Below are positions 1-35,629 of a stretch of 35,629 nucleotides of DNA, piece after piece. Origin of the DNA: Dermatophilaceae bacterium (lineage in GTDB: Bacteria > Actinomycetota > Actinomycetes > Actinomycetales > Dermatophilaceae); the NCBI GenBank assembly GCA_051650465.1, contig JBOFJB010000371.1, positions 1-35,629 of the forward strand. The letters are read 5' to 3'. The notes beneath the pieces are model-generated. The model did no database searches. It saw only the letters and a program-made list of their open reading frames with translations, and had not been told where the DNA came from. The translations under genes were made by a program, and so were the position numbers. Positions within the stretch are counted from its first letter, which is position 1. Each line of letters begins with the position of its first letter.

Positions 1-74
1 TCAGTGACGTGCTCCTGACCGATGACATCGGCGAACGTCTCCGGCCGGTACCGGCGGTACAGCGCGGTGCTCAC
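1..74 (-). CDS. dnaX: DNA polymerase III subunit gamma/tau, first 24 codons only (gene runs off the left edge)
   Basis: The reverse complement of 1-74 reads GTG AGC ACC GCG CTG TAC CGC CGG TAC CGG CCG GAG ACG TTC, giving (M)STALYRRYRPETFADVIGQEHVT. This is the canonical DnaX N-terminus (YRPxxFxxVxGQxHV). It is absent from the ORF track because it is truncated. Confidence 0.8.
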   Translation of the reverse strand, partial: MSTALYRRYRPETFADVIGQEHVT

Positions 75-249
75 CCACCGACCCTAGCCCGCTCACGACC
101 GCCCGGGAGTGACTGTCCTCAGGCTGAGGGCTCACCGGCGCGGGGCTATAGGGTCAATCTCGGGAGACTGGACGGTTGTCAGGTGTCGCCACCAGCTGGG
201 CACCCGCCGAGGTGCGAGTCGGGCGGGACCAGACCCGGAGAGGGAGCGT

Positions 250-897
250 GTGCTGATCCGTGGGGCTCGTGTCGAGGCGCGCGGCGTCGCCAAGGGCGTG
301 GGCGGCGCCGTCCTGCTGCCGCCGACATCCGTGACCGCCGAGCCGGGACGATGCCTGGTCGTGCGCGGAGCAAACGGCTCGGGCAAGACCACCCTGTTGC
401 GCCTCGTTGCCGGCCTGCTCGACCCGTCGTCGGGGACGGTGACCGTCGACGGGCGACCAGTCGACGAACGCGACCGGGCCATCCGCGAGGCCGTGGCGGC
501 GCTGATCGGACCGCCGGCGATGTTCCACGACCTCACGCTGCACGATCACTTCGTGCTCATCGACGCCACCTGGGGGCGCGACCCGAGCACCTGTACGGGT
601 CGCGTGGCGGAGGCACTGGACGAGTTCGGTCTCGGCGACTACGCGTCGAGGTTCCCGCATGAACTGTCGTCGGGGCAGGCACACCTTGCCCATCTCGCTC
701 TGGTGCTGTTCCGGCCGGCCCGACTCCTGGTGCTCGACGAACCCGAGCAACGCCTCGACGGTGACCGGCGGAGGCTGCTGGCCGCGCGGGTTGCTGCTCG
801 GCGGGACGCGGGGACCACCGTCGTAATGGCCTGCCACGACGACACCGTGACGAGCGCGCTCGCCGACGACGTGGTCACCCTCAGCCATGACGGATGA
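250..897 (+). CDS. ABC transporter ATP-binding protein
   Basis: Walker A GANGSGKTTLLRL, signature LSSGQ and Walker B LLVLDEP are present. The frame is that of track ORF 109..897. I moved the start to GTG 250, 3 nt after GGAGAGGGAG (237-246). Confidence 0.85.
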   Translation: MLIRGARVEARGVAKGVGGAVLLPPTSVTAEPGRCLVVRGANGSGKTTLLRLVAGLLDPSSGTVTVDGRPVDERDRAIREAVAALIGPPAMFHDLTLHDHFVLIDATWGRDPSTCTGRVAEALDEFGLGDYASRFPHELSSGQAHLAHLALVLFRPARLLVLDEPEQRLDGDRRRLLAARVAARRDAGTTVVMACHDDTVTSALADDVVTLSHDG

Positions 898-2314
898 CGC
901 CCGACCCCGCGACGGACGGGTCCAGAACTCACAGCCGGCGGACGACCTCCAGCCACCGGACGACGCTCAACGGCTCGCCGCTCAGCCGCCGGATGACGCT
1001 CATCGGCTCGCCGACGCCATCCATGTCTGGCACGGCCCCGGCGGCGACAGCGCCACCCGGCGGCTGGCCTACGCGGGGTACCTCACCGCGCTGTTCGGCA
1101 GCATCTACGGATTCACCCTGGCCAGAGGAGTCACGGTCACGCTCGGCCCGGACGCGTGGGTACTCCGCCACCCGCTGCTGGCCGGCAGCGGGCCCGTGGC
1201 CCCGCCGCTTCCCTGGGTCGACCTGGTGGTGACCAGCTCGATCGACCGCGCGCTCACCCTCCGCGCGGCCTGGCGGATGCCGCTCTCCGTGCTGGTGCTT
1301 GTGGGGTTCGTCCTGGGGCCGCTGCTCGCGGCCGGGTTCTGGGCCGCGGGTGGCGTCTCGGTGCTCGTGGTGCCGTGCGCGGCGGTGGCGGGAGCCATGG
1401 TGGGCGCGGCGGTGGCGTGGTCCTGGCTTCATGGCCAGGCCCGCTCGTCCGCACCCGTCCCGGGAGCCCCGTGGCGACCCGCTCGGGGAGCACAGTGGCC
1501 GTCGACCTTGCTGCGCCGCCTCGACGTCGGCACACTGCGCGACCACACGGTGCGCTCCACGCGGTTCGCCGGCGGCGTCCTCACGGGCGAGGCCCGCGTC
1601 ATCCGGATGGAGTCGACCCGGCCCGTGCGCCGAGGGCGCGACTGGCAACTGCGGCAACGGGGTCCGCAGCTGACGGTGGTGCTGCGTGACCTCATCGGGC
1701 TACGCCGCCGGCCCGCCCGGCTGGGGGGCGGCGCGGTGTTGGTGGCCGCCGGGGCGGCCGGCATCACCTCGGTGCGGGGCGACCTGGCCGGCAGTGGTCT
1801 CGCCATGGCGGTGTGCGGGCTGCTCTGCTGCCACGTCGGCACCGGATGCTGGGCCGGCGGCCTGCGGCTGCTCGGCGACGCGATGGGGGCGCCGAGGCTG
1901 CTCGGCGGCTCGGTCCGCGGTCAGGCCGTCGCGCACTCGGTCGTGCCGGCCGTGCTGGCCGCCGCAGTGGTCGTGGCGGTCGTGGCGGCGGTCAGCGCCA
2001 CGAGCGGCGGGGTGCCGCGGGCCTGGGCGCTGGTAGCCGGGCTGCCCATCGTGCTCGTCGCGGCCCACTGGCAGGCAGCGTTCCGTGGTGCGCCACCGAT
2101 GACTGTGCAACTGCCGGAGGCCGGGCCGATCCTCCTGGCGCTGTGGTGGGCCGGGCCGGCCTGCACCGCAGCCACTCTCGGTGTGGTGCTCCTGCTGTGC
2201 CTCGACGAGCCCGCCGGTGTCGGGCGGTGGGTGACCGTCATCCTGGTCCTGGTGGGCGCAGGGTGGTGGGCCGGGCGTGCCCTGAGGCGTGCCCTGGCAG
2301 CGGCGCGCGCCTGA
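887..2314 (+). CDS. Polytopic membrane protein, likely partner of the upstream ABC ATPase (function unknown)
   Basis: 475-aa ORF whose ATG 887 overlaps the ATPase stop by 11 nt. It has many long hydrophobic runs (for example VLVLVGFVLGPLLAAGFWAAGGVSVLVVPCAAVAGAMVGAAVAW). I can name no permease family motif. Confidence 0.6.
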   Translation: MTDDARPRDGRVQNSQPADDLQPPDDAQRLAAQPPDDAHRLADAIHVWHGPGGDSATRRLAYAGYLTALFGSIYGFTLARGVTVTLGPDAWVLRHPLLAGSGPVAPPLPWVDLVVTSSIDRALTLRAAWRMPLSVLVLVGFVLGPLLAAGFWAAGGVSVLVVPCAAVAGAMVGAAVAWSWLHGQARSSAPVPGAPWRPARGAQWPSTLLRRLDVGTLRDHTVRSTRFAGGVLTGEARVIRMESTRPVRRGRDWQLRQRGPQLTVVLRDLIGLRRRPARLGGGAVLVAAGAAGITSVRGDLAGSGLAMAVCGLLCCHVGTGCWAGGLRLLGDAMGAPRLLGGSVRGQAVAHSVVPAVLAAAVVVAVVAAVSATSGGVPRAWALVAGLPIVLVAAHWQAAFRGAPPMTVQLPEAGPILLALWWAGPACTAATLGVVLLLCLDEPAGVGRWVTVILVLVGAGWWAGRALRRALAAARA

Positions 2315-2347
2315 CCCGACCGGCAGCGCCTGACCTACTCTCGACAG

Positions 2348-3124
2348 GTGCGCATCGATGTCTGGTCCGATCTGGTCTGCCCGTTCTGCCACCTCGGCCG
2401 GCGGTACCTCGAGCTGGCCCTGGAGCAGTTCGAGCACGCCGACGGGATCGGCGTCGTCTGGCACAGCTTCCAGCTCGACCCGAACGCGCCGGCGGTCGAC
2501 CGCGCCCCGGTGGTCGAGGCGGTCGCCGCGAAGTACGGCGTCCCCGTGGAGCAGATCGCCGAACAGAACCGGCGGATGGCGCGCGATGCCGCCGCGGTGG
2601 GCCTGGACTTCGCCTGGGAGCGGCTGGTCGGCGGCAACTCCTACGACGCGCACCGCGTCATCCATCTCGCACGCTCGGTCGGCCGGGAACAGGACGTGAC
2701 CGACCGGCTGATGCGCGCGTGGTACTCCGAGGGCGAGGCGATCGGCGACCACGACACGCTGCGGCGGCTCGGCGCCGACGCCGGCCTCGACGCCGACGAC
2801 GTGCGCGCCCTCCTCGCCGGCGACGACTTCGGTATCGACGTGCGCACCGATCTCGCGCTCGCGGCGCAGATCGGCGTCACCGCGGTGCCGATGTTCGTGC
2901 TCGACCAGAAGTACGGCGTCAGCGGAGCGCAGCCGGTCGACGTCATGCTGGGCGCCATCCGTGAGGTGTGGGAGCGCCAAGGCACCGAGCCCGAGGCGAT
3001 TGCGACCGGCGGCGGCTGTGGTGGCGGCTGTGGTGGCGGCTGCTGCGGCGGGGTCTGCGGCTCCGGGGGCGAGGCGGATGACGGGGCACCGGCGCGGGCC
3101 GAGCCCACCGTCACCGTCCGCTGA
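2348..3124 (+). CDS. DsbA/FrnE-family thiol-disulfide oxidoreductase with Cys/Gly-rich C-terminal tail
   Basis: The N-terminus MRIDVWSDLVCPFCHLGRRYLE carries a CPFC thioredoxin-fold active site in a DsbA/FrnE-like layout. The tail reads GGGCGGGCGGGCCGGVCGSGG. Confidence 0.85.
   Translation: MRIDVWSDLVCPFCHLGRRYLELALEQFEHADGIGVVWHSFQLDPNAPAVDRAPVVEAVAAKYGVPVEQIAEQNRRMARDAAAVGLDFAWERLVGGNSYDAHRVIHLARSVGREQDVTDRLMRAWYSEGEAIGDHDTLRRLGADAGLDADDVRALLAGDDFGIDVRTDLALAAQIGVTAVPMFVLDQKYGVSGAQPVDVMLGAIREVWERQGTEPEAIATGGGCGGGCGGGCCGGVCGSGGEADDGAPARAEPTVTVR
3011..3046 (+). repeat. 12-bp in-frame tandem repeat (ggcggctgtggt x2 plus ggcggctgctgc) encoding the GGC-type repeats of the DsbA tail
   Basis: Read directly from the sequence as three consecutive 12-mers. 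Confidence 0.8.
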
Positions 3125-3408
3125 CCTCACCCGCCGAGAACCAGGACACCCCGCGTACCTGGAAGAGCTCACCTGCCCTTGCTGCATTCCTGCCCTGGGG
3201 GAGTTCGGCGAGGTACCACCACGCGGGGTGCCGGGCCTGATTCTAGGCGCGCGGCGCCATCCGTAGAAATCGGCGCCGACCGGGAGCCAACGGTCGAAGC
3301 ACCCCCTACCGCCCAGCGCCCGCGGCCCCGACTACCCCGCCTCCGACCCCGGCGACCGGCCCTCAGGCCGGAACGCCACACTGGCGGAACCCGATCCGGA
3401 GGAGACCG

Positions 3409-3876
3409 ATGACACCTCGCACCCTGTTCACTTGGCTCGCGCGCGCCGAGGTGGTGACGTGGACCCTGCTCCTCGTGGGCATGGTGCTCAAGTACGGCAC
3501 TCGCACCACTGAGTTGGGGGTGCGCGTGTTCGGGATGGTGCACGGCGTGGTGTTCCTCGGCTATCTGCTCGCCGTCGTGGTGGTCGCCCTCGACCAGCGC
3601 TGGTCACTGCGGTTGACCGCACTGGCGGTCGCGGCCGGGGTGCCGCCGTACGCCACGGTGTGGTGTGAGCGATTCGTCGAACGGTCCGGGTCGGTCACCG
3701 ACCAGTGGCGGCTCACACCCGGCGGCCAGCTGCCGCGCAACTCGCTAGAGCGGGTGCTCGCGAGCGGGCTCGCGCGACCGGTCACGGCATCCATCGTCGG
3801 CGTGGCGGGGATCGCGGTCGTCACGGCCGTCCTGCTGCTCGTGGGTCCGCCCTCGCCGCCCGGCTCGGCCGGATAG
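3409..3876 (+). CDS. Small integral membrane protein, DUF3817-like
   Basis: ATG follows GGAGGAGACCG. The N-terminus LFTWLARAEVVTWTLLLVGMVLKYGT and the following TM segments resemble DUF3817 proteins, judged from memory of the family. Confidence 0.65.
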   Translation: MTPRTLFTWLARAEVVTWTLLLVGMVLKYGTRTTELGVRVFGMVHGVVFLGYLLAVVVVALDQRWSLRLTALAVAAGVPPYATVWCERFVERSGSVTDQWRLTPGGQLPRNSLERVLASGLARPVTASIVGVAGIAVVTAVLLLVGPPSPPGSAG

Positions 3877-3949
3877 CGGGCGCCGCCGGCCCGGACGGTG
3901 GCGGCTGCGGATTTCGGCCGGATGCGCAGGCTCCGGTAGCCTCCCCGGC

Positions 3950-4036
3950 GGAGGATTCGCATAGTGGCCTAGTGCGCACGATTGGAAATCGTGTTGGGGA
4001 TGAAACCCCTCGCGGGTTCAAATCCCGCATCCTCCG
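3950..4036 (+). tRNA. tRNA-Ser (anticodon GGA), type II with long variable arm
   Basis: Cloverleaf read by hand. Acceptor GGAGGAT/ATCCTCC, anticodon stem CACGA/TCGTG with loop TTGGAAA, variable arm TTGGGGATGAAACCCCTC, T arm GCGGG-TTCAAAT-CCCGC, discriminator G. CCA is not encoded. Confidence 0.9.
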
Positions 4037-4043
4037 CCGACAT

Positions 4044-4078
4044 CAGAACCCCCGAGAGCCGCGCTCTCGGGGGTTCTG
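4044..4078. terminator. Perfect 16-bp stem hairpin between tRNA-Ser (+) and vapC (-), probably a bidirectional terminator
   Basis: cagaacccccgagagc / cgc / gctctcgggggttctg, read directly. There is no U-tract, as is common in actinobacteria. Confidence 0.65.
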
Positions 4079-4128
4079 GTATGCCGAGGGGCTCGCCCCC
4101 GCCGACCAGCCGGTGCAGCGGTGCCTGC

Positions 4129-4518
4129 TCAGGACGGGACGACCACATCCGCGGACGGTGCGCCGCGCAGCCGACGGTCGGTGGTCACCAGGGGAACACC
4201 CAATAACCCGGCGAGCTGCACGTACACCGCGTCGACCAGCCGCAGTTGATGACGCCGCGCCCACGTGCCGAGGAGGAGGTCGGTCACCGGATGACGCCGG
4301 ATCGGTGCGGTGCGGAGTGCGTGGAGCCCGGACTCGACCCGGTCCGCCTCGAGGTCGCCGGCCCGGTGCAGCCGGCCCAGCGCCGAGAGCACCTCGGCGT
4401 CGAGATGAGCCGGCGCATGCAGCGCATGACCGGCGATCCGCCGGCGGACGGCGTGACCGTGCTCGTTGTCGAGGAGGAGGTCGACGAGCGCGGACGCGTC
4501 GAGCACCACCTCAGGCAT
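4129..4518 (-). CDS. vapC: PIN-domain ribonuclease toxin VapC
   Basis: MPEVVLDASALVDLLLD (PIN acidic residue), a central region, then LVTTDRRL near the C-terminus. I set the start at the ATG giving MPEVVLD. This start overlaps the upstream antitoxin stop by 8 nt (ATGCCTGA). Confidence 0.85.
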   Translation of the reverse strand: MPEVVLDASALVDLLLDNEHGHAVRRRIAGHALHAPAHLDAEVLSALGRLHRAGDLEADRVESGLHALRTAPIRRHPVTDLLLGTWARRHQLRLVDAVYVQLAGLLGVPLVTTDRRLRGAPSADVVVPS

Positions 4519-4744
4519 GGCGCGTCGGAGCGTCGTCCCGCGCGGCATCGAGCGCCGCCAGAGCACGATCGTGCGGCACGCGGGCGGATGACGCCGTCGT
4601 CGCCGACGCCGCGAGCCACGCGTCGGTGGAGCGGGCGGCGAGCGTGCGTCGCACCGCCTCCTGGGTCACCGCCGACAGATTGAGGCCGGCCTCTTTGGCC
4701 TCGGCCGCAAGCTCGTCCGGGAGGTATACGTTCACCCGCGTCAT
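4511..4744 (-). CDS. vapB: Ribbon-helix-helix (CopG/VapB-type) antitoxin
   Basis: MTRVNVYLPDELAAEAKEAGLNLSAVTQEAVRRTL is a typical RHH N-terminus. The gene overlaps vapC. An alternative ATG lies at 4762. Confidence 0.75.
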   Translation of the reverse strand: MTRVNVYLPDELAAEAKEAGLNLSAVTQEAVRRTLAARSTDAWLAASATTASSARVPHDRALAALDAARDDAPTRHA

Positions 4745-4887
4745 ACCACACGATATACACACATCCCTGGGCGCGACCTGGTGAGTCGGTCGTCGCCGCC
4801 CTCACCACCGAAGCCGCCCCGGCCAAGAAGTAGGCGTCGGGCCGGCCGCCGCAGGGCGTTCAGCCGGGCTACGTGTCGCAAACCAGG

Positions 4888-4947
4888 TCGAGATGACGTG
4901 ACACGCAGAGCCGCCGGTGAATCGGCCTGCGTGTCGCGTCATCTCGA
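4888..4947. repeat. 21-bp inverted repeat (1 mismatch) with 18-nt spacer in the vapB / PPTase intergenic region
   Basis: The left arm is tcgagatgacgtgacacgcag (4888-4908) and the right arm is ctgcgtgtcgcgtcatctcga (4927-4947). Confidence 0.8.
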
Positions 4948-5118
4948 TCAGTCGGAAGGTCGTCCCGCCACCTAGGCTGACGCCGAGGAGGGCGCAGTGG
5001 AGGCAGGCGAGGAGGGCGCGCCGGACGCAGGTGACGTGCGGCTCGACGGCGATGCGCGACCGGAGCCGTTCCCGGGCCGCACAGAACCGGACGCTGCCAC
5101 CGGGACGAGCGCGACACG

Positions 5119-5823
5119 ATGAGCTCGGTGCCGACGCCGCGCGCCGGGTCGTGCGCCTTGCGCCGGGTGGTCGGCACCGAGCCGGTGACACGGGAGCTGT
5201 GGGGACCGGGCGACCCGGCCACGCTGCATCCGGACGAGGCAGCCGTGGTGCGCGCCGCTGTCGACGCGCGCCGGCGCGAGTTCGCCGCCGGTCGGGCCTG
5301 CGCCAGGTCGGCGCTCGAGGCACTGGGCCACCGCGGCATCCCGCTCGTGCCCGGCGCCGCGCGAGAGCCGCAGTGGCCGGCCGGCCTGGTCGGGAGCATC
5401 ACCCACGGTGGCGGCTACTCCGCGGCGGCGGTGGCGTCATCCGACCGCCTGCTCGCCATCGGGATCGACGTGGAGCCCGACGCCCCGCTGCCTGCCGAGC
5501 TCGACGACATCGTGATGACGGATGCCGAGCGGGCCGCGGTCGAGGCGCTCGCGGCACGAGACCCGCAGACGCCATGGAGCCGAATCGTGTTCAGCGCCAA
5601 GGAGTCCGTGTACAAGACGTGGTTCCCCCTGTGTCGGCGGGCCCTCTGGTTCCACCAGGCCACCGTGCATCCGGCCACCGACGGGACGTTCCGGGCACGC
5701 ATCCTCGAGGCGGATGCCGGCTCCTACCCTCGCGAGGTCGCCGGGAGCTGGAGCCGAGCGTCCGGGGTCCTCCTGACGGGAGTCGTGCTCTCCCACCGGG
5801 ACCAAGGCGTCATCCCCGGGTGA
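5119..5823 (+). CDS. 4'-phosphopantetheinyl transferase, EntD/Sfp type
   Basis: GSITHGGGYSAAAV, IGIDVEPD and FSAKESVYKTWFPL are the EntD/PptT-type motifs. The exact start is uncertain. Confidence 0.85.
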   Translation: MSSVPTPRAGSCALRRVVGTEPVTRELWGPGDPATLHPDEAAVVRAAVDARRREFAAGRACARSALEALGHRGIPLVPGAAREPQWPAGLVGSITHGGGYSAAAVASSDRLLAIGIDVEPDAPLPAELDDIVMTDAERAAVEALAARDPQTPWSRIVFSAKESVYKTWFPLCRRALWFHQATVHPATDGTFRARILEADAGSYPREVAGSWSRASGVLLTGVVLSHRDQGVIPG

Positions 5824-5884
5824 CGGGCGTCATCCCTGGGCGAAGGGCGTCATCCCTGGGCGAAGGGCGTCCTCCCCGGGTGGC
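5805..5884. repeat. 20-bp tandem repeat, 4 copies; the first copy is the last codons plus stop of the PPTase gene
   Basis: The four copies are ggcgtcatccccgggtgacg, ggcgtcatccctgggcgaag, ggcgtcatccctgggcgaag and ggcgtcctccccgggtggcc. Confidence 0.9.
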
Positions 5885-5930
5885 CGGCGCCGGTCGCACC
5901 GTGCCGCTGACGACCCCTCGCGGATGCCGC

Positions 5931-7460
5931 TCACTCGCCGGGTCTGGGCGTTCCGGCGAGGTCGACGACCGCCTGCCGGCTCACCTTTCCCGTGGGGGTG
6001 CGTGGGATGCGGGCGACGACGATGCGCACCGGTCGCTCGTAGGGCAGCAGCTCGCGCCGGCAGTGCTCGTGCAGCTCCTCCTCGGACGGCGCACCGCCGG
6101 CCACCGGCTCGACGACGCACACCGGGACGGCCCCGAGCCGAGCGTCGGGCCTGCTGACGACCACGGCCTCGTGCACCGCGGGGTGGTTCTCCAGCTCGTG
6201 CTCCACCCGGTCGGGCGACACGTTGAAGCCGCCCCTGACGATGACCGCGTCGACCCGGCCGAGGACCCAGAGGAACCCGTCGTCGTCCAGCCGGGCCCGA
6301 TCGGCGGTGCGGGTCCAGACCGCGCCCTCCGGCGCCTGTTCGGTGCGCACCTCGAGCACACCGACCGCACCGGGCGCGACGGGGCGACCACCCGCATCGA
6401 CGACCCTGAGCTCGACACCTGCGTGAGCGCGGCCCGCGCTACCGGCCTTCGCCGACCACCAGCTGCGGTACAGCTCCCTCGTCCAGCCGGCGACCGCACC
6501 GGCGAACTCGGTGGCCCCGTAGGTGGTGAGCACCGGCACGCCGTACCGCTCGGTGAACGCGGTCGCGACCGGCGTGGGACAGGCCGCGGCTCCGGTGGTG
6601 ACCAGACTGAGACTCGCCACCTGGTCGACCGGCACCTCGGCGTCGAGGACCGCGGCGATGGCCGCCGGCACCAGGAAGGTCGCCCGGATCCCGTGCGCCG
6701 CGACCGCGCGTGCCCACGCGTGCGGGTCGAACCGAGGCAGCACCACCACGGGACGGCCGCTGCTCAGCCCCCCGAGAAGCGACCACACGCCGGCGATGTG
6801 CTCGATGGGGTGGGAGACCAGCGTGGGCCGGGCGGACGGGCGCGCCTCGAGCTGCTCGCTGGAGCGTAGCGACGCGAGGACCTGGCGGTCGGTCAGCTGG
6901 ATGCGCTTGGGCCGGCCGGTGGTCCCTCCCGACCGGAGCTCGAGGAGCACGTCCGGGCGCACCGGCCCGTCGTGGCTACTGACCCGCGGTCCGGCCCGGC
7001 TGCTCTCCCGAACCACGGCGCGTCCGTCGTCGACCGTCAGCACGGCGTGGCCGTCACCTCCGGCTGCACCGACGAGGGCGGGGTCGCGGCGGGCAGTGTC
7101 GCCGCCGAGCACGACCGCCCGGGGAGCGGCATCGGCGAGTGCGGCGGTGAGCTCGTCGGCGGGCGTCCGAGCGGACAGCAGCAGGACGCACGACCCCCGG
7201 GTCACCGCGGCGAGCAGCGCGACGATCGGGTCGGCCTCGTTCTCCGCGAGCACTGCCACCGGGGATCGCGGCGGAGCCCCGGCATCGGCGAGCGCCCGGT
7301 CGACCGAGGCGGCGGCCTCGCGCAGCCGGGACCAGGTCCACGACCGGGACCCGACCGTGAGCGCCGTGCGCTGCGGGCGCTGGGCGCCGAGTCGATGTGC
7401 GAGCACCGAGACGACGGTCGAGTGTGGTGTCGACGGAACGGCGGCCTGGTCCATAGTCAC
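5931..7460 (-). CDS. Stand-alone adenylate-forming enzyme (acyl/aryl-AMP or CoA ligase)
   Basis: LRSGGTTGRPKRIQLT (EntE/DhbE-like SGGTTGxPK), TTYGATEFAG, RVDAVIVRGGFNVSPDRVE and PRTPTGKVSRQ are present. The start is GTG 7460 or ATG 7454. It is transcribed divergently from the NRPS. Confidence 0.85.
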   Translation of the reverse strand: MTMDQAAVPSTPHSTVVSVLAHRLGAQRPQRTALTVGSRSWTWSRLREAAASVDRALADAGAPPRSPVAVLAENEADPIVALLAAVTRGSCVLLLSARTPADELTAALADAAPRAVVLGGDTARRDPALVGAAGGDGHAVLTVDDGRAVVRESSRAGPRVSSHDGPVRPDVLLELRSGGTTGRPKRIQLTDRQVLASLRSSEQLEARPSARPTLVSHPIEHIAGVWSLLGGLSSGRPVVVLPRFDPHAWARAVAAHGIRATFLVPAAIAAVLDAEVPVDQVASLSLVTTGAAACPTPVATAFTERYGVPVLTTYGATEFAGAVAGWTRELYRSWWSAKAGSAGRAHAGVELRVVDAGGRPVAPGAVGVLEVRTEQAPEGAVWTRTADRARLDDDGFLWVLGRVDAVIVRGGFNVSPDRVEHELENHPAVHEAVVVSRPDARLGAVPVCVVEPVAGGAPSEEELHEHCRRELLPYERPVRIVVARIPRTPTGKVSRQAVVDLAGTPRPGE

Positions 7461-7467
7461 GCGAGTA

Positions 7468-7482
7468 TGATATTCATTATCA
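7468..7482. promoter_or_regulatory. Fur-family 7-1-7 operator candidate in the divergent ligase/NRPS promoter
   Basis: TGATATT-C-ATTATCA matches the classical 7-1-7 Fur box TGATAAT-N-ATTATCA with 1 mismatch in 14 defined positions. The 19-mer gagtatgatattcattatc matches GATAATGATAATCATTATC at 16/19. It lies in the only AT-rich patch of the 54-bp intergenic region and overlaps -10-like hexamers (TATGAT on plus, CATACT on minus). Confidence 0.6.
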
Positions 7483-7514
7483 ACAACGACCTGGTCTCGA
7501 GCCGAGGGGAACGC

Positions 7515-10500
7515 GTGACGAACAGCTCAGTCGATCGCCGTGGTCCAAGCACTGCCACCGGAGCAGGTTCCGGCTCGGCCGTCGCCCTCACCGACCTCCA
7601 GGTCGCCTATCTTCTCGGGCGCCGCCCCGGCCCGGCCCTGGGCGGCATCCGCGCGTGCACCGGAGTCGAGATCCTCGTGCACGACGTCGACGACCGGGCG
7701 CTCGCAGCGTCGTACGCCGCGGTCACGGGGCGCTACGACGTCGTGGGCACCTCGGTCGTCGCCGAGGAGGCCCAGCTGCTGACACCACCCTCGCCACTGC
7801 GGCTGGACCTGGTCGACCTCAGCGGCGCCGAGCCGGCAGCACGCGAGGCCGCGCTCACCCGGGCGAGGGCAGCGCTCGAGGAGGCGCCGGATGCCGCGAT
7901 GCGGGCATCGGCGTACCGGGTCGGCGACGCGGTCCACGTCTTCGTCGTCATCGACCTGGTGCTGCTCGACCTGCCTGGTCTGCAGCAGGTGCTGGACGCG
8001 TGGGCCGCAGAGCTTCGCCGACCTACGCGGAGCCCGGACCCGGGTGCGCTGGGCGGCCTCGGTGACCAGCTGCGTGCCGTCGAGGCCGACACCTCAGGGC
8101 CGGCCGGTGAGCGCGCCCGCCGCCGATGGGAGGACGAGCTCGACACCCTGCCACCCGCGCCGGAGCTGCCGCTGGCCACTGCCCCGGAGTCCCTGGCGGG
8201 GCCGGCCGCACGTCACCTGACCTCGCGCATCTCGGCCGACGTCTGGACGCAGCTGCATGCCACAGCCAGGGCGAACGGCATCGACCCGGAGACGCTGCCG
8301 CTCCTCGCCCTCACCGAGGTCGTGCGCACGTGGTCGAAGGAGCCCGACTTCCGCCTCGCCGTGAGCTCGCGGCACCGCCCACCACCCGCCGACTCCCCGC
8401 CGGCGGCCGGTCAGCTCACCGTTCCCGGCATCGTGTCCGTCCGGGCGGCATCCACGTCCACCCTGCGCGAGCGGGCCGAGGCACTGCAGGAGCAGGCACG
8501 ACGGGCCGCCGACCTGAACGCCTACAGCGGCATCCAGGTGATGCGAGACCTCACCCGGCGACACGGCGGAACGCGCGCGACCGCCCCGGTGGTCCACACC
8601 TCCACTCTGGGTACCGGCGTTCCCGACGGGATCGGCGCCCTGGGCGAGCTGGTCACCCTCTCGACGAGGACCCCCCAGGTGTGGCTGGAGCACCAGGTGG
8701 TGGCGACCGGCGGCGGCCTGACGATCGGCTGGCACACCGTGGACGGCCTGCTCCGTCCCGGCGTCCTCGAGGCGATGGTGTCGGCTCACGACGAGCTCCT
8801 GCGGCGGATGGCGACCGACCCGGCGGTGTGGGACACGGCGGGCCGAGTGGTCGACCTGCCGGCCGACGCGGCCACCGAGCAGGCCGCGGTCAACGACACC
8901 GCGAGCGACATCCCACCGGCGCGGCTGCACGACCTGGTGGCGAACGCCGCCCGGCGTCATCCGAACGCCCCGGCCGTCATCCACGGGGACACCGTGACGA
9001 CGCACGGCACCCTGCACGATCGCGCCCTCCGGCTCGCCGGGCGGATCCAAGCCGTCGCCGCACCGCAGCCCGGCGAGCTGGTGGCCGTGATGCTCGGGGC
9101 CGGCACCGACCAGCTCGTGGCCGTCCTCGCCGTCCTGCACGCCGGCGGCGCCTACGTCGTCGTCGACCCGGCCCTGCCCGCCATCCGCCGTCGCGCGTTG
9201 ATCGAGCGCTGCCAGGTGTCGGTCGTCGTCAGCCGGGCGCAGGACGCGGCGGACACGGTGCCCGACGGCGTCACGGTGGTGCCGCCGACCGCGTCGCCGG
9301 ACCTGCCGACAGACGTGTCGGCGGGCCCGCCAACGGATGTGCCGGGAGCCGAGGACGGCGGCCCGCGGACCCCGGACGACCTGGCCTACGTCATCTTCAC
9401 CTCCGGCTCGACCGGCGAGCCGAAGGGCGTGGCGATCACCCACCGCAGTGCCGCGAACACGGTGCAGGACATCGTGCGCCGCTTCGACGTCACCGAGCGG
9501 GACCGCGTCCTGGCGCTCGCGCCGAGCACGTTCGACCTCTCCGTCTTCGACATCTTCGGCGTGCTCGGAGCCGGCGGGGCCGTCGTCATCCCCGACGCCG
9601 ACCGGGCCGGTGACCCCGACCACTGGGTCGACCTGGTCTCCGACCACGACGTCACGCTGTGGAACACCGTCCCGGCCCCGATGCGGCTGTACGCCGACGC
9701 GCTCGCCCGGCGCGCCGCCGATGGCCCGGTCACCGGGCCGCGCCTCGTGCTGCTCAGCGGCGACTGGATCCCGCTCGACCTGCCCGACCGCGTCCGCGAC
9801 GTGCTGCCGGATGCCGAGGTCGTCTCCCTCGGCGGCGCCACCGAGGGCTCGATCTGGTCCATCTGCCACCGGATCCGCGACGTCGACCCCAGCTGGACCA
9901 GCATCCCCTACGGGCGCGCGCTCGCGAATCAGACGATGCACGTCCTGGACCGATGGCGGCAGCCGTGCCCGACCTGGGTCACCGGCGAGATCCACATCGG
10001 CGGCGCCGGGGTCGCGGCTGGCTACTGGCGCGACGAGACCCGCACGGCCGAGCGCTTCATCCGGTCTCCCCGGACTGGCGCGCGGCTCTACCGCACCGGC
10101 GACCTCGGCCGGTTCCTCCCCGGCGGCGACATCGAGATCCTCGGCCGCGAGGACCTCCAGGTGAAGATCAACGGCTACCGGGTCGAGCTCGGCGAGGTGG
10201 AGGCGTGCCTGGCCGCCCTGCCCGGGGTCGACCAGGTCGTCGTCAGCGCACCGCCCCACCCGGGCACGGGCCAACGACAGGTGATCGCCCACGTCGTGCT
10301 CCGCGAGGACGGTCCCGACGAGGACGGCCCCGACGAGGCGGCGGTGCGGGCAGCAGCCGGGCAGCAGCTGCCCTCGTACATGGTGCCGAGCCGGGTCTTA
10401 CCGGTGCCGGCGGTGCCGCTCACCCCGAACGGCAAGGTCGACCGGGCCGCCCTCCCCGTGCCCTGGGGAGCCGACGAGCCGGCCCGGCCGGAGCCCGCGA

Positions 10501-10739
10501 GCCCCGTCGAGTCCGCGCTGCGGCAGATCTGGGTCGCCCAGCTCGGACACGACGAGTTCGGCACCGCCGACGGCTTCTTCGACGCGGGCGGCGACTCGCT
10601 GCACGCGGTCGGCATCCTGCGGGAGCTGCGCGAGCGGCTCTCGCTCTCCCCCGACCTGGAGCCGGACCTCGCCGAGGCGCTGTTCACGAACAGCGACATC
10701 GCCGGACTCGCCGAGATCATCGAGCGGGATGCCGCGTGA
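7515..10739 (+). CDS. Single-module NRPS, Cy-A-T (heterocyclization, Cys-type adenylation, thiolation); HlmE-like
   Basis: Cy motifs: LTDLQVAYLLGR, DLVLLDLPG (DxxxxD in place of HHxxxDG), LPPAPELP, TPQVWLEHQ. A motifs: LAYVIFTSGSTGEPKG, SLGGATEGSIWS, YRTGDLGRF, GREDLQVKINGYRVELGEVE, PLTPNGKVDR. T motif: FFDAGGDSLHAV. The specificity positions read by motif register give D-L-F-N-L-S-L-I-W-K, against the Cys code DLYNLSLIWK. The start is GTG 7515 after GAGGGGA. The track extension to 6972 overlaps the ligase gene. Confidence 0.9.
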   Translation: MTNSSVDRRGPSTATGAGSGSAVALTDLQVAYLLGRRPGPALGGIRACTGVEILVHDVDDRALAASYAAVTGRYDVVGTSVVAEEAQLLTPPSPLRLDLVDLSGAEPAAREAALTRARAALEEAPDAAMRASAYRVGDAVHVFVVIDLVLLDLPGLQQVLDAWAAELRRPTRSPDPGALGGLGDQLRAVEADTSGPAGERARRRWEDELDTLPPAPELPLATAPESLAGPAARHLTSRISADVWTQLHATARANGIDPETLPLLALTEVVRTWSKEPDFRLAVSSRHRPPPADSPPAAGQLTVPGIVSVRAASTSTLRERAEALQEQARRAADLNAYSGIQVMRDLTRRHGGTRATAPVVHTSTLGTGVPDGIGALGELVTLSTRTPQVWLEHQVVATGGGLTIGWHTVDGLLRPGVLEAMVSAHDELLRRMATDPAVWDTAGRVVDLPADAATEQAAVNDTASDIPPARLHDLVANAARRHPNAPAVIHGDTVTTHGTLHDRALRLAGRIQAVAAPQPGELVAVMLGAGTDQLVAVLAVLHAGGAYVVVDPALPAIRRRALIERCQVSVVVSRAQDAADTVPDGVTVVPPTASPDLPTDVSAGPPTDVPGAEDGGPRTPDDLAYVIFTSGSTGEPKGVAITHRSAANTVQDIVRRFDVTERDRVLALAPSTFDLSVFDIFGVLGAGGAVVIPDADRAGDPDHWVDLVSDHDVTLWNTVPAPMRLYADALARRAADGPVTGPRLVLLSGDWIPLDLPDRVRDVLPDAEVVSLGGATEGSIWSICHRIRDVDPSWTSIPYGRALANQTMHVLDRWRQPCPTWVTGEIHIGGAGVAAGYWRDETRTAERFIRSPRTGARLYRTGDLGRFLPGGDIEILGREDLQVKINGYRVELGEVEACLAALPGVDQVVVSAPPHPGTGQRQVIAHVVLREDGPDEDGPDEAAVRAAAGQQLPSYMVPSRVLPVPAVPLTPNGKVDRAALPVPWGADEPARPEPASPVESALRQIWVAQLGHDEFGTADGFFDAGGDSLHAVGILRELRERLSLSPDLEPDLAEALFTNSDIAGLAEIIERDAA

Positions 10740-12319
10740 CACGGGCGGGGTACGACCACGTGGTGATCGGCGGCGGGTCCGCGGGGTGCGTGCTGGCGGC
10801 GCGGCTCGCCGAGGCCGGACACGAGGTGCTGCTGCTCGAGAGCGGGCCCGACCGTACCGCCGGCGACCGGCCGGACGATCCGCTCCAGGACGCCTCGCGG
10901 CTCGTGCTCTCAGGCCACAACTGGGACCATCGGGTGAACCTGCACGGTTCGAACCGCTTCGAGCGGCTGGTCGCCGGCGACTCCGACGGGTCGACGGCCG
11001 CCACGGCATCCCGGTCGTCGCGGTCGCCCTACCCGCTCGGCAGGGTGATCGGCGGGTCGTCGGCGGTCAACGGCGCTCTCGCGCTCCGTGCGCTGCCACG
11101 CGACCTCGACCGCTGGGCCGAGCCCAGCGATGGCGCGTGGTCCTGGGACCAGGCCGCGCCGTGGTATGACCGGCTCGACCGGGAGGTGCCGATCACCCGT
11201 CCGGACGTGGCGACCCTGCATCCGGTCGATGCGGCCTTCCTCGCAGCGTGCCGGGCGCGTTCGGTCCCCGAGACCGACCTCAACGCCGGCGACCGCCCGG
11301 ACGGCCGCGGCGTGGGGGCCGCGCCCGGCAACGCCGTGGCCGGCCGTCGCGTCGACGCCGCCACGACGCACCTGCGTCCGGCGCGGTCGTCGCGTTCGCT
11401 CACGGTGCGGGGCGGCGTCCACGTCGACCGGGTCGAGATCCGACGCGGCCGCGTCGCAGGAGTGCGGGCCCTGGGCGCCGACGGCCCGGAGTCGGTCGCG
11501 ACGGGGTCGGTGCTGCTGTGCGCGGGCGCGATCGGCTCGCCCACGGTGCTCCAGCGCAGCGGTATCGGCCATCCGGGGCACCTGAGGCGGCTCGGTATCC
11601 CGGTCGTCGTGGACGCGCCGGCTGTCGGCGCCGACCTGGCCGACCACGTCTCGCTCGTCATCTGGGCCCGCGGCCACGGCGCTCCGGCCCCCCGCGACCG
11701 GTGGCGCGACGTGCTCGCCCGGCTGCCCGGCGGGCACGACCACGAGGTCGACGTGCAGATGGGGACGCTGCACGACGTCGACCCCGCCGCGATCCCCGGC
11801 TTCGCGGGTCGACTGCGCGGTACGGCCTTGCTCGGCATGTCGACGATGCTCATGCGCCCGGTGTCGCGCGGCAGGGTGTTCGTCACCACGCCGGACCCGC
11901 TGGCCCTGCCCGCCGTCGAGCTCGGGCTGCTCACCGAACGCGAGGACCTGAGCCGGCTCGCGGCCGGTGTCGCCACCGCGTGGGAGCTGCTGTGCGAACC
12001 ACCGGTGTCGCGCCAGGTGGCACAGGTGTACTCGTGGTCGGCCGGGATCGTGCAGCGGCCCGAGTCGCTGCGGTCGGCGGTCCGCCACCTCGCCGGCCCG
12101 GGCTGGCACGCGGCCGGGACCGCCGCGATGGGCCGAGTGGTCGACGGATGGTGTCGTGTAGCCGGTGTCGACGGCCTCCGCGTGGTCGACGCCTCGGTGT
12201 TCCCGACCATCCCCAGCACACCGACGAACCTCACCACGATGATGCTCGCCGAGCGGGTGGCCGCCGCGCTGGTCGGCGCATCGACACCCGCCGTCGCTGC
12301 CGGGGCGGTGGCGCGATGA
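10736..12319 (+). CDS. GMC-family FAD oxidoreductase; HlmD-like
   Basis: GYDHVVIGGGSAGCVLAARLAE (the ADP-binding fold), a C-terminal HAAGTAAMG and PTNLTTMMLAE are present. The GTG start overlaps the NRPS stop (GTGA). Confidence 0.9.
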   Translation: MTRAGYDHVVIGGGSAGCVLAARLAEAGHEVLLLESGPDRTAGDRPDDPLQDASRLVLSGHNWDHRVNLHGSNRFERLVAGDSDGSTAATASRSSRSPYPLGRVIGGSSAVNGALALRALPRDLDRWAEPSDGAWSWDQAAPWYDRLDREVPITRPDVATLHPVDAAFLAACRARSVPETDLNAGDRPDGRGVGAAPGNAVAGRRVDAATTHLRPARSSRSLTVRGGVHVDRVEIRRGRVAGVRALGADGPESVATGSVLLCAGAIGSPTVLQRSGIGHPGHLRRLGIPVVVDAPAVGADLADHVSLVIWARGHGAPAPRDRWRDVLARLPGGHDHEVDVQMGTLHDVDPAAIPGFAGRLRGTALLGMSTMLMRPVSRGRVFVTTPDPLALPAVELGLLTEREDLSRLAAGVATAWELLCEPPVSRQVAQVYSWSAGIVQRPESLRSAVRHLAGPGWHAAGTAAMGRVVDGWCRVAGVDGLRVVDASVFPTIPSTPTNLTTMMLAERVAAALVGASTPAVAAGAVAR

Positions 12320-13029
12320 CCGGCGTGCCCGTCTTCTGCTTCCCCCACGCCGGCGCCACCTCGGCGACGATGCGGCACTGGCCGGCGCTCTCCGGCGCCG
12401 ATCTCGACATCCGGCCGGTGGACCGCCCGGGACGTGGCCGCCTGGGCCGGGAGCCGGCCGGGCGCGACGCCGACGCCGTGGTGGCGCGCAGCGCCGAGGT
12501 CGTCGCGGAGCAGGTGCGGCCCGGCGACCGGTGGGTGTGCCTCGGACACAGCTTCGGCTCCCTGCTCGCCGCGGCCACGGCCGCCGAGGTGGCGCGGCGC
12601 ACCGGTCACGCCGCCGACCTCGTCGTGGTGTCGGCCGGCCCGCCCCCCGCCTGGCAGCCCACCGAGGACGAGATCGCACCCCTGGACGACGCCGCGCTCG
12701 ACGACCATCTCGTCGGCATCGGCGACACCCCGCGCACCGTGCTCGCGGGCCCGCTCGGCGCGGTGCTGCGCCGCCACTTCCGTGAGGACCAGGCGCTGCG
12801 GTGCCAGCTCGCCGGCCGACGCGACCTCAGGCTCACGACCGGGCTGCTCGCGGTCGCCGCCAGCGAGGACCCCTACGTCCCGGCCGGGCGGATGGCCGAC
12901 TGGGCGCCGCACACCAGGGGCCCGTTCGACCAGCTGACGGTCCACGGCGACCACTTCGCCGTGGTGCGCGACCCGAGCGAGGTGCTGGCCGTCATCCGCG
13001 GCAGGGTGCTGGAGGGGAGCCGAGCATGA
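12316..13029 (+). CDS. Type II thioesterase; HlmC-like
   Basis: VFCFPHAGATSATMRHW and the GHSFG nucleophile elbow are present. There is an ATGA overlap with the GMC gene stop. Confidence 0.85.
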   Translation: MTGVPVFCFPHAGATSATMRHWPALSGADLDIRPVDRPGRGRLGREPAGRDADAVVARSAEVVAEQVRPGDRWVCLGHSFGSLLAAATAAEVARRTGHAADLVVVSAGPPPAWQPTEDEIAPLDDAALDDHLVGIGDTPRTVLAGPLGAVLRRHFREDQALRCQLAGRRDLRLTTGLLAVAASEDPYVPAGRMADWAPHTRGPFDQLTVHGDHFAVVRDPSEVLAVIRGRVLEGSRA

Positions 13030-14159
13030 CCACGACGACCCTCCCTGGGCTCGACACCTTCCGGGCCACGGTGCGCGAGGTGCTGCACGAGCACGCCACG
13101 CCACACCACGACGCGTGGGAGCGCGAGGGGCGGACGCCGCGCGAGTTCTGGCGTGCCGCGGGCGCGGGCGGCCTGCTCGCGCCGGCCGCACCCCCGGAGC
13201 TCGGCGGTGCCGGGCTCACCGACCCGAGGTACGCGGCAGCCGTCGCGGAAGAGCTCGTGCGGGCCGGGCTGACCGCGCCCGGGATCGTCGCGCACAACGA
13301 CGTGGCGACCTCGTACGTCCTCGGCCGGGGCAGCTCCGAGCAGCGACGACGGTGGATGCCGGGCCTGGTCACCGGGGAGTGTGTGGCCGCCATCGCGATC
13401 ACCGAGCCGGGGGGTGGCTCCGACGTCGCAGCCATGGCCACCACGGCACGCCGCGACGGCGACCACTATGTGCTCGACGGCCGGAAGTCGTTCATCACCA
13501 ACGGCGAGACGGCCGATCTCGTGGTTGTCGCGGCCCGCACCGGCGACGGCCCGCGGGGCCTCAGCCTGGTCGTGGTGGAGCGGGGGACGCCGGGGCTCAC
13601 CCGTGGCGAGCAGCTCCCCACCCTGGGCTGGCGGGCGAACGACACCTGCGACCTGCGGTTCGACGGATGCCGGGTGCCGGCCGCCAACCTGCTGGGTAGC
13701 GAGGGCGCGGCCACCGCGGTGCTCATGCGCGCACTGCCCGCGGAGCGGGTGAGCATCGCGACGGTCGCGGTGACCTCGGCCGAGATGACCCTCGCCGCGG
13801 CCTTGACCCACGCACGCACCCGGACCGCGTTCGGCGGACCGATCGGCAGCCTTCAGCACAACCGGTTCGTGCTCGCGACGCTGGACACCGAGGTCACCAT
13901 CGCCCGGGTCTTCCTGGACCACTGCCTCGCGCAGCACGCCGCCGGCCGGCTCTCGGTCGCCGACGCGGCGAAGGCGAAGTGGTGGTGTACCGAGCTGCAG
14001 ACCCGCGTCGCCGACCGTGCCGTGCAGCTGCTCGGCGGACGCGGCTACCTCGACGACAACCCGGTGTCGCGGGAGTGGCTGAACAGTCGTGTGCAGACCA
14101 TCTACGGCGGCCCGACCGAGGTGATGAAGGAGCTGATCGGCCGCTCGCTCGGCCTCTGA
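13026..14159 (+). CDS. Acyl-CoA dehydrogenase family flavoenzyme; HlmB-like
   Basis: AAIAITEPGGGSDVA, KSFITNG and a C-terminal TIYGGPTEVMKELIGRSL are present. There is an ATGA overlap with the thioesterase stop. Confidence 0.9.
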   Translation: MTTTTLPGLDTFRATVREVLHEHATPHHDAWEREGRTPREFWRAAGAGGLLAPAAPPELGGAGLTDPRYAAAVAEELVRAGLTAPGIVAHNDVATSYVLGRGSSEQRRRWMPGLVTGECVAAIAITEPGGGSDVAAMATTARRDGDHYVLDGRKSFITNGETADLVVVAARTGDGPRGLSLVVVERGTPGLTRGEQLPTLGWRANDTCDLRFDGCRVPAANLLGSEGAATAVLMRALPAERVSIATVAVTSAEMTLAAALTHARTRTAFGGPIGSLQHNRFVLATLDTEVTIARVFLDHCLAQHAAGRLSVADAAKAKWWCTELQTRVADRAVQLLGGRGYLDDNPVSREWLNSRVQTIYGGPTEVMKELIGRSLGL

Positions 14160-14172
14160 CCAGGGCCTCTTC

Positions 14173-14280
14173 CCGAACCGACCGAACCGACGATCCCGAC
14201 CAACCAGCCGAACCCGACCGAACCGACGATCCCGACTAACCCGCCGAACCCGACCACAGCGACCCGAACCGACCGAACCC
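14173..14280. repeat. About 36-bp tandem repeat, about 3 copies, rich in CCGAAC/CCGACC hexamers; lies in the only sizeable gap of the operon
   Basis: The copies are ccgaaccgaccgaaccgacgatcccgaccaaccag, ccgaacccgaccgaaccgacgatcccgactaacccg and a degenerate third copy. Confidence 0.8.
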
Positions 14281-14315
14281 GCGCTGATCCCGATCCGACC
14301 CAGCAGGAGGACACG

Positions 14316-15230
14316 ATGACCACCGTCGACGACTCGTTGCAGCACCACAACCGCGAGGCCGGCCGCAGCACCTACGACATGTCCGGCTTCACCGTCGAGG
14401 TCGCCACCGCGCAGGACTGGCAGATCGTCACCGAGTGGGGCAACGGCGAGAACTGGAACATCGGCCCCCAGGACGCCGAGTGCTTCCGGACGATCGACCC
14501 GGAGGGCTTCTTCCTCGGCCGGGTCGAGGGCCGGCCGGTGTCGGCGGTCTCGCTGCTCAACTACTCCGACGACTTCGCGGTGTGGGGCCACTACCTCGTC
14601 GCACCCGACGAGCGCGGCAAGGGTTACGGCATCGAGGTGTGCAAGACCGCCAGCCGGCACTCCGGCCAGCGGGTCACCGCCGGTGACGCGATGCCCGAGC
14701 AGGTCGACAACTACGCCAAGGACGGCTCCCGGCCCGCGCACCGCACCGTGCACTGGTTCGGCACGGTCGCCCCGACCGACTCGGAGCCGGCGGACAGCAT
14801 CCGCGAGGTGACCGCGGCCGACCTGAATGCCGTCGCCGACTACGAGGCCGAGGCGTTCCCCGCCCACCGCCGCCGGTTCCTGGAACGGTGGCTCTTCGCC
14901 GACGGGCACCGCGCGCTGCTCGCGACCGGCGCGGATGGCGCGGTCGCCGGCTTCGGCGTGGTGCGGCCTGCACCGCGGGGCCATCGGGTCGGCCCGCTGG
15001 TGGCGAACACGCCGGAGCTGGCCGGGGCGCTGCTGCGCGCCCTGGTCGCCGGACTGCCCGCGGGAGAGGAGCTGTCGGTGTTCGCACCCGACCACAACGA
15101 GGCGACCGAGGGCCTGCTGCGCTCGGCCGGCCTCGCCCCGCACTTCCACGTGGTGCGCATGTATCGCGGCGAGCCGCGTCCGCACCACGCCGAGCGGGTC
15201 TACGCCATCAGCAGCCTGGAGGTGGGCTGA
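14316..15230 (+). CDS. GNAT-family N-acyltransferase (two-lobed); candidate HlmA/HolE-type holothin acyltransferase
   Basis: ATG lies 6 nt after AGGAGG. HYLVAPDERGKGYGIEV is a GNAT motif-A-like Q/RxxGxG/A segment, and the C-terminal half resembles the second acetyltransferase-like lobe. The functional assignment rests on context only. Confidence 0.7.
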   Translation: MTTVDDSLQHHNREAGRSTYDMSGFTVEVATAQDWQIVTEWGNGENWNIGPQDAECFRTIDPEGFFLGRVEGRPVSAVSLLNYSDDFAVWGHYLVAPDERGKGYGIEVCKTASRHSGQRVTAGDAMPEQVDNYAKDGSRPAHRTVHWFGTVAPTDSEPADSIREVTAADLNAVADYEAEAFPAHRRRFLERWLFADGHRALLATGADGAVAGFGVVRPAPRGHRVGPLVANTPELAGALLRALVAGLPAGEELSVFAPDHNEATEGLLRSAGLAPHFHVVRMYRGEPRPHHAERVYAISSLEVG

Positions 15231-15691
15231 TGGCCGAGGTGCCCACCCTGTACGAGTGGGTGGGCGGACAGCAGGTGCTGGACCGGCTGATGACCGAGTT
15301 CTATCGCACCGTGCGGCAGGACGAGCTGCTCAGGCCGCTGTTCGCCCACATGCCCGCCGACCACCCGCAGCATGTCGCGATGTGGTTCGCCGAGGTGTTC
15401 GGCGGCCCCGCCCGCTACTCCGCCGAACGCGGTGGCTTCGCGGTGATGCGCGGCCATCACGTCGGGAAGGACATCACGCCGGAGCAGCGTGAGCGATGGG
15501 TGAGCCTGCTGCTGCGCGCGGCCGACACCGTCGGCATCCCGGATGACGCCGAGTTCCGGTCCGCGTTCGCCGCGTACGTGGAGTGGGGGTCCCGGCGGGC
15601 GATGGCGAACTCCAGGCCGGGCGCGCCCCTGTCGTCCCGCACCGACGCACCGATCTGGGGCTGGGGCGAGGCCCCGCCCGGCACCGACTGA
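15230..15691 (+). CDS. Group II truncated hemoglobin-like globin; HlmG-like
   Basis: PTLYEWVGGQQVLDRLMTEFYRTVRQDELLRPLF and HVAMWFAEVFGGPARY are typical of trHb/YjbI-type globins. The ATG shares 1 nt with the GNAT stop (TGATG). Confidence 0.8.
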   Translation: MAEVPTLYEWVGGQQVLDRLMTEFYRTVRQDELLRPLFAHMPADHPQHVAMWFAEVFGGPARYSAERGGFAVMRGHHVGKDITPEQRERWVSLLLRAADTVGIPDDAEFRSAFAAYVEWGSRRAMANSRPGAPLSSRTDAPIWGWGEAPPGTD

Positions 15692-15704
15692 GTGAGGACA
15701 CCGA

Positions 15705-16613
15705 ATGCACACCTGTGACGTCGCGGTCGTCGGCGGCGGCGCCGCCGGCCTGACCGCGGCCCTGCTGCTCGCCCGCGCCCGCCGCGACGTGGTCGTCGTC
15801 GACGCGGGCGAGCCGCGCAACGCGCCGGCACTCCATGCGCGGGGCTACCTGAGCCGGGACGACAGCTCGCCCGCGGACATCCTCGCCGCCGGGCGGGCCG
15901 AGGTGGTCGGGTACGGCGGCACGGTCCGCGAGGGCCGCGTCGACCGGGTGGATGCCGAGCGGACCCTGCATCTCGCGGACGGCGAGCGCCTGCGGGCCGC
16001 GCGGGTGCTGGTGGCGACCGGGCTGGTCGACCGGCTGCCGGCCGTGCCGGGTGTTGCGGAGCGGTGGGGCCGCGACGTGCTGCACTGCCCGTACTGCCAC
16101 GCGTGGGAGGTGCGTGACCAGCCGCTCGTCGTACTCGGGACCCATCCCAACGCGGTGCACCACGCGCTGCTGCTGCGGCAGTGGAGCGCCGAGGTGACCC
16201 TCGCCACGCACGAGCTGGACCCCACGGCCGAGGACCGGGTCGCGCTGGCCGCCCGCGGCGTGGCCGTCGCCGAGGGCCCGGTGGCCGAGGTGGTGGTCGG
16301 CGGCGACGCGGTCACCGGCGTTCGGGTGGATGGCGAGGTGCACCCGTGCCGCGCGGTGTTCCTCTTCCCCCACATGGCGCCGCGCGACGACTTCCTGGGC
16401 GAGCTGGGCGTCGAGCGCGACCCGCGCGGCTTCCCGGTCGTCGACGCGGGCGGCCGCACCTCGGTGCCGTGGGTCTACGTCGCCGGCAACGCGACCGACC
16501 CGCGCGCCCAGGTGGTCACCGCCGCCGGACAGGGCTCCGCCGTCGCGTTCGCACTGCACAACGAGCTGGTCGCCGACGAGGTCGCCCGCGCCGTCGCGGA
16601 GCACGGGCGATGA
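15705..16613 (+). CDS. Thioredoxin-reductase-like FAD oxidoreductase with CPYC redox motif; candidate HlmI/GliT/DepH-type dithiol oxidase
   Basis: DVAVVGGGAAGLTAALLLAR is the FAD fold, and HCPYCHAWE is a CxxC redox centre. The size is about 300 aa. Confidence 0.85.
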   Translation: MHTCDVAVVGGGAAGLTAALLLARARRDVVVVDAGEPRNAPALHARGYLSRDDSSPADILAAGRAEVVGYGGTVREGRVDRVDAERTLHLADGERLRAARVLVATGLVDRLPAVPGVAERWGRDVLHCPYCHAWEVRDQPLVVLGTHPNAVHHALLLRQWSAEVTLATHELDPTAEDRVALAARGVAVAEGPVAEVVVGGDAVTGVRVDGEVHPCRAVFLFPHMAPRDDFLGELGVERDPRGFPVVDAGGRTSVPWVYVAGNATDPRAQVVTAAGQGSAVAFALHNELVADEVARAVAEHGR

Positions 16614-17632
16614 CCGGGGCCGACGCCGCCTGGCGGCTGTGGGAGATGAGCGACCTGACCGCGCCGTGGGCGCTGCGGGTCGTGTGCACCCTCGGCGTCG
16701 CCGATCTCGTGGCCGACGGCTGCGACCGGGTGGACGACCTCGCCGAACGGACCGGCACCGACGCCGCCGCCCTGGCCCGGGTGCTGCGCCACCTCGCTGC
16801 GCGAGGCGTGGTCGCCGAGCCGGAACCGGGTCGGTTCTCGCTCACCGAGGCCGGGGAGTGCCTGCGCGACGGCCACCCGAGCCGGATGCGGGAGTGGCTG
16901 AGCACCGACGGCGCGGCCGGCCGCATGGACGAGGTGTACGCGGCGCTGCTGACCAGCGTCCGCACCGGCGAGCCCGCGTACCGCGCGATCCACGGCCGGT
17001 CGTTCTACGACGACCTTCACGCGCAGCCCGCCCTGCAGCGCTCGTTCGACGAGCTGATGCGCGAGGACTCGGTGGACTACGCCCCGATCGTCGAGCAGCA
17101 GGACTGGTCGACCACGCGGCACGTGGTGGATGTCGGCGGCGGCCACGGCGAGCTGCTCGGGCACCTCCTGCGCACCCACGAGCACCTGCGCGGCACGCTC
17201 TTCGAGCTTCCCGGCACGGCCGACGCGGCGCGCGCGCATCTCGCCCCGCTCGGCGACCGTGCCGCCGTCGAGGCAGGCTCGTTCCTCGACGGGGTGCGGC
17301 CGGCCGGAGCCGACGGCTACGTCCTGGCGTCCGTGCTGCACAACTGGAGCGATGCCGACGCGGCCACCATCCTGCGCCGCGTCGCCGAGGCCGCCGCCCC
17401 CGGCGCGCGGGTCCTCGTCGTGGAGAACGTCGTCGACGAGACCACCGACTCCAGGTGGGTCACCCACCTGGACCTGAAGATGCTCGTGCTGCTCGGCGGC
17501 CGCGAGCGCACCGTCGCGGAGTACGAGGCGCTGGGCGAGGCCACCGGGCTGCGCGCGACCGGCGCCACGGCGGTCGCCCGCGGACCGTTCATGCTGCCCA
17601 GCGCGGTGATCGGGTTCACCGCCGGTGGATGA
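16610..17632 (+). CDS. SAM-dependent methyltransferase, COMT/Methyltransf_2 type with N-terminal winged-helix dimerisation domain
   Basis: VVDVGGGHGELL is the SAM motif I, and VLHNWSDADA is the LHDW-type catalytic His segment. There is an ATGA overlap with the upstream flavoenzyme. Confidence 0.85.
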   Translation: MTGADAAWRLWEMSDLTAPWALRVVCTLGVADLVADGCDRVDDLAERTGTDAAALARVLRHLAARGVVAEPEPGRFSLTEAGECLRDGHPSRMREWLSTDGAAGRMDEVYAALLTSVRTGEPAYRAIHGRSFYDDLHAQPALQRSFDELMREDSVDYAPIVEQQDWSTTRHVVDVGGGHGELLGHLLRTHEHLRGTLFELPGTADAARAHLAPLGDRAAVEAGSFLDGVRPAGADGYVLASVLHNWSDADAATILRRVAEAAAPGARVLVVENVVDETTDSRWVTHLDLKMLVLLGGRERTVAEYEALGEATGLRATGATAVARGPFMLPSAVIGFTAGG

Positions 17633-18632
17633 CGCTCCGGCTCGCCCTCGCGCGCCGCGGTGGCTCGGCCCCGTGCTCTCCTTCGCCGCCTCGGCCGTGA
17701 CGCTGACCGTGCTGTGCGTCGTGCTCCCCCGGGTCATGCCGGGCGATCCGCTGTCGGCGCTGTGGACCGAGGGGGCGCGGGAGTACGTGTACGACGACGC
17801 CGAGCGCGCCGCGCTCCGGGCGTCCTACGGTGGCGACCGGCCGCTCGCGCAGCAGGTCGTGGGCGATCTCGGCAGGCTGTTCGGTGGCGACCTCGGCGTG
17901 TCGATCCGATACGACGAGCCGGTCGCGGGTCTGCTCGGCGAGCGGCTGCCCCGCACCGTGCTGCTCGTGGGCTCGGCGATGGTGCTCGGCGTGACCCTCG
18001 GGGCGTCCGGCGGCGCCGTCGCCGGGTGGTGGCGGGGCGGGCCGATCGACCGTTCGGGGCTCGCCGTCGTGACGCTGGTGCGCGCGACGCCGACGTTCTT
18101 CCTCGCGGCCCTGGCGTTGTACGCGTTCGCGGTCCACCTGTCGTGGTTCCCGGTCTCGGGTCACGCGTCGCCGTTCCGCGAGCCGGATGCCGGGCCCCTC
18201 GCGGTCGTGGGCGACCTGCTCCATCACCTGGCGCTACCGGCCGCGGTGCTGGCGGCTACCGTCGCCGCCGGGCAGTTCCTCGTCCTGCGTGCCTCCATGC
18301 TGACCCAGCGTCGGGCCAGGCACCTGCTCGGCGCCCGCGCCCGCGGGGCGAGCGAAGGCCAGGTGCTGCGCCGGCACGCCGCACGAGGGGCCGCCCCGCC
18401 CGGGGTGGCGCTGGCCGGCATCCAGGCGGGTGCCGTGATGACCGGCGCGGTGGTGGTGGAGTCGGTGTTCGCGTACCCGGGGCTCGGTGAGCTGCTGGTC
18501 GATGCCGTCTCCTACCGCGACTACCCGGTGATGCAGGGCGCGTTCCTCACCCTGACGCTGACCGTCCTGGTCGCGAACCTGGCGGCCGACCTCGCGCTGC
18601 GCCGGCTGGACCCCAGGGTCGGGGCGCCGTGA
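17625..18632 (+). CDS. ABC transporter permease, DppB/OppB/NikB type
   Basis: VMPGDPLSALW is at the N-terminus, followed by multiple TM segments and SVFAYPGLGELLVDAV (EAA-region-like). The GTG start overlaps the methyltransferase stop by 8 nt. Confidence 0.85.
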   Translation: MDDAPARPRAPRWLGPVLSFAASAVTLTVLCVVLPRVMPGDPLSALWTEGAREYVYDDAERAALRASYGGDRPLAQQVVGDLGRLFGGDLGVSIRYDEPVAGLLGERLPRTVLLVGSAMVLGVTLGASGGAVAGWWRGGPIDRSGLAVVTLVRATPTFFLAALALYAFAVHLSWFPVSGHASPFREPDAGPLAVVGDLLHHLALPAAVLAATVAAGQFLVLRASMLTQRRARHLLGARARGASEGQVLRRHAARGAAPPGVALAGIQAGAVMTGAVVVESVFAYPGLGELLVDAVSYRDYPVMQGAFLTLTLTVLVANLAADLALRRLDPRVGAP

Positions 18633-19450
18633 GCGTGCGGCTGCGTCCGTGGCTGCCGGCCCTGCCGCTGGTGGTGCTGTCGGTGTGTGCGGTCGGTGCG
18701 CCGTGGCTCGCACCTGCCGACCCGGCCGCACCGATCGGCCCAGCACTGGCCGGCCCGTCGGCCGGACATCCGCTCGGCACGACGTCGATCGGGCAGGACG
18801 TGCTCTCCAGGGTCATGTGGGGCGGCCGGGTCTCGCTCACCGTCGCCGCAGTCGTCGCCGTGGCCTCGGTGTCGGTCGGGACCGTGGCCGGGGCCACCGC
18901 GGGGCTCCTCGACGGGCGCCTCGACACCACGGTGTGCCGTGTCGTCGACACCGTCGTGGCGGTGCCGCGACTGCCGCTGCTGGTCGTGGTGGCGGCGCTC
19001 GCCGGGCCGGGGCCGGTCACCGTCGCGCTCACGCTCGCTGCGCTCACCTGGGCTCCGGTGGCTCGAGTGGTGCGAGGCCAGGCACTCGCGCTGCGCACCG
19101 CCGGCCACGTGGCCGCCGCGCGTGGTCTCGGTGCCGGCCGCAGGCACCTGCTGCGCGTCCACGGTGTGCCCGCGCTGGTGCCGCTGGTCGGTGCGGAAGT
19201 GGCGACGGTCGCCGCCGGAGCCGTGCTCGCCGAGGCCGGGCTGGCGTTCCTCGGTCTCGCCGCCGGCGACACGGTGAGCTGGGGTGGCGACCTGCATCGC
19301 ACCCTCACCGAGCCGGGCGTGCTGCTGACCACGGCGTGGCTGTGGTGGGCCGTACCGACCGGGCTCGCCGTCACGCTGACGATCGGCTCGCTCGTCGCCG
19401 TGGGCGCACGGCTCGGCACCCCGTCCTCCCGCCTGGGGTGGTCGTCGTGA
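18629..19450 (+). CDS. ABC transporter permease, DppC/OppC/NikC type
   Basis: HPLGTTSIGQDVLSRVMWGGRVSL is the typical DppC N-terminal motif. There is a GTGA overlap with the upstream permease. Confidence 0.85.
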   Translation: MSVRLRPWLPALPLVVLSVCAVGAPWLAPADPAAPIGPALAGPSAGHPLGTTSIGQDVLSRVMWGGRVSLTVAAVVAVASVSVGTVAGATAGLLDGRLDTTVCRVVDTVVAVPRLPLLVVVAALAGPGPVTVALTLAALTWAPVARVVRGQALALRTAGHVAAARGLGAGRRHLLRVHGVPALVPLVGAEVATVAAGAVLAEAGLAFLGLAAGDTVSWGGDLHRTLTEPGVLLTTAWLWWAVPTGLAVTLTIGSLVAVGARLGTPSSRLGWSS

Positions 19451-21318
19451 CCGCGCTCCGGGTGCGTGACCTCCACGTCCGGCTCGGTGACCTGCCGGTG
19501 CTGGACGGCGTCGACCTCGACCTCTCCCGCGGCGAGGTCCTCGCGGTGGTCGGCGAGAGCGGCGCCGGCAAGTCGACCCTCGCCCTCGCCCTCGGCGGGT
19601 TGATCGACGACGGCCGGGTGACCGGCAGCATCCGGCTCGCCGACGACGTGGAGCTCGTGGGCGACCCACGGGCCGCGCACGAGGCGCGCGCCGAACGAGT
19701 CGCGGTCGCCCTGCAGGGCGCCCCGTTCGACCCGCTGCTGACCCTCGGTGAGCAGGTCGCCGCACCGTTGCGCCTGCGGCGTGGAGCGAGCCGGCGTGCG
19801 GCGGCCGCGGCCGCCGCCGAGCTCGCCGCCGAGGTGGGCCTGAGTCCGGAGCTGCTGCGGCGGCATCCGCACCAGACGTCCGGCGGCGAGCGCCGCCGCG
19901 CCGCCCTCGCCGCCGCGCTTGCCCTCGACCCGGAGGTGCTGGTCCTCGACGAGCCGACCGCCGGCCTCGACCCGGTCGGTGCGGCCCGGCTGGTCGCGAC
20001 CGTCGAGCGCCTCGCGGAGCACCGCGGCCTGGCCGTGCTGCTGGTCACCCACGCACTGGCCGAGGCGGCGCGGCTGGTTGATCGGGTGGCCGTCCTCTAC
20101 GCCGGCCGGGTGGTCGAGACGGGCGCGAGCCGGGCCGTGCTCGGTGACCCCGCCCACCCGTACACGGCCGCACTCGTCGGCAGCTACCCGGTGCTCACCA
20201 CGACGCGCGACCTGCGCCCGCTGCGCGGGACACCTCCCGACCCGGGCGACCGTCCGTCCGGATGTGCGTTCCACCCACGCTGCCCGCAGGCCGTGAGCCG
20301 GTGCCGCGAAGAGCCGGTCTCGCTCGCCCACGTCGGTGACCGCTCCCTGGCGTGCCACCTCGGCGGGCGGACCATCCGGCTCGACGCCACCCGCCTGACC
20401 GTGACCGCCGGCCGGGGACGCGACCGCCGCACCGTCCTCCACGAGGTGACCCTGCGGGTCCGCGCCGGGGAGGTGGTCGGCGTGGCCGGGCCGTCCGGCA
20501 GCGGAAAGACCACCCTCGCCCGCGCCCTCGCCGGACACCTCGCCCCCGACCGGGGCGAGGTCCGCTGCGACGGTCGCGTGCTCGGCACGGGGTGGTCCCG
20601 TGCCGACCGGGCGCAGCGTCGGCGGGTGCAGCTCGTGGCGCAGGACCCGTGGGAGTCGCTGTCGCCGCTGCGCACCGTGGCCGAGTCGCTGCGCGAGGCC
20701 GTCGACCTGGCCGATCCGCCATCGGCATCACCGACCGCGCCGGGCGAGCCGGGCGAGCCGGGCGAGCCGGGCGTGGCAGCGGGATCGACCGGACGAGCCG
20801 TGGCCGCGTCGCGGGACGCGCGGATCGTGGCGGCACTACGGGATGTCGGCGTCGCCCCGACCGAGCGCGTGCTGCGATCCCGGCCCGATGCGCTCTCCGG
20901 CGGTCAGCTGCAACGGATCTGCGTCGCGCGAGCGCTGCTCGCCGACCCTCTCGTCGTCGTCGCCGACGAGCCGACGAGCATGCTCGACCCCTCCGAGCAG
21001 GCCCGGCTCGCCGTCCTGCTCCGGGAGCGCCAGGCCGAGCTGGGGCTCGCCCTCGTGCTGGTCTCGCACGATCTCGCCCTGCTGCGCAAGGTCGCCGACC
21101 ACCTCGTCGTCCTGGACGACGGCCGGGTCGTCGACGCCGGCCCGACCGAGCGGGTGTGCCGCGAGCCGCGCAGCGAGACGGCCCGGGCGCTGCTCGCGGC
21201 GGCGCCCGCCCTCCCCCTCGCCGACGCCGTCGGCAGGTCGTCGGCACGATCCGCGGCCGACCCGTCGCCGCCGTCCGGCACCCGAGCCTCGTCACCGTCA
21301 TCCGACGCCCGCATCTGA
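19447..21318 (+). CDS. Fused double ATPase of a Dpp/Opp/Nik-type ABC importer (DppD-DppF fusion)
   Basis: There are two cassettes: GESGAGKST / SGGERRR / LVLDEPT and GPSGSGKTT / LSGGQLQR / VVADEPTS. An oligopeptide-type C-terminal segment AHPYTAAL...CAFHPRCPQA lies between them. The GTG start overlaps the permease stop. Confidence 0.9.
   Translation: MTALRVRDLHVRLGDLPVLDGVDLDLSRGEVLAVVGESGAGKSTLALALGGLIDDGRVTGSIRLADDVELVGDPRAAHEARAERVAVALQGAPFDPLLTLGEQVAAPLRLRRGASRRAAAAAAAELAAEVGLSPELLRRHPHQTSGGERRRAALAAALALDPEVLVLDEPTAGLDPVGAARLVATVERLAEHRGLAVLLVTHALAEAARLVDRVAVLYAGRVVETGASRAVLGDPAHPYTAALVGSYPVLTTTRDLRPLRGTPPDPGDRPSGCAFHPRCPQAVSRCREEPVSLAHVGDRSLACHLGGRTIRLDATRLTVTAGRGRDRRTVLHEVTLRVRAGEVVGVAGPSGSGKTTLARALAGHLAPDRGEVRCDGRVLGTGWSRADRAQRRRVQLVAQDPWESLSPLRTVAESLREAVDLADPPSASPTAPGEPGEPGEPGVAAGSTGRAVAASRDARIVAALRDVGVAPTERVLRSRPDALSGGQLQRICVARALLADPLVVVADEPTSMLDPSEQARLAVLLRERQAELGLALVLVSHDLALLRKVADHLVVLDDGRVVDAGPTERVCREPRSETARALLAAAPALPLADAVGRSSARSAADPSPPSGTRASSPSSDARI
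20742..20768 (+). repeat. In-frame 9-bp microsatellite (gggcgagcc x3) encoding PGEPGEPGEPG in a linker of the ATPase
   Basis: Read directly from the sequence. Confidence 0.8.
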
Positions 21319-21341
21319 CCACCACCATGTGAAGGAGCATC

Positions 21342-22997
21342 ATGTCCCGCCCCTCTCCCCTGACCCGACGGTCCACCCTCGGTCTGCTGCTCGCCGCCGG
21401 CGCCGCCCCGGTGCTGGGCGCGTGCTCGAGCGACGACGCCCCCGCGGCGCGTCGTGACGTCGCCCTCCGCCTGCCGGGGCAGGACGCCGGCGTGCCCACG
21501 CCGTTCACCTACCGCGGCGGGGTCGGCTTCACCCAGGCCAGCTACGTCTACGACACGCTGCTGTGGAAGGGCCCCTCCGGCGACTGGGTTCCCTGGCTGG
21601 CCGAGCGCCACGAGCGCGCCGACGACGGCCTCACCCACACCTTCACTCTGCGCGAGGGCGTCACCTGGTCCGACGGCCGGCCGTGCACCGCGGCCGACGT
21701 GGCGTTCACCTTCGAGTACCTGGAGCGCAATCGGACGAAGATCTCGCCGCGGGTGATCTCCGTGCCGCTGCCGGGGCTGGTCACCGCCGTCGGCGCCGTG
21801 GACGACCGCACGGTTCGCTTCACCCTGGCGCGGCCGGACTGGACGTTCGAGCGGTTCACCGCGGCCGGCGGCGTCTTCATCCTCCCCGAGCACGTGTGGT
21901 CGACCATCGCGGACCCCTCGACGGTGACCGACGTGGCCGCTCTCGTGGGTACCGGCCCGTTCCGGATCACCGCGATGGACACGAAGACCTTCGCCTACCG
22001 CTACGAGGCGCGCGACGACTTCTTCCTCGGCCGGCCGGTCGTGCGGACGATCGAGCACCTCCCGGTGGGCGACCCGCTCGCCGCGCTCGCCGCGGGCGAG
22101 GTCGACCAGGCCGGCGGGGTCGGGCCGGGCACCGGGTTGCGCCCGGAGGCGGTCAGGCCCTTCCGGAACGAGGAGTTCGAGATCGTCGAGGCACCACCGG
22201 GGCAGACGGTCACCGCGCTGTACTGGAACATCGCCGCCGGTGGCCCGCTCGCCGACCCGGTGTTCCGGCGGGCGTGCGCGCACGCGATCGACCGGGAGGC
22301 GCTCGTGGAGAAGGCGTTCGGCGGGGCCGGCACACCCGGCAGCCCGGGCCTGATCCCCGAGGGACACCCGATGCACGTCGAGGTCGAGCAGTACGCGTTC
22401 GACCGCTCGCGTGCGGAACGGCTGTTGGATGACGCCGGCTACCGGAGGCGAGGCGGCGGCATCCGAGCCAGCGCCGACGGCACAGCCCTGTCGTTCGAGC
22501 TGCTGCTGAGCAACGCGCAGCAGGACGCCGTCGTCGACCTCGTCGTGGCCGACCTCCGCGCGGTCGGCGTCGAGGTGCGGCCGGCGATGGTCGATCTCGC
22601 GACGTTCGGCGAGCGGCGGATGGCCGGCGACACCCAGCTCTCGGTGAACACCTTCGGTGGGACGGCGACCGACGAGCAGCCCGACGGGATGGGCAAGGTC
22701 TATGCGTCGACGTCCCGCTCGCTGCAGGCCGCGCAGGGCTACCGCAGCGCCGAGTTCGACCGGTTGCACACCCGGCAGCGCGGTCAGCTCGACGAGGCCG
22801 CGCGGGCAGCCACCGCGGCGGAGATGCAGCGCCTGGTCGCGGCCGACCTCCCCGTCCTCTCCCTGGTCTATCCCCCGCTGACCACGATCGTGCGGACCGG
22901 CGAGCTCGACGCCTGGGCCGACACGCCCGGTGGGGTCGGCGGTCTCGTGCCCAGCGTCAACAACAAGGTGACGTTCGTCCGCGGGAGCCGGCAGTGA
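21342..22997 (+). CDS. ABC substrate-binding lipoprotein, family 5 (peptide/nickel/opine-metal type)
   Basis: ATG follows GAAGGAG. There is a twin-arginine-like LTRRSTLGLL, then the lipobox LGAC. The 551-aa body has features typical of family-5 binding proteins. Confidence 0.9.
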   Translation: MSRPSPLTRRSTLGLLLAAGAAPVLGACSSDDAPAARRDVALRLPGQDAGVPTPFTYRGGVGFTQASYVYDTLLWKGPSGDWVPWLAERHERADDGLTHTFTLREGVTWSDGRPCTAADVAFTFEYLERNRTKISPRVISVPLPGLVTAVGAVDDRTVRFTLARPDWTFERFTAAGGVFILPEHVWSTIADPSTVTDVAALVGTGPFRITAMDTKTFAYRYEARDDFFLGRPVVRTIEHLPVGDPLAALAAGEVDQAGGVGPGTGLRPEAVRPFRNEEFEIVEAPPGQTVTALYWNIAAGGPLADPVFRRACAHAIDREALVEKAFGGAGTPGSPGLIPEGHPMHVEVEQYAFDRSRAERLLDDAGYRRRGGGIRASADGTALSFELLLSNAQQDAVVDLVVADLRAVGVEVRPAMVDLATFGERRMAGDTQLSVNTFGGTATDEQPDGMGKVYASTSRSLQAAQGYRSAEFDRLHTRQRGQLDEAARAATAAEMQRLVAADLPVLSLVYPPLTTIVRTGELDAWADTPGGVGGLVPSVNNKVTFVRGSRQ

Positions 22998-23974
22998 CCG
23001 GCGACGCGGGTGCGCCGGCACCGCTCGACACGACGCACCTCGGTGCGCTGGCCCCGCCCGGGTCACTCGTCGACTGGCGGCTCGCGGTCGCGTGGCGCGC
23101 GGCGAGCGAGAGCGACATCCTCGGTGCGCTGCCCGGGACCGTCGAGGATGTCGCCCGTCGGCGCGGTCTCGACCCGGGCGCGGCGCGGGCCGTCGTGCAC
23201 CTGATCGCGGTCTGGGGCCTGGTGACCGTGAACGGCGACGGGGTCGTCACCGCGGGCCCGCACGTGCTCACCCCGGCCGAGTCGGCCGCGCTGGCGCAGC
23301 ACGGCGTGTGGATCCACCGGTGGAGCGCGCTGACCGGCGAGCGGCTGCGGGACCGATCGGCGCCGGTCCCCGACACCTTGTGCCGCCCGACGACCGGCGA
23401 GGGGCTCAGGCTGCTGGCGGCGGCGAGCGCGCGGTCGATCGGGCCGGTCGTGGATGCGTGTCTCGCGGCCGTGCCGTCGGCGCGCACCGCGCTCGACCTC
23501 GGCGGCGGGCACGGCGAGCACTCGCTCGAGCTGGCGCGTCGCGGGCTGGCCGTCACGGTGCAGGACCTGCCGGAGGTGGTCGAGCTCGCCCGCGCCGACG
23601 GCCGTCTCCTCGAGGCCGGGGTCGGGCTGCACGCGCAGGACGCGTTCGACGGCGTTGCGGCCGGCCCGTTCGACCTCGTGCTCTGCTCGACGGTCACCAA
23701 CATGTTCGACGCGGATGCCGTCGTCCGGCTGGTGCGCGGAGCCCGGCCGGCGGTCGCCGCCGGCGGGGCGCTGGTCGTGGTCAGCTACCTGCGCGACCGC
23801 TCACCGGTCAGTGCGGTCTTCGGCGTGCAGATGCTGGTGTCGACGACGGGCGGGGACGCCCACGGCTCGAAGGACTACCGTGCCTGGCTCACCGAGGCGG
23901 GCTACGGGGAGGTGACCTTCCACGACCTGGGGACACCGGCGTTGACCGTCGTCGTCGCGCGCCCGGCGCCGTAG
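22994..23974 (+). CDS. Class I SAM-dependent methyltransferase with N-terminal winged-helix-like domain (second methyltransferase)
   Basis: ALDLGGGHGEHSLELARRG is the SAM motif I and VTVQDLPEVV is the acidic motif II. There is no LHDW-type His. There is a GTGA overlap with the binding-protein stop. Confidence 0.8.
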   Translation: MTGDAGAPAPLDTTHLGALAPPGSLVDWRLAVAWRAASESDILGALPGTVEDVARRRGLDPGAARAVVHLIAVWGLVTVNGDGVVTAGPHVLTPAESAALAQHGVWIHRWSALTGERLRDRSAPVPDTLCRPTTGEGLRLLAAASARSIGPVVDACLAAVPSARTALDLGGGHGEHSLELARRGLAVTVQDLPEVVELARADGRLLEAGVGLHAQDAFDGVAAGPFDLVLCSTVTNMFDADAVVRLVRGARPAVAAGGALVVVSYLRDRSPVSAVFGVQMLVSTTGGDAHGSKDYRAWLTEAGYGEVTFHDLGTPALTVVVARPAP

Positions 23975-24014
23975 CGGGGTCCGCGGGCCGGCCGCCGTCC
24001 GGGCCCCGGCCGCT

Positions 24015-24140
24015 CTCAGCCGTGGCGGGGCTCAGCCGTCCCGGCCGTGGCGGGGCTCAGCCGTCCCGGCCGTGGCGGGGCTCAGCCGTCCCGGCCGCTC
24101 CTGACCGTGGCGGCGCTCAGCCGTCTCGGCCGTAGATCTC
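24015..24140. repeat. 25-bp tandem array (about 4-5 copies, one with a 10-bp insert); the last copy is the stop codon plus last codons of the minus-strand HFCD gene
   Basis: The unit ctcagccgtcccggccgtggcgggg occurs at 24031-24055 and 24056-24080. A variant lies at 24081-24115. The copy starting at 24116 (ctcagccgtctcggccgtag) contains the stop codon and final codons of the HFCD gene. A partial copy lies at 24015-24030. Confidence 0.85.
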
Positions 24141-24698
24141 CCGCAACGCGGCCGTCACAGCCTCGGGCTCGGGCACGGCCGGGTGCGAGACCAGCTCGCC
24201 GGTCGCGACGTCGCGGCTGTCGTGCCACACCGGCTCGACCACGCGGTGGCCGTCGGCGCGCAGCTGGGCCACGTTGCGGGTCACCGCCGGGCTGGTCCAC
24301 ATGTGCGATCCCATGTGCGGCACGAACACCGAGCGGAACGCCGCCGACAGCACGACGGTGGTGAGCCGGTTGGGCGCGGCGCCGGTGGCCACCGCCGAGA
24401 GGGTGTGCGCGGTCGCGGGGAGCACGACGATGGCGTCGTGGTCGGCGGCGAGTCGTGACGGGCGGTCGGTCGGCCAGTCGGCCGGCTGCTCACCCGCGAC
24501 GACGTGCTCGGCCGAGAGCTGGGCCACGTGCGGCGGCAGGAACGTGGTGGCGGTGTGCGTCATCAGGACCGTGTAGGTGCCGCCGAACGCGGCGCGCATC
24601 GCGTCGAGGTAGCGCGGCAGCGAGGAGACGGCGATGGAGCCCGTCGCACCCACGAGGATCCTGGGACGCTCGGGCAGATGAAAATCATTCTCGTTCAC
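24117..24698 (-). CDS. HFCD-family flavoprotein (EpiD/MrsD/CoaC-like cysteine decarboxylase); HlmF-like
   Basis: RILVGATGSIAVSS, VVLPATAHTLSAVATG (PASANT-type motif), FVPHMGSHMW (PxMNxxMW-type motif) and LRADGHRVVEP are present and collinear with MrsD/EpiD. I chose the GTG 24698 start (MNENDFHLPERPRILVG). The track start at 24770 is a TTG and remains possible. Confidence 0.8.
   Translation of the reverse strand: MNENDFHLPERPRILVGATGSIAVSSLPRYLDAMRAAFGGTYTVLMTHTATTFLPPHVAQLSAEHVVAGEQPADWPTDRPSRLAADHDAIVVLPATAHTLSAVATGAAPNRLTTVVLSAAFRSVFVPHMGSHMWTSPAVTRNVAQLRADGHRVVEPVWHDSRDVATGELVSHPAVPEPEAVTAALREIYGRDG
24679..24693. promoter_or_regulatory. Second Fur/Zur-like 7-1-7 candidate overlapping codons 3-7 of the HFCD gene
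   Basis: The plus strand reads TGAAAAT-C-ATTCTCG. The left half is a perfect TGAAAAT, and the right half matches ATTTTCA at 5 of 7. The patch is encoded by four consecutive T-ending codons AAT GAT TTT CAT in a genome that otherwise prefers C-ending synonyms. Confidence 0.4.
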
Positions 24699-24795
24699 GA
24701 GACCATTCTGGGCGGCCGGCCGAGCCGCGGCAACCGCAATGCGCGGGACACCGTCGAGTGACGTCGACAAGCACGTCCGTCGCTACCCTTACGGC

Positions 24796-25119
24796 ATGAG
24801 GAGCGAGCCGACATCGGAGACGCTGCGGCTACGGGCGGTCCTCGATCGGCACCAGAGCGGTGTGGGCGCGGTGCTCGACCGGTTCGGCGCCACCAACCCG
24901 CGGTTGTTCGGGTCCGTCGCTCGCGGCGACGCTCGGGACGACAGCGATCTCGACCTTCTCGTCGACCTGAGTCCTGGCCGTGGCAACGAGCTGATGCGCG
25001 TTGCCGGCCTCGCCGAGGAGCTCAGCGAGCTTCTGGGGATTCGCGTCGATGTCGTGGCCGCGACGCTTCTCCGCGACAACGTCTCGGCCACCGCTCTCGA
25101 GGATGCCGTGGCCGTATGA
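24796..25119 (+). CDS. mntA: Nucleotidyltransferase-domain antitoxin (MNT/MntA type)
   Basis: LFGSVARGDARDDSDLDLLVDL is the GSxxRG...DxD minimal nucleotidyltransferase motif. The start is set at ATG 24796. Confidence 0.85.
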   Translation: MRSEPTSETLRLRAVLDRHQSGVGAVLDRFGATNPRLFGSVARGDARDDSDLDLLVDLSPGRGNELMRVAGLAEELSELLGIRVDVVAATLLRDNVSATALEDAVAV

Positions 25120-25430
25120 GCCGCTCGGACGCGCAGCGCCTGGACGACATCCGGTCGGCGATCTCGCGCTGCATCGCCTACCGCGACCATCTCGACTCCA
25201 CCGAGCTGGGCCCGATGGCCTACGACGCGGTGCTCCGCAACCTTGCCGTCGTCGGCGAGGCGGTCAAGGCCCTCCCCGACGACGTCAAGAAGGCCCACCC
25301 GGGCACGCCCTGGACCTCGATCGCCGGCCTGCGCAACGTCGTCGTCCACGAGTACTTCCGGGTCGACCCGGACCTGATCCGGGACATCGTCGACAACCAG
25401 CTGGCTCCGCTCCTGAACGACATCGGCTGA
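25116..25430 (+). CDS. hepT: HEPN-domain (DUF86) ribonuclease toxin (HepT type)
   Basis: RNVVVHEY matches the Rx4HxY HEPN motif. There is an ATGA overlap with the MNT gene. Confidence 0.85.
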   Translation: MSRSDAQRLDDIRSAISRCIAYRDHLDSTELGPMAYDAVLRNLAVVGEAVKALPDDVKKAHPGTPWTSIAGLRNVVVHEYFRVDPDLIRDIVDNQLAPLLNDIG

Positions 25431-25454
25431 CCCCCGGTCTGGACGGCAGGCGTC

Positions 25455-26414
25455 TCAGCCGCCCGCCGAGCGGTCGCGGTACTCGCCCGGGGTCACGCCC
25501 ACCAGGGCGGTGAACTCGCGGATGAAGTGCGCCTGGTCGTACCAGCCGTAGCGGTGGGCGAGCTCGGTGAGCGTGCCGTCGAACCCGGCGTCGAGATCGG
25601 CGACCGCGTCGTGCATGCGGTACCGAGCGAGCACCCACTTCGGCCCCACCCCGACGTAGTGCGTGAACAGCCGCTGCAGCGTGCGCTGCGTCGTGCCACC
25701 GCGACGGGCGACCTCGGCCACCGTGAGCAGCGCCCGGTCGGCGAGCATCTGCGCGACCACCTCGAGCAGCAGCTCGTACCGCGGGTCGACATCGGGCCGG
25801 ATGCCGCCCAGCACCTCCTCGGCGATGCCCGCCCAGGCGCCGACGTCCTCGACGAGCGCCGGGTCGTCGAGCCGGGCGCACACGTCATCCGGGAGCACCT
25901 CGCGCGCGGGAAGCGTGCGGTCGGTCCATGCGGATGCCGCCCGGCCGGCGAGCGCGGCGAGCCCACCCGGGCGGAACCGCACGCCGGCGACCCGGCCCCG
26001 GCCGCGCACGTCGACGTCGAAGCGGCGGGTGACCACCCCGGTGACGACCAGCCGCTCCCCCGGCGGCACGTCGACCCGCGGGTGGGTCAGCACCTCCAGG
26101 GTGAGCGCGCAGGTGGGATGCGGCAGGGTTGCGCTGGCGAACCACCGTCCGTCGGGCAGGTCCCAGCGCAGCGACCAGTGGTTCTCGACCCAGGCCGCCA
26201 CCGGCGCCCCCGCGCGCTCCCGCCGCAGCGTCACGTGCCGGCCGAACTCCTCAGGCCGCAGGATGCCGGCGAACGACGCGGTGGCGGCCGGCTTCCGGCC
26301 CGATCCACCAACCGACGCCGCGTCCTGCTCGGGACGGACGCGACCGGTCGACCCCCGGGAATCTGTCGGGCTTGTCCTAGCCGGCACGGGCCCAGCGTAG
26401 GAGGGTCGCCTCAT
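25455..26414 (-). CDS. AraC-family transcriptional regulator
   Basis: The C-terminal double HTH reads LTVAEVARRGGTTQRTLQRLF ... LTELAHRYGWYDQAHFIREFTALVGVTPGEYR. The only in-frame ATG upstream of the conserved N-terminal domain is at 26414, and the start is uncertain. The 682-aa track ORF is a read-through artefact. Confidence 0.8.
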   Translation of the reverse strand: MRRPSYAGPVPARTSPTDSRGSTGRVRPEQDAASVGGSGRKPAATASFAGILRPEEFGRHVTLRRERAGAPVAAWVENHWSLRWDLPDGRWFASATLPHPTCALTLEVLTHPRVDVPPGERLVVTGVVTRRFDVDVRGRGRVAGVRFRPGGLAALAGRAASAWTDRTLPAREVLPDDVCARLDDPALVEDVGAWAGIAEEVLGGIRPDVDPRYELLLEVVAQMLADRALLTVAEVARRGGTTQRTLQRLFTHYVGVGPKWVLARYRMHDAVADLDAGFDGTLTELAHRYGWYDQAHFIREFTALVGVTPGEYRDRSAGG

Positions 26415-26442
26415 CCGGCCCACCGACGAGAGGACCCACCCC

Positions 26443-26814
26443 ATGGCCGCCGCCGCCCTGAAGATGCTCAGCCTCGACAGCTCCGACGCCCGCCGCGACG
26501 CCGCGTTCTGGTCGCAACTGCTCGGCTGGGACGTCGCCCACGAGGAGGACGCGTACGCGATGCTCACCGGGCCCGGCGGGATGGCTCTGGGGTTCGGCAC
26601 CCTCCCCGACCACCAGCCGCCCGCCTGGCCGAACGAGCACGGCACCAAGCAGTTCCACCTCGACCTCGCCGTCGACGACCTCGACGAGGGCGCCGCCGCC
26701 TGCGTGGCGCTGGGCGCGACCCTGCCCGAGGAGCAGCCCGGCGAGACCTGGCGGGTGCTGCTGGACCCGAGCGGCCACCCGTTCTGCCTCAGCCTCGCCA
26801 CCAACTGGGGATGA
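26443..26814 (+). CDS. VOC (glyoxalase/bleomycin-resistance/dioxygenase) family protein
   Basis: DARRDAAFWSQLLGW, a central region, then FHLDLAVDDLD and LLDPSGHPFCL give the typical VOC beta-alpha-beta-beta-beta signature. It is divergent from the AraC gene. Confidence 0.8.
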   Translation: MAAAALKMLSLDSSDARRDAAFWSQLLGWDVAHEEDAYAMLTGPGGMALGFGTLPDHQPPAWPNEHGTKQFHLDLAVDDLDEGAAACVALGATLPEEQPGETWRVLLDPSGHPFCLSLATNWG

Positions 26815-26833
26815 CGCCGGCGGCCCGGCCCGT

Positions 26834-26857
26834 CCCGAACCCGATCCCGATCCCGAT
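26834..26857. repeat. Hexamer microsatellite (cccgaa + cccgat x3)
   Basis: Read directly from the sequence. It has the same CCCGAn flavour as the array at 14173-14280. Confidence 0.7.
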
Positions 26858-26946
26858 CCCGGATGACGCGCCGCGCACCATGGCCGGCCGGCGGAGCCGC
26901 CTCGCCCACAGTGTGAGACCGCGGACGCCGCCCCCGCCCCGGCGCG

Positions 26947-27891
26947 ATGAGCGCGAGGATGGCGTGCGTGCAAGGAGTCGTGCTGGGGTTCGCGACCATC
27001 GCCGCCGTCATCGGCATCGGCGCGCTGGTCGCCCATCTCGGCATCGTCGACCTCGGCGCCCAGGCGGTCCTGAATCGGGTGGCGTTCTTCGTCGCCTCCC
27101 CCGCGCTGCTGCTCACCACGGTGGCGCAGGCCGATGTGCATGAGGTGCTGTCGCCGGGCCTGGCCGCCACCGTCGCTGGTGTCGCCGTCCCCGCGGCCGG
27201 GTACCTGACGGTCGCCCGGTGGCGGTGGCGCCGTTCCGTCGGCGAACAGGTGATCGGAGCGCTCGCGAGTTCGTACGTCAATGCCGGCAACCTCGGACTG
27301 CCGGTGGCGGCGTACGTCCTCGGGGACGCCGCGTTCGTGGCCCCGACCCTGCTGCTCCAGTTGGTCGTGCTCCAGCCGCTGGCGCTCGCGGTGCTCGACG
27401 CCGAGGTGCGTGGGCGCCGACCGTCGGTCGTCGACGTCGCGCTCCGCCCATGGACCAATCCGCTCACCGTCGGAACGCTCGTCGGGCTGGTGCTCGCCAT
27501 CACGGGGTGGCACCTGCCGCCGTTGCTCGCCGACCCGGTCGAGCTGGTCGGGGCGATGGCGGTGCCGGCGATGCTGCTCGCCTACGGCATCGCGCTGCGC
27601 CTCGGTCCAGGCTTCGGCGGAGACGTGCCCAACGGTGAGCTGGCGTTCACCAGCGCCCTGAAGCTCGCGGTGCAGCCGCTCGTCGCCTACGCCGTGGCGC
27701 ATCACGCGCTCGGAGTCTCGGGGCACGCACTGCTCGCGGTCGTCGTGTGCGCGAGCCTGCCGACCGCGCAGAACATCTTCGTGCACGCGTCCCGCTACGA
27801 CCGTTCACCGACCCTGGCACGCGACACGATCCTGGTGACGACGGTCGGATCGGTTCCCCTCGTGGCTCTCGTCGTCGCTGTGCTCGGATGA
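26947..27891 (+). CDS. AEC (auxin efflux carrier) family transporter
   Basis: VVLGFATIAAVIGIGALVAHLGIV, VLNRVAFFVASPALLL and about 10 hydrophobic segments are present. The size of 314 aa is typical. Confidence 0.8.
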   Translation: MSARMACVQGVVLGFATIAAVIGIGALVAHLGIVDLGAQAVLNRVAFFVASPALLLTTVAQADVHEVLSPGLAATVAGVAVPAAGYLTVARWRWRRSVGEQVIGALASSYVNAGNLGLPVAAYVLGDAAFVAPTLLLQLVVLQPLALAVLDAEVRGRRPSVVDVALRPWTNPLTVGTLVGLVLAITGWHLPPLLADPVELVGAMAVPAMLLAYGIALRLGPGFGGDVPNGELAFTSALKLAVQPLVAYAVAHHALGVSGHALLAVVVCASLPTAQNIFVHASRYDRSPTLARDTILVTTVGSVPLVALVVAVLG

Positions 27892-27959
27892 CGCCGCCCG
27901 CCGGTCACTGCCGCCGTCGCGTGAACGTCCGCGGCCACCGCCGGGGTGACAATGGGCGG

Positions 27960-28349
27960 GTGATCACCGTCGAGTTGGCCAGGGCGCTGGTCGACGCCGG
28001 TGTGCTCTGGGAGCCGCGGCCCGGCGACCGATTCGTCGTCGATGCCGAACTGCTCACCGGTGACGTCTTCTGGGTGTCCGACCTCACCGTCGAGGTGCAC
28101 TCCTTCCGCGGGCAGCGCCTGCTCGGCTTCAACGGCACCACCGAGTGGGCGCTCGACTCGGTCACCCTCGACCAGGCCCTGTGGCTCCCCCGCGAGGACC
28201 AGCTACGCGCGCTGCTCGGCAACCGGCTGCGCACCGTCACCCGCACGGACACGGGGTGGCGAGTGCACTGGCGCGACGCGGGCGTCGAGCATGTGCTCGA
28301 GGACGCCGACCTCGAATGCGCCTACGCCCGAGCCGTTCTCGCGCTCTAA
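27960..28349 (+). CDS. Hypothetical protein
   Basis: A GTG start lies in the frame of track ORF 27747..28349. The codon usage looks coding and the composition looks non-shadow (VITVELARALVDAGVLWEPRPGDRF...). I recognise no family. Confidence 0.45.
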   Translation: MITVELARALVDAGVLWEPRPGDRFVVDAELLTGDVFWVSDLTVEVHSFRGQRLLGFNGTTEWALDSVTLDQALWLPREDQLRALLGNRLRTVTRTDTGWRVHWRDAGVEHVLEDADLECAYARAVLAL

Positions 28350-28467
28350 CTCTCGACAGGGCCGCGGCCGACACTCGATATCCGCCGCACCGCGCGCTGA
28401 CGGCTGGCCGCTCGCTGACCACGACCACCGGGGTCCTGCGCGAACCGCAGCGCGAGCGCGTCGACTA

Positions 28468-29385
28468 CTAGTCGTCGACGCCGCGGAGCCCGCCGAGGAA
28501 CTCGGACGTAGCGGCGGCGATCTCGGCCTGGCCGGCGGTGCGATCCGCGGTGGCGGTGCCATCGCGGCGCTGCCCGCCGTAGTCGCCGAACATCGCGTGG
28601 TTCGCCCCCGCCACCTCGACGAACTGCGCCGCCGGTGGCAGGTCGGCCCGCGACGCCTCGATGTCGGCCGGCGCCGTGAGTCTGTCGCGCGAGCCGGACA
28701 CCACGAGCGCTGGCCGGTCCGCATCGGCGATCGAGGATGCCGGGTAGCTCGCCCAGAGCACCAGACCAGCCGGGCCACGCTCTCCGCTGAGTTGGCCTGC
28801 CGCGGCGACGCCCCCGAGCGAGTGTCCACCGACGGCCCAACGCTCGGTCTGGGGCATCCGGTCGGCCGCCACCGCGGCGGCATCCGGCGAGAGCAGGGCC
28901 AGGCCGAGTGGGGCCTTGGCCACCACCACCGGGTGCCCTGCTTCGGCGACCAGCGACAGCAGCGGCACGTACGCCCGGGGGTCGACCAGCCCGCCCGGAT
29001 GGAACGCGAGCCCGGCCGCGTCCGGGTCGAACGACCGCGGCCGGATGACGATCGCCGTCACCGACTCCTCGACCACCACCACCGGGCTGCCACCCATCGC
29101 GGTCTCCGCGCGCATCGTGCCAGGGCGCGGTCGTCCGGCCACGGTGACCACCAGCAGGACCACCGCACTGAGACCGGCCACGACGTACCGGAGCCGGCGC
29201 AGACGACCGGGCGCCGGACGCCCAGCGGCGATCGCGGCCGCGACCCCAAGCGTGACCAGCAGGACTGCGGCGTAGGCCGGGTGGCTGTGCACGACCGCAC
29301 CCCATGCCGTGACGAGCGCCCACCCGACGCCGGCCACCAGCAACAGTGCGGCGACCAACCGGACCCGACTCAGCCGAGCGCGCAC
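28468..29385 (-). CDS. Membrane-anchored alpha/beta hydrolase
   Basis: N-terminal TM segments (LVAALLLVAGVGWALV, LSAVVLLVVTVAG) are followed by the GGHSLGG nucleophile elbow. I trimmed the start to GTG 29385, because the track ORF would otherwise overlap the upstream gene by about 200 nt. The start is uncertain. Confidence 0.7.
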   Translation of the reverse strand: MRARLSRVRLVAALLLVAGVGWALVTAWGAVVHSHPAYAAVLLVTLGVAAAIAAGRPAPGRLRRLRYVVAGLSAVVLLVVTVAGRPRPGTMRAETAMGGSPVVVVEESVTAIVIRPRSFDPDAAGLAFHPGGLVDPRAYVPLLSLVAEAGHPVVVAKAPLGLALLSPDAAAVAADRMPQTERWAVGGHSLGGVAAAGQLSGERGPAGLVLWASYPASSIADADRPALVVSGSRDRLTAPADIEASRADLPPAAQFVEVAGANHAMFGDYGGQRRDGTATADRTAGQAEIAAATSEFLGGLRGVDD

Positions 29386-29506
29386 GTCATCTGCCCTGGG
29401 CAGGCCAGCAACACCGGCCGGTCTGACAACGCGACCGTCATCCGCGCTTGGCGCCAGATGAGGATGTCGGTGGACGGGTCCGTGGACAACGACATCCGAC
29501 CTCCTG

Positions 29507-31243
29507 TCACCGGCGGCGCCGGCTGGTGCCGAAGACCGACCTGGTGATCTCGCGGCCGATGACCGTGCCGGCCGAACGCAGCATCGACTTGAACGCCGAG
29601 CTCTTGACGACCTTCTCGACCATGCCCGGCTCGTCGGCCTTGGGCTTCGGTTCGGCACGCGTGGCAGGTGGCTTTCCGGCCGGTGGGGTCCCGGGCGCCT
29701 TCTCGGCATCGGCCGGCGCGGCCGAGCCGGCGGCGCGGTCGAGCATCTCGGCGGCCGACTCGCGCTCGGTCGCCGTCTTGGGGTACTTCGCTGCCAGCGA
29801 GGAACCCGCGACCGTCGACTCGAGCAACGCCGCCGGCGACGGCGCCATCAGCGACTCAGGGGCGCGCATCCGGGTCCAGGCCACCGGGGTCGGCGCGCCC
29901 TTCTCGGAGAGCACGGTGATGACCGCCTCGCCGGTGCCGAGCGTCGTGAGCAGTTCGGCGAGGTCGTACTCGGTGTTGGGGTAGGTCTGCACGGCCGCCT
30001 TGAGCGCCTTGGCGTCATCCGGGGTGAAGGCGCGCAGCGCGTGCTGCACCCGGCTGCCGAGCTGGGCGAGCACCTCGTCGGGCACGTCGGTGGGCGACTG
30101 GGTGACGAAGAAGACCCCGACCCCCTTGGAGCGGATGAGGCGTACCGCCTGCTGCACGGCGTCGAGGAAGTCGGGGCTGGCGTCGTTGAACAGCAGGTGC
30201 GCCTCGTCGAAGAAGAACACCAGCTTGGGCTTGTCGGCGTCGCCCACCTCGGGCAGGTCGTGGAACAGGTCGGCGAGCAGCCACATGAGGAACGTCGAGA
30301 ACAGCTGCGGCTTGTCCTGCACCGCCGCCAGCTCAAGCATCGACGCGACGCCCCGCCCGTCGGGGCCGGTGCGGAGCAGGTCGGCGGTGTCGAACTCGGG
30401 CATCCCGAAGAACGCGTCGGCGCCCTGGGCCGAGAAGTTGACCAGCTCGCGGAGGATGACGCCCGCGGTGGCGGCCGACAGCCCGCCGAGCTGTTCGAGG
30501 TCGGCCTTGCCCTCGTCGGAAGTGAGGAACTGCACGACCGCGCGCAGGTCGGCCACGGTGTCGAGCCACAACTTCTTGGTGTCGGCGTAGTGGAACACCA
30601 GCCCCAGGCTCGACTCCTGGGTGGCGTTCAGCCCGAGCACCTTCGCGAGCAGCGTCGGCCCGAACGCCGAGATGGTGGTGCGAACCGGGATGCCGGTGCC
30701 GAGCCCGCCGAGTGCGTAGAACTCGGTGGGGTACGGGGTGGGCTCCCACGTCATCCCAATGTCTTTGGCGCGGGCGCTGACCTTGTCGTTCGGCTCGCCG
30801 GGGCTCGCCAGGCCGGACAGATCGCCCTTGACGTCGGCGAGGAACACCGGCACGCCGGCCTCGACCAACTGCTCGGCCATCAGCTGCAGCGTCTTGGTCT
30901 TGCCGGTGCCGGTGGCGCCCGCGACCAGTCCGTGCCGGTTCATCGCCGCGAGCGGGATGCCGACCGGCACGTCGGCATGCGCCGTGCCGTCGACGACCGC
31001 AGCCCCGAACTGCAGTGCCGCACCCTCGAAGGAGTAGCCGGCGCGGATCGTGTCGAGCAACGGCGAGCCGGATGACGTGCCCGTGGCCTTCTCGGCAGAG
31101 GCGGCGGCACCGGCTGCCGGCGACTCCGGGTTGCCGGCGTCGGCCTCTGCGGGCTCGACGCTCGCGGGCGCGGCATCGCCCTGCGGAGGGAGGTTCTGGT
31201 CTGGGGTGCTCGTGGGATCGGCGCTGTCGGTCACCCAGGTCAA
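29507..31243 (-). CDS. HerA-like P-loop ATPase, DUF853/YjgR family
   Basis: Walker A GATGTGKTKTLQLM and Walker B-like LVFFFDEAHLLF are present. The C-terminal tail is basic and disordered. Confidence 0.85.
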   Translation of the reverse strand: MTWVTDSADPTSTPDQNLPPQGDAAPASVEPAEADAGNPESPAAGAAASAEKATGTSSGSPLLDTIRAGYSFEGAALQFGAAVVDGTAHADVPVGIPLAAMNRHGLVAGATGTGKTKTLQLMAEQLVEAGVPVFLADVKGDLSGLASPGEPNDKVSARAKDIGMTWEPTPYPTEFYALGGLGTGIPVRTTISAFGPTLLAKVLGLNATQESSLGLVFHYADTKKLWLDTVADLRAVVQFLTSDEGKADLEQLGGLSAATAGVILRELVNFSAQGADAFFGMPEFDTADLLRTGPDGRGVASMLELAAVQDKPQLFSTFLMWLLADLFHDLPEVGDADKPKLVFFFDEAHLLFNDASPDFLDAVQQAVRLIRSKGVGVFFVTQSPTDVPDEVLAQLGSRVQHALRAFTPDDAKALKAAVQTYPNTEYDLAELLTTLGTGEAVITVLSEKGAPTPVAWTRMRAPESLMAPSPAALLESTVAGSSLAAKYPKTATERESAAEMLDRAAGSAAPADAEKAPGTPPAGKPPATRAEPKPKADEPGMVEKVVKSSAFKSMLRSAGTVIGREITRSVFGTSRRRR

Positions 31244-31297
31244 TCTAGTGGTCGGCTGTCAGCGCGCCACCGTGCCGGCTGCGCTGGGCGCTCTACA

Positions 31298-31597
31298 GTG
31301 ACATCCGTGATCTTCAAGGCCGTCGGCGACGACCGCCCGTACGCCGACCACGGCTACACGATGCGGCAGTGGTCTGCGGTGCCGCCGCGCCTGGTCCGGC
31401 TCGACGAACTCGTCACCACCAAGCGCGAACTCGACCTGCGCATGCTGCTGTCCGAAGACTCCACGTTCTATGGCGACCTGTTCGCGCACGTCATCGAGTG
31501 GGAGGGAACGCTCTACCTCGAGGACGGACTGCACCGAGCGTTGCGCGCCGCACTGCAGCAGCGGCCGACCTTGCACGCGCGGGTGCTTGCCCTGTAG
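31298..31597 (+). CDS. Small conserved protein, possibly ParB/sulfiredoxin-like fold
   Basis: 99-aa ORF with a GTG start. LYLEDGLHRALRAA resembles the DGxHR segment of ParB/Srx domains. The functional call is weak. Confidence 0.45.
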   Translation: MTSVIFKAVGDDRPYADHGYTMRQWSAVPPRLVRLDELVTTKRELDLRMLLSEDSTFYGDLFAHVIEWEGTLYLEDGLHRALRAALQQRPTLHARVLAL

Positions 31598-31603
31598 GCC
31601 GCG

Positions 31604-32140
31604 ATGAGCGCGCACACGACAGAGCCGCCGGGATCGGTGCTGGCACGAGAGCGCCGACGCCGCACGGTGGTCACCCTCGGCGTAGTGCTGCTCGCGATGT
31701 TCTTCGCGTTCTGGTACGCGCTCTCCTACTACCGCGCTGACGAGACGGCGCAGCCGGGCGGGCCGGCTGCCTCCTGCCGCCCCGGCGACCCGCGCGCGGT
31801 TTCCCCTGATCAAGTCACGGTCACGGTGCTCAACGCCACCTCACGCGCCGGGCTCGCCGGGCAGACGTCGCGCCAGATCGCCAGCCGTGGCTTCGCCGTC
31901 GGCAAAGTCGGCAACGACACCTCGGCGCGGCCGGCGCCGACCGTGGCCGAGGTCCGCCACGGAGCAGCCGGCGAGGCCCAGGCGAAACTGGTCCTTGCAA
32001 CGCTGCCCGCGGGGTCCACGCTGGTCAAGGACGCCCGCACGGGCACGGATGTCGATGTCGCCCTCGGCGCGAAGTTCAACGGCCTCACCCCCGAGCCAAG
32101 CACTCGGGCGCAGCCGGCGTGCCCCGAGCCCACTGGCTAG
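31604..32140 (+). CDS. LytR C-terminal (LytR_C) domain membrane protein
   Basis: An N-terminal TM (VVTLGVVLLAMFFAFWYAL) is followed by VTVTVLNATSRAGLAGQTSRQIASRGFAV, which is typical of LytR_C. Confidence 0.75.
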   Translation: MSAHTTEPPGSVLARERRRRTVVTLGVVLLAMFFAFWYALSYYRADETAQPGGPAASCRPGDPRAVSPDQVTVTVLNATSRAGLAGQTSRQIASRGFAVGKVGNDTSARPAPTVAEVRHGAAGEAQAKLVLATLPAGSTLVKDARTGTDVDVALGAKFNGLTPEPSTRAQPACPEPTG

Positions 32141-32233
32141 ATGTTCTGACCGGACAGATTGGTACATCTAGACAAGACGTGTTCCCGAGCCGCGTGCGGA
32201 CCGTTCCGGGGAGCAACTGGGACGAGGAGCGAC

Positions 32234-32266
32234 GAGCCCCTCCCCGGGTCGATCGGGGAGGGGCTC
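32234..32266. terminator. Perfect 13-bp stem hairpin downstream of the LytR_C gene
   Basis: gagcccctccccg / ggtcgat / cggggaggggctc. Confidence 0.55.
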
Positions 32267-32377
32267 GGTTCGTGCTCAGGTTGGCGGTGGCGGTGGCGGT
32301 GGGAGCCGCCGTCGCGTCACGCGTTCCTCCGTCGCGCGGTCCGCTCCGGCTCCCGGCATCCTGTCGCCACCGCTCAT

Positions 32378-32413
32378 GACGAAGCCCCGGTCGCAAGCTT
32401 CCGGGGCTTCGTC
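32378..32413. terminator. 13-bp stem hairpin immediately downstream of the minus-strand tRNA-Ser
   Basis: gacgaagccccgg / tcgcaagctt / ccggggcttcgtc. Confidence 0.6.
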
Positions 32414-32417
32414 TGAG

Positions 32418-32504
32418 CGGTGGCGGTGGGATTTGAACCCACGGACGGGTTGCCCCGTCACACGCTTTCGAGGCGTGCTCCTTAGGCCGCTCGGACACGC
32501 CACC
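32418..32504 (-). tRNA. tRNA-Ser (anticodon CGA), type II
   Basis: The reverse complement reads GGTGGCG-TG-TCCGAGCGGCCTAAGGA-G-CACGC-CTCGAAA-GCGTG-(variable arm TGACGGGGCAACCCGTCC)-GTGGG-TTCAAAT-CCCAC-CGCCACC-G. Confidence 0.9.
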
Positions 32505-32560
32505 GTCGCAGAGGTTACCCGAGCGCCAGGCGAGGCTCCGAATCCCCAGGCGGCCCCTCG

Positions 32561-33031
32561 TCATCCCCGGTGAGTTGCGAAGAAACGACGCACCAGTTGC
32601 CCACACTCGGCCTCGAGCACCCCGCCGACCACCTCGGCACGATGCGTCACTCGCCGGTCGCGCAGCACGTCCCATACCGACCCGCACGCACCCATTTTTG
32701 GGTCCCAGGCACCGAACACCAGCCGTGCGACCCGGGAGAGCACGGCGGCCCCCGCACACATCGGGCACGGCTCCATCGTCACGACGAGGGTGCACCCCTG
32801 AAGCCGCCACGACCCGAGGGCCGCGGACGCCGCGCGCACTGCCACGACCTCCGCGTGCGCGGTCGGGTCGCCGGCCGCCTCCCGAAGGTTCCATCCCTCG
32901 CCGAGCGGGGCGTCATCCGGCCCGATGACCACCGCTCCCACAGGTACGTCGCCCGAGGACCGGGTCCGTTCGGCGAGTGCCAACGCATGCCGCATCCACG
33001 CTTCGTCGCGCGGACCCACCGGAACTGCCAC
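32561..33031 (-). CDS. tadA: tRNA adenosine(34) deaminase
   Basis: EAWMRHALALAE...DVPVGAVV, HAEVVAVR and PCPMCAGA are the CDA zinc motifs. The N-terminus is collinear with E. coli TadA. Confidence 0.9.
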   Translation of the reverse strand: MAVPVGPRDEAWMRHALALAERTRSSGDVPVGAVVIGPDDAPLGEGWNLREAAGDPTAHAEVVAVRAASAALGSWRLQGCTLVVTMEPCPMCAGAAVLSRVARLVFGAWDPKMGACGSVWDVLRDRRVTHRAEVVGGVLEAECGQLVRRFFATHRG

Positions 33032-33047
33032 GCACTAAGTTTCCCGC

Positions 33048-33689
33048 ATGCGTGTGATCAACCCCGACCACCGGCTCATCGCCCACAAGCTGACCTATCT
33101 TCGGGACGCCCGCACCGACACCCCGACTTTCCGCCGGCTCGCTGAAGAGTTGACGACGCTCCTCGCGTACGAGGCGACCCGCGAGGTCCGGGTCGAGCCG
33201 CTCCAGATCGACACACCGGTGGCGCCGACCACCGGCATCAGGCTGAGCAGTCCCAAGCCGCTCGTCGTCCCGATCCTGCGCGCCGGCCTCGGCATGCTCG
33301 AGGGGATGGTGCGCCTCCTTCCCAGCGCCGACGTCGGTTTTCTCGGGATGCAGCGCGACGACGAGACCCTGGCGGCGGTCACCTACGCCAACCGGTTGCC
33401 CAACGACCTGTCTGGGCGCCAGGTCTACGTACTGGACCCGATGCTGGCTACCGGCGGCTCGATGACGGACGCCATCCGGTATCTCGTCGAGCGTGGCGCG
33501 GCGGACATCACTGCGGTTACCTTGCTCAGCGCACCCGAAGGCATCGCGTTCCTGGAACGCGCGTTCGCCGACATCGCCCCGCCGGTCACGCTGGTCACCG
33601 GGTCGATCGACGAGCGGCTCGACGAGGTGGGCTACATCGTTCCGGGGCTCGGCGACGCCGGTGATCGGCTCTACGGTCTGGCGGACTAG
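33048..33689 (+). CDS. upp: Uracil phosphoribosyltransferase
   Basis: [28 protein letters not shown] (the PRPP loop) and [12 protein letters not shown] are present. Confidence 0.9.
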
Positions 33690-33842
33690 GTCACTGCCGG
33701 CGGCACACTCCGCCGCCGGCCGAGGCAGGTCGCCACGCCGCCGACACCCCGGCGTGTCGCACCATCCGCCACACGTGTCACCTCTGCGACAATACTGCCG
33801 CGGCGTGCGCACGGGGCACGCCCTCGAGGTAGGAGCCATCGC

Positions 33843-34013
33843 ATGCCCCCGATCAAGAAGATCGTCCTGTGGGTCCTGGTGGTCTTCATCGCCTACGCCG
33901 TCATCACCTCGCCGAGCGACGCCGCCGACATCTTCCAGTCAGCCTGGGAAGTCATCACCAACGGAGTCGCGAACATCGCCGAGTTCTTCAACGACCTGAT
34001 CTCGGGCGAGTGA
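33843..34013 (+). CDS. 56-aa small membrane protein (not in the ORF track)
   Basis: It begins ATG CCC CCG ATC AAG AAG ATC GTC CTG TGG, and the full translation is MPPIKKIVLWVLVVFIAYAVITSPSDAADIFQSAWEVITNGVANIAEFFNDLISGE. GC3 is high, there is one TM, GGTAGGAG lies upstream, and the stop is 1 nt before the next gene's GTG. Confidence 0.5.
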   Translation: MPPIKKIVLWVLVVFIAYAVITSPSDAADIFQSAWEVITNGVANIAEFFNDLISGE

Positions 34014-34014
34014 C

Positions 34015-34875
34015 GTGGCGCGCCAGCCGCGTATCGACCGCGAGCTCGCGCGTTACCTCGTCTACGGCGAGAAGGTTGTCGTCTCCGTCCGTCGGCACTG
34101 GTTCCATCTGGTCAAGGAAATCCTCCTCATCGCCGGCGCCACGGCGCTCGCGCTCTGGGCCGACCTGTCGACCAGCGACGGCGGCAGCGGCCCCGCCTTG
34201 CGCAACGTCACCCTCGCGGTGTTCTGGGTGTCGCTGGCCTGGTTCCTCTGGGCGGTACTCAATTGGCGACACGACTGGTTCGTCGTTACCGACAAACGCT
34301 TCCTGCTCTTCTACGGCTTCATCCGCCGCAAGGTCGCCATGCTGCCGCTCCTGCGGGTCACCGACATGACCTACGACCTCACCGTTCTCGGCCGGATCGT
34401 CGGCTACGGCAGGTTCGTTCTCGAGTCAGCAGGGCAGAAGCAGGCACTGTCGGTCATCGAGCACGTGCCGGATGCCGACCGCCACTACCGTGCGATCTGC
34501 ACCACTCTCTTCGGTCCGGCCGATACTGGCGCCGGGGGCTACCCCGCCACGGACCAGCCCGACGGTGACGGCGAGAACCCCACGGCACCGCCGGACGACC
34601 CGACCGAGCCGGATGACGACCAGCCCGGATTCGACGACGGAACCGGTAGCCGAACCGACGCCGAACGCGAACCCACCCTGGGCTGGTCGCGCCCGAGGCG
34701 ATCGCTCCCGGCGAGCCCGGTTCAGGTCTCCGGCCGCGGCCACCCACGCCGACAGCGGTCGGCCGAACCGGCGTCGTGGTACCGCAGTTCCAACCTCGGT
34801 GGTCGCCTCCGACGCGGCGACACGGGTGAGATCCCCGTCTCCCGCCAAGTACACCGGCGCGCCGAAAGCGACTGA
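34015..34875 (+). CDS. Bacterial PH-domain (bPH_2/DUF304) membrane protein with long disordered tail
   Basis: YLVYGEKVVVSVRRHW is followed by two TM segments, then FVVTDKRFLLFYGFIRRKVAMLPLLRVTDMTY...FVLESAGQ, the typical bPH_2 pattern. Confidence 0.75.
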   Translation: MARQPRIDRELARYLVYGEKVVVSVRRHWFHLVKEILLIAGATALALWADLSTSDGGSGPALRNVTLAVFWVSLAWFLWAVLNWRHDWFVVTDKRFLLFYGFIRRKVAMLPLLRVTDMTYDLTVLGRIVGYGRFVLESAGQKQALSVIEHVPDADRHYRAICTTLFGPADTGAGGYPATDQPDGDGENPTAPPDDPTEPDDDQPGFDDGTGSRTDAEREPTLGWSRPRRSLPASPVQVSGRGHPRRQRSAEPASWYRSSNLGGRLRRGDTGEIPVSRQVHRRAESD

Positions 34876-34922
34876 ACCGCCGGTCGGCCGACCCACCGCG
34901 AGACCTCCGGCGGCCACCATCG

Positions 34923-35629
34923 TCAGGGGCGGAGCAGCGCCTCCGCGGCGCCCCCGCTCGCCCCGGTCGAGACACCGTCGACATCGAGCACCGCATCACC
35001 GACCGGCACGCCGACCACCGGAGCGCGCGCCGACGGATGCCGCTCCGCCGCCGGGTGCTCCGCAACGCCGGCGTCGAACGGCAATTCGAGCTCGAGCACA
35101 CCTTTGCCGAAGCGTCCGTCCTCCGGCAGGGAGACCGGGTAGTTGCCGCTGAAGCACGCGGTGCATAGCCGCTCACGCGGCTGGCCAGAGGCAGCGACCA
35201 TCCCCTCCTCGGAGAGGTAGCCGAGAGTGTCGGCACCGATGGAACTGCACACCTCCTCGACTCCGAGACCGGTCGCGATCAACTCAGCCCGGGTCGGGAA
35301 ATCGATGCCGTAGAAGCACGGCCACTGCACCGGCGGTGCCGAGATCCGCACGTGCACCTCGGCGGCGCCGGCCTCCCGCAGCATCCGCACCAGCGCCCGC
35401 TGGGTGTTGCCGCGGACGATGGTGTCGTCGACGACGACGAGCCGCTTCCCGCGAATCACCTCGCGCAGCGGGTTGAGTTTGAGCCGGATGCCGAGCTGGC
35501 GGATGGTCTGCGACGGCGCGATGAACGTCCGCCCGACGTAGGAGTTCTTCACCAGGCCCTGGCCATAGGGGATGCCGGACTCCTGCGCGTACCCGATCGC
35601 GGCTGGCGTGCCCGACTCCGGGGTCGGCA
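34923..35629 (-). CDS. purF: Amidophosphoribosyltransferase, C-terminal part (gene runs off the right edge)
   Basis: The frame stays open to the window end: PTPESGTPAAIGYAQESGIPYGQGLVKNSYVGRTFI, then LVVVDDTIVRGNT (the PRTase loop), then CFYGIDFPT and CTACFSGNYP. Confidence 0.9.
   Translation of the reverse strand, partial: PTPESGTPAAIGYAQESGIPYGQGLVKNSYVGRTFIAPSQTIRQLGIRLKLNPLREVIRGKRLVVVDDTIVRGNTQRALVRMLREAGAAEVHVRISAPPVQWPCFYGIDFPTRAELIATGLGVEEVCSSIGADTLGYLSEEGMVAASGQPRERLCTACFSGNYPVSLPEDGRFGKGVLELELPFDAGVAEHPAAERHPSARAPVVGVPVGDAVLDVDGVSTGASGGAAEALLRP

Follow-up and report, generated by a model that had tools for sequence, protein, structure and literature searches.

A dithiolopyrrolone-type gene cluster linked to an Opp-type importer and predicted Fur/Zur-like operators in a Dermatophilaceae-like actinobacterium

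Core dithiolopyrrolone genes and operon layout

The window (the whole 35.6 kb stretch of DNA analysed here) encodes all hallmark dithiolopyrrolone (DTP) proteins (8/8) between positions 5119 and 24770, and a tRNA-Ser(GGA) gene (3950..4038, + strand) forms the left edge of the island-like segment. Pfam and motif mapping identify a single-module Cy-A-T NRPS of the HlmE/DtpB type (7515..10739, +). Pfam families in combination with identity to classical loci identify a GMC-family flavin oxidoreductase (HlmD type; 10736..12319, +), a type II thioesterase (TE, HlmC type; 12316..13029, +), a member of the acyl-CoA dehydrogenase family (ACAD, HlmB/DtpE type; 13026..14159, +), a GNAT N-acyltransferase (HlmA type, Acetyltransf_18; 14316..15230, +), a truncated bacterial globin (HlmG type; 15230..15691, +) and an HFCD/PPC-decarboxylase-like flavoprotein (HlmF type; 24117..24698, −). 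The eighth, assigned by Pfam and a PDB match, is a thioredoxin-reductase-like FAD dithiol oxidase with an HCPYCH motif (HlmI type; 15705..16613, +). The genes named in the original prediction for this DNA are all present, at or near their proposed positions.

Thirteen + strand genes, from the NRPS to a second methyltransferase (MT2), form a mostly overlapping operon, in line with the translational coupling that had been proposed. The overlapping junctions read, in order, GTGA, ATGA, ATGA, TGATG, ATGA, an 8-nt overlap, GTGA, GTGA and GTGA, the TGATG being the predicted 1-nt overlap of GNAT and globin, and three junctions are gapped (ACAD-GNAT, 156 nt; globin-HlmI, 13 nt; OppDF-SBP, 23 nt). As also predicted, the HFCD gene converges on the operon end. 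The proposed limit at 24770, a TTG codon, was revised: HFCD translation most likely starts at GTG 24698, because the longer reading frame would run into MNT, a divergently oriented gene, at 24739 and because in a relative (L006) the gene call begins at the corresponding position.

The classical actinomycete DTP loci sampled, from Actinokineospora terrae (L003) and Streptomyces thioluteus (L008), share the NRPS-GMC-TE-ACAD-(GNAT)-globin order with the window, at identities of 48% (NRPS), 40–45% (GMC), 35–39% (TE), 61–62% (ACAD), 46% (GNAT), 59–61% (globin), 55–57% (HlmI) and 62% (HFCD). The top PDB match of the CPYC flavoenzyme is 4NTD (E 3e-89), which, going by the deposition series 4NTC/4NTD/4NTE, we take to be HlmI, with DepH (6e-46) and GliT (3e-21) far behind. 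Motif mapping reproduced the A-domain code DLFNLSLIWK, the Cys code with Y239F, and this code (DLFNLSLIWK/DLYNLSLIWK) is common to the window NRPS and DTP-type NRPSs. The identities to the classical loci (35–62%) fit the range tabulated for known DTP clusters, those of S. clavuligerus, Yersinia and Pseudoalteromonas sharing 36–72% mutual identity in a 2013 review (PMC3826145). Pfam families, synteny and identity to L003/L008, the 4NTD match and the shared Cys code together indicate a genuine set of genes for a sulfur antibiotic core of the holomycin/thiolutin type, probably a functional DTP (holothin-core) biosynthetic cluster with a predicted product, and the claim of a holomycin hlm-type enzyme combination is upheld by a homologue for every hallmark function in the classical order.

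Of the predicted Cy-A-T architecture, the Cy domain is the part that Pfam misses at E<=0.001, although it aligns over its full length to the Cy domains of DTP-type enzymes, and its DxxxxD motif reads DLVLLD. A divergent Cy, Y239F and the extra ligase and methyltransferases described below might redirect the pathway from a bicyclic product to another Cys-derived thiol, and in keeping with this the Pfam Condensation model misses Cy in the window and in the related loci L007 and L013, alignment is poor over the first ~200 residues in L012 and L013, and the A-domain code is one position off in three lineages. We nevertheless consider such a product very improbable, as the eight core enzymes including HlmI stand in classical order, L012 and L013 have the canonical Y, and a study of DtpB points to formation of the Cys-Cys bond by the A domain itself (PMC10134970).

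Added genes and their conservation among relatives

Compared with hlm (S. clavuligerus), dtp (Saccharothrix algeriensis, thiolutin), L003 and L008, the window has the same eight functions and core order but differs in gene content and host, which is a Dermatophilaceae-like actinobacterium closely related to a Dermatophilaceae MAG and, as had been suspected, not Streptomyces-like. Pfam families and the gene map revealed neither an MFS gene nor a LuxR gene within 5119–24770, again as predicted, and the window lacks the MFS exporter and the LuxR or other cluster regulator of those loci. What it has in addition is a PPTase, a divergent ligase, two methyltransferases (a PF00891 enzyme encoded within the operon, and MT2), an Opp-type importer and operators of a Fur/Zur-like type, one of which lies in an N-terminal extension of the HFCD gene; these additions had been noted in the original prediction and all proved real, defining a conserved subfamily.

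This subfamily comprises 15 genes in fixed order: ligase (−), NRPS, GMC, TE, ACAD, GNAT, globin, HlmI, PF00891 methyltransferase, OppB, OppC, OppDF, substrate-binding protein (SBP), MT2 and HFCD (−). Five lineages were compared (the window, Natronosporangium hydrolyticum and three assembled contigs). All 15 genes occur in order in the window, L007, L012 and L013, and Natronosporangium (L001) matches up to OppDF, as far as the DNA compared extends. By gene content and order these loci form a distinct and conserved 'importer-linked' DTP subfamily, an undescribed variant rather than a one-off.

The Sfp/PptT-type 4'-phosphopantetheinyl transferase (PPTase; 5119..5823, +; Pfam 4PPT_N and ACPS) is PptT/Npt-like but under the cut-off in NCBIfam, and a homologue adjoins the ligase in L012 (37% identity). 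The acyl-CoA-ligase-like adenylate-forming enzyme (5931..7454, −; Pfam AMP-binding and AMP-binding_C) had been counted as an extra gene and is read from the minus strand, with 60 nt between it and the divergently oriented NRPS gene. It is present in all full clusters (5/5; 46–50% identity in L001, L007, L012 and L013) and its top PDB matches are oxalyl-CoA and fatty-acyl-CoA ligases, and it presumably supplies acyl-CoA for N-acylation. Thiomarinol TmlU and HolE likewise pair an adenylate-forming ligase with a holothin N-acyltransferase, a logic reportedly set out by Dunn and colleagues in 2015, and this parallel suggests a non-acetyl N-acyl group. TmlU, however, is SimL/NovL-like, whereas the window ligase is nearest to fatty-acyl/oxalyl-CoA ligases, and the window encodes no polyketide partner.

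The PF00891 SAM methyltransferase (OMT; 16610..17632, +) has LHNW/GGRERT motifs and a dimerisation domain, and its homology to DtpM (PDB 8RDM; E 1.5e-47), the N-methyltransferase that turns holomycin into thiolutin, makes it a candidate for methylating the ring nitrogen. Both belong to PF00891 with the dimerisation domain, and the His-Asn dyad motif (LHNW) recurs in the window enzyme. DtpM is encoded outside its biosynthetic gene cluster (BGC), whereas the window gene directly follows hlmI and its product is nearer by sequence to the aromatic O-methyltransferases NcsB1 and DnrK (E 1e-68 to 1e-60); similarity was no predictor of DTP methylation in the DtpM study. In MT2 (22994..23974, +), also a SAM methyltransferase, the usual catalytic His is replaced (TNMFD).

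Operators, importer and a possible metallophore role

The operator-like sites of the original prediction are two predicted 7-1-7 boxes. Box 1 (TGATATTCATTATCA; 7468..7482), a Fur/Zur-type palindrome, lies in the ligase/NRPS divergent region, and box 2 (TGAAAATCATTCTCG; 24679..24693), which is Fur/Zur-like, covers HFCD codons 2–7. No other AT-rich islands occur in the window, none of 100 shuffles reached two box matches, and the background is approximately one weak match per 43 kb (428 kb of unrelated high-GC loci). Box 1 is unchanged in L005 amid varying flanking bases, has equivalents at the same site in L007 and L012 and corresponds to an inverted repeat in L013. Box 2 keeps its position in L006, L007, L012 and L013 despite differing N-terminal peptides; the classical L003 HFCD gene has no such box. 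Fur/Zur-like 7-1-7 boxes thus occupy matching positions at both promoters in four lineages (L005/L006, L007, L012 and L013 compared); Natronosporangium has another AT-rich repeat at the box 1 site. Both boxes resemble the mycobacterial Zur boxes of PMC4298942 (Table 2). Given their isolation, rarity, positional conservation and Zur-box likeness, we predict that they are Fur-family (actinobacterial Zur-like) operators acting at the ligase/NRPS promoter and the first HFCD codons. Fur, PerR and Zur boxes differ by a few bases only, and box 1 is equally near the generic Fur and the Zur box, so the box alone does not fix the metal.

The importer consists of OppB/NikB-type (17625..18632, +) and OppC/NikC-type (18629..19450, +) permeases, a fused OppD/OppF-type double ATPase of 623 aa (19447..21318, +) and an SBP_bac_5 family-5 lipoprotein with an RR signal and LGAC lipobox (21342..22997, +). 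At E<=1e-40 the SBP has a small family of 118 proteins out of 5.8 billion, and between lineages the SBP (59–63%) is more conserved than the NRPS (47–54%) or TE (39–45%). Among curated profiles the SBP comes closest to CntA (3e-31) and NikA (6e-31), with DppA, GsiB and OppA behind, at a score (108 bits) far under the CntA and NikA cut-offs (800 and 393), and the top-scoring permease profile is a nickel permease. A link between importer and product is suggested by the in-operon position, the small and conserved SBP family, the Tat/lipobox signal and these profiles.

The importer, two methyltransferases and metal-sensor-type switches suggest that the compound may scavenge a metal such as zinc. 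We tentatively favour, as a close to even call, a predicted thiolate metallophore: a DTP induced by metal starvation and taken up again, the product, metal and importer substrate all being predicted. Scarcity of the metal, most likely zinc, would release a repressor from both operators; the NRPS would load two cysteines, which ACAD, the GMC oxidase, the HFCD decarboxylase and TE would convert to an ene-dithiol pyrrolinone. GNAT would N-acylate it with acyl-CoA from the ligase, the DtpM-like enzyme would methylate the ring nitrogen and HlmI would form the disulfide so that the compound can be handled safely. Once outside, the dithiolate in its reduced state would bind metal, the complex would return via the SBP and Opp-type permease/ATPase, and oxidation by HlmI and/or S-methylation by MT2 would free the metal and render the ligand harmless. 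DTPs in air are disulfides and do not chelate, so the extracellular dithiolate needs explaining. In reduced form they are potent dithiol zinc chelators (PMC12288471), and actinomycetes have Zur-controlled metallophore clusters (PMC6103462). As in the opine metallophore (staphylopine cnt, pseudopaline) and Nik systems and the Zur-controlled coelibactin and EDDS clusters, genes for synthesis would share a metal-regulated operon with an Opp-family, SBP5-dependent importer. The chemistry differs entirely, with a predicted NRPS-derived ene-dithiol in place of an opine or polycarboxylate and a ligand that would be a soft thiolate donor, and the window has no CntE-like exporter. Counted against the metallophore are the sub-cut-off SBP profiles, a fold search that matches NikA, DppA, CtaP and GbpA alike, the lack of an exporter among the genes of the conserved set, the Fur/Zur ambiguity of box 1, the Natronosporangium repeat and a possible artefact in L006.

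An ordinary DTP antibiotic cluster, the main alternative, is a serious possibility: reduced DTP would strip the producer's own zinc, the sensor would derepress and HlmI and the methyltransferases would detoxify, while the importer brought in cystine, Cys-peptides, glutathione or an acyl precursor. Gliotoxin or holomycin, by starving P. aeruginosa of zinc, induces its dithiol oxidase DnoP (PMC11317636), S. clavuligerus is known to use S-methylation as a second line of self-protection (PMC3826145), and SBP_bac_5/BPD_transp_1 importers in BGCs are not of the siderophore-predictive type and may bring in precursors (PMC7849407). For the SBP, fold searches did not separate NikA from DppA, the cysteine-associated CtaP or the glutathione binder GbpA. 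DnoP, a DepH-group enzyme that acts on gliotoxin and holomycin under a zinc-limitation-type switch, is encoded by a lone resistance gene in a non-producer, whereas the window boxes would govern the biosynthetic genes as well as those for resistance. An SBP family that is small, dedicated and conserved above the NRPS would moreover be unexpected for a generic nutrient importer.

Further evidence comes from relatives with partial gene sets. L006, a related MAG, lacks the equivalent of window 4060–13877 (PPTase to most of ACAD): its tRNA-Ser(GGA) is followed by 84 nt of unrelated sequence and the final 282 nt of the ACAD gene. Its ten downstream genes, importer and tailoring included, are intact, with dN/dS of 0.06–0.27, values that give no date for the deletion, which could be an assembly artefact of the MAG. 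L010 has only the importer and an MT2-like gene. Retention of these genes without the NRPS segment in L006, and alone in L010, would represent a public-good signature, and both loci speak against precursor import, L010 by keeping the SBP stop/MT2 start overlap that is found in every locus, including those without biosynthetic genes.

In L009, an Arachnia MAG, a stand-alone HlmI-like and MT2-like pair lies behind the perfect palindrome TGATACT-C-AGTATCA and resembles a detoxification module controlled by a switch of this type, paralleling DnoP and possibly the window operon and agreeing with self-protection. The biosynthesis-free modules of L009, L010 and L006 would also suit importer, MT2 and HlmI serving mainly for piracy or detoxification of neighbours' dithiol toxins, a module that later became linked to the DTP cluster under a metal-excess or redox sensor (e.g. 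PerR/CatR-like) or another Fur-family member, which boxes so nearly alike would permit. We regard this as unlikely, since importing a toxin merely for destruction is hard to rationalise and the translational coupling of the module within the biosynthetic operon in five lineages argues for a role tied to the cell's own product.

Gene content and assignment of the cluster

The window has a G+C content of 74% and its raw ORF lists are for this reason crowded with shadow ORFs; genes were called using third-position G+C and frame plots, and the products were checked against Pfam and NCBIfam. The cluster opens with an Sfp/PptT-type PPTase (5119-5823, + strand) and an acyl-CoA-ligase-like enzyme (5931-7454, - strand), the latter divergent from a gene encoding an NRPS (7515-10739, + strand). 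The NRPS gene heads a run of 13 genes on the + strand, which continues with a GMC oxidoreductase (10736-12319), a type II thioesterase (TE; 12316-13029), an acyl-CoA dehydrogenase (ACAD; 13026-14159), a GNAT (Acetyltransf_18; 14316-15230) and a truncated globin (Bac_globin; 15230-15691), each assigned by Pfam. These are followed by a thioredoxin-reductase-like flavoenzyme of the HlmI type with the motif HCPYCH (15705-16613), a PF00891 methyltransferase (16610-17632), permeases of the OppB (17625-18632) and OppC (18629-19450) types, a fused double ATPase (OppDF; 19447-21318), a family-5 binding lipoprotein (SBP; 21342-22997) and a second methyltransferase (MT2; 22994-23974). A HlmF-type decarboxylase-like flavoprotein (HFCD; 24117-24698, - strand) is encoded convergently on this operon. 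The original prediction of a largely translationally coupled 13-gene operon was confirmed overall, with GTGA/ATGA overlaps, a 1-base overlap between the GNAT and globin genes, and three short gaps that break the coupling. Two details required correction, namely the ligase gene, which lies on the opposite strand, and the start of HFCD, which is most probably GTG 24698 and not the TTG at 24770 that had set the end of the predicted locus. No riboswitch was detected anywhere in the cluster using Rfam, and a sigma-70 consensus scan of 4000-8000 returned no promoter.

The holomycin-type enzyme set proposed for the locus is complete, including NRPS, ACAD, GMC, TE, HFCD, GNAT, globin and dithiol oxidase. 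Its core order, NRPS-GMC-TE-ACAD-(GNAT)-globin, matches that of the dithiolopyrrolone (DTP) loci of Actinokineospora terrae and of the thiolutin/aureothricin producer Streptomyces thioluteus, which were classed as DTP loci by gene content and used as proxies for the Hlm proteins of S. clavuligerus. Protein identities to these proxies were 48% for the NRPS, 40-45% for GMC, 35-39% for TE, 61-62% for ACAD, 46% for GNAT (S. thioluteus 46%), 59-61% for the globin (S. thioluteus 61%), 55-57% for the HlmI-type flavoenzyme and 62% for HFCD. The best solved relative of the CPYC flavoenzyme is 4NTD (E 3e-89), with DepH (6e-46) and GliT (3e-21) far behind; 4NTD is taken here as HlmI, in line with its place in the deposition series between 4NTC (confirmed as GliT) and 4NTE (DepH). 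HlmI-like proteins form a very large family in actinomycetes and are also found outside DTP clusters, and the argument for a DTP therefore rests on the whole enzyme set and not on HlmI alone. The identities to the proxies are ordinary for DTP orthologues, since the DTP proteins of S. clavuligerus, Yersinia and Pseudoalteromonas share a mutual identity of 36-72% (review table, PMC3826145). By every feature of the sequence that could be examined the locus belongs to the DTP cluster family, supporting the original interpretation, and it is highly improbable that its product is not a DTP.

A subfamily with additional biosynthetic and transport genes

The locus had been described as departing from the Streptomyces paradigm, and in the classical clusters of A. 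terrae and S. thioluteus the ligase, the importer and the two methyltransferases are indeed missing. These features are not peculiar to the window; they are common to a subfamily with the gene order ligase (-), NRPS, GMC, TE, ACAD, GNAT, globin, HlmI, PF00891 methyltransferase, OppB, OppC, OppDF, SBP, MT2 and HFCD (-). The full order also occurs in L007, L012 and L013, three contigs assembled from public sequencing runs, and Natronosporangium hydrolyticum has the same order up to OppDF, the limit of its fetched DNA, with proteins of these four loci 39-76% identical to those of the window. Phytoactinopolyspora mesophila, which holds the closest NRPS and an SBP of 58% identity, the two recorded from contigs of equal length, probably belongs to the subfamily too. 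Neither the ACAD of the window nor the Phytoactinopolyspora NRPS gave a match when its exact sequence was looked up. A scan of the genome collection with a two-sequence GNAT alignment, which gave overly specific patterns, produced a sole match, a Dermatophilaceae MAG contig (L005) with 95-98.6% DNA identity to window positions 6524-16601.

As predicted, the NRPS is a single-module Cy-A-T protein, in which the A and T domains are recognised by Pfam and the Cy domain by alignment with DTP-type NRPSs. No Condensation domain is reported by Pfam in the N-terminal 470 residues of the window protein; these residues align throughout with DTP-type Cy domains, and the DxxxxD motif is present as DLVLLD. 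The Pfam Condensation model fails on the NRPSs of the window (7515-8930), L007 and L013, and the first ~200 residues of the L012 and L013 proteins, which as called are ~100 residues shorter, align poorly. Within the subfamily, the Cy domain is diverging. The closest database relatives of the NRPS are actinomycete Cy-A-T proteins of 1070-1145 residues. The predicted A-domain code DLFNLSLIWK was reproduced by mapping the ten positions via conserved core motifs, and compares with DLYNLSLIWK in classical DTP members. This Y-to-F change (Y239F) is common to the window, Natronosporangium and L007 and is not diagnostic, because it is missing from L012 and L013; their retention of Y rules it out as a subfamily signature.

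The ligase resembles fatty-acyl and oxalyl-CoA ligases, and no additional carrier protein was found at the cluster. Its simplest role would be to supply acyl-CoA to the GNAT, a pairing that can be likened to thiomarinol biosynthesis, in which TmlU feeds HolE. The first methyltransferase is a dimeric PF00891 enzyme homologous to DtpM (PDB 8RDM; E 1.5e-47), which converts holomycin to thiolutin by N-methylation and whose gene lies outside the cluster that it serves; the authors of the DtpM paper warn that homologues can be inactive. The motifs LHNW, containing a His-Asn pair, and GGRERT do not vary among six subfamily members of this enzyme, which we regard as a candidate ring N-methyltransferase on the basis of its sequence. 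A metagenome scan with an alignment of the PF00891 methyltransferase returned no relatives. Among solved structures MT2 has no more than weak relatives. The catalytic His normally found is missing from it, and its start always overlaps the SBP stop.

Operator-like palindromes

Only two AT-rich islands are present in the 35.6 kb window, each a Fur-family-type palindrome of 7-1-7 form. Box 1 (TGATATTCATTATCA, 7468-7482) is situated within the 60 nt that separate the ligase start from the NRPS start, and box 2 (TGAAAATCATTCTCG, 24679-24693) over HFCD codons 2-7. A search for TGATAAT-N-ATTATCA or TGAAAAT-N-ATTTTCA with <=3 mismatches recovered these two boxes and nothing else in the window, and 0/100 shuffles gave two matches; 428 kb of unrelated high-G+C loci used as a control contained ~1 match per 43 kb, not placed at promoters. 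Relative to the Zur-type palindrome TGAAAAT-N-ATTTTCA, box 2 has two mismatches and box 1 three. Box 1 fits a generic Fur box equally, with one mismatch, and agrees with the classical Fur 19-mer at 16/19 positions, as compared to 17/19 for the corresponding box of L007.

Box positions are kept in four lineages. Box 1 is identical in L005 despite differing bases right beside it, while the equivalent position is occupied by TGCTAATGATATTCATTATCT in L007 (63% G+C, HlmI only 59% identical) and by TGAGAA-N9-TTCTCA in L013, and L012 has TGAGAATCAATCTCA 15 nt upstream of its NRPS start. A counterpart of box 2 is found at the start of HFCD in L006, a second Dermatophilaceae MAG, and in L007, L012 and L013, and the constraint on it acts on the DNA, as the peptides encoded across the box differ (VNENDFHL, MNENGFHL, MAIDNGSRL and MADNHSHSQL). 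The HFCD gene of the classical A. terrae locus has neither box 2 nor the N-terminal extension. At the box 1 position of Natronosporangium (9900-9965) a different AT-rich element is found, GCAATATTGC ... CGAAATATTGG, which suggests that this cluster is under a different regulator.

Mycobacterial Zur boxes such as AATGAAAATGATTTTCGTT and AATGAAAATGATTATCAT resemble those of the window (PMC4298942 Table 2). No regulator gene for the boxes was found. IdeR iron boxes, Nur 6-5-6 boxes and ArsR/SmtB 12-2-12 operators, compared by eye, do not fit. Iron sensing in actinomycetes is usually performed by IdeR/DtxR proteins. Zur controls metallophore clusters in actinomycetes (PMC6103462). On these two grounds, zinc is our best guess for the metal sensed at the putative operators.

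Importer, possible function and partial loci

The importer has type I architecture, with an extracytoplasmic SBP, two BPD_transp_1 permeases and two ABC ATPase domains. The SBP carries an RR signal and an LGAC lipobox, and the curated profiles closest to it are CntA (3e-31) and NikA (6e-31), followed by DppA (5e-20), GsiB (6e-17) and OppA (1e-10); the best profile for the permeases is that of a nickel permease. All importer profile scores are far under the curated cut-offs, and the SBP, at 108.5 bits vs 800 for CntA and 107.6 vs 393 for NikA, falls outside both equivalogs and is hence a relative of the CntA/NikA family, not a member. The likeness of the locus to opine-metallophore operons is one of architecture only. 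An AlphaFold model of the SBP is confident (pLDDT 91.8), and a PDB fold search with this model ranked DppA, CtaP, AppA, GbpA and NikA almost equally, making it uninformative on the substrate; the fold search and PDB sequence matches together gave no separation of nickel, peptide, cysteine-associated and glutathione binders. With 118 proteins at E<=1e-40 among 5.8 billion, the SBP family is a small one, and the identity of the SBP between lineages (59-63%) is above that of NRPS, GMC and TE. A metagenome scan with the SBP alignment retrieved 80 mostly distant importers, none of them with DTP genes.

We tentatively favour, at slightly below an even chance, a model in which the cluster directs the metal-starvation-induced synthesis of an N-acylated, probably N-methylated DTP that is subsequently re-imported. 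A metal-responsive repressor would close both promoters when metal is plentiful, and starvation would allow the DTP to be made. The importer would then recover the product, plausibly as a metal complex, after which oxidation by HlmI and/or S-methylation by MT2 would free the metal and render the ligand harmless. In their reduced form, DTPs are potent dithiol chelators of zinc (PMC12288471). Two observations count against a re-imported metallophore, the first being that DTPs in air are oxidised and non-chelating and the second that an exporter is absent from the cluster. We consider doubtful the more general proposition that DTPs are genuine thiolate metallophores, most likely zincophores, in soil and sludge Actinomycetota, with a Zur-type switch, Nik/Cnt-related ABC re-uptake, release by HlmI and/or MT2, and natural non-producers.

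The locus could instead be an ordinary DTP antibiotic cluster, in which the boxes form a self-protection circuit and the importer brings in cysteine-type precursors, a reading that we see as a realistic possibility short of a probable one. It is consistent with the induction of Pseudomonas aeruginosa DnoP by zinc starvation arising from gliotoxin or holomycin (PMC11317636), and with a survey of BGC transporters indicating that SBP_bac_5 importers may import precursors and are not of the siderophore-predictive type (PMC7849407). An antibiotic role is, however, harder to reconcile with a dedicated and strongly conserved SBP family, with an importer that was kept when the NRPS was lost (L006), and with SBP-MT2 coupling in a locus that lacks biosynthesis (L010).

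L006 (MAG contig JBOFLG010000138.1) has ~87-89% DNA identity to the window. It matches window positions 2673-3879 and the tRNA-Ser and, after 84 nt, resumes with the last 282 nt of ACAD and everything downstream, leaving out window 4060-13877 with VapBC, PPTase, ligase, NRPS, GMC, TE and most of ACAD. The ten retained genes, from GNAT to HFCD, contain no stops and have dN/dS values of 0.06-0.27, which show purifying selection over the divergence and do not give a date for the deletion. L006 may represent a strain that does not make the product and has retained the genes for its uptake and tailoring; alternatively, the gap may be an artefact of assembly. A Solirubrobacteraceae MAG (L010, 6473-12597) encodes an OppB-OppC-OppDF-SBP (51% identity) and MT2-like (45%) module in which, as in the window, the methyltransferase gene begins before the SBP gene has ended; no biosynthetic DTP gene and no box were found at this locus. 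Under the favoured re-import model, L006, which has no NRPS, and L010, with its importer-MT2 module, would both draw on a shared good.

In an Arachnia propionica MAG (L009, 9922-11925), an HlmI-like and MT2-like pair stands alone behind a perfect palindrome, TGATACT-C-AGTATCA, with no biosynthetic genes beside it. Judged by its sequence, this pair resembles a module for resistance to dithiol toxins that is controlled by a comparable switch. That the importer, MT2 and HlmI of the cluster are mainly a piracy or detoxification module, under a non-starvation sensor, appears unlikely. In L011 (2575-12690), a more remote SBP homologue (42%) and permeases occur together with a PF00891 methyltransferase, next to a PPTase and an NRPS set of another kind (A-T, C-A), and the importer-methyltransferase pairing may thus be a wider theme.

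DTPs have been studied as antibiotics that, after reduction, starve target cells of zinc, and to our knowledge they are known only as prodrug antibiotics. A literature search of incomplete coverage found no description of importer-linked DTP clusters or of DTPs as a metallophore of the producer. Gene content and operator-like sites point to an importer-linked, Fur/Zur-boxed type of DTP cluster in several actinobacterial lineages, extending the range of DTP clusters to a Dermatophilaceae-like host. The product is predicted to be an N-acyl, N- and/or S-methylated DTP that is probably new, and the cluster includes its own candidate for the ring N-methyltransferase, which is encoded elsewhere in known producers. 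The linkage of synthesis to a dedicated importer and Fur/Zur-type operators bears on the native role of DTPs by providing a concrete, testable alternative in which, if true, the producer acquires metal by the same chelation chemistry.

The cluster has an island-like setting, adjoining tRNA-Ser(GGA) (3950-4038) and flanked by toxin-antitoxin pairs, with PIN/VapC and a CcdA-like antitoxin on the left (4129-4747) and an MNT nucleotidyltransferase with HepT on the right (24739-25430). Tandem repeats are found at 5806-5880 (20-nt unit x3.8, beginning 18 nt before the end of the PPTase gene and continuing into the intergenic space that separates it from the convergent ligase), at 14173-14255 in the ACAD-GNAT gap (36-nt unit x2.3, largely absent from L005) and at 24019-24097 between the convergent MT2 and HFCD genes (perfect 25-nt unit x3.2). 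Further upstream, a DsbA-like thioredoxin-fold protein (2348-3124), also present upstream in L006, ends in a Gly/Cys-rich C-terminal tail (GGGCGGGCGGGCCGGVCGSGG) that is possibly a metal- or thiol-related feature. A small SRP RNA gene (3139-3235, - strand; Rfam RF00169, 61.6 bits) is located between the DsbA-like and DUF3817 genes.

Follow-up and report, generated by a model that had tools for sequence, protein, structure and literature searches.

Dithiolopyrrolone (DTP) antibiotics such as holomycin, thiolutin, the xenorhabdins and thiomarinol vary chiefly by their N-acyl group, which tunes activity, and to our knowledge TmlU is the sole described dedicated acid-activating enzyme for DTP N-acylation. 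The clusters for holomycin (hlm, S. clavuligerus), thiolutin (dtp/hom) and the xenorhabdins (xrdA-H) have a core gene set in common that consists of a Cy-A-T NRPS, a GMC oxidoreductase, a thioesterase, an acyl-CoA dehydrogenase (ACAD), a GNAT, a globin, a flavoprotein and a dithiol oxidase. The published descriptions of these clusters that were consulted do not include a ligase, and literature searches brought up none for actinobacterial or xenorhabdin DTP clusters. As XrdE yields C6-C9 xenorhabdins without a cluster ligase, such an enzyme is dispensable for making non-acetyl DTPs and its presence is no proof of an unusual acyl group. In thiomarinol biosynthesis, TmlU forms the acyl-CoA and HolE moves the acyl group to holothin (PMC5577590). 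TmlU had early on been predicted to be an amide-bond synthetase and later proved to be a CoA ligase (PMC5577590).

The stretch of DNA analysed here (hereafter the window; 35,629 nucleotides from a Dermatophilaceae bacterium) contains the same core genes in the same order. On the plus strand, the DTP NRPS (7515-10739; Pfam and NCBIfam) combines a very divergent Cy domain (Condensation model, E 0.034) with a Cys-type A domain (specificity code DLFNLSLIW) and a T domain. The GTGA start of the HlmD/HolB-like GMC flavin oxidoreductase (10736-12319, plus; NCBIfam GMC and choline dehydrogenase models) overlaps the NRPS stop, and the related loci all have a syntenic copy of the GMC gene. It is followed on the same strand by a type II thioesterase (12316-13029; Pfam Thioesterase, 4e-22), an HlmB/HolD-like ACAD (13026-14159; three Pfam ACAD domains) that is 49-71% identical to ACADs from other DTP clusters, the previously proposed GNAT, which is a real gene of the Acetyltransf_18 type (14316-15230; Pfam, 2.4e-24), an HlmG-like truncated globin (15230-15691; Pfam Bac_globin, 3.7e-12) and an HlmI-like, thioredoxin-reductase-like dithiol oxidase (15705-16613; Pfam Pyr_redox_2, 1.8e-29). 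The HlmF/HolG-like flavoprotein, which resembles PPC decarboxylases, lies on the minus strand (24117-24770; Pfam Flavoprotein, 1.3e-17), with NCBIfam coaBC and coaC matches under cut-off. With a Cys-code Cy-A-T NRPS, GMC, thioesterase, ACAD, GNAT, flavoprotein and dithiol oxidase clustered together, the locus is a complete DTP cluster of the holomycin type, and it is syntenic with the pTML1 hol and Xenorhabdus xrd clusters (ACAD 49-52% and NRPS ~40% identical).

In comparison with the described holomycin, thiolutin and xenorhabdin clusters, the window adds a ligase, a 4'-phosphopantetheinyl transferase (PPTase), two methyltransferases and an Opp-type importer. The first methyltransferase (16610-17632, plus; Pfam) is of the Methyltransf_2/Dimerisation type, and methyltransferases of like Pfam type also occur in the L027, L029 and L034 clusters introduced below. 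The Opp/Dpp-type ABC importer (17625-22997, plus; Pfam) consists of two permeases, a fused ATPase and an SBP_bac_5 binding protein and is kept in the L029 and L040 clusters, while the second methyltransferase (22994-23974, plus; Pfam) has a 60% identical homologue in L029.

The ligase (5931-7460, minus) is a stand-alone class I adenylate-forming enzyme of 509 aa that is predicted to be an acyl-CoA synthetase feeding the GNAT. Both its length and its SGGTTGRPK sequence are as the original prediction had described them, the latter being contained in the A3 motif LRSGGTTGRPKRI at residues 176-188. Third-position GC is high in its reading frame. An N-terminal AMP-binding domain (PF00501, 3.9e-54), a C-terminal AMP-binding_C subdomain (PF13193, 9.2e-15) and intact core motifs beyond A3 (YGATE at 314 for A5, TAD at 385 for A7, GRVDAVIVRGG at 401 for A8 and PTGKVSR at 489 for A10) place it in the ANL superfamily. 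Its AF2 model (pLDDT 89.6) has the ANL fold, and the top 50 Foldseek matches are without exception ANL enzymes. The closest relatives in PDB and Foldseek comparisons are oxalyl-, feruloyl-, malonyl- and o-succinylbenzoyl-CoA synthetases together with FadD5. As regards the distinction between fatty acyl-CoA ligases (FACLs) and fatty acyl-AMP ligases (FAALs), the FACLs FadD5 (1e-33) and FadD13 (7e-28) outscore FadD10 (2.5e-21), 509 aa is the usual FACL length and no carrier protein partner is visible in the window. Every match to an NCBIfam model scores under its cut-off.

Phylogenetically, the enzyme falls within a FadD-like CoA-ligase family, outside EntE, FadK, FadD and MenE, on a branch (100/100) that excludes E. 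coli EntE. It is 43-47% identical to family members from Streptomyces and Nocardia. The tree and pocket comparison proposed for this ligase has thus returned a FadD-like placement and spoken against both an EntE type and an orthology with the ANL enzymes of pTML1. Family, fold and core motifs are those of actinobacterial beta-oxidation FadD-type synthetases, AAE3 oxalyl-CoA synthetase, FadD5 and feruloyl-CoA synthetase. The beta-oxidation enzymes, however, stand in a catabolic context and have Ser, Asn or Gly at position 262, whereas the window ligase stands in a biosynthetic context and has Phe. This residue, the equivalent of Stachelhaus position 278, is Phe in every one of the nine ligases whose DTP or GNAT context is known and likewise in five clade mates; 18 other family members have Ser, Asn or Gly there. 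Within the family, the window ligase groups with L029 and P0043, separate from the main DTP-linked clade, and a single origin of the DTP-linked ligases is neither rejected nor demonstrated (AU p = 0.24). For the L040 ligase, the identity to a catabolic Streptomyces enzyme (59%) slightly exceeds that to the other DTP-linked ligases.

The gene is arranged divergently to the NRPS. Its start (GTG at 7460 or ATG at 7454) lies ~54 bp from that of the NRPS (GTG at 7515), which bears out the earlier claim that both genes have one promoter region in common. Inside this 54-bp spacer is a putative Fur-family (Zur-like) 7-1-7 box, TGATATT-C-ATTATCA (7467-7482, unstranded). The window, L001/L006 and the ligase/NRPS spacer of L029, a distant cluster with 46-61% identical proteins, all carry the 15-mer ATGATATTCATTATC without a change. 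Presumably the box is a regulator site, and as the ligase and the biosynthetic operon diverge from one short spacer with a conserved Fur-family box, they are probably co-regulated.

The GNAT of the window belongs to the same Pfam family and has the same operon position as HlmA, HolE and XrdE, but its clade is distinct from that of XrdE and HolE. All ten ligase-linked GNATs in the trees, including that of the window, form one clade (support 99 in a quick tree and 97/83 in a careful one), while XrdE and HolE form a separate clade (100/100). These two represented the characterised DTP acyltransferases in the tree; HlmA, which was left out, is 45% identical to HolE according to a review. A search seeded with XrdE returned Xenorhabdus proteins only. 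Ligase linkage was seen for 11 of the 12 members of the GNAT clade whose context was checked, the exception being the L039 GNAT, which stands alone with neither ligase nor DTP genes nearby. In addition, the identity matrices of ligases and GNATs correlate (r = 0.87), a value as high as this being reached in none of 5000 permutations.

This linkage recurs widely. Ligases of the family occur in seven independent actinobacterial DTP clusters, that of the window and six others. In four of the seven the ligase is divergent from the DTP NRPS, in two it overlaps the start of the GNAT gene, and one more ligase is divergent on a short fragment. Apart from the window and a MAG relative with 94% identity, the divergent arrangement was seen in Natronosporangium hydrolyticum (L027), the metagenome contigs L029 and L040 and contig L041. 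The two overlaps, between the stop of the ligase gene and the start of the GNAT gene, are in Amycolatopsis albispora (L034) and contig L035, within the DTP cluster. Five Xenorhabdus loci contain ligase and GNAT as an adjacent cassette, one beside the xrd core, three in loci without DTP core genes and one on a plasmid; for two of the three loci without the core, the genome has its xrd core on a different contig. In the ligase tree and the GNAT tree alike, the Xenorhabdus sequences nest next to those from Amycolatopsis and L035. Plasmid ACAD matches in Streptomyces NBC_00536, Pseudonocardia and Nonomuraea were not part of DTP clusters. A DTP core on an S. finlayi plasmid is uninformative because no GNAT and no ligase lie within 23 kb of it.

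The recurrence of the ligase with one GNAT clade in unrelated bacteria probably points to a non-acetyl acylation of the DTP core. Judging from sequence and gene context, we consider it likely that a FadD-like acyl-CoA synthetase has been recruited to a subclass of DTP clusters as the dedicated partner of this Acetyltransf_18 clade, in a two-step route from acid to acyl-CoA to N-acyl-DTP. The ligase would first adenylate a free carboxylic acid, predicted to be hydrophobic and neither 2,3-dihydroxybenzoate nor salicylate, and would then pass the acyl group to CoA. In the second step, the GNAT (14316-15230) would transfer the acyl group from CoA to the exocyclic amine of a holothin/pyrrothine core, which the NRPS, GMC oxidoreductase, thioesterase, ACAD, flavoprotein and oxidase would supply. 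The product would be an N-acyl DTP distinct from holomycin itself, and a new hybrid DTP is predicted. From these comparisons we infer that CoA is the acceptor, that the GNAT acts on holothin and that the acyl group is not acetyl.

The proposed logic is like that of TmlU and HolE in Pseudoalteromonas sp. SANK 73390 (pTML1), where an acid also reaches the holothin amine via acyl-CoA and an Acetyltransf_18 GNAT. The thiomarinol-like pairing put forward in the original prediction therefore stands as far as the two-step logic is concerned, which co-occurrence and matching phylogenies support, but not as homology to TmlU and HolE, which the trees contradict. The two ANL enzymes encoded on pTML1 (654 and 445 aa, either of which may be TmlU) share 28% and 22% identity with the window ligase, and the tree does not place them in its family. 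This rules out TmlU orthology, and since neither enzyme is orthologous, the likeness is one of analogy only. HolE is 34% identical to the window GNAT, and an adjoining polyketide acid pathway as in thiomarinol is missing from the window cluster.

Alternatively, the ligase could be an amide-bond synthetase of the NovL/SimL/McbA kind that joins the acid straight to the DTP amine without CoA, leaving the GNAT merely to acetylate. Direct amidation is possible on sequence grounds because the amide-bond synthetases McbA and ShABS are among the structural and sequence neighbours of the ligase, and Foldseek with the AF2 model, while supporting the ANL fold, does not separate CoA ligases from amide synthetases. 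TmlU itself was initially thought to work in this way. However, TmlU turned out to be a CoA ligase, and CoA synthetases rank above the amide synthetases among the matches of the window enzyme. Its sister clade consists of genes in beta-oxidation-type operons (e.g., Streptomyces sp. NPDC048179, locus L002) and thus stands among CoA-dependent functions. The repeated tight coupling of ligase and GNAT, including the overlap of stop and start codons, is what would be expected of a pair in which one enzyme supplies the donor for the other. Direct amidation is therefore an unlikely reading of this locus.

Formation of an acyl-CoA for the GNAT also has to be weighed against a scheme in which the ligase loads an acyl group on the NRPS T domain and the Cy domain would consequently start from N-acyl-Cys (lipo-initiation), with the PPTase taking part. 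Such loading had been named earlier as an alternative, and the position of the ligase beside the NRPS with a common promoter region, a Cy domain without an upstream donor carrier and the adjacent PPTase all speak for it. The PPTase (5119-5823, plus) is, as had been claimed, a convergent EntD/Sfp-type neighbour of the ligase. With 4PPT_N (PF17837, 8.4e-25, 87 bits) and ACPS (PF01648, 3.5e-13, 50 bits), both over cut-off, in a protein of 234 aa, it belongs to group II (Sfp/EntD/PptT-type). NCBIfam PptT, Npt and EntD equivalog/exception models match it under their cut-offs, and the closest solved structures are mycobacterial PptT (~1e-34) and EntD (1.5e-20). The two genes are separated by a convergent gap of 107 bp, and a 20-bp tandem repeat in 3.8 copies (5806-5880, unstranded; Tandem Repeats Finder score 115, 90% matches) covers the last PPTase codons and stop and extends into this gap. 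A functional tie between PPTase and ligase, as originally suggested, is not supported: no PPTase is found beside the ligase in L027, L029 and L040, the three related clusters with sequence beyond the ligase. Most simply, the PPTase primes the lone T domain of the NRPS, without a specific link to the ligase.

A six-frame scan of the window for G.DS[LIVMFAT] gave a single carrier-type site in a real gene, namely the GGDSL of the NRPS T domain at 10587. The two other matches were a GGDSA in a 475-aa ORF without Pfam domains (887-2314) and one in a 37-codon ORF with low third-position GC, and no PP-binding matches were obtained among the other window ORFs scanned. No free carrier protein is therefore visible, in agreement with the earlier claim that the only GGDSL is that of the NRPS. 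Loading of the T domain is opposed by the Xenorhabdus ligase-GNAT pairs, which occur on contigs and one plasmid without an NRPS nearby, by L034 and L035, in which the ligase adjoins the GNAT instead of the NRPS, by the PPTase that is not kept with the ligase and by the family relatives of the ligase, which are CoA ligases. We thus regard it as quite improbable.

Slightly poorer still is the case for a fatty-acid CoA ligase of housekeeping or catabolic function that neighbours the cluster by chance, or for one that forms an Acs/Pat-style regulatory pair in which the GNAT acylates the catalytic lysine of the ligase. The nearest non-DTP relatives (46% identical) are indeed found in beta-oxidation-like operons, and regulatory pairs of ligase and GNAT are known in general. 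Yet the linkage is kept in seven DTP clusters from different orders, and the flanks past the ligase differ in each of L027, L029, L040 and L041, which supports the view that the ligase is part of the cluster rather than a housekeeping gene. The box common to the ligase/NRPS spacers of the window and L029 and the Phe262 that the DTP-linked ligases have in common likewise argue against chance. An Acs/Pat-style pairing was rejected on the basis of the GNAT, which is homologous to the small-molecule enzymes XrdE and HolE and not to Pat-type protein acetyltransferases.

Finally, an EntE/DhbE-type aryl-acid ligase that installs benzoyl or hydroxybenzoyl, which the original prediction had hinted at, is highly improbable: the A3 sequence SGGTTGRPK does resemble SGGTTGTPK of E. 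coli EntE, both enzymes being ANL members with the GGTTG form, and Saccharothrix fed with benzoate can make benzoyl-pyrrothines according to the literature, but the double Gly is a private substitution of the window ligase within its family and is also found in E. coli FadD, the family is apart from EntE at 100/100, DhbE/EntE-type structures score ~1e-20 against 1e-37 for acyl-CoA synthetases, an aryl carrier protein partner was not found in the window, and in the same alignment the pocket reads I-A-W-F-T-G-T in the window ligase and N-Y-S-A-Q-G-V in EntE. The specificity code for 2,3-dihydroxybenzoate or salicylate in EntE/DhbE is one we take to comprise N235, Y236, S240 and the rest. Tree, pocket code and A3 motif together led us to reject an EntE/DhbE identity, although a non-hydroxylated aromatic acid is a remote candidate for the substrate of the ligase.

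If ligase and GNAT do work together as a donor-supplying pair, they would constitute a second, non-orthologous ligase-acyltransferase pair for DTPs that extends across several actinobacterial orders and Xenorhabdus. New N-acyl DTPs would then be predicted in the culturable Natronosporangium hydrolyticum and Amycolatopsis albispora and in several Xenorhabdus, the GNAT clade together with a ligase with Phe at the pocket position would serve as a marker for genome mining, and the two genes would offer a compact tool to swap the DTP acyl group. A broader and clearly more tentative possibility, which we think is rather doubtful, is that the pair, joined by a second ligase in some lineages, forms a mobile module for choosing the acyl group that has moved between Actinobacteria and Xenorhabdus and defines an undescribed, widespread DTP subclass, in which the acyl group is picked by the pocket that Phe262 marks. 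Perhaps products of the window type, under a Fur/Zur-type metal switch and with an Opp-type importer, would then act beyond antibiotics as recaptured thiol metallophores. The pair may also represent the enzymes, long assumed to exist in actinomycetes, that convert organic acids from the feed to the acyl-CoA donors used in DTP acylation.

The stretch has a G+C content of 74%, and among public sequences it is closest to a contig from a Dermatophilaceae MAG (protein identity 94-100%). A gene map built from third-position GC analysis and domain searches places a complete dithiolopyrrolone (DTP) gene set in the window, syntenic with the hol genes of the thiomarinol plasmid pTML1 and with the Xenorhabdus xrd genes. 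A tRNA-Ser (3950-4038, plus strand), a VapC-like PIN toxin (4129-4566, minus) and a PPTase (5119-5823, plus) precede the stand-alone adenylate-forming (ANL) ligase (5931-7460, minus), which is divergent from an NRPS with (divergent Cy)-A-T architecture (7515-10739, plus). On the plus strand follow a GMC oxidoreductase (10736-12319), thioesterase (12316-13029), acyl-CoA dehydrogenase (13026-14159), GNAT (14316-15230), globin (15230-15691), TrxR-like oxidase (15705-16613), COMT-type methyltransferase (16610-17632), Opp-type ABC importer with binding protein (17625-22997) and second methyltransferase (22994-23974), and a PPC-decarboxylase-like flavoprotein (24117-24770) lies on the minus strand. 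The block containing the cluster is flanked by the tRNA-Ser and a second tRNA-Ser gene (32417-32504), and between the two lie the PIN toxin and a HepT-like RNase gene (25116-25430). At its N-terminus (7515-9000) the NRPS has a strongly divergent Cy domain, with a Pfam Condensation match of just E 0.034 (13 bits). Condensation is also missing in precomputed Pfam lists for the NRPSs of the near-identical MAG and of metagenome contig L029, and is present in those for Natronosporangium hydrolyticum, Amycolatopsis albispora, contigs L035 and L040, and Xenorhabdus sp. DI. An Opp/Dpp-type binding-protein-dependent importer is kept within three window-type clusters (the window, L029 13344-18568 and L040 14261-19462), and L040 additionally has an ABC-2 exporter.

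As originally noted, the ligase is a 509-aa ORF with a double-Gly motif (LRSGGTTGRPK), and every ANL core motif is present. The suggestion of an EntE/DhbE-type aryl-acid ligase drawn from that motif did not hold: the double-Gly A3 form is private to the window ligase, relatives having SSGTTG or TSGTTG, and GGTTG also occurs in E. coli FadD, so it says nothing on aryl substrates. In a sequence search against solved structures, acyl-CoA synthetases came first (oxalyl-CoA synthetase 4e-37, FadD5 1e-33, feruloyl-CoA synthetase and MenE about 1e-30), and DhbE-/EntE-type enzymes scored just about 1e-20. A maximum-likelihood tree placed the ligase within an 86-sequence family (support 100/100); E. 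coli EntE, FadK, FadD and MenE fall outside this family, as do both pTML1 ANL enzymes. The pocket alignment was validated by E. coli EntE, which gives N-Y-S-A-Q-G-V at Stachelhaus-equivalent positions, and by the window A domain, which gives the Cys code DLFNLSLIW; the ligase pocket reads I-A-W-F-T-G-T and therefore holds no aryl-acid residue. An aryl substrate is thus less likely. All NCBIfam models fell under cut-off, the top one being a 'long-chain-fatty-acid--CoA ligase' subfamily, and the nearest full-length relatives, several of them in DTP clusters, are just 43-47% identical. CoA synthetases are the best structural matches of the AlphaFold model (pLDDT 89.6); amide-bond synthetases are listed as well, and direct amide formation by the ligase is a less likely alternative to acyl-CoA synthesis.

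The divergent layout of ligase and NRPS recurs in N. hydrolyticum and in the metagenome contigs L029, L040 and L041, and the genes past the ligase vary among these loci (aminotransferase, PIG-L/ROK genes, or amidase and FMO). In A. albispora and L035 the ligase lies inside the DTP operon, its stop overlapping the GNAT start. Five Xenorhabdus loci have a ligase (35-37% identical) directly followed by a GNAT (40-42% identical to the window GNAT), located beside the xrd core (strain DI), at sites that lack DTP core genes (three species) or on a plasmid (strain TH1). The xrd core retains its own GNAT, XrdE, which shares just 27-31% identity with that of the window. By gene context, the ligase is a member of the cluster and the GNAT its predicted partner; a chance or regulatory neighbour is less likely.

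The original prediction also placed the ligase and NRPS on a shared promoter region, and their starts are indeed about 54 bp apart. A 15-mer in this spacer, ATGATATTCATTATC (7467-7482), which includes a 7-1-7 Fur-family palindrome (Fur/Zur-like box), is identical in L029 (3485-3499), a distant cluster whose proteins are just 46-61% identical to those of the window. This conservation supports the view that ligase and DTP operon are regulated together via the putative box, which was not found in the spacers of N. hydrolyticum, A. albispora, L035 or L040.

All 10 ligase-linked GNATs placed in GNAT trees fell in a single clade (support 99 in a quick tree, 97/83 in a careful one), while XrdE and HolE formed a separate one (100/100). 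Eleven of the 12 clade GNATs with checked context, L040 included, are ligase-linked, the exception being L039. Over eleven pairs, ligase identities correlate with GNAT identities (r = 0.87; none of 5000 permutations reached this value), Xenorhabdus copies nest beside those of Amycolatopsis and L035 in both trees, and Xenorhabdus ligase2 is 51% identical to the A. albispora second ligase. The ligase and GNAT thus appear to have travelled together as a module, and the second-ligase similarity suggests transfer of a three-gene module (ligase1-GNAT-ligase2) between phyla. This is the order of the Xenorhabdus cassette (L004 10001-14021; L008, L009); the A. albispora region compared with it is L034 10001-14916. 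At the pocket, Phe262 (window numbering; equivalent of Stachelhaus position 278) marks DTP-linked ligases: Phe occupies this position in 9/9 ligases whose DTP or GNAT context is known and in five clade mates, while eighteen other members of the family have Ser, Asn or Gly there, the alignment being unambiguous across this stretch. The window, L029 and P0043 ligases form long branches apart from the main DTP-linked clade; one common clade was not rejected (AU test, p = 0.24).

Several further loci were noted. The A. albispora cluster (L034 14913-17856) encodes a 908-aa AMP-binding enzyme/cytochrome P450 fusion, its ANL part 58% identical to the L035 second ligase, and then a ferredoxin. A DUF2938 gene (L036 30713-31231) adjoins the 654-aa acyl-CoA synthetase of pTML1, and a second (L004 15552-16049) lies about 1.5 kb beyond the cassette of Xenorhabdus sp. 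DI. The linear Streptomyces finlayi plasmid NZ_CP045703 (record 1-23340) carries a DTP core at its end (flavoprotein, NRPS, GMC, TE, ACAD, TrxR-like, globin), with no GNAT or family ligase found within 23 kb. Streptomyces celluloflavus, a thiolutin/aureothricin producer, has in strain NRRL B-2493 a lone GNAT 47% identical to that of the window (L025 10001-10840), and no DTP core genes were found within 10 kb of it.

The PPTase is of PptT/EntD type and convergent with the ligase, as first noted. With the tRNA-Ser/toxin module on one side of it and the ligase on the other, it may have arrived together with the cluster, and priming the sole T domain of the NRPS would be its simplest role; no PPTase was found next to the ligase in N. 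hydrolyticum, L029 or L040. A 20-bp unit, GGCGTCATCCCCGGGCGAAG, repeated 3.8 times (5806-5880), begins within the final PPTase codons and occupies much of the convergent gap.

The observations point to CoA as acceptor of the activated acid, because the pair forms a unit away from any NRPS in some Xenorhabdus loci, the sister clade of the ligase family sits among beta-oxidation genes, and a free carrier protein is absent, as the first reading had it. The sole carrier-type GxDSL in coding frame is that of the NRPS T domain, and loading of this domain by the ligase is less likely. The thiomarinol-like logic proposed earlier survives as a scheme, on linkage and matching phylogeny, and fails as orthology: the pair is analogous, not orthologous, to TmlU/HolE, in which an acid is converted to acyl-CoA and then transferred to holothin (PMC5577590). 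A similar two-step scheme is the best reading, in which the ligase would convert an acid to acyl-CoA and the GNAT would move the acyl group onto the DTP amine. As XrdE makes C6-C9 xenorhabdins without any cluster ligase, a dedicated ligase suggests, without proving it, an acid not supplied as CoA ester by primary metabolism. In the literature searched, a ligase is not mentioned for the hlm, dtp/hom or xrd clusters and TmlU/HolE is the sole acid-activating pair described; the ligase-GNAT proposal would be testable in culturable strains.

Follow-up and report, generated by a model that had tools for sequence, protein, structure and literature searches.

Zur-type operators predicted at a dithiolopyrrolone gene cluster from Dermatophilaceae suggest control by zinc

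Iron control in Actinobacteria runs through IdeR/DtxR, and the classical Fur box of B. subtilis and E. coli reportedly consists of two overlapping 7-1-7 repeats, a description traced to Baichoo and Helmann in 2002. To our knowledge, dithiolopyrrolones are known as zinc-chelating antibiotics and not as nutritional zincophores. The actinobacterial Zur box is a 21-bp sequence, taaTGaNAANNNTTNtCAnta, with the 15-bp core tGaNNatSatNNtCa (PMC2823685; PMC5472717), the latter being the ChIP-derived Zur motif of S. coelicolor (PMC5472717). In C. glutamicum, a Zur palindrome (TAATGATAACGGTTATCATTT) lies between the divergent genes cg0042 and cg0043 (znuB2/znuC2) and overlaps their deduced core promoters; gel shift and derepression in a zur mutant were reported for this site. 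Transcription of cg0042 starts at the A of its ATG, giving a leaderless mRNA (5′ RACE), and the start of cg0043 was deduced bioinformatically. Zur is already known to control an NRPS cluster, that for coelibactin in S. coelicolor (SCO7676-92): Zur boxes lie at its promoters, those of the divergent genes SCO7681/7682 among them, Zn-Zur acts as the repressor, and the pathway is considered to make a zincophore (PMC5472717). For Aspergillus fumigatus, control of the gliotoxin genes by ZafA is reported, this zinc-chelating disulfide/dithiol toxin being upregulated on zinc depletion (PMC6940964).

The locus compared here with these systems lies in a window of 35,629 nucleotides, the whole stretch of DNA that was analysed, from a Dermatophilaceae bacterium (contig JBOFJB010000371.1). 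Its gene content is of the hlm type, with a single-module NRPS (N-terminal cyclisation/condensation region, adenylation, thiolation) and homologues of HlmA, B, C, D, F, G and I (Pfam). The products share 42-66% identity with those of the corresponding genes of ~35 dithiolopyrrolone clusters, which include clusters from Streptomyces, Saccharothrix algeriensis, Xenorhabdus, Photobacterium and Yersinia ruckeri. The genes of the cluster are arranged as follows:

5931-7460, minus strand: acyl-CoA-synthetase-like AMP-ligase (Pfam AMP-binding, AMP-binding_C), divergent from the NRPS gene
7515-23974, plus strand: thirteen-gene operon (Pfam) for, in order, HlmE NRPS, HlmD GMC oxidoreductase, HlmC thioesterase, HlmB acyl-CoA dehydrogenase, HlmA GNAT acyltransferase, HlmG globin, HlmI disulfide oxidoreductase, methyltransferase 1, two permeases, a fused ATPase, a lipoprotein substrate-binding protein and methyltransferase 2
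24117-24698, minus strand: hlmF, phosphopantothenoylcysteine-decarboxylase-like flavoprotein (Pfam Flavoprotein), convergent with the operon

Eleven of the 12 operon junctions overlap or are at most 23 nt long, the exception being HlmB-HlmA (156 nt), and hlmF is the sole biosynthetic gene outside the NRPS operon. The NCBIfam matches of the ligase (fatty-acid/acyl-CoA ligases) and of hlmF (coaBC/coaC) were all below cut-off. The substrate-binding protein bears an LGAC lipobox; its best NCBIfam matches were CntA and NikA (108 bits versus cut-offs of 800 and 393, respectively). By its predicted genes, the cluster belongs to a subfamily with a ligase, two methyltransferases and an Opp/Nik-type ABC importer in the operon, and the importer genes (lipoprotein, two permeases, fused ATPase) are conserved across this subfamily. 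The divergent pairing of ligase and NRPS genes is also found in Natronosporangium hydrolyticum. An exact metagenome scan with the 5′ end of the NRPS gene gave no more copies of the cluster, and exact contig look-ups for the substrate-binding protein of the window, for the NRPS P0001 and for P0002 and P0165 from Phytoactinopolyspora returned no record.

The ligase and NRPS genes are separated by a 54-bp spacer bounded by the GTG of the ligase (7460, minus strand) and the GTG of the NRPS (7515). An earlier note, made from the sequence alone, had described this spacer as holding the most AT-rich stretch of the window and had placed in that stretch a near-consensus Fur-type box, lying over -10 regions of both divergent genes, for which it named TATGAT, TATCAT and CATACT. 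All of these readings were confirmed on re-examination. The most AT-rich 25-mer of the window (18/25) starts at 7466, and the box, read as TGATATTCATTATCA inside the spacer at 7468-7482, has on recounting a single mismatch to the Fur 7-1-7 consensus TGATAATNATTATCA and matches the 19-bp Fur box GATAATGATAATCATTATC at 16/19 positions. The three hexamers were found, and the box overlaps every plausible -10 element there. The elements of the spacer are:

7462-7476, no strand: box 1A, CGAGTAT-G-ATATTCA, overlapping box 1B with a 6-bp offset
7466-7472, no strand: shared candidate -10 region (sequence reading and hexamer-to-start spacing)
7466-7471, plus strand: TATGAT, candidate -10 of the NRPS operon
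7472-7467, minus strand: TATCAT, candidate -10 of the ligase
7467-7462, minus strand: CATACT, alternative ligase -10, which would set +1 at about the ATG at 7454
7468-7482, no strand: box 1B, TGATATT-C-ATTATCA, 7-1-7 inverted repeat with 6/7 symmetric pairs
7465-7485: 21-bp form of box 1B, GTATGATATTCATTATCAACA
7504-7517, plus strand: Shine-Dalgarno-like GAGGGG (7504-7509), 5-nt spacer and NRPS GTG at 7515

The spacer palindrome is real and far beyond chance. Its pattern had no match in 100 dinucleotide-preserving shuffles of the window; when only the local 30-nt AT-rich segment was shuffled, none of 20,000 sequences came within one mismatch of the Fur 7-1-7 consensus, and only 5e-4 attained the Zur matrix score of box 1B. 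In 1.2 Mb of high-GC DNA of related clusters, a comparable site occurs only in the sister contig L001. There, box 1 with its 5′ flank GAGTATGATATTCATTATCAA is identical and several bases directly 3′ differ, a comparison of the spacer site that covers this one sequence of 96% overall identity.

As read here, the spacer holds two overlapping boxes and not one, and a third is found at hlmF, so that all three transcription units of the cluster would carry a box. Box 1A is identical to the hlmF box (box 2), read on the gene strand, at 13/15 positions, and its core is kept in L001. As at cg0042/cg0043 of C. glutamicum, a palindrome lies between divergent genes over what are, in the present case, predicted core promoters; in contrast to the one verified palindrome of C. 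glutamicum, two predicted boxes with a 6-bp offset are present here. Judged by its spacing, TATCAT would direct transcription of the ligase from a +1 at the first base of its GTG (7460), giving a leaderless mRNA. A strict two-hexamer sigma-70 scan of 7300-7700 gave no canonical promoter, and the spacer has no recognisable -35 element. The same scan region contained just two weak terminator-like hairpins; the spacer hairpin (7487-7504) falls where L001 differs at several bases. The in-frame ATG at 7467, inside the box, was set aside as NRPS start because the GTG at 7515 has a Shine-Dalgarno-like sequence, because the database protein P0001 starts there (it has the same length, 1074 aa, as the NRPS read from this GTG), and because the intervening codons are AT-rich and fast-diverging.

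The box at hlmF and the promoter predicted for this gene were located as follows:

24679-24693, no strand: box 2, TGAAAAT-C-ATTCTCG on the plus strand, CGAGAATGATTTTCA on the gene strand
24676-24696: 21-bp form of box 2
24696-24733, minus strand: predicted leaderless hlmF promoter

The predicted promoter consists of a -35 hexamer TTGCCG (24733-24728), a 17-nt spacer, a -10 hexamer CAGAAT (24710-24705) and 6 nt before the GTG (24698-24696). In the relatives L204 and L208, both hexamers and the length of the spacer are kept, although its sequence has diverged. Homologue N-termini and the gene call in L204 are consistent with the GTG start; an upstream TTG (24770) was ruled out as start by the N-terminal lengths of homologues and by the same gene call. 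Box 2 lies in the second most AT-rich 25-mer of the window and spans hlmF codons 2-7, +6 to +20 from the predicted transcription start. It is conserved in L204 (21/21 identical), and L208 and L207 have it at the corresponding position, with scores of 14.8 and 21.1 bits, respectively; in each of these three relatives it is the single top matrix match, on the first hlmF codons; for L207 and L208, whose spacers lie outside the retrieved flanks, the comparison covers the hlmF end. The peptides encoded at box 2 differ among the relatives (NENDFH, NENGFH, AIDNGSR), and L207 retains the palindrome TGATAATGGTTCTCG yet encodes a different peptide.

Boxes 1A, 1B and 2 each match 10/11 specified positions of the S. 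coelicolor motif tGaNNatSatNNtCa, which amounts to three matches in the window versus 0.04 expected. With a pan-actinobacterial Zur matrix built from 66 published sites (PMC2823685 supplement; training minimum 14.4 bits), box 2 scored 15.3 bits, within the training range, and box 1B 12.4 bits, just under its minimum. The rest of the window stayed at or below 6.7 bits, and nothing in the 1.2 Mb of related high-GC DNA reached 10 bits except L001. Box 1B stands at the low edge of known Zur scores because of the T at arm position 6 and its weak outer flanks. A Micrococcales-only matrix gave 17.3 bits for box 1B and 16.2 bits for box 2 (leave-one-out range 12.3-21.4; background maximum 11.9); two of its nine sites were found with a pattern taken partly from box 1B, so that this score is partly circular there. 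The likeness to the actinobacterial Zur box extends to the 7-1-7 architecture, the TGA...TCA arms and the central C or G, and with published Zur sites the boxes share a variable fourth arm position and a placement, here predicted, over core promoters.

Box 1B is identical at 17/21 positions to the predicted znuACB-zur operator of Leifsonia xyli (PMC2823685). A metagenome scan with TGANAWTCATTATCAACA, the pattern that the window has in common with the znuA site of L. xyli, gave four interpretable high-GC Gram-positive-type contexts, all of them zinc-regulon genes: three contigs with znuA and one from Micrococcales, in which a COG0523-like gene diverges from rpmB2-rpmG2-rpsN2-rpmE2-rpmJ2-rpmF2. 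The right half of box 1B with its flank recurs in this manner before znuA and before alternative ribosomal-protein/COG0523 genes on Micrococcales-type contigs. In Serinibacter, Cellulomonas and Isoptericola, the corresponding COG0523/ribosomal-protein spacer contains boxes of the type TGAtAAT-N-ATTCTCG, and the core of box 2 is identical at 14/15 positions to the COG0523/rpmB2 box of Serinibacter arcticus. At order level, the motif is thus found upstream of zinc-regulon hallmark genes in contig L155, Serinibacter, Cellulomonas, Isoptericola and L. xyli. Zur is favoured because the box fits the S. coelicolor Zur motif and resembles the znuA and rpmB2-type/COG0523 operators of Micrococcales, and because relatives keep the sister box at the start of hlmF. 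As a prediction from these motifs, the spacer palindrome is most likely a Zur binding site. The earlier note had proposed a Fur-superfamily sensor (Zur, Nur or Fur-like); its assignment to the Fur family stands, a member other than an iron Fur fits best, and the identification is narrowed to Zur; Nur is excluded, the best window match to the Nur operator tTGCaa-N5-ttGCAA having 4/12 mismatches and lying away from the boxes. Its observation that no IdeR-like site is to be seen was borne out by a search of the window with the IdeR/DtxR operator TTAGGTTAGGCTAACCTAA, the best match having 8/19 mismatches.

Box 1B fits the classical iron-Fur consensus equally well, and sequence alone therefore has no power to name the paralogue. 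If another member of the family, an iron-sensing Fur or a PerR/CatR-like peroxide sensor, bound the boxes, the cluster would respond to iron or oxidative stress. The single mismatch to the Fur 7-1-7 consensus and the 16/19 match to the longer box would suit such a sensor, as would three mismatches to the B. subtilis PerR box, the occurrence of the same 18-mer beside TonB-dependent receptor genes in high-GC Gram-negative contigs and, for peroxide control, a redox-active disulfide product. We nevertheless consider this rather improbable. With the classical Fur box, the spacer has in common that two 7-1-7 units with a 6-bp offset form a 21-bp site; the present lineage, unlike those of the classical box, senses iron by IdeR/DtxR, as is established for Actinobacteria, and in related genomes the box type marks zinc-regulon genes: its TonB-dependent receptor contexts were confined to Gram-negative contigs, whereas in Gram-positive high-GC contexts it precedes zinc-regulon hallmark genes. 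Boxes 1A and 2 are closer to the Zur motif than to the Fur consensus (two versus three mismatches for box 2), and neither iron-uptake nor catalase genes are present in the window.

The likeness to a Fur box would be incidental if no repressor bound at all and the AT-rich stretches served as -10 elements or, at hlmF, as an unstructured AT-rich 5′ end aiding leaderless translation. Leaderless mRNAs often begin with AT-rich codons, and no -10 hexamer of the spacer is plausible other than those that coincide with the boxes. The motif, however, almost never arises when the local AT-rich segments are shuffled (≤5e-4); at hlmF, the conserved -35/-10 elements lie upstream of the box, which is therefore not the promoter; and the palindrome kept in L207 with a different peptide argues for selection on the DNA motif and not on AT content, all of which makes this explanation very improbable. 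Slimmer still is the chance that a cluster-linked regulator uses the boxes as a pathway-specific operator. The AraC-family DUF6597 protein encoded at 25455-26402 would be an example, as hlmF has an AraC-family gene in its vicinity in the window, L204 and L207, and the boxes are confined to this cluster lineage among the clusters compared. However, direct repeats are the usual binding sites of AraC-family proteins, which mostly activate from positions upstream of -35, and 7-1-7 palindromes over -10/+10 are not typical of them; the box is present in L208, in the retrieved part of which no AraC-family gene was called, and the same motif precedes zinc-regulon genes in genomes lacking this cluster.

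With Zur as the preferred binding protein, the spacer box is probably one of three Zur-type operators that put the dithiolopyrrolone cluster under zinc control. Under zinc-sufficient conditions, Zn-loaded Zur dimers would occupy the two overlapping boxes at 7462-7482, over the -10 region common to the NRPS-operon promoter and the predicted leaderless promoter of the ligase; they would also occupy the box at 24679-24693, which spans +6 to +20 relative to the predicted leaderless start of hlmF. Repression would be the sign of control and zinc its signal, bound Zur excluding RNA polymerase from the predicted promoters and starts of all three transcription units. When zinc falls, Zur would leave the DNA and the whole pathway would be transcribed, including the Opp/Nik-type importer in the operon. 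This suggests that a zinc-chelating antibiotic cluster, its own uptake transporter included, is turned on by zinc starvation.

The boxes were absent from ~35 other dithiolopyrrolone clusters and from the N. hydrolyticum homologue, which rules them out as a general feature of such clusters; since N. hydrolyticum has the same gene order, zinc control would not be general in the subfamily either. Known Zur targets differ in kind from the present antibiotic-type cluster, being zinc transporters, COG0523 genes or ribosomal-protein paralogues. With coelibactin, the cluster shares an NRPS pathway with a cyclisation-domain synthetase and boxes, here predicted, at divergent promoters, whereas its product would have a dithiolopyrrolone core and not be a thiazoline/oxazoline metallophore. 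The proposed control resembles that of gliotoxin by ZafA in placing a zinc-chelating disulfide/dithiol compound under a zinc sensor; the fungal system is eukaryotic and works through an activator where a repressor is proposed here, and neither its biosynthesis nor its DNA motifs are related.

Published work states that Zn2+ is chelated by thiolutin and holomycin, and that dithiolopyrrolones may chelate metal ions after reduction of the disulfide to thiols. Dithiolopyrrolones, holomycin and thiolutin among them, have attracted study as pro-drugs acting by chelation of zinc in the target; their role and control in the producer are poorly understood. Literature searches on Zur or zincophores in connection with dithiolopyrrolones or holomycin gave no account of such a cluster being under metal control in its producer; the earlier note had placed such control outside the textbook picture. 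A Zur operator set on every transcription unit would provide a concrete, testable link between the zinc status of the producer and production, which the importer within the operon strengthens, and suggests zinc depletion or zur deletion for eliciting a silent cluster of an uncultured or rarely studied lineage. It also raises the possibility that a known antibiotic scaffold acts in zinc acquisition or competition, in parallel to the zinc control of fungal gliotoxin. More speculatively, and in our view doubtfully, the subfamily may make a dithiol/disulfide zincophore, and not only an antibiotic, that is Zur-induced on zinc starvation in the Dermatophilaceae lineage and re-imported as a complex via the Opp/Nik-type transporter. 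The secreted compound would then capture zinc or deny it to competitors. In L204, a natural deletion variant, the ligase and NRPS genes are missing along with the three that follow, but the importer, HlmI, the methyltransferases and the operator at hlmF remain; if the zincophore reading were true, L204 would resemble a cheater that imports the compound without making it.

Analysis of Pfam domains and start codons identified an hlm-type dithiolopyrrolone cluster in the window, which has a G+C content of 74%. The cluster comprises the following features.

Transcription units of the cluster (Pfam; for the operon also start codons)
5931–7460, minus strand: AMP-ligase
7515–23974, divergent from the ligase: operon of 13 tightly packed genes
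Operon genes 1–4: HlmE (NRPS), HlmD (GMC oxidoreductase), HlmC (thioesterase), HlmB (acyl-CoA dehydrogenase)
Operon genes 5–8: HlmA (GNAT), HlmG (globin), HlmI (disulfide oxidoreductase), methyltransferase
Operon genes 9–13: two permeases, fused ABC ATPase, family-5 substrate-binding lipoprotein, second methyltransferase
24117–24698, convergent with the operon: hlmF (flavoprotein gene)

The NRPS was 94% identical to that on a 10-kb contig from a sister Dermatophilaceae MAG (L001) and ≤58% identical (best aligned segment) to all other homologues found. Three tandem repeats were observed, all in short intergenic gaps: a 20-bp repeat (3.8 copies, 5806–5880) between the 3' ends of the PPTase and ligase genes, a 36-bp repeat (also readable as 18 or 9 bp, 14173–14279) in the HlmB–HlmA gap, which is the sole sizeable gap of the operon, and a perfect 25-bp repeat (3.2 copies, 24019–24097) between the 3' ends of the second methyltransferase gene and hlmF.

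The 54-bp spacer between the ligase and NRPS genes contained the sequence TGATATTCATTATCA (box 1B, 7468–7482), with one mismatch to the Fur 7-1-7 consensus and 16 of 19 matches to the 19-bp Fur box. No shuffle of the whole window yielded a comparable Fur-consensus match; after shuffling of the local 30-nt AT-rich segment, 0 of 20,000 sequences reached the consensus match and a fraction of 5 × 10−4 reached the score obtained with the Zur matrix described below. The near-consensus Fur-family box proposed in the earlier note was thus confirmed, as was its location in the most AT-rich stretch of the window (top-ranking 25-mer). A further box, CGAGTATGATATTCA (box 1A, 7462–7476), overlaps box 1B at a 6-bp offset and is identical at 13 of 15 positions to the hlmF box (box 2) read in gene direction. 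A strict two-hexamer scan detected no promoter in the spacer. The hexamer TATCAT (7472–7467, minus strand) lies 6 nt from the ligase GTG, the same spacing as at hlmF, and TATGAT (7466–7471), if taken as −10 element, gives an NRPS-operon leader of approximately 37 nt that ends with GAGGGG, a 5-nt spacer, and the GTG at 7515. The NRPS reading frame also has an ATG further upstream, at 7467 within the box, with no stop codon before this GTG, and the same holds for L001; an NRPS start at this ATG, giving a 16-codon N-terminal extension (MIFIINNDLVSSRGER, 7467–7514), is possible and was judged unlikely.

Box 2, TGAAAATCATTCTCG (24679–24693), covers codons 2–7 of hlmF and is the second most AT-rich spot in the window. 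The hlmF start was assigned to the GTG at 24698, in agreement with the N-terminal lengths of approximately 35 homologues and the gene call on a sister contig (L204). Upstream, the order TTGCCG, 17 nt, CAGAAT, 6 nt, GTG predicts a leaderless hlmF mRNA with box 2 at +6 to +20. With boxes on or beside the predicted promoters of the ligase gene, the NRPS operon, and hlmF, each of the three transcription units of the cluster would carry one.

The ChIP-derived Zur motif of S. coelicolor, tGaNNatSatNNtCa (PMC5472717), matched the window at three positions with one mismatch allowed (7468–7482, 7462–7476, and 24679–24693) versus 0.04 expected. IdeR-like and Nur-like sites were sought in the window and none was found, in line with the earlier report of a missing IdeR-like site. 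A pan-actinobacterial Zur matrix was built from 66 distinct sites of Schroeder et al. (PMC2823685, supplement 1), which themselves score 14.4–31.0 bits. With this matrix, box 2 reached 15.3 bits and box 1B 12.4 bits, and the next independent window position 2.0 bits; a search of related-cluster regions, 1.2 Mb of high-GC DNA, gave scores ≥10 in L001 alone. The fourth arm position, which distinguishes "Fur" TGATAAT from Streptomyces "Zur" TGAAAAT, is variable among the same sites (PMC2823685). The gel-shift-verified Zur site of C. glutamicum, TAATGATAACGGTTATCATTT, is located between the divergent cg0042 and cg0043, overlapping the deduced core promoters, and the cg0042 transcript is leaderless according to 5' RACE (PMC2823685). 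In the Micrococcales member Leifsonia xyli, the site predicted for znuACB-zur, TTTTGACAATCATTATCAACA (PMC2823685), is identical to GTATGATATTCATTATCAACA of the window at 17 of 21 positions. With a small Micrococcales-only matrix (nine sites, two of them retrieved by a pattern to which box 1B had contributed), box 1B scored 17.3 and box 2 16.2 (leave-one-out scores, 12.3–21.4; background maximum, 11.9).

Public metagenomes were scanned for TGANAWTCATTATCAACA, the pattern common to the L. xyli and window sites, giving 120 matches, the majority in low-GC DNA. Four matches had interpretable contexts of the high-GC Gram-positive type. In L155 (71% G+C), a contig from Micrococcales as judged by the closest named homologues, a COG0523-like gene flanks the site on one side and an rpmB2-rpmG2-rpsN2-rpmE2-rpmJ2-rpmF2 operon on the other; in L154, L116, and L151, the site lies upstream of znuA. 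Among Gram-negative contigs of high GC content, this 18-mer adjoins genes for TonB-dependent receptors. The COG0523/ribosomal-protein spacers of the Micrococcales Serinibacter arcticus, Cellulomonas flavigena, and Isoptericola contain the boxes TATTGATAATCATTCTCGTCA, TATTGATTATGGTTCTCGTCC, and GACTGAGAATGGTTCTCGACA, respectively, the first being identical to the box 2 core at 14 of 15 positions; judged by these boxes, the "...TTCTCG" end of box 2 is the normal local variant. The Fur-superfamily sensor suggested by the earlier note is supported by these data, which narrow it to Zur and extend the proposal to a three-box arrangement. We consider it likely from motif, matrix, and gene context that the boxes are Zur operators controlling the cluster.

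Conservation of the spacer boxes was assessed with L001 as single comparison contig, which is 96% identical to the window overall: GAGTATGATATTCATTATCAA was unchanged and several bases immediately 3' differed. Further relatives were identified by the substrate-binding protein, namely a second Dermatophilaceae MAG (L204, 89% identity), the SRA-derived contigs L207 (66%) and L208 (59%), Natronosporangium hydrolyticum (L205 and L206), and Phytoactinopolyspora mesophila, whose binding protein and NRPS are both listed with a longest contig of 1.38 Mb. L205, L207, and L208 share the gene order GMC, thioesterase, dehydrogenase, GNAT, globin, oxidoreductase, methyltransferase, importer, methyltransferase, HlmF, which L204 follows from a dehydrogenase fragment on. 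In L204, L207, and L208, the single top Zur-matrix score of each 19–22 kb locus fell on the first hlmF codons.

Boxes on the first hlmF codons (sequence; matrix score; encoded peptide)
Window: AGATGAAAATCATTCTCGTTC; 15.3 bits; NENDFH
L204: identical to the window at 21 of 21 positions; 15.3 bits; NENDFH
L208: AGATGAAAACCATTCTCGTTC; 14.8 bits; NENGFH
L207: TATTGATAATGGTTCTCGATT (gene strand); 21.1 bits; AIDNGSR

The palindrome is kept across these relatives despite the change in peptide, and L204 and L208 share with the window the −35 and −10 hexamers and a spacer of 17 nt, although the sequence of that spacer has diverged. This pattern argues that selection at the hlmF box is on DNA, not on protein or AT content. 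In N. hydrolyticum, the ligase and NRPS genes are likewise divergent, separated by a 259-bp spacer, and hlmF is part of the operon; no Zur-like box was present in the 31 kb covered (top score 2.1), nor in any of approximately 35 other dithiolopyrrolone clusters. The N. hydrolyticum ligase/NRPS spacer holds a different AT-rich element, CAATATTGCTATTCGCTATTAGGAATCGAAATATTGG (L206, 5905–5965), with repeated AATATTG and unlike the Zur box, which may serve a different regulator as operator.

In the proposed mechanism, Zn-Zur would bind at 7462–7482, probably as two dimers across the overlapping boxes, and at 24679–24693, thereby shutting off the promoters of the ligase gene, the NRPS operon, and hlmF, all three of which would be released when zinc is depleted. 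Baichoo and Helmann (2002) reportedly read the classical Fur box as two dimers on overlapping repeats. The placement of boxes over −10 elements and at +6 to +20 suggests repression rather than activation. As a type, the operator is already known. The NRPS cluster for coelibactin is an established Zur target (PMC5472717), and in fungi a zinc sensor, ZafA, controls the zinc-chelating disulfide toxin gliotoxin (PMC6940964). Full-text literature searches retrieved no paper describing control of a dithiolopyrrolone cluster by metals in a producing organism. According to published work, dithiolopyrrolones may chelate metal ions after reduction of the disulfide to thiols, and thiolutin and holomycin chelate Zn2+.

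The operon also encodes an Opp/Nik-type ABC importer (17625–22997) with two permeases, a fused ATPase, and a substrate-binding protein carrying a lipoprotein signal. A cluster subfamily that spans several actinobacterial lineages shares this importer; the subfamily includes L205 (N. hydrolyticum), L207, and L208, and probably P. mesophila. Approximately 35 other dithiolopyrrolone clusters are without such an importer. The top family matches of the binding protein, far below cut-off, were CntA and NikA. These features count toward a product acting as a zincophore, which we nevertheless regard as rather improbable: N. hydrolyticum has the importer and lacks the Zur box, and the importer could instead bring in a precursor, e.g., a sulphur-containing peptide.

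The cluster region is flanked by tRNA-Ser(GGA) (3950–4038) and tRNA-Ser(CGA) (32417–32504), with a PIN-domain gene (4129–4566) just past the former. L204 is collinear with the window, with approximately 9.8 kb missing directly past tRNA-Ser(GGA) (L204 2360–2443, corresponding to window 4060–13877). This paired layout with an adjacent breakpoint is typical of a genomic island. Missing are the genes for the PIN protein, PPTase, ligase, NRPS, GMC oxidoreductase, and thioesterase, along with the greater part of the acyl-CoA dehydrogenase gene. L204 also lacks the 14173–14279 repeat stretch; it retains HlmA, G, I, and F together with both methyltransferases, the importer, and the box at hlmF. The gap could be genuine, making L204 a deletion variant, or an artefact of assembly. 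Upstream of a DsbA-like gene lies a 475-aa ORF (887–2314) whose coding signal is strong; neither Pfam nor NCBIfam gave a match for it. Divergent from hlmF, an MNT nucleotidyltransferase/HepT toxin–antitoxin pair (24796–25430) separates it from genes for an AraC-family regulator (DUF6597 domain), a glyoxalase-like protein, and an AEC-family membrane transporter (25455–27891). The first two of these are also found in L204, and all three may be cluster-linked regulator, resistance, or export genes.

Follow-up and report, generated by a model that had tools for sequence, protein, structure and literature searches.

The analysed window, a 35,629-nt stretch of a Dermatophilaceae MAG (GenBank assembly GCA_051650465.1, contig JBOFJB010000371.1), carries an hlm-type gene cluster for dithiolopyrrolones (DTPs) of the holomycin/thiolutin type, and this cluster encloses the full gene set of a binding-protein-dependent ABC importer of the PepT (peptide/nickel/opine) type. 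Two permeases, a fused double ATPase and a family-5 binding protein make up the importer, all within positions 17625-22997. The features of the locus are as follows.

5931..7454, minus strand: AMP-dependent ligase, transcribed divergently from the NRPS operon (AMP-binding, AMP-binding_C)
7468..7482, unstranded: Zur-type 7-1-7 box TGATATTCATTATCA, lying in the divergent promoter of 60 nt that separates the AMP-ligase ATG (7454, minus) from the NRPS GTG (7515)
7515..10739, plus strand: HlmE-like NRPS with GTG start at 7515 (AMP-binding, 477-838; AMP-binding_C; PP-binding)
10733..12319, plus strand: HlmD-like GMC oxidoreductase (GMC_oxred_N, GMC_oxred_C)
12316..13029, plus strand: HlmC-like thioesterase (Thioesterase domain)
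13026..14159, plus strand: HlmB-like acyl-CoA dehydrogenase (Acyl-CoA_dh N-terminal, M and C-terminal domains)
14316..15230, plus strand: HlmA-like N-acyltransferase of the GNAT type (Acetyltransf_18, Acetyltransf_1)
15230..15691, plus strand: HlmG-like globin (Bac_globin)
15705..16613, plus strand: HlmI-like dithiol oxidase of the TrxR fold (Pyr_redox_2; CPYC motif in the translation)
16610..17632, plus strand: MT1, family-2 methyltransferase (Methyltransf_2, Dimerisation)
17625..18632, plus strand: PermB, DppB/NikB-type permease (BPD_transp_1, 6.6e-36; best NCBIfam model Opp2B, below cut-off)
18629..19450, plus strand: PermC, DppC/NikC-type permease (BPD_transp_1; NCBIfam models Opp4C best, then NikC, both below cut-off)
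19447..21318, plus strand: fused DppD-DppF-type double ATPase, 623 aa (two ABC_tran stretches, one oligo_HPY at residues 223-286)
21342..22997, plus strand: family-5 binding protein, a Tat-signal lipoprotein of 551 aa (SBP_bac_5, 5.9e-61)
22994..23974, plus strand: MT2, methyltransferase (Methyltransf_2, _25, _11)
24117..24699, minus strand: HlmF-like flavoprotein of the PPC-decarboxylase family, convergent with the operon (Flavoprotein domain; coaBC-type match)
24679..24693, unstranded: Zur-type box TGAAAATCATTCTCG that overlaps hlmF-like codons 2-7
25458..26339, minus strand: conserved AraC-family regulator adjoining the cluster (84% identical to a DUF6597/HTH_18 protein of locus L001, weak match to the AraC of L002)

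Homologues of HlmA-G and HlmI, known from the hlm (Streptomyces clavuligerus), hom, pyf and thiolutin clusters, are all present. In contrast to these clusters, the window operon has no HlmH-type MFS exporter and contains two in-cluster methyltransferases, an ABC importer and Zur-type boxes; in the thiolutin case, the known N-methyltransferase, DtpM, has its gene outside the cluster (bioRxiv 10.1101/2024.01.12.575338). The N-terminal ~476 residues of the NRPS, in which the Pfam search gave no Condensation match, are presumed to form the Cy domain and are followed by A and T domains. The NRPS is 91% identical in L010, the HlmA-like protein shares 38-98% identity with the GNATs of other DTP clusters, and an AMP-ligase is found in Amycolatopsis DTP clusters as well.

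According to the initial annotation, the importer genes lie between two methyltransferase genes with overlaps of 8, 4, 4 and 4 nt and a single 23-nt gap, and all of this is found at the coordinates listed above. The junctions, read directly, comprise an 8-nt overlap of MT1 and PermB (provided that the GTG at 17625 is the start) and the shared GTGA of PermB/PermC, PermC/ATPase and binding protein/MT2, while the 23 nt between the ATPase gene and the ATG of the binding protein contain a GAAGGAG Shine-Dalgarno sequence. Walker A, signature and Walker B motifs are legible in the translation of both ATPase halves, and a four-Cys motif in the oligo_HPY region. The N-terminus of the binding protein, MSRPSPLTRRSTLGLLLAAGAAPVLGAC, shows a twin arginine and a lipobox cysteine; in an alignment of 30 sequences, R9, R10 and C28 each reach at least 90% conservation.

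The expectation that orthologous clusters keep the transporter held only in part. The importer is found at the corresponding place in DTP clusters of at least five further lineages (L001, L002/L003, L004 of Natronosporangium, L006 of Saccharopolyspora, and L007), with binding proteins 53-89% identical to that of the window, and it is absent from the retrieved Amycolatopsis (L012/L013) and Photobacterium (L014) DTP clusters. Since the gene order is repeated in five other DTP clusters, the arrangement is not due to chance: in one lineage of actinobacterial DTP clusters, the importer-MT2 cassette is translationally coupled to biosynthesis. On the comparison of these clusters, the importer is a conserved accessory module of a defined sub-lineage, not a universal DTP part. 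In L006, an amidase gene is inserted between MT1 and the permease gene. At L097, the binding-protein clade is tied to a different NRPS cluster, which means that the ligand class may exceed DTPs.

A point missing from the earlier reading is that the conserved unit, as judged from gene neighbourhoods, is the importer plus MT2. In the window, L001, L002/3, L004, L005, L008 and L009, MT2 is a direct neighbour of the binding-protein gene or of the permease genes. In L095, two copies of MT2 lie at 0.9-1.6 kb from a paralogue of the binding protein, and in L007 a longer one (561 aa) is encoded ~1.7 kb downstream on the opposite strand. The lists of binding-protein and MT2 homologues have 13 contigs in common, and L005, L008, L009 and L095 carry importer and MT2 without DTP genes. 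The two together form a conserved cassette for putative uptake followed by putative methylation. As for MT1, its PDB matches (NcsB1/DnrK at 2e-68, DtpM at 1.5e-47) and its LHNW and GGRERT motifs, which correspond to the DtpM-like His-Asn...Glu set, suggest that it is probably a biosynthetic tailoring enzyme; in the motif comparison, the DtpM His/Glu dyad was absent from MT2. A likeness can be proposed between MT2 and gliotoxin GtmA/TmtA together with the holomycin S-methyltransferase, which cap a zinc-chelating dithiol in a SAM-dependent manner (PMC10500201); however, no sequence relation of MT2 to GtmA was detectable in the PDB search, and GtmA/TmtA are free-standing whereas MT2 is linked to an importer. 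S. clavuligerus is known to S-methylate reduced holomycin, by an enzyme still unidentified (PMC10500201).

The binding protein and all its DTP-linked orthologues form one clade (bootstrap 200/200), inside which the stand-alone binding protein of L005 also falls, and on this phylogeny the window protein is the founding member of a separate clade, being neither NikA, CntA nor DppA. NCBIfam CntA, the best-scoring model, gives 108 bits (cut-off 800), NikA (TIGR02294) 108 bits (cut-off 393) and DppA 72 bits (cut-off 1005), and membership of the NikA or CntA family was rejected on these scores. The question whether the protein groups with ordinary dipeptide permeases is answered in the negative: besides its own clade and the DppA score, Leu387 aligns to DppA Arg355, the residue holding the peptide carboxylate (the position of DppA Asp408 is ambiguous in the alignment). 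For the AF2 model (pLDDT 90.5), the highest TM-score, 0.77, is that to liganded NikA, although Foldseek does not separate the NikA, CntA and DppA families. Sequence and fold thus put the protein no nearer to metal-chelate than to peptide or sugar binders, an observation that speaks against a metallophore receptor. Cytoplasmic MerR::SBP5 sensors (38% identical) belong to the same superclade; in the more distant clade members L095 and L096, such fusion regulators, encoded divergently from paralogous binding-protein genes and accompanied by MerR-type dyads, govern the loci, and no Zur box was seen there. Control by these fusions and not by metal boxes is likewise a point against metal recapture.

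The Fur-family boxes of the initial annotation are present at 7468-7482 and 24679-24693, match the actinobacterial Zur motif and recur in related clusters. Each has one mismatch to the published Zur core TGaNAANNNTTNtCA (PMC5472717). The first is identical in L010; the second has the same position in L001, and L002/L003 keep a box at the equivalent hlmF-like position despite a differing encoded N-terminus (NENDFH vs IDNGSR). Two sites in the window compare with 0.00 expected. Further sites were found in L001, L002/3, L006 and L010, as against 2 strand-hits over a background of 420 kb from unrelated high-GC loci. Of the sampled cluster types, four have a predicted Zur-type operator inside or beside the cluster; at the promoter of the importer-bearing operon, such an operator is seen in the window and the near-identical L010 only. 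No Zur boxes were seen in L008, L009, L004 and L007, which would count against metal recapture; the DNA fetched for L004 and L007 excludes the NRPS promoter. L005 has exactly three Zur-like sites (0.66 expected), all in promoters: those of the importer-MT2 cassette, of a FecCD-type chelate importer and of cobW/L28. The stand-alone cassette there lies in a metal-uptake island, and its box is of the same type as that of the neighbouring cobW/L28 promoter, a hallmark Zur target (PMC6103462). Coelibactin, an NRPS zincophore candidate, is also under Zur control (PMC5472717). Nevertheless, the boxes alone are no proof of metal recapture, because control by zinc starvation has been described for holomycin (in Photobacterium) and gliotoxin without a metallophore or uptake role (cited in PMC11317636).

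Among known systems, the staphylopine CntKLM-CntABCDF(-CntE) system of Staphylococcus aureus likewise combines a PepT-type ABC importer and its family-5 lipoprotein receptor with biosynthesis of a small metal chelator (here a candidate one) and with Fur-family boxes (here predicted). The window differs in having neither CntK/L/M homologues nor an in-operon exporter, in its candidate ligand, an NRPS-derived ene-dithiol instead of an opine, and in an extra methyltransferase step. The NikABCDE importer of nickel/Ni-(His)2 has the same five-function architecture, but identity is ~20%, and in the window the ATPases are fused and the genes are part of a natural-product operon. NikA binds a metal-chelate, not the bare ion. 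DppABCDF/OppABCDF have in common with the window the permease and ATPase families, the overall binding-protein fold and the oligo_HPY extension with its four-Cys motif. The Zur-repressed coelibactin cluster of Streptomyces coelicolor (PMC5472717, PMC6103462) resembles the window in being an NRPS cluster of an actinobacterium whose promoters hold Zur boxes, yet its chemistry is different and it has no Dpp-type importer-methyltransferase cassette; product and uptake route of this candidate zincophore are putative, as in the window.

The most likely working model, which we hold tentatively, is that these bacteria re-import their own zinc-binding DTP product as a metallophore and that MT2 then methylates it. 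When zinc is scarce, Zur would dissociate from its sites in the NRPS promoter and at the hlmF-like gene, allowing synthesis of the DTP. Outside the cell, the ene-dithiol form of the DTP would chelate Zn(II) or some other thiophilic metal, and the resulting charged complex would be unable to diffuse back. The Tat-exported lipoprotein would capture this metal-DTP species, the permeases and ATPase would import it, and MT2 would methylate the DTP thiol(s), so that the metal is released and the ligand stops stripping zinc from the cell's own proteins. Reduced DTPs are tight zinc chelators (Chan et al. 2017, as cited in PMC12288471 and PMC10500201). The metallophore proposal of the initial annotation is partly supported, by the Zur-type boxes and the synteny, while the HlmI-type dithiol oxidase of the operon speaks against it: the product should exit as a non-chelating disulfide, which is a real difficulty for extracellular metal capture, and no extracellular reductase is evident. 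One NRPS product spent per metal ion delivered would also be costly.

A strong rival, possible if rather doubtful in our estimate, is that zinc starvation only times the antibiotic, and that importer and MT2 retrieve hydrophilic DTP species (candidates are holothin, mixed disulfides and thiosulfonates) for remodelling, inactivation or recycling, with no metal delivered. The precedents of zinc-starvation control without uptake agree with it, as do S-methylation, already known to serve self-protection in the case of holomycin intermediates (PMC10500201), the L006 amidase, whose presence would suit processing of an N-acyl DTP after import, the relatives with MerR::SBP5 regulators and no Zur boxes, and the in-operon HlmI, which favours a disulfide product. 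The placement of the L005 cassette in a metal-uptake island, under a box type common with cobW/L28, points the other way. Moreover, neutral DTPs are thought to pass membranes unaided, which makes a high-affinity importer hard to justify for detoxification, and possession of such a binding-protein importer implies a demand for the ligand, a point against pure detoxification.

Import of supplies unrelated to the product (cysteine-containing peptides, cystine- or glutathione-type disulfides, or a metal such as Ni/Co required while the compound is made), with MT2 as a second tailoring enzyme, we consider unlikely. The DTP core is built from two cysteines, and the binding protein matches the family-5 members DppA, GsiB/GbpA (glutathione), CtaP (cysteine-associated) and NikA at 1e-15 to 1e-28, but every equivalog score is far below cut-off, Leu replaces DppA Arg355, MT2 and the clade are tightly co-inherited also at loci that lack biosynthetic genes, and the MerR::SBP5 sensors indicate a specific small molecule, not bulk peptides. 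These one-component regulators, divergent from paralogous binding proteins in L095/L096, together with AapF (PDB 7kz9), a family-5 protein known to bind a signalling molecule, would suit signal perception, in which the cell would take its secreted product (or a derivative) back up as an autoinducer or a cue of competition, and MT2 would end the signal. This seems quite improbable to us: the window has only the AraC-type gene and no MerR::SBP5 regulator, and the cluster is flanked by Zur-type boxes, not ligand-responsive operators. As to an ordinary peptide permease operon inserted by chance with no functional tie, Amycolatopsis and Photobacterium DTP clusters do work without the importer; yet the conserved synteny contradicts this reading, position and coupling being kept across clusters with binding proteins only 53-66% identical, and the start/stop overlaps are read directly, so that we find it scarcely tenable.

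If re-import of the DTP as a metallophore is true, the stand-alone importer-MT2 cassettes of non-producers, such as that of L005, would be piracy versions of the system.

The 35.6 kb contig (GC 74%) has its closest relatives in two Dermatophilaceae MAGs, represented by the loci L010 (proteins 91-100% identical) and L001/L011 (83-95% for most proteins). Its genes were fixed by Pfam matches and by comparison with called genes of related loci; GC3-based calling was too noisy, and a generic promoter and terminator scan of the window gave nothing useful in such high-GC DNA. Pfam and NCBIfam scans, together with direct reading of the junctions, revealed a single long plus-strand operon, 7515 to 23974, with overlaps or short gaps between the genes, the sole wide gap being 156 nt ahead of the GNAT gene. 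The operon and the genes next to it are as follows.

5931-7454, divergent from the operon: AMP-ligase gene
7515-10739, +: NRPS, first gene of the operon
10733-12319, +: GMC oxidoreductase
12316-13029, +: thioesterase
13026-14159, +: acyl-CoA dehydrogenase
14316-15230, +: HlmA-like GNAT
15230-15691, +: globin
15705-16613, +: HlmI-like TrxR (Pyr_redox_2 and a CxxC motif, CPYC)
16610-17632, +: methyltransferase MT1
17625-18632, +: permease B
18629-19450, +: permease C
19447-21318, +: fused double ATPase
21342-22997, +: binding protein
22994-23974, +: methyltransferase MT2, last gene of the operon
24117-24699, convergent with the operon: HlmF-like flavoprotein gene

The hlm-type set found here (HlmA acyltransferase, HlmB ACAD, HlmC TE, HlmD GMC oxidoreductase, HlmF flavoprotein and HlmG globin) is the same as in the dithiolopyrrolone (DTP) loci L002, L004, L006, L007, L012 and L014, and an HlmI-type dithiol oxidase is present in the window with both its Pyr_redox_2 domain and its CPYC motif. 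In the NRPS, A and T domains were recognised; its N-terminal ~476 aa (7515-8945), where an HlmE-type cyclisation domain is expected, begin with an LTDLQVAYLLG-type motif and gave no Pfam Condensation match at E <= 0.01.

Between MT1 and MT2 the initial annotation had placed two permeases, a fused ATPase and a Tat/lipobox family-5 binding protein, joined by 8-, 4-, 4- and 4-nt overlaps and one 23-nt gap. All of these components were recovered by the domain scans, and direct junction reading bore out the spacing; the 23-nt gap, which precedes the binding-protein gene, holds a strong GAAGGAG ribosome-binding site. Both permeases belong to BPD_transp_1 (6.6e-36 for B and 3.7e-13 for C), the ATPase is one 623-aa protein with two ABC_tran stretches and one oligo_HPY (2.7e-19), and the binding protein is an SBP_bac_5 member (5.9e-61) with a putative export signal, in which the RR motif and the lipobox Cys show conservation of 90% or more. 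With these three components the system is assigned by sequence to the PepT-type (Dpp/Opp/Nik) binding-protein-dependent ABC importers.

The possibility that the ABC system is an exporter was ruled out by the conserved Tat-lipoprotein binding protein and the BPD_transp_1 permeases, which define an importer. No exporter of the free ligand was found inside the operon, and no HlmH-type MFS gene was seen; outside it, an export function is possible for an ABC ATPase (109-897) on the left flank together with the 475-aa protein after it, which has no Pfam match (span 109-2314), and for an AEC-family (Mem_trans) membrane protein at 26947-27891. In the N-terminal half of the ATPase, the oligo_HPY region contains four cysteines (GCAFHPRC...SRC...ACH; residues ~223-286; window 20110-20300), an arrangement that in solved structures of Dpp/Opp ATPases ligates a 4Fe-4S cluster, while the C-terminal half has no oligo_HPY-type four-Cys extension.

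The ligand of the binding protein cannot be read from homology. Cut-off tests place the protein outside the NikA (TIGR02294, 107.6 bits, cut-off 393), CntA (NF047575, 108.5 bits, cut-off 800) and DppA (NF043070, 71.6 bits, cut-off 1005) families, and no domains of the opine synthesis enzymes CntK/L/M were detected among the window proteins scanned. The NCBIfam models of CntA, NikA, TIGR04028, Opp4A, DppA and GsiB score about equally, all far under their curated cut-offs, and in the PDB sequence search so do the solved structures of NikA, Thermotoga mannoside binders and DppA, the two sets of scores being equally uninformative on the ligand. A confident AlphaFold model (pLDDT 90.5) superposes comparably on AppA, NikA, DppA, chitin binders and CntA (TM ~0.7-0.78 for closed, liganded forms, 17-24% identity), and the 50 Foldseek matches listed from the PDB (TM 0.63-0.78, 17-24% identity) do not separate metal-chelate, peptide and sugar binders. 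Arg355 of DppA, which anchors the peptide C-terminal carboxylate, aligns to Leu387, nearly invariant in the clade; Asp408, which anchors the alpha-amino group, aligns to Thr443 with Asp444 adjacent, in an alignment uncertain by one residue. Given the near-equal sub-cut-off scores, the non-discriminating fold and the replacement of Arg355 by Leu, the protein is, as judged from its sequence, neither an ordinary dipeptide binder nor a NikA or CntA family member. In a neighbour-joining tree (numpy bootstrap, 200 replicates) all DTP-linked binding proteins and that of L005, a stand-alone importer-MT2 cassette, form one clade (200/200), the L005 protein falling inside the window-type subclade in 117/200 replicates.

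Homologues of the binding protein number 137 at E <= 1e-30, and the genomic context was inspected for 12 (for P0007 there was no contig). The gene order HlmI-MT1-B-C-DF-binding protein recurs in five DTP contexts. In L001, L002/L003 and L004 (Natronosporangium hydrolyticum), where the binding protein is 89, 66 and 61% identical, respectively, MT2 follows; in L007 (55%) a longer, 561-aa MT2-like gene lies ~1.7 kb downstream on the opposite strand, and L006 (Saccharopolyspora sp. CA-218241, 53%) has no MT2 homologue. In L006 MT1 and the permease gene are separated by an amidase gene, and the cluster is adjoined by ArsR-family and P-type ATPase genes (L006 entries 5058-6503 and 13445-15866); in L007 an ArsR-family gene lies beside the hlmF-like gene. 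Importer and MT2 are missing from the DTP clusters of two Amycolatopsis genomes and of Photobacterium. To our knowledge, the published hlm and hom clusters likewise lack both. The expectation that orthologous clusters keep the transporter therefore holds for the five contexts, in the same position, but not for the Amycolatopsis and Photobacterium clusters, and the importer is a conserved accessory of one DTP cluster lineage. When genome contigs were searched with a GNAT alignment, five loci alone were recovered, too few to estimate what share of DTP clusters carries the importer.

Five further contexts (L005, L008, L009, L095 and L096) contain no DTP genes. The permeases and binding protein are kept in L005, L008 and L009 with MT2 adjacent, no ATPase gene being seen in L009; in L095, where no ATPase to match was seen, there are three paralogues of the binding protein, a permease pair adjoining one of them, together with two MT2-like genes, and in L096 the binding protein is accompanied by a fusion regulator alone. 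Since MT2 lies beside the importer even without DTP genes, and 13 contigs, matched by identical length, are common to the binding-protein and MT2 homologue lists, importer and MT2 are an evolutionary unit. A profile search of metagenome contigs with the binding-protein alignment gave mostly distant family-5 proteins (24-34% identity), the only near matches being L015-L017 and a fragment, L078, none with MT2; no MT2 homologue was found in the plasmid collection.

Fur-family boxes had also been noted near the cluster, and this observation stands. The only two strongly AT-rich palindromes there, TGATATTCATTATCA (7468) and TGAAAATCATTCTCG (24679), each differ by one mismatch from the actinobacterial Zur core TGaNAANNNTTNtCA (motif source PMC5472717), with 0.00 matches expected from shuffles, and as predicted sites both fit the S. 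coelicolor ChIP motif tGaNNatSatNNtCa (PMC5472717). The former lies in the 60-nt divergent promoter between the NRPS operon and the AMP-ligase gene; the latter overlaps codons 2-7 of the hlmF-like gene. A box at the hlmF position also occurs in L001 and L002/L003, and its retention in L002/L003, though the encoded N-terminus differs, argues for a DNA-level constraint. In L006 a site is found upstream of the neighbouring UbiE-type methyltransferase gene, beside the ArsR and P-type ATPase genes. The background is 2 strand-hits per 420 kb of unrelated high-GC loci. No boxes were found in L004, L007 (in both, the NRPS promoters lie beyond the DNA scanned), L008, L009, the Amycolatopsis clusters or L095-L097, and no Fur-family gene was detected among the window proteins scanned. 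The genes for synthesis of a putative chelator and those for its presumed importer share one operon with a predicted Zur-type box at its promoter, the composition that would mark a metallophore unit.

The most telling case for a metal link is L005 (21.8 kb), which has exactly three sites within two mismatches, all three in promoters, against a chance expectation of 0.66: the divergent promoter of the importer/binding protein-MT2 genes, that of a FecCD-type chelate importer and that of a cobW/ribosomal-L28 pair. In actinobacteria, COG0523 proteins and paralogues of L28 rank among the hallmark targets of Zur (PMC6103462). The motif fit and the cobW/L28 promoter point to Zur, rather than IdeR, Nur or PerR, as the probable box-binding regulator, although another Fur-family member may act instead.

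MT1 shows similarity to aromatic O-methyltransferases (2e-68) and to DtpM, the N-methyltransferase of thiolutin (1.5e-47), from which a His-Asn...Glu set has been described that MT1 retains (bioRxiv 10.1101/2024.01.12.575338). With a distant counterpart (~36% identical) in the importer-less Amycolatopsis clusters, MT1 probably belongs to biosynthesis. MT2 is only distantly related to both enzyme types; its Asn is conserved, while Thr and Ala stand in place of His and Glu. The enzyme responsible for bis-thiomethylation of reduced holomycin has not yet been identified (PMC10500201); MT2 is a candidate for this S-methyltransferase and MT1 a less likely one. Some MT2 homologues (P0149, P0228) are fused to an FmdE (PF02663) domain, P0228 additionally to a zinc ribbon zf-dskA_traR, and a free-standing FmdE/zinc-ribbon protein follows the permeases at L095:5928-6569; this association may be a further metal hint.

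Some relatives of the system outside DTP clusters have regulators of a different kind. Proteins of 639-664 aa encoded at L095:125-2044(-), L095:14238-16232(-) and L096:7929-9887(-) combine the HTH/dimerisation region of MerR with an entire SBP_bac_5 domain, which shares 38% identity with the binding protein of the window (residues 52-551). Each of these MerR::SBP5 genes is divergent from a paralogous secreted binding-protein gene, the shared promoter having CTTGAC...TTCAAG MerR-type dyads. Such a protein looks like a one-component sensor derived from the transporter receptor, and together with the dyads this suggests that the system in L095 and L096 responds to the ligand itself. At L097:2575-14711 a binding protein of the same clade (42% identity), two permeases and a Dimerisation/Methyltransf_2 O-methyltransferase occur in a different NRPS cluster, with PPTase, A-T and A-C proteins, a DrrA-type exporter, a glycosyltransferase and a glyoxalase, so the importer-methyltransferase pairing is not confined to DTP clusters.

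As to the flanks, an MNT (NTP_transf_2)/HepT toxin-antitoxin pair adjoins the cluster (24739-25430), and L001 retains its nucleotidyltransferase gene. [quoted passage not shown] On the left flank (2348-3876), as in L001, are genes of a DsbA/FrnE-like thioredoxin-fold protein (cytoplasmic-looking, with N-terminal CPFC and no signal peptide) and of a DUF3817 membrane protein.

A binding-protein-dependent importer implies that the cell seeks the ligand, and since the importer is translationally coupled to DTP synthesis, the most economical candidate is a species derived from the DTP. The species actually needing a transporter would be the charged metal complex of reduced DTP, and MT2-catalysed methylation would both free the metal and neutralise its chelator. 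We offer this metallophore reading tentatively, as possible and short of probable: the anatomy, the conservation, the box statistics and the L005 regulon are observed, whereas the identity of the ligand, its metal loading, the chemistry of MT2 and the dependence on Zur belong to the model. Rather doubtful, in our opinion, is its widest form, in which DTPs would be true zincophores in some actinobacteria: synthesis would be Zur-controlled, the zinc complex recaptured by the lipoprotein-dependent ABC importer and the metal freed by SAM-dependent thiol methylation, while importer-methyltransferase cassettes alone in non-producers, some in Zur islands, would represent piracy, and regulators with MerR and binding-protein domains would sense the same ligand class in relatives. 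The metallophore reading is complicated by the dithiol oxidase kept in the operon, whose expected product should be a non-chelating disulfide, as well as by the MerR::SBP5 control in L095 and L096, the link to a different NRPS cluster in L097 and the FmdE-fused MT2 homologues.

Zinc-starvation control of holomycin and gliotoxin production has already been described as the timing of a weapon (PMC11317636), so the boxes are compatible with no metal uptake at all. Metal-independent recapture or detoxification combined with such timing would accommodate both boxes and oxidase, the sites of L005 speaking for metal; we consider it rather unlikely. Supply of a precursor, a peptide or nickel, against which the sub-cut-off DppA and NikA scores speak, appears quite improbable. 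Uptake of a signal, which the MerR::SBP5 regulators of L095 and L096 would suit, seems more improbable still, and chance passenger genes, a reading favoured by the importer-less Amycolatopsis and Photobacterium clusters, are hardly credible beside the order kept in five DTP contexts.

Among known systems, the staphylopine Cnt operon is the closest in logic, followed by Nik and the Zur-repressed coelibactin cluster. By its sequence, the operon is a candidate for a unit of metallophore style that combines synthesis with uptake, relies on DTP chemistry and includes an extra methylation step. In a literature search of partial coverage, no paper was found on a Dpp-type importer in a DTP cluster or on a producer-side metallophore role for DTPs.

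What is known of the DTPs (holomycin, thiolutin) is chiefly their action as pro-drugs, chelating zinc once inside a target cell, and their natural role for the producers is unsettled. A conserved, co-translated importer and predicted Zur-type operators suggest a concrete route by which DTP chemistry could serve the producers' own metal supply; if this is true, thiol methylation would be a new metal-release mechanism. MT2 and MT1 provide in-cluster candidates for S-methylation of reduced holomycin, and Natronosporangium hydrolyticum and Saccharopolyspora sp. CA-218241 are cultivable carriers. An uptake and sensing family, widespread in Actinobacteria and not yet characterised, is defined by the MerR::SBP5 regulators together with the cassette of importer and methyltransferase, and even without a metal link the module would serve genome mining as the mark of a separate subtype of DTP clusters.
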